Shown here in pieces: positions 1 through 64,000 of a stretch of 64,000 nt of DNA. Within the stretch, counting starts at the first letter, position 1, and the number at the start of each line of letters is the position of its first letter. Under the pieces are notes generated by a model. It made no database searches and was not told the DNA's origin. It worked only from the letters and a program-made list of their open reading frames with translations. Position numbers and translations under genes: made by a program. This stretch comes from Chiloscyllium plagiosum (Eukaryota). The DNA lies in contig NC_057737.1 of the NCBI RefSeq assembly GCF_004010195.1, positions 19,876,327 to 19,940,326 of the forward strand. The letters are read 5' to 3'.

Positions 1-295
1 TAGTTTAAATCCCCCCGAAGAGTGCTAGCAAACCTACCCTCCAGGATATTGGTGCCCTTCTGGTTCAGGTGCCACCCGTCCTGTTTGTACAGGTCCCACT
101 TTCCCCAGAATGCAGTCCAATTGTCCAAATATCTGAAGCCCTCCCTCCTACGCCAGCCTTGCAGCCACGTGTTCAACTGCACTCTCTCCCTATTCTTTGT
201 CTCACTGTCACGTGGCACCGGCAACAACCCAGAGATGACGACTCTGTCCTAGCTTTTAGCTTCCAGCCTAACTCCTTGAGCTCTTGAATGACCTC
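1..295 (-). mobile_element. CR1 (HER1-like) LINE ORF1 SGNH-esterase fragment
   Basis: Reverse complement aligns by eye to the 3' part of CR1 ORF1 at 21450-21754 (ELGWKLKART.../LNQKGTNIL...). Confidence 0.8.
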
Positions 296-640
296 CCCAC
301 CCCAGGCAGGCAGGGAGGTCAGCCCTTGACTTGATGTCTCATCTGCAAGATGGTAGTTGCTCAGTTCCACACTGGCACGTTCAACTTTGTTATTGTGCTC
401 TAATCCTGGAGCGGGACTAATCAAACCTAGAGGTTTGTGACATAGAGATAATCATTTCATGTTTGTGGCTACACTTCAAAAAGTAGCTCATTAACTGTAA
501 AGCGCTTCGAGATGACTGATGCAAATCTTTCCATTTTCTCACCCGAAAGACCAACGTCTGCCAATGCAGCACTCTGTGAGTACCGCACAGGAGATCCAGC
601 CTTCTCTTTAATGAATAAGCACGTCACTTTTTTTTTAATT

Positions 641-966
641 GAATCCCTACAGTGTAGCAACAGGCCCTTCTGCCCAACAAGTCCACACCAACCCTCTGAA
701 GAGTATTCCACCCAAAACCACTCCCCCACATTTACCCCTGACTAATGCACCTACACATCTCTGAATATAGTGGGCAATTTAGCATGGTCAACTCACCAAA
801 TCTGCACATCTTTGGACTGTAGAAGGAAACCAGAGCACCCAGAGGAAACCCACACAGACACAGGGAGAATGTGCAAACTCCACACATACAGTTGCCGAGG
901 CTAGGTTTGAACCCAGATCCGGGTGCTTTGAGGCAGCAGTACTAACCACTGGGCCACTGTGTCACC
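641..966 (-). mobile_element. HE1-type tRNA-derived V-SINE
   Basis: tRNA-like head (rc GGTGGCCCAGTGGTTAGTACTGCTGCCTCA...GGTTCAAACC), V-domain (GTGTGGAGTTTGCACATTCTCCCTGTGTCTGTGTGGGTTTCCTC) and CR1-like tail; many copies in the window. Confidence 0.85.
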
Positions 967-1720
967 CACCCTTGATGCCATAATATTTGCATTCTTCTCT
1001 TAACTTGCTCGTCAGTTAATGGCACATTCAGAAACTCATGACAAACACCGTAGATTCCTGTGATTTAATTGGTGAATCATGGCTGATTATAGATCTCATC
1101 TAAACTCCACTTTCCTGTCTGTTTCCTACCATAAACCTTGATTTCCTGTCTATCAAAACATCTATCGAACCCAACCTTGAATAAAACCAGTGACCCAGCT
1201 TCTAATTCTATCTGGGGAAGAGAAGTTCACAGACTGATGATCCTCTGAGAGGGGAAAAACTTCTCCTCTCCTCTGTCTTAAAAAGGTGACCTCTTATTCT
1301 TAAACTGTACCCCATTGTTCTGGTCTCCCCTGAGAGAGGATACATCCTCCAGATATCTCCCTATCAAGTTCCTTCAAAATGTAATATATTCCAATAAGAT
1401 CACATTGCATTATTCTAAACTCCAAAAGGTTTAAGCCCAACATGTTCAACCTTTCTTCATAAGGAGAGCCCTTCATTTCGTGAATAAGTCAAGTGAAATT
1501 TCTCTGAACTGCTTTTCTACCTTTTTCGAATAAGAACACCAAGACTGTACTTTAGATCCAGTCTCAAAAGCTCTGTACAGATGCAGTAAAACCTTTCTAC
1601 CTTTATGTTCTATTTCCCTTGCAATAAATACCAACATTACATCTGCCATCCTAATTATTTGCGATGCTGCATGCTAGTTGTGTGATGATTCTGTTCACTG
1701 AGCCGGGAATTTGTGTTGCA

Positions 1721-1754
1721 GACGTTTCGTCCCCTGTCTAGGTGACATCCTCAG
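1721..1754 (-). ncRNA. Minimal type I hammerhead ribozyme motif (intact core)
   Basis: rc = CTGAGGA T GTC A CCT AGAC AGG G GAC GAAACGTC, flanked by GCA/TGC (stem I). Confidence 0.75.
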
Positions 1755-2089
1755 TGCTTGGGAGCCTCCTGTGAAGCGCTTCTGTGATCTTTCCTCCGGC
1801 ATTTGTAGTGGTTTGAATCTGCTGCTTCCGATTGTCAGTTCCAACTGTCCGTTGCAATGATCGGTATATTGGGGACGAAACGTCTGCAACACAAATTCCC
1901 AGCTCGGTGAACAGAACCACAACAACGAGCACCCGAGCTACAAATCTTCTAATAAGCACATCGATCTGGATCCTATATACCGACCACTGCAACGGACAGC
2001 TGGAACTGACAACCGGAAGCGGCAGATTCAAACCACTACAAATGCCGGAGGAAAGATCACAGAAGCGCTTCACAGGAGGCTCCCAAGCA

Positions 2090-2123
2090 CTGAGAATGTC
2101 ACCTAGACAGGGGACGAAACGTC
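2090..2123 (+). ncRNA. Minimal hammerhead motif with G8->A core mutation
   Basis: CTGAGAA TGTCACCTAGACAGGGGAC GAAACGTC; differs from the sister copy at the conserved G of CUGAnGA. Confidence 0.65.
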
Positions 2124-2525
2124 TGCACCAGAAATTTCCAGCTCGGCGAACAGAACCACAACAACGAGCACCTGAGCTACAAATCTTCTCTCAAACTTTG
2201 AGTTGTGTGATGATTCATGTACCAGGACACCAAGATCTCTGTGCACTTCGTGTTCCGCAATCACACAAGCACTGATCTATACAGTAATCCTAGAAGCAGC
2301 AGTGCTAACCACTGAGCCACCTTGCTGTCCCATCTTCTGAAGTAACCTTTAATGTGGTACCATAACAAATGCCTTATGGAAATCCAATAAGGCCACAACA
2401 ACAGGTTCCCCTTTATCCACTTTGTTTGATATTTCCTCAAAGTACACTAAATGTTTAGTTAAACATGATTTCTCTTTCAGAAAATCATGTTATCTCAACA
2501 TGCCACCATTTTATCTTGCTAACTG

Positions 2526-2829
2526 TTTAGATTAGATTAGATTAGATTACAGTGTGAAAACAGGCCCTTCGGCCCAACAAGTCCACACCGCCCCACCGAA
2601 GCACAACCCACCCATACCCCTACATTTACCCCTTATCTAACACTACGGGCAACTTAGCATGGCCAATTCACCTGAGCTGCACATCTTTGGCCTGTGGGAG
2701 GAAACCGGAGCACCCGGAGGAAACCCACGCAGACACGGGGAGAATGTGCAAACTCCACACAGTCAGTCGCCTGAGGCGGGAATTGAACCCGGGTCTCTGG
2801 CGCTGTGAGGCAGCGGTGCTAACCACTGT
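2526..2829 (-). mobile_element. HE1-type V-SINE, young copy
   Basis: CpG-rich V-domain and tRNA head, (ATTAG)n tail at 2526-2549. Confidence 0.88.
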
Positions 2830-3210
2830 TCTTGTATAATCTCTATAATAATGGATTCTAACAATTTCTCGGTGACAGATATAAGGCTAATTGACCTGCT
2901 TCCAGCCAGGCTCCTTTCTTGAAAATGGTTTTAGATTTGTAATTTCCAAATTCACTGGCACTATTCTAGAAAGTATTTTGGGGAATTCTCACCAGGAAAA
3001 TACATTGCTTTGAAGACATTGGCTTGCATTGTGGAGGATATAGAATTATAGCACATGCATTAAATAAAAGATGTCAAGTAAGCTTGTTTCATTCCAATAA
3101 TTTAATTTCCAAATGTAATACACTCAAAGTAACTTGAACTAACAATGGGGAATTCTGGATCACTAATTGTCAGGAATTTATTTGAATTGAGTACTGAGTT
3201 GTGAGTTCAC

Positions 3211-3298
3211 AGGTCACTGGACCCAAAACGTTAACTCTGATTTCTCTCCACAGATGCTGCCAGACCTGCTGAGCTTTTCCAGCAATTTCTGTTTTTGT
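3211..3298 (+). mobile_element. PLE terminal fragment with truncated hammerhead
   Basis: AGGTCACTGGACCC AAAACGTT followed by CAGATGCTGCCAGACCTGCTGAGCTTTTCCAGCA; related to 36110-36300. Confidence 0.55.
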
Positions 3299-4030
3299 TG
3301 TGTGTACTTGAACTGCTTTAGATTACAGCGATGAAGCCAACATCTTTGAAAGTAGATTTTCTCAAATTCATTATTTTTCTGCTATAATACATGCTGAAAA
3401 TAATCCAAAATAGCCATTGCAAAAGTATAAGAAAACTGTTACCAAATGAGGTACAAATGTATTAATTTACCAGGCCTGGAATGGGTTTCATGTGTGGGCA
3501 GAATTATTAATCATTAAGGTTGTAACTATTTCCCAGGGAATCTCAAAAAGAAAAAGAGCTATTAGCTGAGGTTTGAAATTAAAATTACTTGGCTCAAATT
3601 TAAGCTCCAAGCAGGAATATTAGTGAAAATATTTTCTGACTGATGATGGCTTCTGGTTTTATCTTTGAATTTTTGTAGGTTGGCGTACTGGTGGAATCTT
3701 ATCATGCCATTCTCTTTCACAAGAGAGTGATTTGTACAAAGTTCATAGTGCAGACCACAATAGGTTCACAGATGGCAGCATGGAGGGGCTGTCAGTATCT
3801 CTTCTTCCAAAGAATCTTAATTAAAGAGCTCAAAATTTATACTAGCACCTCCAGAACTAAATGTTCAAAGGATTTTCTTTGAGATGCACAAAGACTGATT
3901 CACAGACATGTAAATTAATCAAATAAAAGGAAATGGAGCAGCACATCTCTAGTTCTGAAGCACGTAAGAATGAGGACAACAGTTCCAAAAAGAGCAGGCA
4001 AGTGTGTGTGGAGAGCAGCTTCATAACATG

Positions 4031-4302
4031 CATAGAATCATAGAATCCTGACAGCGTGGAAGCAGGCCATTCGGTCCATCAAGACCATACCGACACTCTG
4101 AAAAGCAACCCACCCAGAACCATGTAACCCTGCATTTCCCATGGCTAATTCACATGACCTGCAATTCATTGAACAGTGGGAGGAAACTGGAGCACCTAGC
4201 GGAAACCCGCACAGACACGGGGAGAATGTGCATACTCCACACAGACAGTTGCCCAAGGGTAGAATCGAACCCTGCTGAGGCAGCAGTGTGGTAACTATTG
4301 AG
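4031..4302 (-). mobile_element. HE1-type V-SINE
   Basis: V-domain and (CATAGAAT)n tail. Confidence 0.8.
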
Positions 4303-4309
4303 GTGGCTT

Positions 4310-4665
4310 GAAAGGGTAGATGTTGAGAAGGTCTTCCCACTGGTGGGAAAATCTCAAATGATGTGACTTAGTCACAGAATAAGAGAACACTCATTTAAAG
4401 CTGAGAGGCAAGGGTATTTCTTCATCCAGTGGTTATGGTATGTCGGGAGCTCTTTACCACAGAGAGTTGTGGTGGCTAGATCACTGGAAGTATTTAAAGT
4501 GGAGGTAGATGTATTTTTGAAATATTGAGTTGCTGAGAGCTATGATGAACTGACCTGAAAGAAGAGATGAGGCTTAGGGCAGGTCAGTCATGATCTTGTT
4601 GATTGGCAGGGGAGGCTTGAGAGGCCAAATAGTCTCTTCAAGTTCCAAACCTTTCTGTTCTTATG
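4310..4665 (+). mobile_element. CR1 LINE 3' fragment
   Basis: Degenerate GRC.EGLPTG / FFIQWLWYVGSSLPQRVVVARSLEVFK.EVD-type CR1 C-terminus plus 3' UTR. Confidence 0.65.
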
Positions 4666-4786
4666 AAGAGAAAATTATATGTTTCTGCACCCGAGTGAAT
4701 GTGAGTAATGTGAATTTAGTTTCGAAGTGCTCTGGCTACATTTATTGATAAAGAATATCTGGGGTCATTTCCATTCTTCCCCTGCT

Positions 4787-4807
4787 ACACACACACACAC
4801 ACACACA
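4787..4807. repeat. (CA)n microsatellite
   Basis: Direct reading. Confidence 0.9.
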
Positions 4808-5599
4808 AACCCATCTATCTTGCCTTTTCATTAAATCTGATCTATATGCGCTGTTTTATTCTTTACATTTAGCAACCCATCTAATATATACCTTCATCAA
4901 CTGTAAAATTGCAAGCATTGAGGCAAGTCTATAAGTAATAGTTTATTAATAATTATAAACAATGTAATTCAACAGTTCAATTCACACTGCATATAAATTA
5001 GCACACTGATGATACTAGAGAGTTTTGCCTGGCGATATTAGTCATTTCTCCTGTGAACTTGTAGCAATGGGTTTTTTAAACAATGGATCAAACACAATTG
5101 GAAGATGTGAAGCTCCCCAAAAGTGTTGCAAAAACACTAACCCATTTCCATCAAACTGAAGAAACATGCATCCACCACTCAGACAGAGCTCTAAACAATA
5201 CCCCATACAAAAGATTGTGGTGCATTGCTGAGTACAAGGGAGCTGCGTCATTCACTAAAACAATTAGCTTGCATTGTGAATACCTTAGATTAATAGACAT
5301 GTTTTACTTCAGTAAATTATCCACACAATATAATATGTGCATTGTTAATTAAGGTAATTTGGAGTCAATTACAACAGGAAATAAAATTGTAGAAAGTAAA
5401 CAAATCCATGTGTTATCTTTTATTTAATTCATGTGCTCTCATTCTGCAAGCTTTGTATTGTACACTATGACAATTGTAAATGTTTTTGTAAATAATATAT
5501 ATTACAGGATGGGAATTTGTTTTATATACATACCTGCATGACTATTCACAATTTGGTAAGGAAAATCTTCTTCCGTGTGTGTTAGTTTGACTCTATTTC

Positions 5600-5915
5600 T
5601 CATGTTCCTGAATCAAAGGTTGTTGATTCAAGTCCCATTTCGGAACATTTGTATCTAACCTATTCCATTCCTGCCAGAGTGCAATATTGTTCAAAGAACG
5701 AGTTTTAAATGGTATCATAACCAATATGAATCCCTTAGCCAATAGCACTGAAACAGATTTGTTCACCTCATTGCAGCTAGTGCGATCCTGCTGAGCAAAA
5801 ATTGGCTCTGTTTTTCCTCCACAACAATAATATTAGTCATTCTTTAAAAGAAAAAAAAAGTCATTGTCTATGTATTACTTCCTATGTAAAGAATTGCCAC
5901 ATAAATATAACTTTT
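5600..5915 (+). mobile_element. Highly decayed Deu-domain SINE
   Basis: tRNA-like head remnant and partial similarity to 50510-50835. Confidence 0.4.
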
Positions 5916-7589
5916 TTCGTTATCTCATGGAATTGCTCAGGAGGTTGTGATTAAAGCCTTTGGTTCTTCTTTTCCAAGGAATGAGAAATGGTTAACAAAT
6001 TCTATGTCAGCACTTTTAAAGAAAAAGGAATTAATAACTGTTTCAGTGTCATAAAGAGATGCACAAGTAATGAATTGTAGTATAAAATATGATGATTGCT
6101 GAAAAAAAGATACGTGCTGTCAAATGTTTTTGTCTTGTACTCATCAGGATAGAATAGCAAAAATGCCAAATCCCAAAAGAAACAAGAATTTATACTGTAT
6201 GAGAAGAGGGTTCTAAATGGTAGCATGTCTTAGCATTCTAGCTATGTCATATCAAGGAAGGAAGCCAGCCTAGGGCATTGGAGGATGCGAGATTAGCTGG
6301 GTGTTATGGCTATGCCTATTTTTATAGACAGGAAGTATGTGCCAAAGTAAGCTTTTGAATTTATTATATCTGGTTTATTGGAGTTCATTTTATATAAAGG
6401 ACTCAAACTCATACATATGAGCCAGATCTATTTAGTTGAGAGTCGGGGCATTTAGAAGTGTAATGACATCATGTTCATCATGACCTATCAGGCAACCTTT
6501 TTAATGTTAAACAAAAGAATAACACAACCTTCCAAAGCACTGGAATCATCCAAGATTGCCATGCTGCCATGTTGTGTAGAGAACATTCAAACTAAACTAC
6601 AGTGCACTTGTGCATATTGGTGATTTGTTTCCTACGATGCAACTTTCTTTGCAATGCAGTTATTTCAGCAAGCTGAAAGAGCTGAAATAATAGATTAAGG
6701 GTCAACTTTATGAATAAGCACAAATCCAAATCACTCAGCATGTCTTCCAAAAACCACACACAATCTGTTTTGAATGCAGCTAGATAGTGAGGCAACTTTT
6801 AACTGAGAAGCAGCTTATAAGCAATCAGCCTTTAAGTTGAATTGTTACACTGAGAATAGAACTCTGTGCCTGACCATAAATGGACAAATGCAGAATGCTG
6901 CGACCAGCAGATTAAATTTGACAGAATGGGAGTGCCTCGGTAAATCTAAATGTGGGAATGTCACTGACCTAGTAATTTACTCTCTTCAAGGGGCTACATA
7001 AATGCAAATTGTTGTTAAACTTGTGAGTGAAAACGTATTGCATTCTGATCAAAACTTCCCACCCACTGGAGGTGCTGAAACACCTTCATTTTGTGTCACC
7101 AGATCCTCCGTGTCTGCCACAGTTTGTTTAATTCAGGGAGTTAGTAGCTTCATGCCACAAGGTCTTTCACCCTTCCATCACGTTTTCTTCGAGAGCTGAA
7201 GCTAACAGTGTTGAAGGAAAGTTCAGAGTTGCCAATTTACTCTGTTCACAAGTAAACCTTAAATACTACTTGTGTACTTCCCAAATTTCCTTAGAAATTA
7301 TATTGTACGATTGATTCAAATGCAAACCAAAAATGTCAGTGTATATGACAACTGAATTGTATTGGAACAATTAGGTAAAGGTAAAGTTGCCACAGTCCCA
7401 GAGGACCATAAGGCTGCTCTCCCATTAGAGAGGGATGGTTGATGATGGCTTAACCTGTGGGCCACCAAGGTACAGGAAAGCAGAAAGCTTGAGAAAGTGG
7501 GATCTTCATTGTAACCTTATCCCCCATCTCTAACTCAGCTTTGCATTAGTTTTTATTTTCCATGTGCAATACTGTGGGAGATTGACTAC

Positions 7590-7725
7590 ACAGTCATAGA
7601 GATGTACAGCACAGAAACAAACTCTTCGGTCAAACTCTTCCATGCCGACCAGATATCCTAACCTAATCTAGTCCCATTTGCCAGCACTTGGCCCATATCC
7701 TTCTAAACCCTTCTTATTCATATAA
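7590..7725 (-). mobile_element. CR1/HER1 3' terminal fragment
   Basis: rc matches CR1 3' ends at 14535-14680 and 40270-40455. Confidence 0.7.
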
Positions 7726-7996
7726 ATGACATTTTGTAGACTCTGTAGTTGAGTAATTTTGAATTGAATTTACTGTTGTAAATTAGGTACAATAACTTAT
7801 TAACAATTTTGTAGAGTGTGCACTTCCTATAGATGCTAACTCGTGTCACAATTTCCGATATATTTTTCTAAACTCCTAATGCTATAAAACATCTCATGAG
7901 CAATGCCATGGAAGACCAACTGGTGTTTGAAAATATGAGGAATTATATGCATAGTTTGTTTTTTTGTTCTGAATATATCTTTTGTTTCTGTTTCAG

Positions 7997-8191
7997 CCTT
8001 TGAACAGGGTCATTGCTATGAGCCATTCATTAAGTATGGAAATTTCACAACGGGTGATGCATCATATCAAGTGGGAACTGTGGCTGAGTTTTCATGTGAT
8101 CCGGGGTACACCCTGGAACAAGGGTCCATGATTATAGAATGTGTGGACATCCGGGACCCCCAGTGGAATGAGACTGAGCCAGCCTGCAGAG
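7997..8191 (+). CDS. SEZ6: Seizure protein 6 homolog, internal exon encoding a sushi/CCP domain
   Basis: Acceptor TTTGTTTCTGTTTCAG| and donor |GTAAGG; 195 bp, phase 1-1. Reads (A)FEQGHCYEPFIKYGNFTTGDASYQVGTVAEFSCDPGYTLEQGSMIIECVDIRDPQWNETEPACR, matching recalled vertebrate SEZ6 (HCYEPFVKYGNF...CDPGYTLEQGSIIIECVD..DPQWNETEPACR). Missed by the ORF track. Confidence 0.93.
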
Positions 8192-10089
8192 GTAAGGGAA
8201 CATAAATGTGGGAACACGTTTTCCATCAACCAGCAGAAAGCAAAGCAAAGAGCAAGCTAAGACTTTATCTATTTAAAGAACCTATGGTTTCTAGCAGATC
8301 GTTGACACCACATGATTTAACTCTATCATCTACTCAGAAGTGGTGATCAGGATCTGTACAAGCATTATAAAATCTTCTGCCCACCATATTAGTTAAAGAC
8401 AAGCAATTGGTGTGCAATGCCTGGAACTTAAAATTCATTTTAATTGTCCACTCTTGTTGCAACTTTCCCAGCCCCCATTGAAACTAAATACCTAAACGAG
8501 GGGGTCGCTTGGCAGGTGTTAAAGGGCCTGACAGAAGGTTAACAAGGCATTAGTACTGTGTTGGGTGAGTAGTTTTACCAATGTTCAGCGTTCTCCATGT
8601 GAATTCATTGTGTTCAATACCTATTCAATTTTTCTGTTAAGAAAAGTAGTCTTGTTGGTGAAAACCTAATAAAATAATATTGAATGACTGAAAGGCACGC
8701 TGACATACTGGTCGTAAGACATAGCACAACAACAGCCAGTGCTATAAAAGAAGATTATAAATAAAATCAATGTTTTGACGGTCCTTGCACAATATTCATT
8801 GCTACCTTTGGCAGTTGGTAGGATTTCCTGTGTGTGAACCCTTCATATTCATCAGTAAGAGACATGAGATTGAGAGTATCACTACATCATAGGATGTGAC
8901 CTAAGGGTATAGAAATTTCATTCTCTATCTTAACTCAAATTACTAGAAATGTACTCCTTTGTTATAGCCAAATGGCTTAATATTAGCCCAGATATTTGTA
9001 TGCCTGAGGAATATAATGTTTATACAGAATGGCTGGCTATGATAAATGTCTGTTGGTTTCTTCAATAGCACAATGTCCACTCCCAGTTTCTTATGTTGCA
9101 GGAAATAACACCCAAACTCACGCCAGATGTAATTACTCCAGAAGGATCCAGGAGTCATATTGTTAAGTTTTACTTATAATAGTAAATATGAGCCCAACTC
9201 ATTAGCCAACTCTTCTAGCACTTCAAGTAATCTAGCTGTTCCTCTGGCTGGTGAAATGTTTCTGTCTGACCAGCAAAGTCTTATTGGTCATCCATGGCGT
9301 ATCAGGATGATTAACAGGTTAACAATTAACTCATTAGTCATGCTATAAATACAGGGTACACCATCTGTGATGGTCAAGTCCTGGAAGAGGACTCAAACTC
9401 CAAACTTTTGGGGAAGTGTATATGTTATACTGGGAAGAGAATGTTCCTTTCATTGTTTTGTGACATCAGTAAATCACCCGTCAAACTGCAAAAAATTAAT
9501 AATAATTCAATTGGAGAGCTTTTAATCTGTTAAGCAGACAAAGAAAGAATAGCCTGACTGTGTATTTCTAATATTCACTGAATATTATAGAACTTTAGAG
9601 TCTGGGTGTGTATTATTAACTCTTGTTAGCAGATATGCTCGAGCATTTTTTAAACAGCCTCACGTAGTGATATATTTACTGCAAAGCAATGCATAGGTGG
9701 GAAGCTAAGATAGAGGCACTCAATCCATTAAATTGTGAGGTATGGTCAGCTAGCATTGATATTACACAAAGATAAACATTCAAATGATGAACAATACATC
9801 AACTTTCTTCTAACAGAGGCACTCAGTTGCTAATTTAAATTTTTGAATGGTCTAAATTCAAAGCTAGTGGGTTTCTCTACAATTTTCAAAGCTAAGTAAA
9901 AGGGGCTAATACTCAGTGCTATTGTAGTGCCACAGTGTATTGGAACTCCAATGGTCCTTGCCTCGGAATGACAAAAATATAGACTGATTAAACCTTCAGG
10001 AGATGAGCAATGATAGAATAAAATGTGAAGGGGGAGTGTCTAACACTTCCATCTAGTTAACAGTGAAGCTGGGAGCAAGATCAGAGTTA

Positions 10090-10475
10090 CAAGGTCATAC
10101 TTGTTAACCTAGAAAGCACTGCTCTACTCAAAACTCCATCATGGCAGGAAGGTCATAGGAGGACATGAGAAATGCTTTAGGGATGACCTCAAGACATCAT
10201 GAATAGGTCAAATATCCTGACTGACTCATGGGCTGGTTTGTGACCAACCAGAATAGAGAAGGCTCATTTGGAAAGAGCTGATTGCGAAATGTTATCAGGA
10301 TCACACAGGCAAAGTCACCGTGTCAGAGTGAGGTCACAACAACTCGAAACCCGACCCTCCAGGTGGCAAAGTCTGTTGGTTGTTCATAGAATTTATTGAC
10401 CATATCAGAACCTCTTGAACCAAAGGGGAAATAAATCATCCTCGATCCCCAGGGGCTGCCGAAGAAGAGAATAAT
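10090..10475 (+). mobile_element. RTE-clade LINE 3' fragment
   Basis: Degenerate PRKALLYSKL...GG..KCFRDDLK...W....DQ...R-type RTE C-terminus, ending TCCTCGATCCCCAGGGGCTGCCGAAGAAGAG. Confidence 0.55.
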
Positions 10476-11029
10476 CCAATTGTCTGGTAGTATGCAGCTA
10501 GACAAAGTGCAAAAGGGATTTGAAAGATTATATAGAAAAATTTGAAGGAAGAGGGAAATAAACATTTTGTTCTCATTTCACAGAAAAAAATGAAAGTAAT
10601 TTGTAGCTGCAACTGATAAAGTGTTCCCATAGCGACACAAAGACAATGTTCTTTCGTTCTGCCCCTCCATTTAACAGATATATTTATCTTCTCTCCTTCT
10701 TACCCCTACTCTCCCCCACATCACCGAATGCCACCATCACCTCCCAGTAAAAATGATGTTTAGCAGTAGGTAATGGGAACCCAGTTGAGACAGAGATCAG
10801 GGATCTGCAGCAACTGATTCTGTTCAACAAATGTAATACACTTGCTGCCCAGGAGAATAAGGATAAAAACTGTTTAAGGAGATCCAGAGTACTGCCAATA
10901 GCATCATGGAACATGACGGGGTATTCAAAGGAAAGACGGAAAGCGTCATGTTGTACTTGTAGGGGGTTGAATAATTAGTTGGGATGGGGAGATGGCCAGA
11001 TCATATTCTTTAAAACTGAGTGAGAGTCC

Positions 11030-13560
11030 CATATGTTTTGTTGCATATCTGGCACCATAGTGAAGGACAGAGACTGGGGTATAAGCTATTTTAGGTGTTA
11101 TATTATGCAATCAGAGGAAACTAATTAATAATTTCATTCTAAAAGAACTTTTAGGGAAGTGCAATCATAGAATGCTGGAATTTTTAATTAAGTTTGGAAG
11201 CTATGTCATTCAAAACTAGGGTCTTAAATCTGAAGGAAGAAAACGATATAGGCCTGAGGATCAAGTTGGCCGGTGGTGGATTGAGAAATTAAAAGATGCA
11301 ATAAAAGACAGACTATGGCTAGTACTTAAAGAATTAGTACACTGTTTAAAACAAGCATACGTTGCTTCAGAACACAAATGAAAGGAAAAGTGTTTTAACC
11401 CTGGTTAGAAAATGAAAAGATAAATTGTTTTCGATCAAAGAAGCAAGCTGACAAATTTACCAAAAAAGTAGCAAGCCTGAGGATTGGGAGCATTTAGAAG
11501 TTAACTCATGAGAACCATGAAACTGAAAAAAAAGGGAAAATAAAATGTGAATGTAAGCTAGCAAGAAACATTTAAAATTGGATTGTACAAGCTTCTATAG
11601 GATGTAACAGAAATAAATTAACAAAGACAAATTTGGGTCCATTACAGGAGAATTTATGATGGTCACAGGGAAATGGTGGAAAATATAAATAATTACTTTG
11701 TGCCTGTCTTTATGGAGGTAGGAATAAGAAATCTTTCAGAAATAATAGATATCCAAGGGACTAGTGAGAATGAGGAACTGAAATAAATTAGCATTCATAT
11801 GAAATGTAGTATTAGATTAATTAATGGGACTGAACATTGAGAAATCCCCAGGATAGGTAATCTGCAGCCCAGAATATGGTGCTATAGAGATGGTGGATAC
11901 ATTGGTGGTCATCTTTCAAAATTCTATAGATGTTGAAGTGGTATGTGCAGGAGAAAGCTGGGAAGGAGAAACTCGGAAACTACAGTCTTGATTGTCTGAT
12001 GGCAGTAGTAGGGTAATACTAGCATGGATTATGAAGGATGTGATAACTCAGAACATAGAAAGTAACAATCCAATTATGTGGAGCCAACACGGATTTACAA
12101 AGGGGAAATCATTTTTAACATTTTCTGAGTACGTTACTAACAGAGTAGCTAAGGGGAACCAGAGTACTGATTTTCAGAAGGCTCTGAGCAAGGTCCCACA
12201 CAGGAGGCTAGTAATCAAAACTGGAGCGCATTCGATTAGGAGTAACATAGAATAGGAATGAATGGGTCAGTTTAAAGTTGTCAGGCTGTAAGTAGGAGGG
12301 TACTGCAAGGATCAGTGCTTGAGCCCTAAATATTCATAGGCAAAAGTGAGGACTGCAGATGTTGGCAACCAGAGTTTAGATCAGAGTGGTGCTGGAAAAG
12401 CACAGCAGGTCAGGCAGCATCCAAGGAGCAGGAAAATCGATGTTTCGGGCAAAAGCCCTTCATCAGGAATAGAGGCTGGAAGCCTCCAGGCTGGAGAGAG
12501 ACTTGCCAGACCTGCTGTGCTTTTCCAGCACCACTCTGATCTAAACCCTACATATTTCAATGATCAACAAATGTGATACTTCCAAATTTGTGGATGGCAT
12601 AAAATGAGATGGAAGTATATTTTATGAGGATGGTGCAAGGAGGCTTCAAGGGGATTTAGAACATTACAACGCAGTGCAGGCCCTTCAGCCCTCGATGTTG
12701 CGCTGGGACTTGGCGCGTGGGATTTGAACATGGCAGATGGAATACAATGTGGATAGCTGTGAGATTGTGAGATTATCCACTTTGATAGGAAAACAAAGGT
12801 GCAGAGTATTCCTTAAATTGTAAAAAAAAATTGGAAAGCGTAGATGTTCAAAGAGAGCTGGGTTTCCTTTTTTATAAGTACTTAAGTCGAGCATGCAGGT
12901 GCAATAAGCAATTAGGAAGGCAAATGATATGCTGGAAATTATTGCAAGAAGGTCTGCATGCAGGAGCAATGATTGATTGCTTCAATTCTGTAAGTCTTAG
13001 TGAGACTGGAGTATTATGTGCAGTTTTAGTCTCCTTACGTGAAGAAGGATAAAGTTTCCACAGAGGCAATGCATTGGAGGTTCATCAGACTAATTCTTGG
13101 CTTGGGAGGATTGTCCTGAGAGGGGCAATTGGGAAGACTGGGCCTGTAGTCTCTAGATTTCAGCAGAATGAGAGATGATCTCACTGAAATTAACAAAGTT
13201 CTTAAAGTGGTTGACGGCATAAATGCAGAAAGGATGTTTTCCCTGGCTAGGGGCAAGAACAATGGTTAGAACCAAGAAAAATAATCTCAGAATGAGGAAC
13301 AAGTCATTTGGAAAGAGGAAGAGCAATGTTGTCACTCAGAGAGTGATGAATCTTTAGAATTCTATACTCCAGAGGACTCTGGAAGCTCAGGCATTGAGTA
13401 TGGTCAAGATAGTGATTGATTGATCTCTGGATACCATTGACATCAAAGGGATAAGGGGGTGGCCTGAGAAAATGGTCTTGAGATCAATGATCAGCCATGA
13501 TTTGGAAGTGGAGCAGGCTTGAAGGGTTAAATGGTGTAGTCTTGCCCCTATTTTCTTGCT
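11030..13560 (+). mobile_element. Decayed CR1 ORF2 (linker + RT + 3' UTR)
   Basis: SQHGFTKGKS, DFQKALSKVPHRRL, VLQGSVL motifs, many stops; interrupted by a PLE at ~12341-12546 and a short CR1 tail at ~12660-12712. Confidence 0.8.
12341..12546 (-). mobile_element. PLE 3'-end element with partial inverted repeat and hammerhead motif (12439-12466)
   Basis: rc CTGATGA A GGGC TTTT GCCC GAAACATC; 12374-12411 is inverted at 12509-12546. Confidence 0.75.
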
Positions 13561-13589
13561 CCTATCTCGAACTGGCTTGAAAGGATATT

Positions 13590-13925
13590 GGAGAGAAGAT
13601 AAGTGTTTGGTCTGTATGGTCCTCATTGGGAGCAACAGTGTAGACAAGAGATCCTGTCTGTCCTGTTTGAACTTGGAGTTAAATTAAAAGCAGAAACTCA
13701 AGGGTTTTAATCTCTGGATTATCATCCATGTTCAAGTTGTCAAAGGGATAAGAACCTTATCGTTATGACTGTGTAGTTGAAGGATTGGTGTAAGAAAGGA
13801 GTTCCACTTCAGGAGACCCTGGCACCCGTAACGAACAGGAAGAAGCTTTACCATTGGAATGGTTTCTTCCTGGCCAGGCTTCTTTCTGAAAGGATAAATA
13901 GGGCATTCAGACTTTAAACTGATAT
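13590..13925 (+). mobile_element. CR1 ORF1 esterase fragment
   Basis: Degenerate LIGSN...LGVKLK...ISGL...LKDWCKK similarity to 21400-21754. Confidence 0.5.
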
Positions 13926-13989
13926 ACAGAGGTTAGGGAGGAAAGCTAACACAAATGTATATTCTAAAACCAATGAGGAGTTATAGAAA

Positions 13990-14680
13990 AGGAGAGATCA
14001 AGCTGGCGAGGGTTCAGAAGAGATTTACCAGGATGTTGCTGGGTATGGAAGATTTGAGTTATAAAGCAAGGATAGATAGACTGGAACTGTTTTTACTGGA
14101 GTGTAGGAGGTTGGGAGGCAATCTGATAGAAGTTCATAAAATAATCAGAAGTATAGATACTGTTAATGATAGTTGTCTTTTCCCCACAATGTTTAATCTC
14201 AAGTCTAGGGGATACATTTTTAAGGTGAGAGGAGACAGATTTTAAAAAGACATAAGAGACAAATGTTTTACATTTGTTCCCAGGTGAAATGAATTTCCTG
14301 AGAAAGTAGTGGATGAGGGTATAATTACAATATTTAAAAGACATTTAGATAGATACATGAATTGGAAAGGTTTGGAGGAATATGGGCCAGGAGCAGGCAA
14401 GTGGGGCTAGTTTAGTTTGGGATTATGTTTGGCATAGACTGGTTAGACTGAAGAGTGTGTTTCCATGCTGTGTGACTCTAAAACACACATTAGTTTGACA
14501 AAGTCAGTTTTCAAACTTTGGTATCATATTCCCTAACTGATACAATTACAACACTTAAAAGGCATCTGGATGGATGTATGAATAGACTGGCAAATGAGAC
14601 TAGATTTATTTTGGATATCAGGTCAACAAGGACAAGTTGGACCGAAGGGTCTGTTTCTGTGCTGTACATCTGTACGACTC
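13990..14680 (+). mobile_element. CR1 3' fragments (two adjacent 3' ends)
   Basis: LARVQKRFTRMLLGMEDLSYKARIDRLELFLLECRRLGGNLIEVHKII; second tail at ~14535-14680. Confidence 0.8.
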
Positions 14681-14820
14681 CAAGTGAGAATACATTAATA
14701 TTCATAAGTTGTGCATTAGACACTACAACCAAGGGGAAAATGAAAAATATAAAATAAACTCACAAAGAAAATAGAAAAATGCAAGGAAGACATTCTTAAA
14801 GCAGAAGAATAGATTCAGAT

Positions 14821-15024
14821 CGAGACGTGTGGTGCTGGAAAAGCACAGCCAGTCAGGCAGCATCGAGGAGCAGGCAAGTCAACATTTCAAGTATGAGAAT
14901 GAAGAGTTTATATTCGAAGCGTCGACTCTCCTGCTCCTCCCATGCTACCTGACCGGCTGTGCTTTTCCAGCACCACACTGTTTGACTCTGATCTCCAGCA
15001 TCTGCAGTCCTCACTTTCTCCCGG
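14821..15024 (+). mobile_element. Older palindromic PLE terminal element with decayed hammerheads
   Basis: Inverted arms (GTGTGGTGCTGGAAAAGCACAGCC / GGCTGTGCTTTTCCAGCACCACAC); TSD ATAGATTC(A/G)GAT at 14809-14820 and 15025-15036. Confidence 0.7.
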
Positions 15025-15324
15025 ATAGATTCGGATGTGTGACCTAAGCAAGTGTTCTTTGCGTAAATACACAAAGTATGATGTAGAATTTGAAACAATC
15101 CTGATGACAAATTCAGTTTGGAACTTTCAAGTGTTCTCATTTCTAGATTCTGCTTCCTCTCCTCCTGCTGATTTTTAAGAGCTCTGTTGGGAAGGTGATT
15201 GCAGCAAAGTGAATGCCAGTATTTTCACAAGCCAAAACGATTTCTTCAATAATTTTCAAGTGATAAACTGTTAACACTACTCTTCCTATTTCTCCACTGA
15301 TAACAATTCTTTCTGTCTAAAAGT

Positions 15325-15546
15325 TGCAGAGACATCACAGAGGCTGGGATCCAGTCACCAAGTCACCTTTAGTAACACGTGCACAATACCTGACACTGAC
15401 CCAGCTTCCTCAGAGTGAACAGAACCTCTGACACTCCTGTTTTTATCTATCAGCCAAGGCTCACTGAATGGACCAGGTTAACAGCCCCAATCAGTGAACT
15501 CATATTCTGTGAGGAGCACCTTGTTGTCCTTGTTACAATCACTACA
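15325..15546 (-). mobile_element. Short solo LTR-like element
   Basis: Reverse-complement homolog of 34171-34388; TG...CA termini. Confidence 0.6.
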
Positions 15547-17980
15547 TTTTTTTTATGACAACAGAAAATATACCCACCACACCCCAGCTCACAAGTATGT
15601 TATTTTCTTTGTTCACCATTTAGTGCACTCTTTTCCACTCTCACCCTATTCAGAGATTCTCATCACAGTTTACTCATTCACTATAGCTCCAGACATCCAG
15701 TTTTGTTTCACAATTAGAGTGGTAACACATCCCCAACATAGATCCAGGATGAAATGCTGATCTGCAACATACGCGCACCAACTGTAAAATCTCATGATGG
15801 TTAGATGGAGTAGTTTCTTGCAGCTCAGGGAATTGTAGCCATCATTGTTGATTAACTTGTCAATCAACCTGCAGTTGGAATATGGGAATAGGAGTTGGAA
15901 ATCATGTACTGAAACCTCCTGTAATACAGTTGTAGCCAAGTTGTGGGAAATTGTAGTTGTATAAAATTGAGATCAATAATGCCCACAATGTCAAGAATGT
16001 TTGTTATAATCATTGAGGACAGAAAGCTGCATTCAAAGTTAATGGGATGTCGTTTGTTTGTCATCACCTTTGTCTCCTGCAAGAGTTCTATCCCAAGTAT
16101 CAAATAGAAGCCTGCAGAGAAGTGGTGACATTAAAATAAGCAGAATGATCCCTAGGTAACCAAACAACAGCACAGGAAGTTTAAATCACTGCTGTGTTTT
16201 GCTTACAGGTATGGAGACTGGCTGTAAAATGGTGACGGCACAGACACTGTATGAATGGTTGACTGATCAGCACAGGTGGATGCTGGAACATATAAGGTTT
16301 TAGGTATATGTATTAATTCGGAAGTGAGAAATTAGAAGGTGGTTTAAGTAGAAGGTTGCTTAGGAGCAGAGCGTGTTTTGCATGGCTGGGTAGAAAGCAT
16401 CCACAAGGCTAAAGTTGAGCTTGTGGATTTGTCATGGGAAGACCTGGAGAATAAATTCACATTTTACACTCACCATTGACTTTTCCTGGAAAATTATTGA
16501 CAGAAGAGATGTTATTCACTTGGGATGGGAGGTATCAAAAAGGAAAGAGTGTGTGACTTTTATCACCAATTGTCTTTTAACATATGGTTTCCCATAATTT
16601 TTGACATTGGCTGTGCAGAGAAAAGATACAAATAAAGGTTAAGTTCTTCTTGTAACAGGGGAAACCTAAAAGTCAATGTGCAGGCCCCTCTTGTACAATT
16701 AAATAAAGGAGGGAGATCAGAATTTGAAGAGTTGTATATTATGGTAAAGCAACGATGAACATAAATCAGACAAAATAACAAGAGTCCTTTTGCTAGATGT
16801 CTTCTTCCCCTCCTCTGTTTAATTGTAACAGCTATTTATTCTGTAGGCTGTTCCTTGGACCTAGGTTTACAGTCAAATATATTGTAAACTTTGTTGCTGA
16901 ATGGTCCTTTTATTAATTCAATGTTTTATTGAAATTCTCATGTCAAAAAGAATTAGGTCGGAATAAGTGATTAGTGATCAGACTTCTACTTCATGCTAAA
17001 AATAATACTTGAATAAAAAACAACTCTTTTGAGTTCCCTAGGTCACTTTATCGCTAGTAGATTGTGTGTGTGAGAGAAGAATTTAAAAACACACTGTGCA
17101 TGAACCCCAAAGCTTACAAAACAGTTTATTGTGTCCATACTGTTTTGAAGCCTCTTATCAAGTGTAACAGCCCTTCTCTCTCCATCCAGTGAATTCCCTG
17201 CGATTATCTGCCTGACCTGACCTGGGCTGTCCCCACGTTAATGTTCCTGAGACACAAAAAACCAGGAAAATGAAGACTGGACCTAAGAATTAGCATTCAA
17301 AAGATGCAGCTATGCCATGTCCTTGCTATCCAATAAATCCCCCTCTACCCCTAAATGTTTCCCTAAAGAAATGGACTAGGGAAGGTGCTCCAAGAGTTGT
17401 GTTGTTCTTTAACTGATTACCTACAGATGGTTGAGACTACCTTGTCCACCCTGAACAGTTTCTGTTTTGTTAGTGCATTCCACCAACAAAATCCCACATC
17501 AGAATCTCATGCTGCAGTTGTGCATTGACTTCCAACTATTCTCTATGAAGACCTGGATTGGCTTTGACTGAAGCGATCTAACTTACCATTCTGGTAACTG
17601 TCATATTTAGCATAGGTAGTCAGTGTAAAACATAATGCCTTTTGTTCACAAATGGTTGTTGCAACATTTCGAGCTAAGTGGTTAGCAAAGCATTTGGACT
17701 GTCACTTCCGTATCTGATTACAGACAAGAGAAACCAATTAAAAGAGGAATAAGAATATAGGCAAATAGATTTTAAAAATTATGGTTAAGAGTTTCTAAAT
17801 TTCCATTCTGAAGATCATTTCAAATAATTGACAGTGAGGAGTTGCAAGTCATTTTGGTAATGGTACCAAATAGTTAAGGAGTGGCTTCATGGTTTTACCT
17901 TGTTAAGAGAGTGTCTAATGTCAGGAATTTATTTTATAGTTGCTTAAAGATACTTGACAGTGTTTTGTTTCAACTCACAG

Positions 17981-18119
17981 CTGTCTGCAGTGGGGAGATT
18001 ACAGACTCTGCCGGAGTTGTGCTGTCTCCCAATTGGCCTGAAGCATATGACAAGGGTCAGGACTGCATTTGGGGAATACACGTGGAGGAAGACAAACGAA
18101 TCATGCTGGACCTCCAGGT
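17981..18119 (+). CDS. SEZ6: Seizure protein 6 homolog, internal exon encoding the N-terminal half of a CUB domain
   Basis: Acceptor TTTTGTTTCAACTCACAG|; in frame with the previous exon (G+CT = Ala). Reads AVCSGEITDSAGVVLSPNWPEAYDKGQDCIWGIHVEEDKRIMLDLQV; donor |GTAAGT at 18120. Confidence 0.93.
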
Positions 18120-18489
18120 GTAAGTGCAAAATAGAGCAAAATACAGTGTGCACTGAGCGTCCCATACTTATAATCTACGTAATTTTCTATTAGATTTCTT
18201 TTTTTACTTCCTTGTTTCTGTTTTGCTGAAAGTATTGGCAGGATTTTCGCATCACCTCAGTCAAATGAACCTTTTATTGTGAACCATGACATGACTGTGA
18301 CTGAAACAAGTGGCTTGGGAATTGCAAATTCAGCTTCATCAGATCTAGATGGAGCCTACACAAGCTGAATGCTAATGGAAGCTGTTAACTATTGAGATTT
18401 GTGAGCACTTTGAATACAGACTAAACTTGTTAACCTGTGATATGCTGTGGACTTCAGAATTTTACAGCCCTTTCCACTTCCCCTTCCTG

Positions 18490-18720
18490 TTACAACAACA
18501 AGAAGTTGCACTTGTGTAGTGCCTTTAATGTAGTGAAATGCTCCACTGTGTTGAACAGGATCAAGCAAACAGATTTTGACACTGAGGTATTCAGGATGTA
18601 CAGTAATAGGCCATCTGACTGGAAGTTTTGGCAAAGAGGTATATTTCAAAAATGTGATATAAGAGGGAGGAGGAGAGCTGACCTCTGGCGTAGGTCCAAG
18701 GAGCAGTATCATGATGCAGT
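18490..18720 (-). mobile_element. L2-like LINE 3' end
   Basis: rc ends ...CACTACATTAAAGGCACTACACAAGTGCAACTTCTTGTTGTTGT, typical of L2 3' termini. Confidence 0.45.
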
Positions 18721-20229
18721 TAAGATGCCAAAATTCAGCTGCTTCTCGTATTATTGATTTATTTCTTCGGCAGCTTTCTTTTAGCAACCTTTCCACCAAA
18801 TCTTCCTGTGATGTTCATTCATTGGATCAAAATGATCAGATCTTCTTGAATTTTCGAGTTAACAGAAGACTCTGCACAAATTTTACGCACTATCGCACTT
18901 GTCAAATTGATGAGTCAGAAAATTGAACAAATAATACAGACAGCGATGAAATCACTGTTAACCTGGGAATTCAGTAAAAAGCCAGCGGTCATAGAGAAAA
19001 GCTGGGTCTAAATTGGACAGAGCCACTTGTTTGATGGGCTAAATGGCTATCCTATTCTGAAGTCCAGGATAATGTAAGATGCTGCGAGTCTCACCTTTTC
19101 TCAGTGTCCTGTGTATAAAGTACTCACCCTCATTACAGGAAGGTCATGAAGGTGTTTTTACTGGTGAGCAATACATCAGTGACTTGATTGAGGCAATGGT
19201 CCATTGTCAGTTTCCCAATCTTGCTGAAGTCCTTGTAAATTGAAATTAGCCTGAGACATAACACTCTAAGGTTAGAGTGAAAGCATGCATGTTCTGGCTG
19301 TTGCCCAAACAGCTATCTCTGTCATAGCAGCGAAGTGGAACCTTTGAAGACTTTGACCTGAGACATGTCCCAGTCAATATGTCTACCTTTGTACAAATGG
19401 ATGGATGAATCAGAGGAAGTATAGACTGTGTGCCTATGGTGGAGATCTCCTCCTGTTCCCTCAGAAAACATATATAGCAAAGTATACTTCAATAGATTTC
19501 CACTTTTGATTAGGAACAAAATGTCTGTTCAATAAAAAGATGTTGTAATCAGAAAACAAATCCAAAGGAAAATTACACAATGTAAATTCCAGTCATTGAG
19601 CAATCTGAGATAACAAGGCTTGTTTTTATTGCATTTTTGATGTGAACAGAATTAGCACACAGCACTTTTCACATTGTGAAATCCATGAAGTTGTGCAACT
19701 TCCTTCAATATAATTCCCAATCATTTTAATATCTTTTTTGAAGGCTGGCAGTAAAATTAAGTTCTACCCAATGCAGGCAGGAAAAGCAAGACAGGCCTCG
19801 GCCCAATTTTCAAGCCTTTGTTTTGGTCATTCCTGGAACAATTCCACTGCTCTGAAAACAGATCTTTATTAAACACTTGTCAGGTCTGTATTGACTTAGA
19901 GTTGACTGCGATTGAGCTTCCATCCTGTGGCAAGGTTACCAGAAACAGAACCTATAGTTTTATCTGACAGTTGAAATTAATGGGCTGGATTTCTATTATG
20001 CAACTATTAATAGCGATGCTGGGTCATTGAAAGATGTCCGATCAATTTACTGATTGCCAGCAGCATGGGAAAGTGGGAAGAAGAGGTTTGTGATTGCACA
20101 CGTTTACAGAAATGACACAAGAAATGTGCTACAAGGTGAAGTTATTAAGAGGTAAAGCAGGTCAGCTTTCCCTCCACTCAATTTCATGTTCCAATCTTTT
20201 AAACCTAGAATGTTTTAATTCTGCAGAGA

Positions 20230-20510
20230 CTAAAAATAAGACTTACTCATTTCAAGCAGAGGTGTGATTTTTTTCTTCTCTCTCACTCAGAAAAGGTTGT
20301 GAATCTTTGGAGCTCTCAACCTGAAAAGTCAGGGAGAGACGAGGTACCTTTGAATTTTTTTAAGGCAGAGTTGGATAGATTCCTGGTAGGCAAGGAGGTG
20401 AAAACTTATTGGCGTATGCGGGAGTGTGGATTTGAGGTTAAAATCAGTTCAGTTACCACTCTACTGAATGGTAGAGCAGCTTAAAGGTCCAAATACCTTA
20501 CTCCTCATCA
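20230..20510 (+). mobile_element. CR1 3' fragment
   Basis: VVNLWSSQPEK...FKAELDRFLVGKEVKTY plus 3' UTR. Confidence 0.7.
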
Positions 20511-20559
20511 GAATATCCTACCCTCCTCTGAATACCCTAAAGTTTAAAAACTCGCCTTT

Positions 20560-23500
20560 AGCATCAGAGTCTGCTGTTGTTCCAGCAGCAGGAAGTGGGG
20601 GAGCACGAGCAGGAAGCTGTTGGAGAGAACATGAGGTCACATATTTGGGCGGTTGCTTTACCTGAAACACTACTCGGATAGTGTCTCCCACCCATCCTCC
20701 TCCTCCTCTAACAAAAGAAGTTCTGAGCGTCGGTTGGTAAAGTGGTAAGTGTTTTCTTTCGTGTTTCACTTTTTCAGCGGTCTGTTTGGGAATTTAGAAT
20801 AGTGGGAATGGAGGCTAGGGGGTTGAATGTTCCTCCTGCAGTATGTGAGAGGTAAGGGTCCCCTCTAGTGTTCCTGCTGACTTCATTTGTGGGAAGTGTA
20901 CCCAACTTCAGCTCCTCGAGAATTGTGTTAGGTACTGGAGCTGGAGCTGGATGAACTTCGGATCATTGGGGAGGCGGAGGTGGTTAATGAGAGGAGTTAC
21001 AGGGAGGTAGTTACTCCACAGCCATATGAAGAAGGTAGATGGGTTACAGTTAGGGGTAGGAAAGGGAACTGGCAGGCAGTACAGGGATCTCCTGTGGTGG
21101 TTCCTGTAAACAACAAGTATACCATTTTGGATACTGTTGGGGGGGGGGGAAATGACCTACCAAGGATAAGCAATGGGGCACAGGTCTCTGGCACAGAGGC
21201 AGGCCCTGTTACTCAGAGGGGAAGGGGGAAGAGAAGCAGAGCTTTAGTCATTGGGGATTCCAGAGTTAGGGGGACACATAGGAGGTTTTGTGGGAACGAG
21301 AGAGACTCACGATTAGTGTGTTGCCTCACAGGTGCCAGGGTTCTTGATGTCTCTGATTGTGTTTTCAGGATCCTTGAGGAGAAGGGAGAGGGAGAGCAGC
21401 CCCCAAGTCGTGGTCCACATAGGCACCAACGACGTAGGCAGGAAGAAAGGTGGGGATCTAAGGCAGAAATTCAGGGAGCTAGGGTGGAAGCTTAGAGCTA
21501 GAACAAACAGAGTTGTTATCTTTAGTTTGTTGCCCGTGCCATCTGCTGGTGAAGCGACAAACTGGGAGAGAGCAGAGCTGAACAAGTGGCTGCAGGGATG
21601 GTGCAGGAGGGAGAGTTTTGGATTCTTGGATAATTGGAGCTCTTTCTGGGGAAAGTGGGACCTCTACAAATTGGATGGTCTTCACCTGAACCAGAGGGGT
21701 ACCAATATCCTGTGGGGCAGACTTGCTAATTCACTTTGGGGGGGTTTAAACTAATGCAGCAGGGGAATGGGAACCTGAATTATAGTTCCATGTACAGGAG
21801 GTTGAGGATAGTGAAGTCAGGGATAGGTTTACAAGGTCATGAGAGGGCACCAGCGACCAGGATGCTTGTTTGAAATCTGCGTACTTGAATACTCCAATGC
21901 AGAATAAGGTGGGTGAACTTACAGCATGGGTTGGTGCCTAGTACCCTGAGAGGAACAGGAATGGTTGTTGCAGATTCTGGGATTTAGATGTTTCAGCAAG
22001 ACCAGAGAAGATTGTAAAAGAGGGGGGGGGCATTATTAATCAAGGGTAATATTACAGCAGCTGAGAGAACATTTGAGGACTCATCCACTGAGATAGTTTG
22101 GGCTGAGGTTAGAAACAGGAAAGGAGAGGTCACCCTGTTGGGAGTTCTCTATCGGCCTCCGAATTGTTTCAGGGATGTAGAGGAAAGGATCGTAAAGATG
22201 ATTCTCGATAGGAGCAAGAGTAACAGGGTAGTTATGGGGTCTTTAACTTCCCCAATACTGACTGAGAATACTATAGTTCAAGTAGTTTAGATGGGTCAGT
22301 TTTTATTCAATGTGTACAGGAGGATTTTCTGACACAATAGGTAGACAGGCCAAACAAGGGGTGATGCCATATTAGATTTGGTACTGGGGAATAAACCCAT
22401 CCAGCTGTTAAATTTGGAGGAAGGTGAGCATTTTGGCGATAGTGACCATAATTCGGCCACATTTACAATAGCAATGGATAGGGATAGGTATATAGCGCAA
22501 GGAAAGAGGTGTAACGGGGGCAGGGCAATTATGATGCGATTAGGCAAGATTTAGGATGCATATGATGGAGAAGGAAACTGCAGGGGATGGACACACTTGA
22601 AATATGGACCTCATTCAAGGAACAGCCAATGTGGGTCCTTGATAAGTATATACTTATCAGGCAGGGAGGTAGTTGTCAAGAGAAGGAGCCATGGTTTACT
22701 GAAGAAATTGAAGCTCTCATCAAGAGGAAGAAGGGGGCTTATGCGAGGATGAGGTGTGAAAGCTCAGTTAGGGGGCTTGAGTGTTAGCCAGAAAAGATCT
22801 AAAGAGAGGGCTAAGAAGAGCCAGTAGGGGACATGAGAAGTTGTTGGTGGATAGGATCAAGGAAAACCCTAAGGTTTTCTATAGGGATATCAGGGATAAA
22901 AGAATGACGAGAGTAAGATTAGGGCCAATTAAACATAGTAGTGCAAAGTTTTGTGTGGAATCTCAGGATATAGGGGAAGCGCTTAATGAATACTTTTCAT
23001 CATTATTCACATTGGAAAAGGGCAATGTTAGTGAGAATACGGAGATACAGGCTACAAGATTAGATGGGATTGAGGTTGACAAAGAGGAGATTTTAGCAAT
23101 TTTGGAAGATCTGAAAACATATAAGACCCCTGAGCCGGATGGGATTTATCCTTGGATTTTCTGGAAAGCAGGGAGGAGATTGCAGATCCTTTGGCTTTGA
23201 TCTTTATGTCATCACTGGTGACAGGAGTAGTGCCAGGAGACTGGAGGATAGCAAATCTTGTTCCCTTGTTTAAGAAGGGGATTCGGGACAACTCTGGTAA
23301 TTATAGGCCAGTGAGCTTTACTTCGGTTGTGGGTAAGGTGTTGGAAAAGGTTATAAGAGATAGGATTTGTAATAATCTGGAAAGGAATAATTTGATTAGG
23401 GATAGTCAACACGGTTTTGTGAGGGGTGGGTCGTGCCTCACTAACCTTATTGAGTTCTTCGAGAAGGTGACAAAACAGGTAGATGAAGGTAAAGCGGTTG

Positions 23501-24648
23501 ATGTGGTGTATTTGGACTTCAGTACGGCATTTGGTAAGGTTCCACATGGGGTAAGCTATTGGACAGAATACAGAGTTTCGGGATTGAAGGTGATTTAGCG
23601 GTTTGAATCAGAAATTGGCTAACTGAAAGAAGACAGAGGGTGTTGGTTGACGGGAAATGTTCATCCTGGAGCTCAGTTACTAGTGGTGTGCTGCAAGGAT
23701 CTGTTTTGGGGCCATTGTTTTGGATGTGGGCATAGAAGGATGGGTTAGTAAATTTGTGGATGACACTAAGGAAGGGAAAGTTGTGTATAGTGCTGAAGGA
23801 TGTTGTGGGTTACAGAGGTACATAGATAAGATGCAGAGCTGGGCTGAGAAGTGGCAAATGGAGTTTAATGTGGAAAAGTGTGAAGTTGTTCACTTCACAG
23901 AAGTAACAGGAATGCAGAGTATTGGGCTAATGGTAAAATTCCTGGCAGCGTAAATGAACAGAGAGATCTCGGTGTCCAGGTGCATAAATCCCTGAAAGTT
24001 GCCACCCAGGTTGATAGGGTTGTTAAGAAGGCATATGGTGTGTTGCCGTTTATTGGTAGGGGGATATAAAGTTTTGGAGCCACAAGGTCATGCTTCAGCT
24101 GCACAAGACACTGGTAAGGCCACACCTGGAGTATTGCGTGCAGTTCTGGTGACCGCATTATAAGAAGGATGTGGAAGCTTTGGAAAGGGTTCAGAGGAGA
24201 TTTACTAGGATGTTGCCTACTATGGAAAGGAGGTCTTATGAGGAAAGGCTGAGGGAATTGAGGCTGTTTTCGTTGGAGAGAAGAAGGTTGAGAGGTGACT
24301 TAATCGAGACGTATAAGTTAATCAGAGGGTTAGATAGGCTGGCCAATGAGAGCCTTTTTCCTCAGATGGTGAAGACTAGCACGAGGGTACATAGCTTTTT
24401 ATTGAGGGGTGATAGATTGAGGACAGATATCAGGGATAGTTTCTTCACTCAGGGAGTAGTAGGAGCATGGAACAGCCTGCCTGCAACAATAGTAGACTTG
24501 CCGATGTTAAGGGCATTTAAATGGGCATTGGACATACGTGTGGATAATAGTGGAATGGTGTAGGTTAGATGAGCATCAGATTATTTTCACAGGTCGGCAC
24601 AACATTGGGGGCCAGAGGGCCTGTACTGCGCTGTAACCTTCTATGTCT
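20560..24648 (+). mobile_element. Near-full-length inactivated CR1 (HER1-like) LINE
   Basis: ORF1 from ATG 20808 has a CxxC..CxxC zinc finger, leucine zipper and SGNH esterase (GDS, HIGTND, DGLH; TAA 21752-21754). ORF2 has an APE endonuclease (SDHN) and RT (NYRPVS, SQHGFV, YLDFS, QGSVLGP, FVDD), ending 24563. The 3' tail is shared with HE1. Multiple frameshifts and stops. Confidence 0.92.
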
Positions 24649-25554
24649 TATTCACCTTGTTTACATATTATGTTCCCTCATGGCTCAGTCCGTCTGCTGG
24701 GGTTTTCTCCAACTCGTACAGAGGTTCTGTTTAGTGTTTTAAAATGTTTTAAAACTCCACAATCCCTGAAGACACTGCAACTCTGCCTAGTTTGAGGCAT
24801 ACAGAAGAAGGAGACTGAACTACTTTCACTGATCACACCACTGGCAGTCGTAATGATGACAGTGCAGTTTATTATACCACCCCCTGGTTTCAGGAAGGAA
24901 AAAGTTGGACAGGGTTCCCACTCCCCACTGTAGTCCAGAGGCAGTAATGGAAAATTATGTATGTGAGATGAGAAAATGACCACATTCGTGTAATGTACCA
25001 GAACGTTGAAAGAAAGATCAGCATTAACTGCCAAGACTAACATGTGAAGTGTTGTAGCCACAAAATAACTTTGAAAACTTAAGGGAGATTGCACCTTTGG
25101 GGGGAGGTGCATCATAAAACAATCGAAAGATTGACCTCTTCAGGCTGATTGCCCATAAAGACCTAACTGGCTGTAGATATTTTCCGAATCCACCTGTTTA
25201 GAGATGTTACTGACACCCCTGTCAAGCGGGTGGAATTTGAATCTGTGTTGCTGGTCCAGAGCTATGAACACTACCACCAAGTTATTAGAGCCCTCCTACT
25301 GGCTGAAGCATACTTGCAATGTTTCAGCCAATTCAAAACCAGTTTATTTTCATGTGGTCCCCACCTTTAAATTATATGATTGGTTCCGTGAGATCAAAGG
25401 AATGGTTAAATGAGGAGCTTAAATTTTAATGACTGTAAAATATCAGGTCTAATGCAGATATAGATTTGAAGATAAAATAGTAAAAAGAGGTATTTAAGAA
25501 TGAGAGAAAGGATTTAAATTTGTGCACTGAATTCTTCATTCCAGACGTTCAGGC

Positions 25555-25990
25555 AAAATATGAAAAGCTTAACGTGTGAGGAACGTTTGAGGACTCTGGG
25601 GCTATATTCAATGGAGTTTAGAAGGATGAGAGGGGATCTGACTGAAACATACAGAATACTGAATGGCCTGGACAGAGTAGATGTTGGGAAGATGTTTCCA
25701 TTGATAGAAGAGATGAGGACCCAAGGCACAGCCTTAGAGTAAAGGGAAGACCTTTTAGAACAGAGGTAAGGAGAAATTGGTGAATGTATGGAATTCAATG
25801 CCACAGAAGGTTGTGGAAGCCAGGCCAATGAGTACATTTAAGGTGGAGATAGATAGGTTCTTGATTATCAATGGGATTAAGAGTTATGGGGTGGAAGTGG
25901 GAGAATGGGGTTGAGAAACTTAGCCATGATTGAATGGTGGATCAGGCTGAATGGCCTAATTGCTTCTCCTGTGTCTTATGATCTTATGGT
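25555..25990 (+). mobile_element. CR1 3' fragment
   Basis: MKSLTCEERLRTLGLYSMEFRRMRGDLTETYRILNGLDRVD plus 3' UTR. Confidence 0.85.
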
Positions 25991-26841
25991 TAATAATGTT
26001 ATTTCTGACATATGAACTGCTTCATCACTGTCATTAATTAAATTTGCTGAGCAAGCTGAAAGTCATGGGAATGCAAAGACAATGTGAGGAATGGATAAAA
26101 GTTACAGAAGATCACATTGCTCAGAAAAGTGAGATGTTTGATTACAAGAGGAATGGAGTCGAACAATGCTTACATATGCGCTTCGGATTCTGAGACCAAA
26201 TGTTTGAACAGTGCTGAGAGAGAGGAAACAAATACTATTATTGCACTTAGAAGTTTCCAGAGGAGTTTTGATCACTTCTGCAGACAGGCAAGCAACCGTA
26301 GCTAACAATTTCTGATTATGTGCCGGTGGTGAAGCTCCTGACTGACCAGGATTTATCCATGAGGAAAGTAGTGACTGTACAGTGGCATTTTACTGCAGTG
26401 TGAATCCACGAGGATCATCTCCACAATCCTGACAGGGGTTTACATCCAAGCAGTAGTGAATTGTGCACTTGACAAAGTATACAATGCTACAAGCAGTAAG
26501 GAGACAGAATACCCTGAGGCCTTGTTCATCGTAGTCGGTGACCTCAGCAGGCCAACCTCAAGAATGTGTTACCAGATATCGTCAACACATCTCCTGCCCC
26601 ACTAGAGTCCCAAATGTCCTTGGCCATTGCTATACAAACATAAAAGATGCTTAACCGCTGCAATCCCATCCACATTTTGGAAAATCAGATAATGACGCTG
26701 TGCTCCTCCTCCTGGCTCACAGAAATTGAACAATGAGGACACAGTACAGGATGTGTTTGTCTGAGACAGCGAAAGAGCTGTGCAAAGTTAAAAATCACAC
26801 AACACCAGGTTATAGTCCAACAGGTTTAATTGGAAGCACAC

Positions 26842-26870
26842 TAGCTTTCGGAGCGACGCTCCTTCATCAG
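26842..26870 (-). ncRNA. Minimal hammerhead motif (intact)
   Basis: rc CTGATGA A GGAGC GTC GCTCC GAAAGCTA, with CAC/GTG stem I. Confidence 0.78.
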
Positions 26871-26883
26871 GTGATTGAATCAC

Positions 26884-26912
26884 CTGATGAAGGAGCGTCA
26901 CTCCGAAAGCTA
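26884..26912 (+). ncRNA. Minimal hammerhead motif (core intact, one stem II mismatch)
   Basis: CTGATGA A GGAG CGTCA CTCC GAAAGCTA. Confidence 0.72.
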
Positions 26913-28061
26913 GTGTGCTTCCAATTAAACCTGTTGGACTATAACCTGGTGTTGTGTGATTTTTAACTTTGTACACCCCAGTCCAACACCGGAATCTCCG
27001 AATAAGGGCTGTGGGACTGCTTAGAGCAGGTGAACTGTTCCATATTCATGAACTCAGCAGCCAACCTAAACAAGTTTGTCACTACTGTTACAGACATTAT
27101 TAGTAAGTGTGTAGAAGGCTGTGTGCCGAAGAAGTAAGTCCGAATGCTTCCCTAACAGAAACCATGGATGAGGCAGGAATGAAGTCCAGGTCTGAGGTGT
27201 ACATGTCGGGTAACCCTGACCTTTACAAGAAATCAAGGTACGACCTTTGTAAGGCCATCAGAGACGCCAAGGGGCAATACCATACTAAGCTGAAGACCCA
27301 GACCAAAAATACAGACACCTGTCGTTATTGGCAAGGCTTATACAACATGATGGGATACAAATCCAAATCGAACAGAATTGCAGGCAAAAGTACATCCCTA
27401 CAAAATGAGCTGAATGCAATCTACACTTGCTTTGAACAGAAGGTCAGTGAAACAATGTCACCTATCCCATCAGCCTCGGCTGCACCTGTACCCACGGTCA
27501 ACACCACAGACGTTCGATCAGCCTTCTTGTGGATGAGCTCAGTGACTGACCCAAATGGAGACCCCAGATCCTGTGTATGCCAGCTGCTTGGAGTATTCGC
27601 AGAAATTTTTAATCTCTCCTTACTACGATATGAAGTCCCTACCTGTTTCAAGAAAACTACCATCATCCCAGTGCCAAAGAAAAATCATGCCTCAATGACT
27701 ACTGCCTGATGGCTCTGACCTCCATAATTAGGAAATGCTGCGAGAGGTTAGTCATGGCTCACACCAACTCCAGCCTACCAAATTGCCTTGATATTTTGCA
27801 AATCGCCTACTGGTGTAACAGATCATAGCAGATGCCATTTCCCTGGCTCTACACCCATCTCTGGAATGTCTGACTAACCTGCACCAAGCTCCTCCTAAAT
27901 GACAGTAGTCCCACCATCAACACCATAATGCCAAACAAACCCACCTTAACAAATTCCTTAACAATTCCAAACAAACCCACTTTAAGACCTAGGTCTCGGC
28001 ACCCCCCCTCAGTAACTGAATCATTGACTTCCTGACCCATAAAATGCAATCAGTAGGAATG

Positions 28062-28621
28062 GGTCAGAAGTCGCACGACACCAGATTATAATCCACCAGG
28101 GTTTATTTGAAATCACAAGCTTTTGGAATGCTGCTGCTTCGTCAGGTACAGTGAAGAGAAGCAGAAGGCACATAATTTATAGGCAGAGAGATAAAAAACA
28201 TCATACAAACGTTGTGAGTGGAGTATTAACAGGCTGAATAATACGTCTCTGCAAGTGATCAAAAGTGTCAGACGGTGTGAGTAAAGTGTCAACAGCTGAA
28301 TAGCAAGTGAAGGGATAACCTAGAATCCGATTAATTGAGGCAGAGAGATAATCACAACAAAAATTAGAATTAAGATGGTGCTGGAAACAAACCAAATGGC
28401 TGGAGTAACATGATAGATATAAGAGTCACATGCTGAGGGTCTAACCAAAGTAACAAGTAATCCAAAGACATACAAACTAATTAAGGTGGAGAGATCATAA
28501 CAAGTAATCAACATGATGATGTCAACACAGACAGTAAGGAAGATTTTACAAATTCAGAACAGTATGGTGAGGTTACATGTAGCACAACATGAACCCAAGA
28601 TCACGGTTGAGTCCATCTTCA
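28062..28621 (-). mobile_element. Neptune-type PLE 3' fragment
   Basis: rc begins EDGLNRDLGFM (GIY-YIG C-terminus) and ends in a terminal repeat related to 26783-27003, with a decayed hammerhead (28117-28145, CTGACGA...AAAAGCTT). Confidence 0.7.
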
Positions 28622-29459
28622 CCGGCTGCATATTACAACTTTTAGAGAGTCAGGGGGCAGAGGTGGGCATAGTGGCCGTCACTAAGGAGAAGATGCTGGG
28701 GAAGCCAAGAGGTCTAAAGGTGGATAAATCATACAGACCAGGTGGATTACCTCCAGGGATCTGAAGGAGGTAGCTGAGAAAACTGTAGAGGCATTTGGTG
28801 GTGATCTTTCAAGAGGAATTAGAGTCTGGGAGGATCCTAAAAGATTGGAAAATGGCTGATATTATGACCCTGATCAAGAAGAAGGGAGGAAGGTAGAAGA
28901 CAGGAAGCTATCGGCTAGTTAGTCTGACCTCTGTCGTTGGTAAGATTTTGTCGTCCATTATTAAGGATGACATCGTGGAGTACTTAGAAGTGCTTGGTAA
29001 AATAGAGTTGAGTCAGCACAGTTTTGTCAAGGAGAGGACATGCCTGACAAATCTGTTAGAATTCTTTGAGGAGGTAACAAGCAAATTAGACAAAGGAGAG
29101 CCTGTGGACATGATTCTATTTGAATTTCAGAAGGCCTTTGACAAGATGCTGCACAGGAGGCTGCTAAATAAGAACCCATGGTATTAGGAACAAGGTACTG
29201 GCAGGGATAGAGGATTGGCTGACTGGCAGAAGACAGAGAGTGTCAATAAAGGGGTCTTTCACAGCTGGTTACAATTGGAGTTGTGCAGGGGTCCGTGTTG
29301 GGACCACAATTATTCACATTATATATTAATGATCTGGAAAAATGAACTGAGGGCATTGTTGCTAAGTTTGCAGTTGATGCAAAAACAAGTGGAGGGACAG
29401 GTAGTGTTGAGAAAGTGGGGAGGCTGCAGAATGACTTGGACAGGCTCAGAGAGTGGACA

Positions 29460-29671
29460 GAGATGGAAATGTGTTGCTGGAAATGCGCAGCAGGTCAGGC
29501 AGCATCCAGGGAACAGGAGAATCGACGTTTCGGGCATTAGCCCTTCTTCAGGAAAGGGCTAATGCCCGAAACGTCGATTCTCCTGTTCCCTGGATGCTGC
29601 CTGACCTGCTGCGCTTTTCCAGCAACACATTTCCATCTCTGATCTCCAGCATCTGCAGACCTCACTTTCTC
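29460..29671 (+). mobile_element. Palindromic PLE terminal element (young)
   Basis: 88-bp arms (29458-29545, 29554-29641), 1 mismatch, 30-nt tail. Perfect 15-bp TSD CTCAGAGAGTGGACA (29445-29459, 29672-29686). Confidence 0.9.
29524..29551 (-). ncRNA. Minimal hammerhead motif (intact core)
   Basis: rc CTGAAGA A GGGC TAAT GCCC GAAACGTC; the + strand mirror lacks the CTGA. Confidence 0.75.
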
Positions 29672-29754
29672 CTCAGAGAGTGGACAAAGAAGTAGCAGAT
29701 GGAACACAATGTGTCGAAAGTATGAGGTTATGCACTTTGGTAAGAACAATACAC

Positions 29755-29933
29755 GATTAGATTAGATTCCCTACAGTATGGAAACAGGCCCTTCGGCCCA
29801 ACAAGTCCACACCGATCCTCTGAAGAGTAACCCACCCAGAGCCATTCCCCTATCCTATATTTACCCCTGACTAACGTACCTAACACTATGGGCAATTTAG
29901 CATGGCCAATTCACCTGACTAGCACATCTTTGG
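29755..29933 (-). mobile_element. 5'-truncated HE1 SINE
   Basis: (GATTA)n tail and partial V-domain, nested in CR1. Confidence 0.8.
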
Positions 29934-30673
29934 ATAAGTGTAGATTATTTTCCAAATGGGAAAGGCTTTGGAAATCAAAACTACAAAAGGAGTTGGCACT
30001 TCTCAAAAAGTTAGCATGTAGTTGGTAATTAGGAAAGCAAATGCAATGCTAGCATTCATTTCAAGAGGGCTAGCATACAAGAGCAAGGTTATATTGCTGA
30101 GGTTGTATAAATCATTTAGAATATTGACAGTAGTTTTGTGCCCCATATCTAAGGGATGTGCTGGCATTGAATGAGGTTCAGAGGAGTTTAACAAGGAAGG
30201 TCCTAGTGATGAAGAGCTTGTCATATGAAGAGTGGCTGAGGTCTCTGCATCTATATTTGATGGAGTTTAAAATGATGAGGGGGATCTGATTGTAACTTAC
30301 AGAATACTGAAAAGTCCTGATTGAGTGGGTGTGAAGAAGATGTTTCCACTAGCAGGAGATACTAGTACCTCAGGGCACAGCCGAGAGAACTCTTTAGAAC
30401 TAAGATGGGAGAAATTTCTTTGACCAGAGGTTGGTGAATCTGTGGAACTCACAGCTGCTGTGCAGGTCAAGTAATTGAGTATATTTAAGACAAATGTATA
30501 TATGCTGTTAATTAGTAAGAGGGTCAAGGGTTACAGGCAGAAAGCAGAAGAATGGGGTTGAGGAACATATTAACCATGATCAATTGGTGGAGCACACTCA
30601 ATGGACCAAATGGCTTAATTCTGCTCCAATATCTTATACTTTTATGAAGTAGAGTCAGACAATTCTTGTCAAT

Positions 30674-30897
30674 GAGGAGAAAGTGAGGTCTGCAGATGCT
30701 GGAGATCAGAGCTGAAAATGTGTTGCTGGAAAGGCGCAGCAGGTCAGGCAGCATCCAGGGAACAGGAGAATCGACGTTTCAGGCACAAGCCCTTCTTCAG
30801 GAATGAGGAAAGTGAAGAAGGGCTTATGCCCGAAACGTCGATTCTCCTGTTCCCTGGATGCTGCCTGACCTGCTGCACTATTCCAGCAACACATTTT
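30674..30897 (-). mobile_element. Palindromic PLE terminal element
   Basis: Same family as 29460-29671 in opposite orientation; 39-nt tail on the left. Perfect 14-bp TSD CAATTCTTGTCAAT (30660-30673, 30898-30911). Confidence 0.9.
30773..30800 (-). ncRNA. Minimal hammerhead motif (intact core)
   Basis: rc CTGAAGA A GGGC TTGT GCCT GAAACGTC; the + mirror at 30812-30839 starts GTGAAGA (C3 lost). Confidence 0.72.
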
Positions 30898-31554
30898 CAA
30901 TTCTTGTCAATATATTGTTGGCATTGGCTGGAGATTGTCAACATTAAAATGAGATAGAGCAATTGGAAAGTTAATAAAATTGTGAGATTCTTAGGCAGTG
31001 CTTATATAGAGTGCTAATAAAATTACACTGTTCAGATCACACTTTTAAGTGCAGTTGTGCAAACACTAAAGAAGATGCAGAGACACTTTCAAGGGAAATG
31101 TGTAAGGTAAATCAAATGCTGACTTCAAAGCCTGGAAAGAAGATGATTAAATTATTTAACACAATAAATAGCTTGCGTGTGTTAAATCCTCAACATTACT
31201 TCAGATGAAAATGGGTTGTAGGTTCAGAGAAAATAAGAGTGAAACAGTGAATAGTAAAGTTATAGCTGGACGTCAGAAAGAATTTCTTCTCATACTAAGA
31301 AGATAAAATGTCTAAAATTACCTTCCAGACAGAATAGAAACGGGAGGTAGAATTAAAATATTCATGGGAGAACATTTCTGCAGCTTAGCCAGAGTTTGGT
31401 CTTAACCTTTGTTGTTTAATGGAGTGAAACATCCATTTTACGGACGTATGATGCAAAGTTCCCAGGTTTTGATGCTCTGTATTTGGTGCAAAAATATGTT
31501 GAGTGTGAATGAAAACAATTACAAAGTCAATGTTTAAAAAAAAAGTGTAGCCTT

Positions 31555-32000
31555 AGAAACACATGGCAGGTGAGTCAGCCCTTACAGAAACAATTGATGT
31601 CTGAAGTATCGTCAGAATTGGAAAGAATAAGTAACAGAAATATATTAATATGTTCAGAAAAAGAAGACATAGAGAGAAACAGCCATAAGCAGAGAGGTGC
31701 TGTTAGTAGAGGTACTGCTTCATGAGGTAACAAATAATAGGAAGTGGTAATAAAGAAACAAAGAGCCTGCAGATAGCTAGGGTGGTGTCTGGCCAAAGGA
31801 AAATGGGAGAAACTAATAAAGAAAATGTGCAAAGAAGGTCACAGATTGAGGGAACACCTTAACTATTCTGCCAGAGAAGGTGACCCGAAGTTCCACTTGG
31901 CTTGCCACTTTTGCACCCTCTCCTTTTCTCAGTCTGACTTCTGGATCTTTGCTCAGATTGTTCTATTAAAGCTTCAGTAATAGCACCAGCATTTTCTCCA
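31555..32000. mobile_element. Very decayed PLE remnant (inverted terminus plus GIY-YIG fragment)
   Basis: + strand RLREHL...LACHF-like segment at ~31845-31910; left part resembles a reversed PLE terminus. Confidence 0.35.
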
Positions 32001-32309
32001 AGACACTATCTTTCTCTAATCTGAAAAACGGAATAAATATTCAATCTGTCATTTCCTTTACAACAGAAGCTGTGGTGAGGTAAAGGTGCAGCTCTTAATG
32101 TCCTGGAGAGCAGGTGCATATGCAAGAAGAGACCATCCCTTTCCCATGACACTAACCTACTGCAGTGTGAGCAGATGTTACACTGTATGTAAAACTTTTC
32201 CTTCAGCATCTACCGTCAGAAAAGGCGTCCATTTTAGGGTCTGTTTTGAGTCTAAAGAGACACACAGCTACCTCTTCATCTGTTTAATGAAACATTAAAG
32301 AAAATGTAA

Positions 32310-32440
32310 CTCCTTTGTGCACAAATTGTCTGCCAGATTTCCTACATTACAGTTATGTATATGCTCCAAGAGTATTTCATTGATTCTATAGCACTGCACG
32401 TGGTCCAGAAAAACTGTATAAAAATGTAAAACCATCTTCA
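32310..32440 (+). mobile_element. Deu-domain SINE 3' fragment
   Basis: TGTGCACAAATTGTCTGCC..TTTCCTACATTACA...GTATTTCATTG. Confidence 0.5.
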
Positions 32441-32679
32441 TCTGTCTCCTCTGGTTAGGTATTGCTTTGGAACTGATGGTCCCCCTGTATGTTGGCAGAA
32501 TCTTCTTTTTAAATGTCAAGTTTGAGACATAGTTTTTTTTATATTTCCAATCTTTCTTGCTTAGATTTCTTAGCTTTGTTCACCTTGATCACTCCTGTTT
32601 CTCTTGGATCTTTTAGCGTCTTTAATTTCTTCAGTTATCCTTTGTATCATCTGACTGATACAATTAGTTTCACTTCAAA

Positions 32680-33010
32680 GCAAAAAATCTGAAATAAAAA
32701 TAAATAACAGTGACGTACAAAAGGTATGGCAGAAGAGAGAAACAGAGTTAACATTTCGATTTTGAAAGGATTCTTCTTCAGACTGTCTACTAATTGTTTA
32801 ACAAATAACTCTTCTCTGCATTTGTTTCTTTTTTAGATTTTCCCTCCTCTCACCTTTTTTTTAATCATATTCTACTGATGTCATATCCATCTTTGAAGAA
32901 TTATAAAATCAAATTGTTGACTTCACCTCACAGACAATGACAAGCCTATTCTATGTGGAGCCAATTTGCTCTCTTCTTATTTGCAGCACTTGCAGTATTT
33001 TACTTTTCAT
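32680..33010. mobile_element. Old tail-out PLE terminal pair with decayed hammerhead (32750-32781, -)
   Basis: rc CTGAAGAAGAATC...TCGAAATGTT on the left; right end ATTTGCAGCACTTGCAGTATTTTACTTT resembles PLE termini. Confidence 0.45.
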
Positions 33011-34170
33011 TAACCTTTCTTGGGTTGTGAATGTGCTTGATATCGAACAGAAGGAGATTGTTGTCAATAGGCTGTGCAGAGAGTTGATAGGATTTTTTGC
33101 CTGCAGATAATTGAGTTCCCACCATTTTAGGATTTATTTTAGCAGCATTATCATTCAGCTGAATATGGTTAGCCATGTCTGACTACGGATCCCGATTTTA
33201 ACCCATGCTCAGTCAGGAATCCTGATTTCAATTTAATAGTTGATCAAATACCTTGACTTTATCCAATGGTTAACCAGGGTGCTCTAAGAATTCAGAATGA
33301 ACAGAAATGAATCTATATTGTGAGCAGTGAAAGAATTGCTCCGTGTTATTGACCCTGTGTACAAAGGATAATTTCACCTCCAGCATTGTCAATGGTGATG
33401 TTGTGGCGAATAATCACCGGTATATGATTCTAGGAGACTCCCAACAAAAATCCAGAATGGTTGGATACCATAATTGAGTAATCAATTCACATCATATAGT
33501 CATTCAAATTCTAAACACTTGACTTCACAATTGGCCTGGCACACATATGAAGGAAGAATTGTGTGTCCAACTACCTGGGCAGTAATTCTGCTGTCCCCTT
33601 CCCTGGTAAAAAGAAAGTTTGTGCTCATGTAAAATGCGTGATGTGCAAACTGCCTGGTGCAAGAATTTAAATCTGTGTGGTATAAACCTTCAAGATTGGA
33701 TTCAGTTTGAGCGATTCTGATTGACTGTAGTTTCTGGAGTTAGCATATACTGGTAAATGCAATTTTTAGTCTCTCTATTGAAGATTTAAACTAAATAACT
33801 ATAAACTGCATTGATGAATGTGGACAATATTGTATAAAGTAACAATTATTAAAGTTTTACTGTTGTAGACTGCTAGTGATACTATATAGCCTTGAGTGGA
33901 GAAAGAACAATGTCACTCTAGCTCCCAGTAGTGCTAGACCTATCATCTCTGAATCCAGATAGTCTTGCAAGTTATCTTTAACTAGTCAATATAATTTGTT
34001 ATCATACAGCAAACTAATATTTATTATGGCAAGTGTTTCTTTTTGTGTTAAGACTCACTAGTGGTTCATTCTCTACCAATGTTAAATGATCCCTTACACT
34101 CAAAACAGGGAGGATATTGGTGTTTGCACTTAAGGTAACTACAAGATGTGAGTTGTTGGTTCCACAAAGT

Positions 34171-34388
34171 TGTAGTGATTGTAATAAGGTCATCCACAAT
34201 TTGAGTTCTCTGACTGGGGCTGTTAATCTGGTCCATTTAAGGAGCCCTGGCTGACCGTTAAGAACAGGAGTGTCAGACATCCCATTCACTCAGAGCTGGC
34301 TCTGAGGGTGCTGGATCAGTGACAAGGACTCTCCATGTGTAAATAAAGGGTGACTTAGCGGAGGACCAACATCTATCGAGTTATTTTA
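34171..34388 (+). mobile_element. Short solo LTR
   Basis: Starts TGTAG, internal AATAAA, 4-bp TSD AAGT (34167-34170, 34389-34392); homolog at 15325-15546. Confidence 0.65.
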
Positions 34389-34514
34389 AAGTTAGGTGAA
34401 ATAATTGTTGAAATTGAATTATGTGTGAGCCTTGAGATGTCAGAAAGTATCTTGAGTAAGACTTGTGCGTAGTTAGAGTCAGCTTGGCTATGGTACTGAA
34501 TTATAGCCAGCATT

Positions 34515-36068
34515 AGTGAGTTTTGAGAAGATTTGTAGCTCAGGTTGAGGTTCTGGATGTAGGTTTCTTTGCTGAGCTAGAAGGTTCATTTTCAGATATT
34601 TTGTCACCATACTAGGTAACGTCATCAGTGAGCCTCCAGATGAAGCCCTGGTGGTATGGCCTGCTTTCTATTTATGTACTTAGGTTTCCTTGGATTGGTA
34701 ATGTCATTTCTGGTGGTGACATCATTTTCTGTAGTGATGTCAATTCCTGTCCTTTTTCTCAGGGGATGGTAAATAGGATCCAAGTCAATGTGTTTGTTGA
34801 TAGAGTTCCGGTTGGAATGCCATGCTTCTTGGAATTCTCGTGCAAGTCACTGTTTGGCTTGTCCTAGTATAGATGTGCTGTCCCAGTCGAAGTGGTGTCC
34901 TTCCTCATCTGTATGTAAGGATACTAGTGAGAGGGAATTGTGTCTTTCTGTGGCTAGTTGATGTTCATGTACCCTGGTGGCTAGTTTTCTGCCTGTTTGT
35001 CCAATGTAGTGATTGTTACAGGTCTTACAAGATATTTTGTAAATAACATTAGTTTTGCTTGTTGTCTGTATGGGGTCTTTCAAGTTCATTAGCTGCTGTT
35101 TTAGTGTGTTGGTGGGTTTGTGGGCTGCCATGATGTCAAGAGGTCTGAGTAATCTGGCAGTCATTTCTGAGATGTCTTTGATGTAGGGGAGAGTGGCTAG
35201 GGTTTCTGGACGTGTTTTGTCTGCTTGTTTGGGTTTGTGCTGGGAAATCTGTGGGGGACTGTGTTCACTGGGTATCTGTTCTTCTTGAATACACTGTTTT
35301 ATGCTCTTCATAGTTTCTCTGTGCAGCAGGTGGCTCTTTGAAATAATCTTCTAATGCAGCTTCATTTATAGGTCTTGGGATGATTGCTTCTGTAGTTCAG
35401 TATTTGGTCTGTAGGTGTTGTTTTCCTGTAGATACTGGTTTGAAGTTCCCCATTGGCTGTTTGCTCTACTGTGACATCTAGGAATGGCAGTTTGTTGTTA
35501 TTTTCCTCCTCTTTAGTGAAGTATTCCACAAACCCACCAACACACTAAAACAGCAGCTAATGAACTTGAAAGAGCCCATATAGACGACAAGCAAAACTAT
35601 TGTCATTTACAAAATACCTTATAAGACCTGTAACAATCACTACATTGGACAAACAGGCAGAAAACTAGCCACCAGGATACATGAACATCAACTAGCCACA
35701 AAAAGGCACGATCCATTCTCACTAGTATCCTTACATACAGCTGAGGAAGGACACCACTTCAATTGGGACAACACATCCATCCTAGGACAAGTCAAACAGA
35801 GACACGCACGAGAATTCCAAGAGGCACGTTATTCCAACTGGAACTCTATCAACAAACATGGATCCCATTTACCATCCCCTGAGAAAAAGAACAGGAAATG
35901 AAATCATGACAGGAAATGACATCACCAACCCAAGGCAATCTAAACACGTAAATAAAAAGTGGATCGTACCACAAGTGCTTCATTTGGAGGCTCAATAATG
36001 ATGTTACCAAATATGGTGACGAAACATCTGAAAACAAACCATCCAGCTCAGCGAGCAAACCTACATTC
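34515..36068 (-). mobile_element. Penelope/Poseidon-type PLE, 5'-truncated, with inverted duplicate of the GIY-YIG/terminal region
   Basis: Minus arm 34515-35520: RT C-terminus (EEENNNKLPFLDV...TSIYRK...QILNYRSNHP) and GIY-YIG (VIYKISCKTCNNHYIGQTGRKLATRVHEH...SINKHIDLDPIY). Plus arm 35526-36068 repeats the GIY-YIG and terminus. 12-bp TSD ATAGCCAGCATT (34503-34514, 36069-36080). Decayed hammerheads at 34595-34628(-) and 35995-36028(+). Confidence 0.92.
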
Positions 36069-36109
36069 ATAGCCAGCATTGTATACTCTAAGACAAAGAC
36101 AGATGGTCC

Positions 36110-36300
36110 TAGAGAAATGTGGCTAGTCTGGCAGCATATGTAGAGAGAAAATTTTTGAGTCCTGTGACCCTTTGTCAGAACTGTTCTGAAGAAGGGTCAC
36201 TGAACTTGAAACATTAACTCGGTTTATTCTGTCTATAGGTCTGCTTAGGTTCTCCATCATTTTTGCTTTGTTTTAGATTTCCAGCATCATTTCTTTGTTT
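36110..36300 (+). mobile_element. Older palindromic PLE terminal element with two decayed hammerheads
   Basis: Centre CAGAAC-T-GTTCTG at 36182; + CTGAAGAAGGGTCACTGAACTTGAAACATT (36186-36215); - CTGACAAAGGGTCACAGGACTCAAAA. Confidence 0.6.
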
Positions 36301-36319
36301 TGCTAATATAATCTAAAAT

Positions 36320-36368
36320 GGACATTAATGTTTTAGAATCAAGGACATTAATGTTTTAGAATCAAGGA
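36320..36368. repeat. Perfect 23-bp tandem duplication
   Basis: GGACATTAATGTTTTAGAATCAA x2. Confidence 0.9.
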
Positions 36369-37829
36369 AATATACATCAGAGCATTTTCTCAATTCATTA
36401 CTAAGTATAGATTTGGCAATAGATGAAGAAAATTGTCGGTTTGAATATAGCCAGTTATGCAAAGTAGTCAAAATGGATGGTCTATATAATTTTCAGCTCA
36501 TGTGACAACTATAGATGCGTGACCTACAAAATCTAAACTGATAGATTATTCATGCCAACTAATTTGTTCAGTGTTTTAATTAGGACTTACTCATTTACAT
36601 ATTGCAGTGGAAAGTGTGTTCTAAAGCCTGCGTATAATAAATAGCATCTGAAGTGAGCCATCAACTTAATTAAGATGCCATTGTTTTTAGAAGCAAACAT
36701 CTCCATTAAGTGGAAGTGAACTGGCAATTTATGGCATGTTTTCAATCAAATTGACTGAAGCTGTCTGTAAATTACATCACACATACGATCGCGTTGATGC
36801 AGTTTTACTAAAAGAATATCTTCTCCTCATAGCACAATGCCTCATCTGAGAAGGGCACACATTGTCGCCTTTGCCCACGACGCTCACTCAGCCATAGCCT
36901 ACTGGACAGCCAAGAATACGAGTACCACTGCAGCAGTGCGCTGTAATAGGAAAACCCCATAGCAGTCCGCAGAACCAGCCACTATCTCTGATCCTTGGTG
37001 CCAGTCCCAATGGGAAATGGAAATAGCTGAATAACTAGGAACTGTGCAATGTGGGCTTAAATGGAGAGTGTAGCAATAACCAGCTCATAGGAATGCATGA
37101 GGTATATCATAAATATTAAAAGAAATATGGGGCATAAACAAAATGAAATGCTGGAAACACTGCTCCCGCTTGGAGAGAGATAGCCTTAACAGGAAACATT
37201 TTGCCATGAAATACGGGCAAGTTTGGGAGTGCTCCAGTCTTAAAACCTAGGTTTTCAAATTTAGCTGATAACAACAATGAGCCAGGTAACTATCACTCTC
37301 CAAGGAGATGGATTTTTGCCACTGTAAAAATTCTCAGCTTTTAAACTTTCACACTGGTTGGAGCTCCTAAATGTTGGAGAAACCAGCAGTTGTGTTCAAG
37401 TAGGAACTTTGAGATTCCAGGGGATGAGTGTTGTTACCTCTAGCTTTCTGCCTGAGGAATCCCCATACCTGAAGACCAGGCTCCAGCACCATTCTCTAGG
37501 AACCCAGAAGCTAGCAGCTTCTTGTGAGGCAGCTCTTTAACTTCGAGACCTGTAATTCACTAAACAGCTCTTAACAAGTTGCTTGGCGCTTGATCTGCCA
37601 AGCTTTCTCAGTGGAGAATGTAGACAGATGGTCATCACTGAACGTGCCGCACCCTCGGCACATAGAATCAAAAATAGAAAATCCCAGCTTTTGTTCTAAG
37701 CTCTGTCTCTCGCCTGTTACTCCACTTTTGACCACTAGAAGGGATATTTTGGAAATTTGTTTTACCAGAAAATGAAATGAAATGAAGTGGCTAGTACTTA
37801 CACACTGAATTTCAAAGCATTTCTTGTCT

Positions 37830-39400
37830 TTCAGTGGATGTGGGCATTACTATCAGGGCCAAAATTATTGACCATTCCTAGTTGTCCAGAAGGAGGCAGT
37901 GCTGAGCCACCTTCTTGAACCGCTGCTGTCCATAAGGGCTGGTATACTTCTACTGCTGTTAGAAGGGGAGTTCCAGGGTTAGGACCCAGCAACATTGATA
38001 TAGTTCTAAATTGGGATGGTATGTGTTTTGGAGGAGAACTTCCAAGTGGTGGTGCTGGCACATACCTGGTGTCCATATACAGGTTTGGATGATACTGTTA
38101 AAGGAGCTTTTGCGAGTTACTGGTAAGAATCTTAAAAGATTGTGGTCACTGTTCACTGGGGGGTGAGGGAGTGAATGTTGCATCAGGTAAGTGTATTAAA
38201 TGTATAAGTGTATTAAAATCACTTATTTAAGCTTTTGAAATTGGAACTAGTGTCATTTTGATCAATTGGTTTGAGGTGGTTTAATGATTAACTTGTCAGG
38301 TATTTCTGGAGCAATGCTTTTTAAAACCAGTATAAGAGTGGGAATCCCTGGGATAATACTCAGAATTTGTTTATATTCAGTGAGCTTTTGAGAAATTGAG
38401 AAGCATTAGCTTGCTTTTTGTTTAGAAAGACCAGGATTTTGGTTGGAGGGCAGGGATGGGGGGGTGAGCATATCCCATGGCTCGGACAGTTTATTTTTCA
38501 GTTGAATGTATGAAACAGTTTGTCCTCGAGAATGGAGTTAGTTCAGAATAATTCAAAAATAGATTATCTCATGTTAGAAATTTAGTTTGTAAGTTTCAGA
38601 CCAAAAGTGTTTGGTTAGAACCCTCAAAGGGTTATTCAAAATTGAGAAAGCTCAACTCAGTTGTTTCTCTAATCAAGGAAGAAGATACCAAACTTTTAAG
38701 ACCAGAAATTGAAAAAAAACAGTTAAGTGAAACTTATGGATGCGATAGCGAACCAAATTCTCTCTGATGTTTGAGTCCTATAACATGATGGTGTTGAGAC
38801 AGATGGGATCGTATTTTGTACTGCCTGCTTCAAAGCCTTTCAAAATGTATTATATGTAAATAGCCAGGATTATTTTATAACATCTTTTCTTTCATGTAAT
38901 AATATGTTGTTTTGTTTAAACCAAATCAGCAGCATTGAGTGCTTGTGCTTCAGTGAAAGACCAGCTCATTAAATAAAGTAAATAAAAAATAAAATCTATC
39001 ACGGCAGATATCAGTCTGTAATCTAACTTATCTCGTAATAACATCAGTTAGGATCGTAATAGTTGAAGATGGTTGATAAGGTGCCAATCAAGTAGGCCAC
39101 TTTGTCCATTCTTGTTAAAGTTGCACTCCTGCAGGAAAATGAACAGCATTTCATTGCATTCCTGATTTGTGCTTTGTAGGTAGTGGTCAAGCTTTCAGGA
39201 GTCAGATGATAAGTTACATATGGTGCAGTTCCTAACTTCTGACCTCCTCTTGTAACCACGGTACTTATTTGTCTGGTTCAGTCAGTTTCTGGTCAATGGT
39301 AACCCTCAGAACGTTGATAATCAGGGGATTCAACAATGGTAATGCCACTGAATGTCAAGGGGCAATGGGTGGATTCTCTCTTTTTAGAGATTGTCATTGG
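37830..39400 (-). mobile_element. CR1-group LINE 3' part (RT C-terminus and tail) split by an LTR-like insert
   Basis: rc PLTFSGITIVESP...VTRGGQKLG...HLTPESLTTTYKAQIRNAM; host resumes across 38181-39061. Tail shared with the SINE at 44820-45170. Confidence 0.65.
38181..39061 (+). mobile_element. Putative solo LTR (~880 bp)
   Basis: Interrupts the LINE exactly; 4-bp duplication GTTG (38177-38180, 39062-39065); AATAAA near the 3' end. Termini are imperfect. Confidence 0.45.
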
Positions 39401-39694
39401 GATTATTGCTTTTTAATGACCTTATTAATGGCAACTCTCACCTCATTAATGTAAAGATTCCAATACAAGAAAACTTGTCAAAGGTTGTGGATCCAAGGTT
39501 ACAGGAAGAAAGTGCGAAATGAGGTTGAAAAACATTTCAGCCATGATTGAATGGTGGAGCAGATTTGATGGGTTGAATGGCCTAACTTCTGCTCCTATGT
39601 TTTATGGTCTTATGGACACCAATAACTCTCAACAAGGATATCAGAGCAAGTTCCTGGTGACTTCAGCTCACTACAGTACACTTCTGCTCTTCGT

Positions 39695-40007
39695 ACAATC
39701 CCTACTGTGTGGAAGGAGGTCATTCAGCCCATCAAATCCCACAGTACCTCTGAAGAGCATCCCACCCAGACCCAGCCCCCAGCCTATCCCATGGCTAATC
39801 CATCCAGATTACACATGCTTGACACTGCAGACAATTCCAGCTAAACTACAAGTCTTTGGACTGTTGGAGGAAACTGGAGCACATAGAATAAACCCACACA
39901 AATGTGGGGAGAACGTGCAAATTCCACACAGTCGCAGAAGGCTGGAAATGAACCTGGAGCCCTAGTGCTGTGAGGCAGCAGTGCTAAGCACTGAGCCACC
40001 ATGCCCC
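39695..40007 (-). mobile_element. HE1-type V-SINE
   Basis: tRNA head and V-domain. Confidence 0.8.
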
Positions 40008-40269
40008 AATACTGCCTCCGGGCACAACAGTGGCTATCATTGTAATGCTGCAGCAAGGTCTTTTTGTGCTGAGGAATATGGTCTAGACCAGGCTGTGTCT
40101 CTGGTCTTTTTGCTTGATGCCATTGTGCTCAGTCACTTTTAGTCTGCCTGGATACTCACAGAAACCTACTCCATTATCCTTCATTGAATGGTGATCCCAC
40201 AGCACACAAACAGCAGGCTGCCTTCAAAAATATCAGCCAGGCTCTGTCCCAGCCGGTGGAGAAATCAAA

Positions 40270-40455
40270 GAGTCATAGACTCATCGAGGCGTACAGAATG
40301 GAAACAGACCTTTTGGTCCAACTCATCTGCGCTGGCCAGACATCCCAATGTGATCTCGTCTCACTTGCCAACATTTGGCCCATATCCTTCTAAACCCTTC
40401 CTTTTCATATACCCATCCAGATGCCTTTTAAATGGTGTAATTGTTCCCACCTCCA
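40270..40455 (-). mobile_element. CR1/HER1 3' terminal fragment
   Basis: rc EVGTITPFKRHLDGYMKRKGLEGYGPNVGK. Confidence 0.8.
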
Positions 40456-41790
40456 AGCAAGGTGTAATATTTTTGAAGGACGTGTTTGAGAGGTTTTCTG
40501 GTTCTCGAAGAGGGAACAGCAACGGATTTGTAGAGTGTTCTTCACAAGAGCATGACACACAATTCATGCAATGATATGTTTCACCTTGAATTGCATCAGG
40601 ATGTTCAATATTTCTGAATGCATGGAAAGCAAGGTTTGATCAAGCATGCATTACTGAGGACAATCTCTTCCCAAATGTCATCTACAGCTCATCCTTTTTA
40701 TTAAATGGGTCTCCTACCTGTCAGCCATTGCAAACCTGGTAAGCTTACTTAGGATTTGGCATTGATTGTTCAAGACCTGCATTAGGCACCACTTAAGTAG
40801 CATAACTAAAATATAAAAGCAGTGTATATCTCTCAATAGCAGCAGAGAAAAATAACTTATTGAATCGGAACTTCATCATGTTATTAAGAAGGATAAGTTC
40901 ACATTCAATTTGAGGAAAGTTTGATAACTTCATTGAAAAACATTATTCTTAGCTTTGAACTGGTCACTGTACTGTGGGAAGTCTTAAACAGACTTCCCAC
41001 AGTGCAATCAGAATGCTGTGCTGAAGGATATATATTTCTCTTGTAACTGAAGTTTGCAAAATGCGGAGCAAATTCAGGTTGTACAGTAGAGCAGCATTTA
41101 TGGAGTGTGCTTTTATCTGAAAAGGAGGGAATCCTGCAGATCTTGAATATGTCACCAGAAAGCATGTCAAATGATCATTGTTTATTGAGATGGGGAAGAG
41201 AATGTAAATGCTTTGTTATTCTGACAATCACTGGGTTGTGATGTGCAATTAGAAGTTCGCACTCATACAGTTCCCACATGAGGGGTGGTGGTTGGGAGTG
41301 TTTGGCGGAGAAGAAGGAAGAGAGATGTTCCCCAAAGTTGAACACAACGAGCAAAAACACCCATTACATTGAGTAGGACTATGTTAACGTTGCACCATGT
41401 AAACATTACTCCGTTGTTAACTTAAAAGAGTTCTCAGAAGAGCTGATGGACCTTATCATTTGGGATAGCATACTCTGAATACGCAGGCATTTTCCAGTAG
41501 ACTGCCCTACACCTTTCCTCCTTTGGCTTGAATGAGATCTTGTCAAAGCACTGGGAAGAGGCAATCAGGAAGAGGTTGTCGAGACTACATGTCCTAAGAT
41601 GCCCTCCCTAAATATCTTGGCTTTTCTCCTCCTTTTAAGAAAATCCTTCAAGCCACATATTTTAAAATCTCCTCATGTGACTTGAAGCACCGTGGGAGGA
41701 TTAATTAAGTTGAAAGTGCTCTGCAAAATGTAACTTATTTTTGGTGGCAAGAGTAAGTAAGGTAGTAGCAGTTGAGTGGAGCTCAGTACA

Positions 41791-42167
41791 GGAGAAAGTG
41801 AGGTCTGCAGATGCTGGAGATCAAAGTTGAAACTTTATTGCTGGAACAGCACAGCAGGTCAGGCAGCATCCAGGGAACAGGAGATTCGACGTTTCGGGCA
41901 CAGGCCCTTCTTCAGGAATGAGCAGAGAGTGTTCAGCAGGAGAAGATAAAAGGTAGGGAGGAGGGACTTGGAGGAGGGGCGTTGGAAATGTGATAGGTGG
42001 AAAGAGGTCAAGGTGAGGGTGATAGGTCGGAGTAGGATGGAGGCGGAGAGGTCAAGAAGAAGACTGCAGGTCAGGAAGGCGGTGCCGGGCTGGAGGGATC
42101 CGGCTGAGACAAGGTGGGGGGAGGGGGGATGAAGAAACTGGTGAAGTCCAAGTTCATCCCCTGCGGT
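41791..42167 (-). mobile_element. Neptune-type PLE 3' end (non-inverted, young)
   Basis: Perfect 14-bp TSD TGGAGCTCAGTACA (41777-41790, 42168-42181). rc starts QPQGMNLDFTSF (GIY-YIG C-terminus) and ends with the same terminus as the 29460 and 30674 elements. Confidence 0.85.
41888..41915 (-). ncRNA. Minimal hammerhead motif (intact core)
   Basis: rc CTGAAGA A GGGC CTGT GCCC GAAACGTC. Confidence 0.75.
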
Positions 42168-42589
42168 TGGAGCTCAGTACAACAGCAGGGGGTCATACAG
42201 TGTGTGTGAGAGTGTGAAAGAAACTCCAGTATGAAGAAATGGAACAGACTATAAACACACCCAGGCTTTACTGACACCAGACAACAGGAACGTGTCAGCA
42301 GAGACACATGATCAAGCAGCAAACAAATGAATACCATAATATCCTTCAGCCTCATTATGTGTCCTGACCTGACATCTGCCCACTTCAGCCATGGTAGTCT
42401 CCACCATTGGGATGAGGATTTGGGTTAATTGTGGCTTTCCTACAATCTGGCATCTTCCCTGGTGTTCTGCATGCCAACTTGTATATCCAATAGAGAGGTA
42501 GAGTGTGGTCTGTTAGAATGTTGTGAAATGTGTCTATGTTAGTGTAGCATAGTTTACAAGTGTAGTTGGTGTATTAAAGAGGGATTAGG

Positions 42590-42930
42590 TAGTTTTTATT
42601 CATTCATGAATTGCATGCATTAGCAATAAAATCAACATTATAATCTAATTGTCCACGAAAAGTGGCCTTCTTAAACACATACATGGATATTGGCTATAAG
42701 GGAGACAGTTCCACGATTGTGCAACCAGTGACAGTGAAGGAACAGTGAATGTATTTCCAAATAACAGTGATGTGATTTACAGATGATAGTATTCCCATGC
42801 ATCTGCCATCCTTTGTTTTCCTGGACAGTAGTGGTTGCAGGTTTAGGAGATGCTGTTGAGAAAAAGCCTTGATGAGACAAACTGCTGCCAGTATTTGGGA
42901 ACAGAGGTGCTAACTATGGTGGCAGTAGCA
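42590..42930 (-). mobile_element. LINE 3' fragment, same family as 37830-38180
   Basis: Shared tail rc GACAATTAGATTATAATGTTG...CAATTCATGAATGAATAAAAA. Confidence 0.5.
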
Positions 42931-43334
42931 ATCAAGGAATGAAAGTTAACAGCTGAAGGCAGTTCATGCCAGGATTCCAGCTGAGGGATGGGAAATGGTT
43001 GGAAGTTGTGAGAATGCTGAGGTCATTTGGATCAAGCAAACAGCACATTTGGAAAGGTGGGGGTCTAAATGTTAATGAGGAGTTTAATAAGAAGTAATTC
43101 TCCCTTAGCTTGTCTCTGTCTAGTGAGAAACTTGCCTTCCTACTTAGCAAAAGCATAAAAATTGCAGCGGGATGCGCTCAGTGTCCAGATGGGTCTCACT
43201 ATGCTTCTCATTCAACTTTTGACAAATCTTACCTTGCTCAGTCCCCTATGAGATTCAACCCAGTATTTTAACACAAGGAATATTTTATCATACTGATGGA
43301 TGCCCACACCCTTCCTCACCTGATACACAAAAAC

Positions 43335-43427
43335 AACACACACACACACACACAGCGAGTCCGACTTACACACACTGCAAGGGAAGGACACACACACACT
43401 CATACACACTCAAACACACACACACAC
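43335..43427. repeat. Imperfect (CA)n tract
   Basis: Direct reading. Confidence 0.85.
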
Positions 43428-43742
43428 TTTCCTTGGTTTCTGTCATTTCAGGTTGAAAGGAGACACATGCACATTGCCCATCAGGCAGATTGGAAAGAAT
43501 GGTTGGGGAAAGCAAGTTAGAAAAGGAAAACAAATCAGAAAATACAGGCTCAGATCATAGGGTAATCAGTTCCAGTTGAGACTCCCCTGTAGGTCTTGCG
43601 ATAACTGCACTTGTCACTTATGGTACGATCTGCCTGTATAGCAGGCAAAACAGCACTTTTCACTATATTACGGTACATATGGCAGCAATAAATTAAACTC
43701 AAACTGATAAAACACTTCCAATTATTCCTCAGTTACATGGTT

Positions 43743-43769
43743 AAAAGTCACACAACACCAAGTTATAGT
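43743..43769 (-). mobile_element. 27-bp PLE terminal micro-insertion
   Basis: AAAAGTCACACAACACCAAGTTATAGT matches the arm of 26783/49948; perfect 15-bp duplication CTCAGTTACATGGTT (43728-43742, 43770-43784). Confidence 0.75.
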
Positions 43770-44149
43770 CTCAGTTACATGGTTTGCAGTGGAAAACCTT
43801 GTCTAATGTTGACAGTGACTATTGATCATTTGGGCTTAAAATTGACTTGTGTTTTCCCTGCCCTTGTGATAGCTAAAAGAGAAAAGCTTGTAAGGTGTGA
43901 ATTAGGAATTCTGGAAACATAGGCTGTAAATTATTCTGAACAAAAGTAGTCAAACAGATGTTGACAACTTAATTGAGAAGTCAGTATAATATGATTCATA
44001 TGTACAATTGGCCTATGGTAATGGTGACAATTTGAAATTGCAATGGCATATTCAGCGAGCTTCATTAGATAAATGTAACTGTAGCTTCCTTAGGTTTTGC
44101 AGTTGTCACTCTGTGTAATCATTTTTCAGCATTACCCACCATGATGTGT

Positions 44150-44365
44150 TCAGTCCAAAGATGTGCACATTAGGTGGATTGGCCATGCCAAATTGGCCCT
44201 TAGTATCCAGGGATGTGTAGGCTCGTTGGATTACATATGGGAAATGTGGGGTTACAGGGATAGGGTAGGAGGGGCAGGTCTGGCTGGGATGCTGTTCGGA
44301 GTGTTGGTATGGACTTGATGGGCTGGATGGCCTGCTTCTACATTGCAGAGACTCTATGATTCTGT
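44150..44365 (+). mobile_element. 5'-truncated HE1 SINE
   Basis: CAGTCCAAAGATGTGCACATTAGGTGGATTGGCCATGC... to CTATGATTCT tail. Confidence 0.8.
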
Positions 44366-44819
44366 GAAATTACTTTGACCGAAATGTTTAATGACAGTGA
44401 TCGATTAGTACAGAGAAGACTCATTCCTCTAGTAGCTGGCACAGTGGCTTTCTGCCTGCAGTCAGGTGATGGGCCTGTGCATGTGGTGACACCTACCTCA
44501 GTGCTCACTAATCACTGTGATATTGTTTATTTATTCTGAATGGAGTTGCCATTGAAACTTGACCCCAGGTCAAATTATTTTATTTTATTGTCTTCCTCGA
44601 ACTGTAATTCCTCTGTGACCTTCCCACCACCCCTGTCCCCAGCTACCTCCACAACCTCACCCTCCATCCCAGTCTGGAAATTCTGAATCCATTCCCTCTG
44701 ACCTCCCCACCTTACTTACACCAAGTCATTGATAGCCCTGCCTTCTGCTCTTTAGGCTCCACAGTCTGGAATTCCATTCTGCACCCCCCTACACCTCTCA
44801 TCCCTAACTTCCACTTGAG

Positions 44820-45170
44820 GGGAGGCAATGGCTTTGTGGTATTATTGCCAGACTATTAATCCAGAGACCCAGAAAATGTTCCATGACCTGGGGTTCAAAT
44901 CCTGCAATGGCAAATGGTGGAATTTGAATTTGATTTAAAAAATCTGGAGTTAGAAGTCTTATGATAATCATTAAACTGTTGTCAATTGTCAGGAAAGAAC
45001 TATCTGGTTCACTAATGCCCTTTAGCGAAGGAATCTCCTGTCCTTACCTGGTCTGGCCTCCATGTGACTCCAGATGTACAGTGATGTGATTAATTGTTAA
45101 CTGCTCTCTGGGCAATTAGGGATGGACAATCAATGCTAACCTGGCCACATCCCATGAATGAACAAAAAAC
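44820..45170 (+). mobile_element. tRNA-derived SINE with conserved central domain (MetaSINE-like, from memory) and LINE-derived tail
   Basis: A/B-box-like head (TGGCTTTGTGG / GGTTCAAATCC), core TCTGGTTCACTAATGCCCTTTAGCGAAGGAA, tail GGGCAATTAGGGATGGACAAT...CCCATGAATGAA. Confidence 0.7.
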
Positions 45171-45831
45171 ATCAACAGTGTTGGTAAGGCTTTAGGGATT
45201 GAATAGACAGAATCAAAAAGCAGTAGTTAGATGATGCAGAATACAAAGAGAGCAGTCTGTAGAAATTGCTCCACAAATTAGCAAAGCCATAAGAAAAGCA
45301 CACTAAGCACAAATAAGCTTTACATCTGGAAAGACAGAACTGAAAAGTGGTGACAAAAAGTGAAACAAAAATCGATCCTTGATAAGACTTATAATATGTG
45401 GCTGTTTTGGTTGCCACATTGGTTGTAAAGAATTTAAGATGTGGTGAAGGTTTACAAAGATGATACCAGAAATGTCCACAATGACATGCAAAACAATAGC
45501 CTCCTCATGTTATAAGATCCAATGTACAAGCATCATCCACTTTCCAATGGACTACCCCACACACAATTAACTGAGTCAAGCACAGATTTTGAGACCAAGG
45601 GATTATGCACTGTGACAGGGTAAACGGGATAGCTTCAGGGACAATACCAAGGGGGTTATTCAAGGCCTCACACTCCACCCAATCTACATGGTCAGAACGG
45701 TGCAGGGCATGTGTCAGAATTGAGAAAGGTTAGCTTTAATGAAGGTTTATTAGCGATCAGATGACTAACATGTTCTCATGTGACAAGTCAGTTCTTTAAA
45801 TATGATCATAAGAATGTATGTCTCAAATACA

Positions 45832-46146
45832 AGATTAGATTCCCTACACTGTGGAAGCAAGCCCTTCAGCCCAACAAGTCCATATCAACCCTCCAAAAAG
45901 TAACCCACCCAGACCCATTTCACTCTGATTATTGCACCAAACACTATGGGCAATTTAGCATGGCCAATTCACCTGACCTGCACATCTTTGGACTGGAGGA
46001 GGAAACCAGAGCACCCAGAGAAAACCCACACAGACACAGGGAGAATGTGCAAACTCCACACAGCCAGTCACCTGAGGCAGGAATCGAATCCAGGTCCCTG
46101 GCACTGTGAGGCAACAGTGCTAACCACTGAGCCGCCGTGCCACCCA
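45832..46146 (-). mobile_element. HE1-type V-SINE
   Basis: Complete head, V-domain and (GATTA)n tail. Confidence 0.85.
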
Positions 46147-46949
46147 AAAACTGACTGTTAGAATTGATATCCTGTAACATGGATAGGATCAGGGTCAGAA
46201 TGCTGCTAAATAATATTCCAGCACTGCTTGTGGGACCAAAATGGCCAAGAGGATGAGGAATGCTTTACCTAGGTCCCATGCAACAAACACTGTTCCTTCC
46301 TTCTCTTGGCCTGAAATTCCTGACAGGTTATCAAAATACCACCTTATTATTCTCTGTCTCTGATCCAAAATCTCTAACAACCCACATACTTGCCTATTCC
46401 CAGATTGATGGTCATCCCTTTCCTCACCAATTTGAAATTTCAACAACAGCTACCCTGCTCAACTGGTGAACTATTAAATATCCACCACACCCCCACCCAA
46501 CAGGCAACCCAACCACTGATCTCTTCATATCCCATATCACTGCGATCTCCAGTCACTCACCTTCAACCTCAACAACAGCATACATTTGTGTAGCACCTCT
46601 AATGATGAAAACCGTACCTAGGCAGATGAACCCAGCAGGACCTCGTTGTCATTAACAGACCCACCCCCAACAGCCCTTCTTGCATCTTGCTGTAAATTTC
46701 ACCCCATTTATTACAGCAGAACCAATGAGCTGTCAGATCAGGAATGACCCAGGAATCAATTGGATCATTTCCTGTGTTCAAAACCAAGATCAGTTTATAC
46801 AGTGAAATTATTCTTGAACAGCTTCCAAGATGCTGCCTGCAAAGGAGCCTTTCATTTCTTTATGTCTGTTGAAGTTTACATCATTGAAAATGCCTCAGAG
46901 TGTTTCTGTCAAGCACAAATGCAAATGATCTTGCTGTGCTGCTTATATT

Positions 46950-47500
46950 TCTGTGTACATTCAATATGATCATGATTGACCTAACTTATGGCCTCAACTC
47001 CACTTTCATGCCTAACCCCAATAACCTTTGTTTCCTTTGTTAGCCACAGATCTATCTACCTCTGCCTTAAAAATATTCATTGACATTTCCCCCACTGACC
47101 TCTGGAAAAGAAAGTGTTCCAAAGCCTCACAACCCTCAGAGAAAAACATATTCTCCTCATCTCAATCCTAAATGGGAGACTCCTTAATTTTACATTGTGG
47201 TCCCCAGTTCTAGTTGTTGCCACAAGGAGGAGCACTCCTTCGGCATCAATACTGTCAAGTCCCTTCAAGATCTTATATATTTTCACAAGATGACCTCTCA
47301 TGGTTTTAAACTTCAATGCACACAGGTCCAGGCTTAGCCACATCTCTTTACGGGATAACCTTTTATCCCATGAATCAGGCAAGTGGCTCTCTCTAAACTA
47401 TTTCTAATGCAATGCTGTTCCTTTCTTTAAAAGGTAGGCCAAAACTGTACTCCAGAGGTCATCTCACCAATGCATCTGTATAAAAACACTACTGCTTTCG
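46950..47500 (-). mobile_element. CR1 3' fragment
   Basis: rc MRGHLVKIYKILKGLDSID...FSLRVVRLWN. Confidence 0.75.
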
Positions 47501-47504
47501 TATG

Positions 47505-47910
47505 TTGAAAAAAAAAACTTTTTGAAGATTTCAGCTTTCACTCATCAGGACTGATCAGCAGTGCCAATTTTAAGGGGAAAATCAACTATTTCAACTCAGC
47601 AAAATAGTTGACAATAACAGCTTTTTGCTTGTTAATTTCTCAGGGCAATGCCTTGATCAATCAGAATCAATCTGCTTGATTTAAATAAAAAAATAAAGTT
47701 TGGCAATTAGCTGTCAACCATTACTAACTGGTGCAATTTCTATGCCAACACTTTTACCAATCAAACCACTTATCAACCAATCTGCACTCACCTGTCCGGT
47801 GGAATAAATTGTTAGTTTTCCTCCTAAGTTGACCTGATGAGTTCAAGATGAAAAGCTTTGTCAAAGATTGTCTCTTATTTTTTCAGAAATACTTGCATTC
47901 TGTACTATCA
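47505..47910. mobile_element. Tail-out PLE-like terminal pair of a further family with ultra-short hammerheads
   Basis: - motif CTGATGAGTGAAAGCTGAAATCTTC (47524-47548) and + motif CTGATGA GTTCAAGAT GAAAAGCTTT (47834-47859), divergently oriented. Confidence 0.5.
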
Positions 47911-49948
47911 AGTGGCTGTTCCTTCTTTTGTAACTTCGGGCAACAGAAAATCCCAGAGACAGGTCTGAATAGATGAGAAGGACAAGTCCCAGATTGACAG
48001 CAGCCCACAGTCATTTTGTAGAGCTTGTCTGGCATAAGCAGAAGATTTTCTTTTTCTCCTTAGGACCAATATTTGAGTGGACAGCTTCTGTTCCTTTAAA
48101 GACAACTGGTTAAGCAAATCAAAGGCCAGAATTGAATATTGCCAGCTTTGCCTGGTTTAAACTTGGCCAAGTGGAAAATGGACATTGGAGCTCATTTTAG
48201 GTTTGCCTTAAGGGAAAAACAATGTATTTTAGGAGTGTGATTCTCACACAGACCAGGCAAAGGGCAATGCATTGTGAACTGGTTATCACTGTTTCTCATC
48301 CATATCAATAAAACACTGCAGTAATGTTAAAACTAGGCAATTGTTCCTCTGCACCTCCCCCATCCACCCAACCCCTGCATTAGAATTGACATCTTAATTC
48401 TGAGAAGACAGTTCAATATTGCTTCTACCCTGACCTGGACTCAAGGATAAATGAAGATGTCTGCATTTTGCTGCATTCAATAATGGAATGGTCATCCACT
48501 TTTGCAATTGGTTTGTTTCTCACCAGCCTCATGCACCTCTCCTTACCGTGTTTCAACCCACAGATTAACACATTCCACAACAGTGAGAGTCTTTCCATTT
48601 GGCTACCATACCAGCCGTCCTTGAGTTGTGGAGATTTACATACTATGCACGCATGCACACCCACTGGCAGCTGAGCTGAAATTTATTCTGGGCAAGTTTC
48701 TGTCAACTGACAGATGTGAGGTGGCTTTGATTTGCAGAATACAAACTAAAGTCAAGATTTTGTCTCAGGAGCTGAAGAGGCCATTCAAATTCCGCAATTC
48801 TCTTTCGCTGTGGTTCCCAATTCTCCAAAAATAACCTCTTCTCCAGATTTACTGCAAAACATAAGCCTTTAAACTTTGAAGTTCATTGGTAGGGCATCTA
48901 TGCACTTAAGCAGCCCAGCAGCATGCACATACTAACGCAGATCCAGAAACTTTGGAAAGCTGAAAGAAAATAGAACAAGGACAAAGAAGCTTTTCCTTCA
49001 AGGTGAAGATTTGGAAAGTCAGGCTTTATGTGATTGCTACACAAATCACATTTAGTAAATAATATCAAGCCAACCAGTTACATATCAAACAACTCTTTCT
49101 TGTTAAACAAACATATAATCATCAATTTAAGTCCTCTTTTTAATAAAAAAACAAATTATTGAACAGTTTAAAGGTGATAATTAAAGCAGAAGGAGAGGTT
49201 TGGGGTGGTTAAACCAAATGCAAGTTCACAGTGAAGTATTTTCTCATTTCCCTATTTATAACAACACTGAAGTTTCCAACTTGTAGAAACTAATCCTATC
49301 TTCATTTCTAGTGATTTACGTAAGTCTGAGACATCAATCAAGTTTGATGAAGGGAAAAAGGGTTTGACAGATCTTTGAGTTATTTGGGACATCTTACTCC
49401 ATGGGGGAGCATGAGAGGCAGCTTTGTAATAAATCAATTATTTTTGTGTTATCACATCCAAATGTCTGTTTCCCTGTTGTCTCTGTGGATAGCGGGTGCA
49501 TATACTGTGGAGTCATGTTTATATTAGGCTTTATAGCAATCGCAGGAAGGAGCTGAAATGGACTGCCTCATGTTGTGCCCAAGCAAAGTGCCAAGTGACT
49601 TGCTCATATTTTGCAGCCGGTGACAAGTGTATGTGATGTCAAAGTGAGTTGGAAAGATCCAGAATGAAGTTAGTGTCATCAGAATTAAAGCTGTTACCTA
49701 TTTAGTCAACCTTGAAGCTCTATGATATTTCCTGAAACATTATTTTTGATACAGCATCCTCCTTCTTACCTTCTTCACCTTTTTTTTCCATTTCTAAGTT
49801 CAGGATTTATCCTCATTGGGCTTTTCCAGACTTGTGCTAACTGCTTTCACTGTCACCAGGGATCCTTGCCATGTGGTTTTGTATCAAGCACAGGAGAAAT
49901 TTAAAATACTTAGACTCTTATGGCACCTTGCTAATCTTGAAAGAATAT

Positions 49949-50058
49949 ACAAAGTTAAAAATCACACAACACCAGGTTATAGTCCAATCTGTTGGACTAT
50001 AACCTGGTGTTGTGTGATTTTTAACTTTGTACACCCCAGTCCAACACTGGCATCTCCA
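49949..50058 (+). mobile_element. Palindromic PLE terminal element lacking the hammerheads
   Basis: Perfect 40-bp arms (49948-49987, 49992-50031), 4-nt loop, 27-nt tail. TSD AATCTTGAAAGA(A/G)TAT (49933-49948, 50059-50074). Confidence 0.9.
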
Positions 50059-50139
50059 AATCTTGAAAGAGTATGACTGTGAAGCCTCCTTAGTCAAACT
50101 GTCTATTGACCAACTCGTTGATTTATAGTTAAGAATGCT

Positions 50140-50335
50140 GAAATATTTTTATTTCAAAAATATATTTTATTCATAAAATATGTCTAACACTGTTCAGTTC
50201 TGTACAGGAGCATATGACAAAACAAGCAAACATTGAAGTTTGACTGAATCCAAGAATCAAACCAATTGCATCTCTTACTTGTACAGGACCAGTAAAGAAT
50301 GATGCAAGTATTTGAGAGTTGGTCTACCGAAGCCT
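50140..50335 (-). mobile_element. Tx1/L1-type 3' UTR fragment
   Basis: rc ends TATTTTATGAATAAAATATATTTTTGAAATAAAAAA, like 59548-59588. Confidence 0.55.
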
Positions 50336-50509
50336 GCTAGCCCTAATCATAGCCATAATCATAGCCATAATCATTGTCTTCAATGGTGAAATTAGGAAGC
50401 CCTTCACACAAAGAGAGGTAGAAATTTAGAACTCTCTTTCACTAACAGCAGCTGATACAAGATCAATTATTAATTTCAAACATATTTTTTGACAATCGAG
50501 ACCTGTACT

Positions 50510-50835
50510 GGAAGTCCTGTCTTTGGCTTGGGACATTAAACTAAGGCCCATCTGCTCATTCAATGGGCTGAGAAAGATCTTATAACACAATATGGAAGAA
50601 GAGGCGGTGAGATATCACCAGCGTGCTGGTCAATATTTATTCCCCAATCAACATCACAAAAACATGTTTACTGGTCATTATCGTATACTTTTTGCAAGTT
50701 TTTTGTGCACAAGTTAGCTGCTGTGTTTTCTTCATTACAACAATGACTGCACTTGAAAAAAAGTACTTCATTGTCTGTGAAGCACTTTGAGATGTTCATC
50801 AGTTGTGAAAGGTGCTTTCTAAATGCAAATCTCTC
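50510..50835 (+). mobile_element. Deu-domain SINE (SacSINE1/AmnSINE1-related)
   Basis: GACATTAAACTAAGGCCC...GAAGAAGAG...TGGTCAATATTTATTCCCCAATCAACATCAC...AAGTACTTCATTGTCTGTGAAGCACTTTG...AAATGCAAAT. Confidence 0.75.
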
Positions 50836-51301
50836 TTTGTTCTATTTTAAATCTGAAATTAAAAGACTTTTGTTAGCCATAGGAATTAGGGATATAAGGC
50901 AAACATCCGTATGTGGAATTAGATTGCAGATTGGCCATGGTCTCACCAGGTGACAAAACAGACTCAGTGGGCAAAATGGCCACCTCCTATTCCTATGTAC
51001 CTCAATAGTTTCCTTCTTATGCTAGTGCAACATTTAATACATTCTCATAATGTTGCTTTCTGCATTATTAAAACATGGTCTTCCAACTGAAAATAAGCTG
51101 TAACCCTACAAAATATATTTGTTATAGCAATCTTGTTGAATTATGTCAGTATGTTAGACCATGAGCTACCACAACAAATTAAACCTACTGTGCATAGGGA
51201 ATCAAGTTTTCAGAAATCTATAGGAGATAAATGAGTAAATCTATTTAGCACTGTACAATGTTAAAAATGTTACTCGTTTTTGAGGGAGAAGAGATGGTTA
51301 C

Positions 51302-51652
51302 AGTGCAGCAAGGTGGCTCAGTGGTTAGCACTGCTGTCTCACAGCACCAAGGACGTAAGTTTAATCTCAGCCTTGGGTCACTGTCTTTGAGGAGTTTGCA
51401 TGTTCTCCCCATGTCTGCGTGGGTTCCCGTTGAGTGTTTCGGTTTCCTCGCACAATCCAAAGACGTGCAGGTTAGGTGGATTGGCCATGCTAAAGTGCCT
51501 CATAGCATCCAGGGATGTGACAAGCTAGGTGGACTAACCAAGCTAAATGTGGGGCTTTGGAGTTAATGTAGGGGCTAGGTCTGGGTTGGTTGTTCTTTGG
51601 AGGGTCACTGCAAATTCAATGGGGCCAAATGCACTGTAGGGTTTCTATGATT
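51302..51652 (+). mobile_element. HE1-type V-SINE
   Basis: GGTGGCTCAGTGGTTAGCACTGCTG head and V-domain. Confidence 0.82.
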
Positions 51653-54600
51653 TAACAGTGAAATAAAGAACTGAACTTCATTGTATCATTCTCAATAGCC
51701 TGTTATGTAAACTTCCAGCATCATTTTGGTGATGATATAATTGTCAGGATACCACGTCATTTATAATTGGTTATCTCAGAACTGCACAAGCTCCTTGTAA
51801 CATGATCCCATGGTCCAGCCATTCAAAGGAAAATGCTAACTATTAATGCAGGATTTTGCCAAGAGAATGGGGAAACATTAAATTGCTGCCTTCCTTATGT
51901 ATTGTGGTATGTGACTGAGTGGGCAAAGTTCCCAGTGAAACCGTCAAACTGTTCCATGTTTTTGTGATGTTTTTAAGATGATGAATCACTGCATTAAAAA
52001 GAAGTTTCTCTACTTACAGTTTAGCATCTAATAGTGACATTTGAAGATGTCAATACGTTTCATAATTACCTATCAGAATGTATCTGACACTTCAGCAGGT
52101 TTTTCTGGTGGTGAGGAAATCTCCAAGAAGATGTGAATTCTATCTTGGAGGTGGGTGGGTTCCTAAATCTTCACCAGCACACAAAAATTGTGGAAATACT
52201 GAACCTCTGTGATCCTCAGGAAGAGGTAATGTGAGGTTTGCACTGAAGGCCTTCCCAACCCAGTGAAGGTCTCGAGAGAGAGAGAGAGGCCAGGAAGGCA
52301 CAGGAAAATTTATTATTGCTGCAAAATAGAAATTCTGTGTTTTATGAGCCAATGCCTGTCTCTGTGAGAAGATGAAAATCTGGTCCTTTATGTTGACTTG
52401 AGAGGGAGGTCAACACCTTGGTTTAAAGTTTCATCTTAGTTATGGCCTGGGTCTAAAATCTGTTATCTTTCCAGATGAGATGCCTAAATTGTTAACCTCC
52501 AGAACCAGGAGAGATGAGCTGGCTCCCCTTCTTTATTCATTGTCCTCTTCTGTGCAGATGTACGAAATGCAATTGTGTTCCTGCTCACAAAGTGACCTGG
52601 CAGAAGCACACAAGTTATGACTGGGCTCCAAACTAAAGCTTTGAAGAGCTGAAGTGGTGCGAATGTTGGTCCAGGAGCAGACATGAGCATGTGCTAAGGA
52701 TGCCAATGCCAATTTATGTGGCTGAAGAGGCAAGGAAGATGGTGATCCTGGGGTGGGCAGTGATGCTGTTGTCATGACGCAGTTGAGTGACAGTCAACTT
52801 AAGCATCGAACAAGCTTCAGCTGCCAGGCACCTGCTTTGATCTGCATGTTGGGAATTTGAGCTGTTTAGTTTCTCAGGGAAGGAGTTTTTTGGGACTGGC
52901 ACATAAATCGGATAAGTTAGAGCTTTAAAGAGATACAAATGCATGGATACAAAGGAGTTTGGCACTCAATGACAAGATTCTGAGTTCAGGTTGAAGGAAA
53001 AATCAGGAACGCTTTTCTCAAAAGTCGAAAATCTGATGTTGTTTTGCATTTTGACCCTTTTTTTCGCCAACTTGCTCACCATTACTCAAACCTCAAGGAG
53101 GGTAATAGTTCAATTGGAGTGTCAGTCTGATGATACACACAAGTACCTGGAATGGGACTCCAATTCACAATCATTAGTTTTGGGGACAAGAGCACTATCC
53201 ATCAAGGCCAGGGCCTCACATGCAATATATTCTTCTGCTGCTGCACAAGAATAACCCACAGGAAAACTCTAGTGATTATCTGAAATGGGGAGAGATCCCA
53301 TTTGAGAGTCTCAGTTGATCCATGTGGAACTTGGCAGTCACACAATGTCCTTGCAACTGTTAAGAAGTCCCTAATGAAGCAATAATAGTACAAGAAACTC
53401 TCTCTACGACAATGCCAGCCAAGAATTTGCTTTTCCAATGATTGTGGTTGGTCAAAACCCTGTTTGTTTTAAAAAACAAACTTACGGTCTGCACATCTTT
53501 CCTGGGAAGATAGCCAATGATTAAACTAATCAAAGGAGAATGTCTAAAATTAATGGGGTTTTTTGCTGCAGGCAGTTTGCTGCTTTCATAATGTATTCTG
53601 TAGTCAATGTCTAGTAAGTGGGCCTCCCACAAAAGCTGTCAAATTGTTTCCTGCTTTGGCAATATGTAAGTGAGACAGTGATGAAACTGTAATTGTATCA
53701 ATTGCTCCCTTGTAGCTTGAAGGAAAGCTGTGAACAAGCCTCCCTCCACAAGAATCAAGGAGCCATTTTACCAAAAGGCTGGGGAAAAAAGATGTTATAA
53801 GAGATGCAGTGATATTTGGTGGTGATGTTTTTTTTTCCATCAGTCCCCATTGAACATGCAGGTATAAGCTTTTATTGCCAGCATTAATTTATTGATTTTC
53901 ACCACCATTCGCAAATGCTGTTTGTTTTACAGCTTTTATCAGCTATTTATATGATTTGTAAAACTGGAAATATGTAAGACAACATTAAACGGGACTGTCA
54001 GGATTAATTTATCATTTAAAATAGCTTCTGCGACTAAACCACATAGAAGAAGCTATTATTTGAAAATCTGTTTATTATTTGATTTTGTTTTCAAATTTTC
54101 TCATTGTTCTGGTATCGAAAGTGTCATAGCACTTCCGAGGTTAAGGATTTGCATTTACCTCCACTTTTCTGTTCACTGTTCAGCTCTCAGTTACCTGATA
54201 GACTATGCAAGATGCTTAAAACTCATTCCTATGCTTTTCCATCTGCCGGTATTATAGGAAGACGAGGTAATTTCCTAAGAATAGTTTGATTACAATGACC
54301 TGTTGTTTGGTTACTGCATACACAGCTAACTATGAGGAGAACAAAAACAGCAAAAGTTTCAATTTGTCATGTCACTTTGGACTTTATTTGAGTGAAAGGA
54401 TAAGTTGTTTGAAGAAAGTGGAAATAACAATAGCACTGAGCAATTTCCAGTGCATGGATCAACAGGAGCACTAAAATTGCTGGCACAAAAGCCGCTTAAA
54501 GAGTCACGTCAAAAGCTGACCTTCTCTCTTTGTTCATCCCCAAAGTGGCTGCTTCCAAATGCACTCGAAAACTAACCAGTTTGACAAGAAATCGTTTGCA

Positions 54601-55744
54601 ACCAACCAATAGTAAGATGAATGAAATTCTCTCTGTCTGTGAAGAAAGAGACCTTTCCACAATCGAAGACAATCGAAACTACATTATTTAGCCTCTCCAG
54701 TGGACAAGAGGGAACAAAAATGGAGACAAAAGCTCAGTTGGGATTCCCACAGTCTCCAAGGGCAGTTTTTAAAACATACGCTCTGTTCTCCTGTAGTTAT
54801 TCACCCAGGATTCTGAATTTGGCCTGTCTCAAGGTGATGGGGTGCTTGGGGCAGGTTGGGTGAGTGGGTCACGTCTGGGGGACATGGGTCCGTTGAAGGA
54901 GGGTGGGCTCCTGCATGGGGATGTACAGCATCCAGAGGTGGGATGGTTGTTGGGACCAGGGGTTTCAGGCTGCGGATTTTCATCAGAAAATTCAGATTCT
55001 CACAGTGTGTGCTGCACAGGGATTCCAAATGGTCCCAACGCACATCTCTGGTTTACCCTGTTCCTACAACTCTGACAATCAGAATAACTTGGTGAAGAAC
55101 TTAATCGACACTGGGAAGGTAAAGTGTCTAAATGCTTTTCTGTTGAAGGTTGTCAAAGGCAAAGCAGTTGTCTGCTATCAGGAAGACTCAGATATAAATT
55201 AGCCTGTGCTTCCACGGGCTGTGAAGACCTATTTCTCCATGGAACTTGTGAAAGCCACTGGCTACCCTTTGGACACATTGAAAACTAGCCAGCTTTGTGG
55301 CCTTATTGGGACTTCACAGCAATAAAATCCCCTTAATTGGAATACTGAGATAGAAACTGAGATTGCATTGCATCCACCACACCTTCTGATATCCTCTGGA
55401 CTCACAGGAAGCAGCACCTGTTAAAATTAATTAGTGTAATGGGTGCAAGTTCACAGCTGATGTCCTGTAATCTGACTTTAATTTCTAGCAAGGTTTTTTT
55501 GATTTTTGATTTGAGGATAGGAACATCTTATGCTCTTTTAGGTATTAATTCTTCAGCTCAGCCCTATCCAATTTAGCCTTTGATCAATCCTTGGGTGATC
55601 TTCTATGACCTGGTTGCAGTCTATTTATGAAACTTGACAAGGTTCAAATGCCACCCGGATTGGGCATGATGTTGTGCACAGACTCACTGCTCACCAAAGC
55701 CAACATCAGGAGCACAGATTTATTTTCATATTCTGGCCCGACCA

Positions 55745-56070
55745 GCATAGCTTAGAATCCAAACAGTGTGGAAGCAGGCCATTCGGCCCATTGAGTCACA
55801 CTGACCCTCCAAAGAGCATACCCTATTCCTGTAACCCTACATTTCCCATGGCTAATCCATCTAGCCTGGACATCCCTCGACACTACGGGGCAATATAGCA
55901 TGGCCAATCTACTTAACCTGCACATCCTTGGACCGTGGGAGGAAAACAGAGCATCGGGAGGAAAGCCACGCAGACACTGGGAGAAGGTTCACACAGTCAT
56001 CAGATGTTGGAATCAAACCTGGGTCCCTGGCACTGTGAGGTAGCAGTGCTAACCAATGAGCCACTGTGCC
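55745..56070 (-). mobile_element. HE1-type V-SINE
   Basis: Head, V-domain and tail as in the other copies. Confidence 0.82.
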
Positions 56071-57789
56071 AGGGAACAGGTCTGCATGCTTTCTATCTAG
56101 TGAATCCAGCTTGAAAGGATCCATATGGGAATCAGATGAAAATGGATTAGATCAGCTCTAGTGAGCACTGTGGTTGGTCTGCTCTGTATCAACTCTCACA
56201 ACTGAGTGAGATACTAGAAATCACTGTTCTAACTGTGTCCCAGAGAAACAGTGGAATAGGAGAGTGCTTGCAATCTATTCTGTAGCAGAGAAAGAAAATG
56301 TGAATGCATTATATCAATGCACATTAGTTTGTAAAATAGGAGACCATTGGCTGAAGCCTGAGAGCAAGTTATAACAGGAGTTAAGAAGCAATTCCTGCGA
56401 TCAGAAGGGGAAGGATGAACCAAGGAGGACAAATGCAATAAGAAGACTGAAATTTGAAAATAATAGAAATGTTCATTCTGGAGCTGGAGGGAGGATGAAA
56501 AGCTAAAGTTCGTGCCCTCCAATAGGCAATAGCTCATTAAAGGAATTAATGAAATTTTGAAACTGGCTATGTGTGACTGATTTTTGAGTGTGAGCCCACA
56601 TCCTGTTTACTCGATGGTACACTGATAAAGGATTCCAGAGAGTGACTCAAACATAAAAGATGACCTGAGTTAGAGCTCTTGACAAAAATTAGTGACAATG
56701 CTGCTTTAGATCACGGCCATATTGATCTTGAAGTAACATTGATCCTGAGCTGCTACGACCTGTCTGCTAGTGGTACATGAAATACAGTTGCTTCAGCAAT
56801 GCTTTGGAATATATATTAACAGAACCTGTCTAATATTTTAGCTACAATAGCACAGAAGAATGCAAGCTTCTGAAACTCGCTTATGTGCCTCTGGCATCAA
56901 GCAGATATCTTTTCTTTGGTTGATAAGGTTTTATAGAAACGAAATGTCACCATTACAAAAACATGTACTTATTGCAGCCTACTGCCATACATTAGCCCCC
57001 TAATGAATTCTGTGAGACACATTTTCAATATCGAAGACATAAAGTGGCAGTGGTTTGTGATGCTGAATATCTCATTTGGTTTGTGGGCAGCCACAAGAAT
57101 CCGAAAAGTAGACAGTGGTGTTTATGGAGTGTGTGTTATGACATGCTGTCAGGGTAATTAATATCCTGGGGCTTTTTTATGATATAAGTGAAACAGTGGT
57201 AACAGGCCACAGAGTTGGCTGATATACGATGGTTTTTCATTAATTTTGAAGGGAGGGATTTTGACATTACATTCGGCATCTAATCAAAAGTATGCAGTGT
57301 TTCCTGACATCTTGTTCTTGGTAGGCATCAAGCCGAGGTAAATTATAGGAACAAAGCAGGCGTGCGTTGATAGCATAGGCAATTTTTCATCACAAAATGG
57401 AGCTGAAGATTACAGTATGAAAATTTATTTTTGTTCAAATTGGTGACACCCTCTGTTTTTGACAGGATTTGTTGCAGCTGATATTATAATGTTGTCAAGG
57501 TGACATTCAGTCGGTATGAGGCAGTTGTGCACAGAAGTGCCTTCCAGCGTCACTTTATATCAGAAATTTGTTCAACAAGGTCCAGGCTTAGCGGTCCCAG
57601 GATTGTGTCTATGCTGAGCAAACTGAAGATGCATTTTGCCTCTTGTGCGGCTGCCTCTATTGCACTAGGTGCTGATGCAAAATGCCATCTGCACGATGCA
57701 GTTACAGTTAGATACCTTGTACCAGCTTGCCATGCAGGAACCTGCTTAAGGTTAACTGTTCTGTAATAGCTAGCCGTGAGCATGTTCCA

Positions 57790-58085
57790 AAGTAGATGGA
57801 CAGAGTAGATGATGAGAAACTTGTAACAGGATTGATTATCAAAACACACAGATTCAAAGGAAGCATGTGCAAGATAAGAAAGACAGCATTTTCATACAGT
57901 GAGCAGTTAGGGTCTGCAATGTACTGCCTAGAAGTGTGGGGGAGACAGTTTCATCGTGCAAGAGAGCATTGGATGATTATTTAACTAGAAATAATGTTAC
58001 AGGAAAGAAAATGGGATTGGGACCTGGGTCAGACACAATGGGCTAAATGGCCTCCTTCTACACCATAACAACGGTGTGATTCTGG
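57790..58085 (+). mobile_element. CR1 3' fragment
   Basis: MDRVDDEKL...KTHRFK... plus 3' UTR. Confidence 0.55.
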
Positions 58086-58624
58086 AATGATGTGGAGGTG
58101 CTGGTGTTGGACTGGGGGTGGACTATGTTAAAAATCACACAACACCAGGTTATAGTCCAACAGGTTTATTTGGAAGCACTAGCTTTCAGAGTGCTGCTCC
58201 TTGGTCAGGTAGCTGGTGGGGCAGGATAATCTGACACAGAATTTATAGTAAAAGGTCAAAGTGTCAAACAACTGATGCAATGTACTGAACAAACCTAGAT
58301 TGCTGTTAAGTCTTTAATCACCTCGTATGGGGATGCAGGTTTCAATTGATTAATATGTAAATCCCAGAACTTCTTTAAAGTCACATTCCTGAGATAACTT
58401 AAGGTTTTATAAAAAGTGATATCTCAGCTGAGACAATGCATTAAAGGAGTGAGGTTAGAGTCTGTCTGTATCCCAATCTTGACTCAGACTGGTTCGATTT
58501 CCAAAGTAGGAATTCATAAAATGTTATATGGATCGACTGCCTGCAGATTGTGTGCTTTTTGAACAAAATAGAATGTACCTGCAAATACAAATCAGCAAAT
58601 GCAAGTTCACCTCATAGACTTATA

Positions 58625-58815
58625 TGTGTGTGTGTGTGTGTGTGTGTGGGAGAGAGAGAGGGTGTGTCTGTGTGTGTGCACGAGCTTGAGTGCTTGATAG
58701 AGTGTATGCGCAAATACAATGGAGTATAAGTCTGTGTGAGAGAGAGAGAGAAAGTGTGTGTGTGAGAGAAGGAGCATTTGTATGAGAGAGGGTCTGTGTG
58801 TGTGAGAGTGTAGAG
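58625..58815. repeat. Compound (GT)n/(GA)n microsatellite inside the PLE 3' UTR
   Basis: Direct reading. Confidence 0.9.
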
Positions 58816-58937
58816 TGTAGTGGAGTCACCTGTAGTCTGACATGAACTCAAGATCCTGATTAAGACCATCCTCATGTGTACTGAACTTGGCAATTCGCCT
58901 CTGCTCGGTGACTCTGCACTGTTGCATATCCCGAAGT

Positions 58938-59588
58938 TGGACCGTTCCGTATCACCTGTCCTTCGTGGAGAAGTTTATGAAGAAAAACACCTTTGACCAC
59001 AAGTCCATCAGGAAGTAGTCAGCACGTAGTGTCCTTGAGACCCTTCGGGAAAAGGAGAGGGCGGATCCTATCGAGCGGTTCCCTGAGCAGACTGTCAAAG
59101 CCATTTGGCAGAATGCCTCATCGCCAGAACTTTCCAACAAGCACCAAGACATGGCTTGGCTAGTGGTGAGAAGGGCTCTGCCTGTGAGATCATTTATGCA
59201 CGCCCGGACTCTCNNNNNNNNNNNNNNNNNNNNNNNNNNNNNNNNNNNNNNNNNNNNNNNNNNNNNNNNNNNNNNNNNNNNNNNNNNNNNNNNNNNNNNN
59301 NNNNNNNNNNNNNNNNNNNNNNNNNNNNNNNNNNNNNNNNNNNNNNNNNNNNNNNNNNNNNNNNNNNNNNNNNNNNNNNNNNNNNNNNNNNNNNNNNNNN
59401 NNNNGCAGTCATTTGGGCTCTGCTGACGCCTCAGCTAAAAATGTAATCGTACAGACCTGTAAATAGGAATGATTACTCTGTTTCGGTATGCAAACAAATG
59501 GAATGTTTACATATGTATGGCATGTCCAGTTGTACAGATCATCAAAGTATTTTATGAATAAAGTATATTTTTGAAATATAAAAAAAAA
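58938..59588 (+). mobile_element. 5'-truncated Tx1/L1-clade LINE 3' end
   Basis: WTVPYHLSFVEKF...IWQNASSPELSNKHQDMAWLVVRRALPVRSFMHARTL (zf-RVT-like region), AATAAA and poly(A); 10-bp TSD ATCCCGAAGT (58928-58937, 59589-59598). Confidence 0.8.
59214..59404. other. Assembly gap (191 N)
   Basis: Run of N. Confidence 0.99.
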
Positions 59589-61268
59589 ATCCCGAAGTCT
59601 GCCTTGGAGGACGGTCACCCGAAGACCCGAGGCCGAGTGTGCTTAACCACTGAAGTGTTCCCTGATTGGGAGTGTATTTTGTAATTCTATCTTACCCTTT
59701 ATTCAGCAACAGATCTCACTCTCAAAAAGGTTTCAAGCTCAGAAGAAACCAGAATCTAAAAAAGTATTTTGTAAGGTGAGCAATTTTAAGGGCTGGTCTC
59801 GTATCTTTCATCATGTTATCAAATCCTAGCTCTTAGCTTTGTCGGTGTGTATCTGCACCACATTGGACCTGCAGCCTCTCAATGATTAAAAACAAAAGTT
59901 CTATTCAATGATATTGGCACCTTGTTAAATCCAATAATTCTAAAAATGTCTGCTGATAAATAGCACTGAGTTTTGTGGTGTAGCTAATTATAGAACCTGC
60001 TAATACTGTACAACTGCAGCACATATATTAATTCATGTGAATGTGCAGCTAGGTTTCAATATGTAAGCAATGAGAGGTTGTCCACATTAACTAGTAAAGA
60101 GCTGAGAACTTAACAGATTTATATTTGGTTGGATATATATCTCCTACTATTTCAGTTAAAATGTGTCAGTGAGTGTGTATCAAGCTGGTAATTTGATTCC
60201 AATTATAAAACAAGAGGGATTTCATTAGGTTATGTTATCCTGACTTGAACAGTTGTAAGTGAAGTGTAATTTGACTTTAAGACAGTACCTATGATTATTC
60301 TCAGGAATCCAAGCTCATTTTGAACATTTTGTTCATTTATTATTAATGTATTTCATTTTAATTAAAACTCCTAGAGCAAGCACTGTAAAGCATGGCGATG
60401 GAGGATATTACAGTGATACATGGTATTCCACTTGCATCGAGCAATAGGTCACAAGAATTCATCAACTAACTACTCAGCAGCATCAGTGAGAGAAAAATTG
60501 TCTTCGGCGAGTAGCTTTCAACAGTCAATTGGTGCTGCATGATGCTGAGCACCACCTTAAGGATGCTGGCTGAGAAATTGTGGATGGCATGACAATGTAT
60601 CAAGGCATGAGGCTTTACAAAAGTCGAAGTAATTTAAAAATGGAGCATACTTTACAAAAAAGTGTCTTATTCTCTCAAACAAAAGACACAAATCTTCCAT
60701 TTGCTATTTCACTCCATTAATTTGCAAAATGATGAGGAGCCAGTCGGAAATGGGATAAGCTGAAACTTGTCAAACTGAAAATTTATGTTATATAAAGAAG
60801 ACTTTGTTCCAGAGAGCTTTTATGAAGCTGTTTTCTCAGCACAGATGTTCCAAAGGAGGTCCGATAACCGAGATCTTATCAGCTTCTGTCTATCCATCAC
60901 CAAATTGATTGGCACAGCTACTGTGTGCTAACAACTGCTGTGCAGTTTGTTTTTATCTGATGTTCTTTTTTGGAAGGAAGAAAAGGAGTTACCTGGATTG
61001 TGCAAATATTTGCATCAGAATCTCCCACTCAGAAATATGTGTTGTGTCTATATTATGTTATGCCTCATTTGGGGAACCCACTGGAAATCAAGTCCTACTA
61101 TTCCTGTAGATGTCACAAAAGCTAAATGTTTTACAGAGGTGTGCAAAATTCCTAATTTTCAGACCCGGGTTGACAGAAAACTTGGCCCATGTTCCTGTAC
61201 TTAACAAGAATTATGATTTATTACAAGTAAATAGGTTCGAGCCACAGGTAAATAATATTAACCATCTC

Positions 61269-61331
61269 TTGTGGACTTGTTGGGCTGAAGGGCCTGTTTC
61301 CACACTATAAGTAATCTAATCTAATCTAATC
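61269..61331 (+). mobile_element. HE1/HER1 3' tail fragment with (TAATC)n
   Basis: TGTGGACTTGTTGGGCTGAAGGGCCTGTTTCCACACT + TAATC repeats. Confidence 0.75.
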
Positions 61332-62559
61332 TGCATGTTATACAATTGGTTAAAACTCTGATCCTCTTATAAACTCCCCCTTACACACAGACAGTGCAGC
61401 CAGGAATAAAAACATGGGTGTTATGGATGAAGGAAAAGACTAGGAAAGCAGTTCAGTGGTCTCTGTTCATAAGATATGCTGAGATAACTCTTGTACTGAA
61501 CAGAACGCTGCTTCTCCAAATGCTTTCACTGGTTTGCAGGAGGTAAAGGCTGGCTGGTCCACCCTTAAAACTATAAATTATAACTATAAAATTATAAATT
61601 GAAAATCATATCTTAAAGCAACTGCTGAAAGAAAAATAAACTGGTTTCTTCAGGCTTATTGTGGTTTTTACTGTAGAGAGCTTCTGGAGATCAGATGGCT
61701 TCTCACTATTTGGTCCACACCTCCAAGCTATTCTGTTACCTGAGATTCAATCACAGGCAGGAGGCCTTTGTCATCAACAATTAGTCATTAGTCACAGAGC
61801 ATTATTGGCTGAATCTCCATTTGTACACACCTGCTCATCTGCAAAGTACACTTCAGCTACTGCTTCCACAAGCTGCTGTGTAAATGGCACTTATAATGAG
61901 TTTCAGGTTGCTTCCTTTTAAAAACTGCATTAATCTTTTGACAATATTTGATTTTTAGAACTGTTTTTTTTTCCCCATTTCAGTCCACAATTTAGAACAG
62001 AATGATAAAAATACCCTGTCTTTACAATTCCCAATCCACCATTTACCTGATGGCACTGCATCTCTGTAACTATCACCTGGATTTGAAGACGTAGCCATGA
62101 AAACACTCTTTTTTTGTCATTAGTTTTTTGATTGATTTTATGTACCTAATAAAGACAGGGCATATTTAGAAACACAGACTGGTCATAGCTCATCTCGTCT
62201 ATGCTGGCTACGAAAGGAGCAATTCAGCTGATGCCATTTCCCTGCCATTTTTGCTGTATTATTGCAATGTGTTTTCTTCTAAGATTGTGATTCAGTTTCC
62301 TTTAGAATTCAATGATTAAACATGCTTCCACCACACTCTCAAGTTTTTAATTCTGATAATGAAGGATATTGGTCCTCCTGTAATGTCTTGTACACTTCCA
62401 GCAGTTGTTGTATAATGTTGCCCAACATGCAGGATTAAAGATGGGGCTATAGTTCTTGGATTTCTATTGAAGTATGTATTATGATTGTTTCTTGGGGATT
62501 AACAGTGACGTGAGCACTATGCTATAGGTCCTCACTGCCATATCTCTGCCTGCTGCATT

Positions 62560-63135
62560 ACTCATAAGCCTAGGTGACCAGCTTTAGTTGAATAAAGAGT
62601 GTAGGAGAGAATACCGAGACAACAGTAGGTGTACTTGAAAATGAGGTGCTAACCTGGTGGACTTTTACACAGCAAGGCTAAATGTGTGACAAACAGCAGA
62701 AACACAGTACCGTACAGACAGAGCTAAGTGGTCTCTTAACCAACAACTCAAGCATTAAATGCTCAATCCTGTCATGCACAGCAGTGGACTAATGGGAGGA
62801 GGAGAAGACTCTGAATATACCCACCTTCTACAATGGCAGAGCCCAACAAATGTCTGCAAAAGCACAGGGTGAAGTGTTGGCAACCGTCTTCAGCCTGAAG
62901 TGCTGAGTATAAACTCCTTCACAGCCTCTTCAGGACCACTTCACCACTGCTCAAGGACACTTAGGACTGAAAAATAAAGGTTGGCCTTTCCAGTGACCAG
63001 CACAGCTTATGAATGAATAATAAAGAAAGCATGGATGCTAGTCTATAGCCAAATCATTTCACTCCGTATGACATCAGGAAAGAGATAAGCGTATTGGAGA
63101 TGACAAAGGCTACATGTCTCAACCTCGATTCTACA
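62560..63135 (+). mobile_element. Decayed CR1-group LINE internal fragment with nested 3' tail
   Basis: Degenerate IPT..NGRAQQMSAKAQGEVLATVFSLKC linker; tail at ~62940-63020 resembles the 37830/44820 tails. Confidence 0.5.
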
Positions 63136-63689
63136 ACTGTTTTCCGTCCCCCAATTTAAATTGAACTAGTAAAGCTAAAAAGAACAGTCAATATAATTAC
63201 ATGAATTATTTGCTGTCTTCCCTTTATTTCCCATCAACTGTTCTGACTTAAGTTCTAATCAAGTATGAGAGAGTTTCTGATGTATTGAGAATAATTGTAC
63301 CATTTAATTCACCTGTAAGTGTTTTCTTAGCCTCAGAGTGTGTGAAGTGATTATATAAGATTCTCACCACAACCATAAAAATATTTTACACCAATTGTTA
63401 ATGAAGTCATTTCTGATGCTGTCAAGGAGATATGAAAAACTGTTTTCAGGCTGGGTCTGAGTAGTTAATGCTTAAGTCAGAAGGTTGCTGTGGAGACATG
63501 GTGTGTCCCACCAAAGATTTCATACTCCAGCCTACACTCTGGTAGCATTTTCTGATAATATGGGCAAATACTGGTGTTTGATCAGAAAAGCCATACCAAT
63601 TGTTTTATAAAAACCTTTCATCGTTTTGTTTCATCACTGAACATAAACATTTATTCTGTGATTCTACTGTGATAAAATTCAATTAAATA

Positions 63690-64000
63690 TTGTCATGCTC
63701 ACCTTCATTGGCTGGGGCATTGAATATGAAAGTTGGCAAGTTAGATTACAAACATATAAAATTTCACTTGGACCATGTTTGGAATATTGCATGCAGTTCT
63801 GGTCACTACACTATCAGGAGGACATGAATGCTTTGGAGAGGGGCAGAGAAGGTTGACCAGGACGTTGCCTAGCCTGGATGGTTTTAGTTATGAAGAGAGT
63901 ATGGATAAACTCAGATTGTTTTCACTGGAAAGACTGGCACTGAGGGGCAATCTGATAGAGGTCTACGAATGATGAGAGTAGTAGGTAAGGTGGATAGTCA
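63690..64000 (+). mobile_element. CR1 RT C-terminal fragment, runs off the window
   Basis: LEYCMQFWS...QRRLTRTLPSLDGFSYEESMDKLRLFSLERLALRGNLIEVY. Confidence 0.8.

Follow-up and report, generated by a model that had tools for sequence, protein, structure and literature searches.

Penelope-like element ends with minimal type I hammerhead motifs in the shark SEZ6 locus

Introduction

The pseudo-LTRs of metazoan Penelope-like elements (PLEs) carry minimal type I hammerhead ribozymes, a kind of motif in print since 2014. In the portions of the literature drawn on here, these ribozymes lack loop 3, are palindromic at 15.2-16.2, have an extra base after A9 and a G10.1-C11.1 pair, occur as several families per genome from Poseidon and Neptune elements, and lie mostly solo or as opposite-strand pairs 100-700 bp apart; large multi-family sets number about 4,000 in coelacanth and about 9,000 in Xenopus (Cervera 2014, PMC4209133). 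Small PLE variants likewise have a short palindromic stem III, and cleavage of dimers is reported for them (Lunse, Weinberg and Breaker; via PMC6765202). Endonuclease-bearing PLEs show 5' truncation, an adjacent inverted copy, head-to-head junctions, target duplications and a tail of 30-40 bp on one end (Arkhipova 2013, PMC3846280; Craig 2021, PMC8557442); the latter work takes a CX2-5CxxC linker before the endonuclease as the mark of Neptune/Nematis and calls the role of the PLE hammerhead unclear. The Anolis Poseidon element PAc, which is intact and has been assayed, starts its ORF at the base of stem II, has its tail between two reverse transcriptase start sites, extends both strands, and bears a hammerhead that cleaved only once the element's protein was added (Frangieh 2024, PMC11167929). 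Non-LTR retrozymes, finally, share the type I hammerhead, the pseudo-LTR origin and a chondrichthyan presence with the motifs described below, and are defined by units repeated head to tail that include two or more complete hammerheads (Li et al. 2026, bioRxiv 10.64898/2026.07.22.740005). Here we describe dead PLE fragments from a 64,000-nucleotide stretch of Chiloscyllium plagiosum DNA (the window), whose features agree with the four PLE studies dated above as far as those portions go, including every shared trait listed for the 2014 set.

Results

PLE ends in SEZ6 introns

The window is intronic DNA of the shark SEZ6 gene, as previously proposed, with two exons on the plus strand (Table 1) and none found beyond the second up to 64000. 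It holds 17 PLE end insertions covering, within rough bounds, about 9% of its length, and 24 PLE arms overlap a minimal type I hammerhead. The evidence supports an assignment of the motifs to the minimal hammerheads already known from PLE pseudo-LTRs, as the preliminary description had it, in about six families in place of the five suggested there; the insertion at 6095 had been missed.

Table 1. PLE end insertions and SEZ6 exons in the window (C3, core position of the hammerhead)
Feature	Coordinates	Strand	Details
Family A insertion	1692..2200	.	inverted arm, short direct piece, main arm; 79% over 58 aa to P0004
Family A inverted arm	1692-1870	-	intact hammerhead, C3 1754
Family A short direct 3' piece	1871-1950		begins within stem II
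Family A main arm	1951-2200	+	carries GIY-YIG C-terminus and tail; hammerhead C3 2090 (G8 to A)
Family D single arm	3210..3296	+	begins in stem II; CUGANGA box absent; G12 to A
Family F single arm	6095..6170	-	decayed hammerhead C3 6147 (11/12 core); E 0.006
SEZ6 exon, Sushi region	7996..8190	+	95% to P0016 (shark SEZ6); splice sites
Family C (subfamily C2) inverted insertion	12341..12549	.	borderline 10-match duplication
C2 long arm	within 12341..12549	-	C3 12466, core 12/12, palindrome ACAT
C2 short arm	12504-12549	+	starts past ribozyme
Family C old inverted insertion	14821..15024	.	both hammerheads decayed (8/12, 6/12); 11-match duplication
SEZ6 exon, CUB region	17980..18120	+	100% to P0016 (shark SEZ6)
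Family E inverted insertion	26783..27003	.	two intact hammerheads (C3 26870 -, C3 26884 +); arms meet 6-7 nt before C3
Family E divergent subfamily, single arm	28062..28640	-	hammerhead C3 28145 (G12 to A); last GIY-YIG residues at 28576-28632
Family C inverted insertion	29456..29671	.	hammerhead intact on - arm (C3 29551); + arm begins at +7, CUGA absent; 18-match duplication
Family C inverted insertion	30674..30897	.	hammerhead intact on - arm (C3 30800); + arm begins at +2, C3 absent; 14-bp duplication
Family D-like old single arm	32715..32790	-	core 12/12, stems decayed, C3 32781; weak match, E 0.19
Family B inverted insertion	34515..36066	.	84% to P0001; 13-match duplication
Family B long arm	34515-35520	-	RT thumb and GIY-YIG; hammerhead C3 34628 (G12 to A)
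Family B short arm	35521-36066	+	hammerhead C3 35995 (10/12 core)
Family D old inverted insertion	36092..36300	.	C3 36178 (-) and 36186 (+), both decayed
Family C single arm	41791..42167	-	best-preserved hammerhead: C3 41915, predicted cut site 41888, 4-bp helix I; 14-bp duplication
Family E fragment, 27 bp	43743..43769	-	without ribozyme; 15-bp duplication
Family F old inverted pair	47500..47895	.	+ arm intact (C3 47834); - arm C3 47548 decayed
Family E inverted insertion	49948..50058	.	ends short of ribozyme; 15-match duplication
Family E long arm	58086..59690	-	hammerhead C3 58208 (G8 changed); GIY-YIG C-terminus; 66% to P0147

Families A and B are Poseidon-type and family E Neptune-type; C and D are likely Neptune-type, and F is unplaced. 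According to database matches, the pseudo-LTR of families A, B and E follows the C-terminal GIY-YIG domain of an RT-containing ORF. The tie to GIY-YIG proposed earlier for four longer copies holds at 34515, 58087 and 28062 (14-19 residues), and extends to 1692, whereas the copy at 41791, comprising the whole 3' pseudo-LTR and 16 codons of a likely ORF end, keeps only a 16-residue peptide (42121-42168) that may resemble a GIY-YIG end and was matched by none of the compared PLE proteins. Family D shares its 3' part with family C, and no ORF remnant for D or F was found within the window. In the family E long arm, the GIY-YIG region is interrupted by a LINE that inserted afterwards (about 58940-59589) and holds a 191-base N gap; P0147, a related RT and GIY-YIG protein, has a CX4CX2C linker, and the corresponding part is absent from the window copy. 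In family A the AUG includes A9. Counting from the A of this AUG, the predicted cut site is base 28, and the tail reaches 105 nt further (108 nt for family B), distances close to the roughly 26 nt (26 bp) and 111-118 bp given for PAc (PMC11167929).

Core, stems and expectation by chance

Scanning the window for core plus stem II gave 12 matches, whereas 20 dinucleotide shuffles gave 2.55 +/- 1.6 (maximum 6). PLE families account for 10 of the matches; of the other two, that at 11254 is unassigned and that at 1234 was rejected as a chance match within a CR1-type LINE remnant. That remnant also gave the only Rfam hammerhead match, a weak Hammerhead_3 score at 1220-1265 (24.5 bits versus a gathering threshold of 48.5). 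A full descriptor (core, 3 bp of stem II, palindrome, H17 and at least 2 bp of helix I), composed after the motifs had been seen, found 7 intact motifs versus a mean of 0.005 in 200 shuffles and failed in 17 of the 24 arms; a scan allowing one mismatch was too noisy (65 versus 43 +/- 5). Five of the seven are antisense to SEZ6, the sense ones being 26884 and 47834. None was recovered by Rfam at E up to 10, nor was any type I hammerhead, so for this database the prediction that ordinary annotation would miss the motifs is borne out. Rfam reads the PLE palindromes as weak microRNA hairpins.

The core CUGANGA ... GAAA ... UH, in type I order, is complete (12/12) in 10 of 24 arms and has at least 11 of 12 bases in 17, so that the figure of more than 15 motifs put forward originally is reached only by counting decayed copies. 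In families A-E, helix II is closed by G10.1-C11.1 and an unpaired base stands after A9; D and F copies have a G-T pair at 10.1/11.1. Stem II measures 4-5 bp in C-E and 2-3 bp in F, shorter than the 7-8 bp of Schistosoma (PMC4209133), and the intact family F arm combines this with a missing extra base after A9, AAGCTT and a 5-bp helix I. Helix III is a palindrome, ACGT, AGCT or AAGCTT, in the seven intact arms; in others it has degenerated into ACAT or ATGT. Helix I, stem II and palindrome differ among families yet still pair, as had been noted for stem II: taking the best arm of each family, positions one to three of helix I pair in 18/18 cases, with 3-4 pair types per position (the arms being picked by us, with families A and B related), and the palindrome covaries. 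These pairs were tallied by anchor-based scripts; in multi-family MAFFT alignments the families fell out of register.

Among the examples first cited, 1721, 34595, 12439, 29524, 30773, 41888 and 26842 correspond to predicted cleavage nucleotides (H17) of minus-strand motifs, and 36186, 47834 and 58208 to C3 positions. Several of them are damaged: at 34595, GAAA has become AAAA and ACGT has become ATAT; 12439 and 36186 have an ACAT palindrome, and 36186 does not have the GACCC ascribed to it; 3211 has AAAA in place of GAAA and no CUGANGA box. The GUC/CUA cleavage triplets do not apply to families D and F, which have U at position 17; U17 hammerheads cut poorly.

Stem II of the plus arm had a predicted probability of 0.0 in context in all six inverted insertions folded, and of 0.43-1.0 for four of these arms folded alone (0.0 for the D and F arms). 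The six include both intact sense-strand motifs.

Insertion layout

Ten of the 17 insertions are head-to-head inverted pairs, and one arm alone carries a tail, its 3' end being 28-39 nt longer in 8/8 measured pairs, like the one-ended tails known from endonuclease-bearing PLEs. Target duplications with 11-18 matches flank 8 of 17 insertions, compared with 1 of 200 random pairs (for family A, 16 bp at 1676 and 2201), and a convincing duplication is absent in the other nine; those found are longer than the 8-10 bp of the rotifer examples (PMC3846280, PMC8557442). Also unlike those published layouts, the units here are mostly 100-225 bp, with many junctions at the front edge of the ribozyme. Comparing the window with itself revealed inverted pairs plus a single incomplete tandem piece (1871-1950) that lacks the CUGANGA box, and no head-to-tail array with two whole hammerheads.

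Junction midpoints of the ten inverted insertions fall within 15 nt around C3 in five cases and within 20 nt in six (families C, D and E), at the front edge of the ribozyme, and at the predicted cut site in none. With data-fitted exponential nulls the scan statistic gave p 0.002-0.024, and with a steeper null 0.05-0.19, at n=10, with midpoints placed partly by eye and the interval picked after looking. Each of the four family C palindromes has its own junction (-37/+51, +4/+21, -3/+7 and -16/+2). The literature search, within the portions covered, found no report on PLE junction clustering or on shark PLEs, and PMC11167929, in its portion, does not report positions of 5' junctions. An apparent antisense bias relative to SEZ6 (6/6 hammerheads with at least 11/12 core bases and no inverted hammerhead partner) was set aside, 7 of 10 tRNA-like SINE copies being antisense too.

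Family C in RNA and other data

Run X21, a poly(A) single-cell library whose organism may differ from that of the window and which is a poor test of cleavage, placed 3,350 of 12,955,460 records on 41760-42200, with no pile of read ends among those listed; run X22 contributed 0 reads. If the library has the usual direction, the X21 reads come more often from the strand in ribozyme sense. Helix I has just 2 contiguous pairs in most family C arms; the commonest variant has a U-U mismatch there, present in ~75% of X21 reads at 41885 and in 68% and 24% of the depth in X1 and X9. Among the 40 of 88 variant places listed, loop II and helix I are included, and no core base. From each of two related-organism runs, ~55,000-57,000 contigs align to one family C copy, a figure that does not represent copy number. 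Family C motif patterns had no match in metagenome or viral contigs.

Discussion

We consider the insertions to be 5'-truncated, mostly decayed PLE ends, in each of which the minimal type I hammerhead likely cut the parent RNA only as a dimer or with the element's protein (probability about 0.88). Each insertion would have arisen by target-primed reverse transcription from one of two start sites ~30 nt apart near the 3' end, both cut DNA ends being primed in head-to-head pairs; since arms continue across the cut site, the RNA copied was probably uncut. Several points weigh against this account: part of the stem II conservation in A and B could be coding, as it overlaps the ORF start; the modelled dimer fold was less stable than the minimum-energy fold in 10/10 arms tried; helix I is mismatched in the commonest family C variant; D and F have U17; a firm endonuclease tie is limited to A, B and E; and nine insertions show no convincing duplication. 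Absence of cleavage in monomers or dimers, originally proposed as a refutation, would not refute the identification, because the anole Poseidon hammerhead needed its element's protein (PMC11167929).

The SEZ6 copies are likely passengers: mutations have hit the majority of cores, and where inverted pairs have a sense-strand arm, folding predicts that a long hairpin traps it. That the motifs are host-kept intronic ribozymes acting on SEZ6 pre-mRNA is highly improbable: the two intact sense-strand motifs would suit such a role, but the other five are antisense, the full descriptor fails in most arms, and stem II is not predicted to form in context in either sense motif. Nor do we favour the palindromes as a separate non-autonomous family, MITE-like or retrozyme-like, moving as a hairpin unit. 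Five C and E palindromes are alike in size (about 200-225 bp), most with target duplications, and retrozymes derived from pseudo-LTRs are found in one chondrichthyan (bioRxiv 10.64898/2026.07.22.740005); against this, the four family C palindromes, having four different junctions, must each have been built at insertion, and no head-to-tail array was seen in the window, which makes a mobile hairpin very improbable.

The clustering of junctions near C3 could have two sources. The template RNA may begin just before the ribozyme, through an internal promoter or a splice junction, so that the arms are complete copies of a short RNA; in the portions covered, PLE transcripts begin inside the upstream pseudo-LTR (PMC6765202), and the D. 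virilis intron terminates at the 5' boundary of helix I (PMC4209133). Several arms, however, begin inside the core or stem II (+2, +7, +21), others extend 37 to 892 nt upstream, and the one RNA run, poor test though it is, listed no pile of read ends, which leaves this a tentative and somewhat doubtful possibility. Alternatively, a folded uncut ribozyme, possibly palindrome-paired to a second copy, might stop or divert the reverse transcriptase and so fix where the arms meet, which would suit the absence of junctions at the cut site and a ~five-fold drop in family C read depth from 41895-41909 to 41925-41939. We regard such stalling as unlikely, given the small sample, the post hoc interval and the p values under the steeper null; the drop is confounded, ~60% of reads being C2-type and C2 departing from the reference directly before helix I begins, and hammerhead mutants left the anole element's insertion products unchanged in vitro (PMC11167929). 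More speculative, and improbable on present evidence, is that the PLE hammerhead is an RNA clasp more than a cutter, with uncut pseudo-LTR RNAs pairing through the palindrome in a dimeric RT-endonuclease, both DNA ends being primed and the cDNAs stopping and joining at the ribozyme front edge.

As an assignment to decayed PLE ends, the observation is real and extends a known class to shark families; the portions of PMC4209133 covered here and two of its supplementary files name no shark, and a further supplementary file may list some. The very large multi-family population suggested earlier is likely, given 7 intact motifs per 64 kb, a density that if genome-wide would exceed the totals of PMC4209133, and the family C contig counts; it is little surprise, because large multi-family sets are in print for coelacanth and Xenopus. 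Rfam misses the shark PLE ribozymes although PLE ends fill so much of the window, and family F offers a natural test of the shortest possible stem II. If the junction clustering holds genome-wide, sharks would supply the sample size to probe the ribozyme's part in retrotransposition, and if the hammerhead did serve as a clasp, shark genomes would be a fossil record of that step, with a hammerhead population far larger than any in print.

Hammerhead motifs and the host gene

Searching for the CUGANGA box, a stem with three or more pairs and GAAA, with helix I and the palindrome outside the criteria, returned 12 matches, compared with 2.55 +/- 1.6 in 20 shuffles. Ten of these matches fall in repeated families that self-BLAST and nhmmer identify independently; the remaining two lie at 1234, inside a LINE remnant presumably of the CR1 type, and at 11254, outside the assigned repeats. 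The full descriptor, drawn up after the motifs had been seen, adds the palindrome, H17 (the predicted cleavage nucleotide) and two helix I pairs to the first scan, and gave seven matches (see table), whereas 200 shuffles averaged 0.005. The homology-based list comprises 17 insertions of Penelope-like elements (PLEs), with 24 arms, each one orientation of a PLE end, overlapping the ribozyme region; at least 11 of the 12 core bases are retained in 17 arms. Many core losses are changes of C-G to T-G or C-A, a pattern that would match expected CpG decay. The preliminary description had counted more than 15 hammerheads in SEZ6, a number that holds when decayed copies are included, but only 10 of the 24 arms keep all 12 core bases and the full descriptor finds fewer still. 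The observation was largely right and its interpretation is supported, but hammerheads of this kind were already described in 2014.

The window (40.6% G+C, 191 N) contains two SEZ6 exons with normal splice sites. No other exons of the shark SEZ6 protein were found in the rest of the window, which is therefore read as intron; for 18121-64000, 45.9 kb without an exon, either the intron is a long one or the following exon falls past the window end. PLE remnants occupy ~6.0 kb, or 9% of the window, within rough bounds. A repeat of ~310 bp, which we take to be a tRNA-like SINE, is present in ten copies, and the 3' part of the long LINE remnant recurs as seven more pieces elsewhere in the window. 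All six near-intact hammerheads that have no inverted hammerhead partner (6147, 12466, 28145, 32781, 41915 and 58208) are antisense to SEZ6, a bias indistinguishable from that of the SINE control, with seven of ten copies antisense.

Coordinates of exons, full-descriptor hammerheads (position of core base C3) and other repeats
Feature	Position	Strand	Remarks
SEZ6 exon	7996-8190	+	95% to shark SEZ6
SEZ6 exon	17980-18120	+	100% to shark SEZ6
Hammerhead	1754	-	
Hammerhead	26870	-	
Hammerhead	26884	+	
Hammerhead	29551	-	
Hammerhead	30800	-	
Hammerhead	41915	-	
Hammerhead	47834	+	
LINE remnant, presumably CR1 type	20932-24600	+	SGNH esterase-like ORF1 piece (PF13472, E 7e-12) + RT
Presumed tRNA-like SINE	639-967		
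Presumed tRNA-like SINE	2536-2830		
Presumed tRNA-like SINE	4041-4308		
Presumed tRNA-like SINE	29760-29943		
Presumed tRNA-like SINE	39695-40006		
Presumed tRNA-like SINE	44149-44356		
Presumed tRNA-like SINE	45833-46145		
Presumed tRNA-like SINE	51306-51629		
Presumed tRNA-like SINE	55750-56071		
Presumed tRNA-like SINE	61270-61321		

Families and parent elements

Families A and B, related to each other at 69% over 131 bases, have stems II of 6-7 bp; family C, itself two subfamilies, has a 3' part in common with family D; family E includes at least two subfamilies; and family F has a stem II of 2-3 bp and a six-base palindrome, and the extra base after A9 is absent. With one best arm per family, picked by us, helix I positions 1-3 are paired throughout (18 of 18), each position showing three or four pair types; the palindrome also differs among these arms (ACGT, AGCT or AAGCTT). 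In most arms of family C no more than two helix I pairs are contiguous. In sequencing runs of related organisms compared with the family C copy at 41760-42200, the U-U form at the family C helix I site accounted for 75% (X21, a poly(A) single-cell RNA library), 68% (X1) and 24% (X9) of reads. Hammerheads with U at position 17, as in families D and F, generally cut poorly.

The family B remnant encodes an RT thumb and a GIY-YIG domain (Pfam E 0.001, below the cut-off), with its closest matches from carpet sharks (84% to the database protein P0001), which points to a probable shark host. In family A the final residues of a similar protein remain (79% over 58 residues). The putative ORF remnant of family C, 16 codons only, resembles a GIY-YIG end motif but had no match among the PLE proteins compared; in families D and F an ORF remnant is absent in the window. 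Family E copies at 58086 and 28062 encode the C-terminus of proteins such as P0147, a database protein with RT, a CX4CX2C linker and endonuclease; a linker of this type is reported to mark Neptune/Nematis (PMC8557442). The GIY-YIG end of one family E copy is interrupted at 58940-59589 by a LINE fragment with a weak zf-RVT match and an 11-match target duplication, within which the 191-base N gap sits. PLE endonuclease sequence also lies inside annotated shark isoforms of MAP3K7, a NOXP20-like gene and USP8 (P0007, P0150 and P0151), these pieces being either exonised or annotation artefacts.

The AUG of family A overlaps A9, with the cut site at base 28 counted from the A of this codon and the end of the element 105 nt on; in family B, which encodes a peptide similar to that of A, the end is 108 nt on. 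The corresponding figures reported for anole Poseidon, the PAc element of Anolis, where the ORF starts at stem II, are a cut 26 bp on and a reverse transcription start 111-118 bp in (PMC11167929).

Insertion layout and junction clustering

Of the 17 insertions, 8 are flanked by target duplications of 11-18 matches, with boundaries set by eye; among 200 random pairs, 1 scored as high. Ten of the insertions are head-to-head pairs, and in all eight well-aligned pairs (A, B, four C and two E) the 3' end of one arm is 28-39 nt longer, an extension that corresponds to the "tail" described for published PLE insertions (PMC8557442, PMC3846280). The four family C palindromes have four different junctions, which argues that they were built at insertion and against a single mobile hairpin. 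By eye, the target duplications at 1676-1691 and 42168-42181 resemble the element at the junction (microhomology). A 27-bp family E fragment at 43743-43769, flanked by 15-bp target duplications, is the smallest of the PLE insertions.

Junction midpoints of inverted insertions, placed partly by eye and for families D and F by eye only, fall in a 15-nt span around C3 in five of ten cases and in a 20-nt span in six; none of the ten has its junction at the cut site. With exponential nulls fitted to the data, a scan statistic gives p values of 0.002-0.024; a steeper null gives 0.05-0.19. We found no published report of such clustering at a PLE ribozyme in the open-licence literature. Three readings may be considered. 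Clustering by chance is one. Alternatively, the folded ribozyme might make reverse transcription stall or jump, against which stands the report that insertion in vitro is unchanged by hammerhead mutants (PMC11167929), or transcripts might start or be spliced at the front edge of the ribozyme. Read depth drops about five-fold over this edge in family C, but ~60% of the reads come from a subfamily diverging from the reference there, and depth does not settle the cause among these readings. Close to the ribozyme, at 41917-41922 and 41867-41871, contigs from related organisms contain joints of the head-to-tail or skipped type, some being very short ribozyme repeats; these are single contigs, too few to count.

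Abundance, predicted folding and probable role in SEZ6

The seven intact motifs in 64 kb correspond to ~110 per Mb, a density that, coming from one window, is a weak base for extrapolation. At 80% likeness, a single family C stretch of 441 bases was covered by 56,914 and 54,684 contigs in two runs; these figures show that family C is large and varied and are not copy numbers. Published totals reach ~4,000 hammerheads in coelacanth and ~9,000 in Xenopus (PMC4209133).

When six inverted insertions were folded whole, the predicted stem II probability of the + arm was 0.0 in every case, both intact sense-strand motifs being among these six arms. Folded in isolation, four arms reached 0.43-1.0, and the D and F arms remained at 0.0 even alone. 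In each of the ten arms tried, the minimum-energy fold was more stable than the modelled tandem-dimer fold, which agrees with the low activity published for minimal PLE hammerheads (PMC4209133) and with the protein requirement described for the anole Poseidon hammerhead (PMC11167929). Weak Rfam microRNA matches, all below the gathering score, fall on PLE palindromes at 26826-26928, 29492-29607, 30750-30863 and 49945-50034. Such palindromes probably give rise to false microRNA calls or to double-stranded RNA in the pre-mRNA. The PLE hammerhead copies in SEZ6 are likely passengers.
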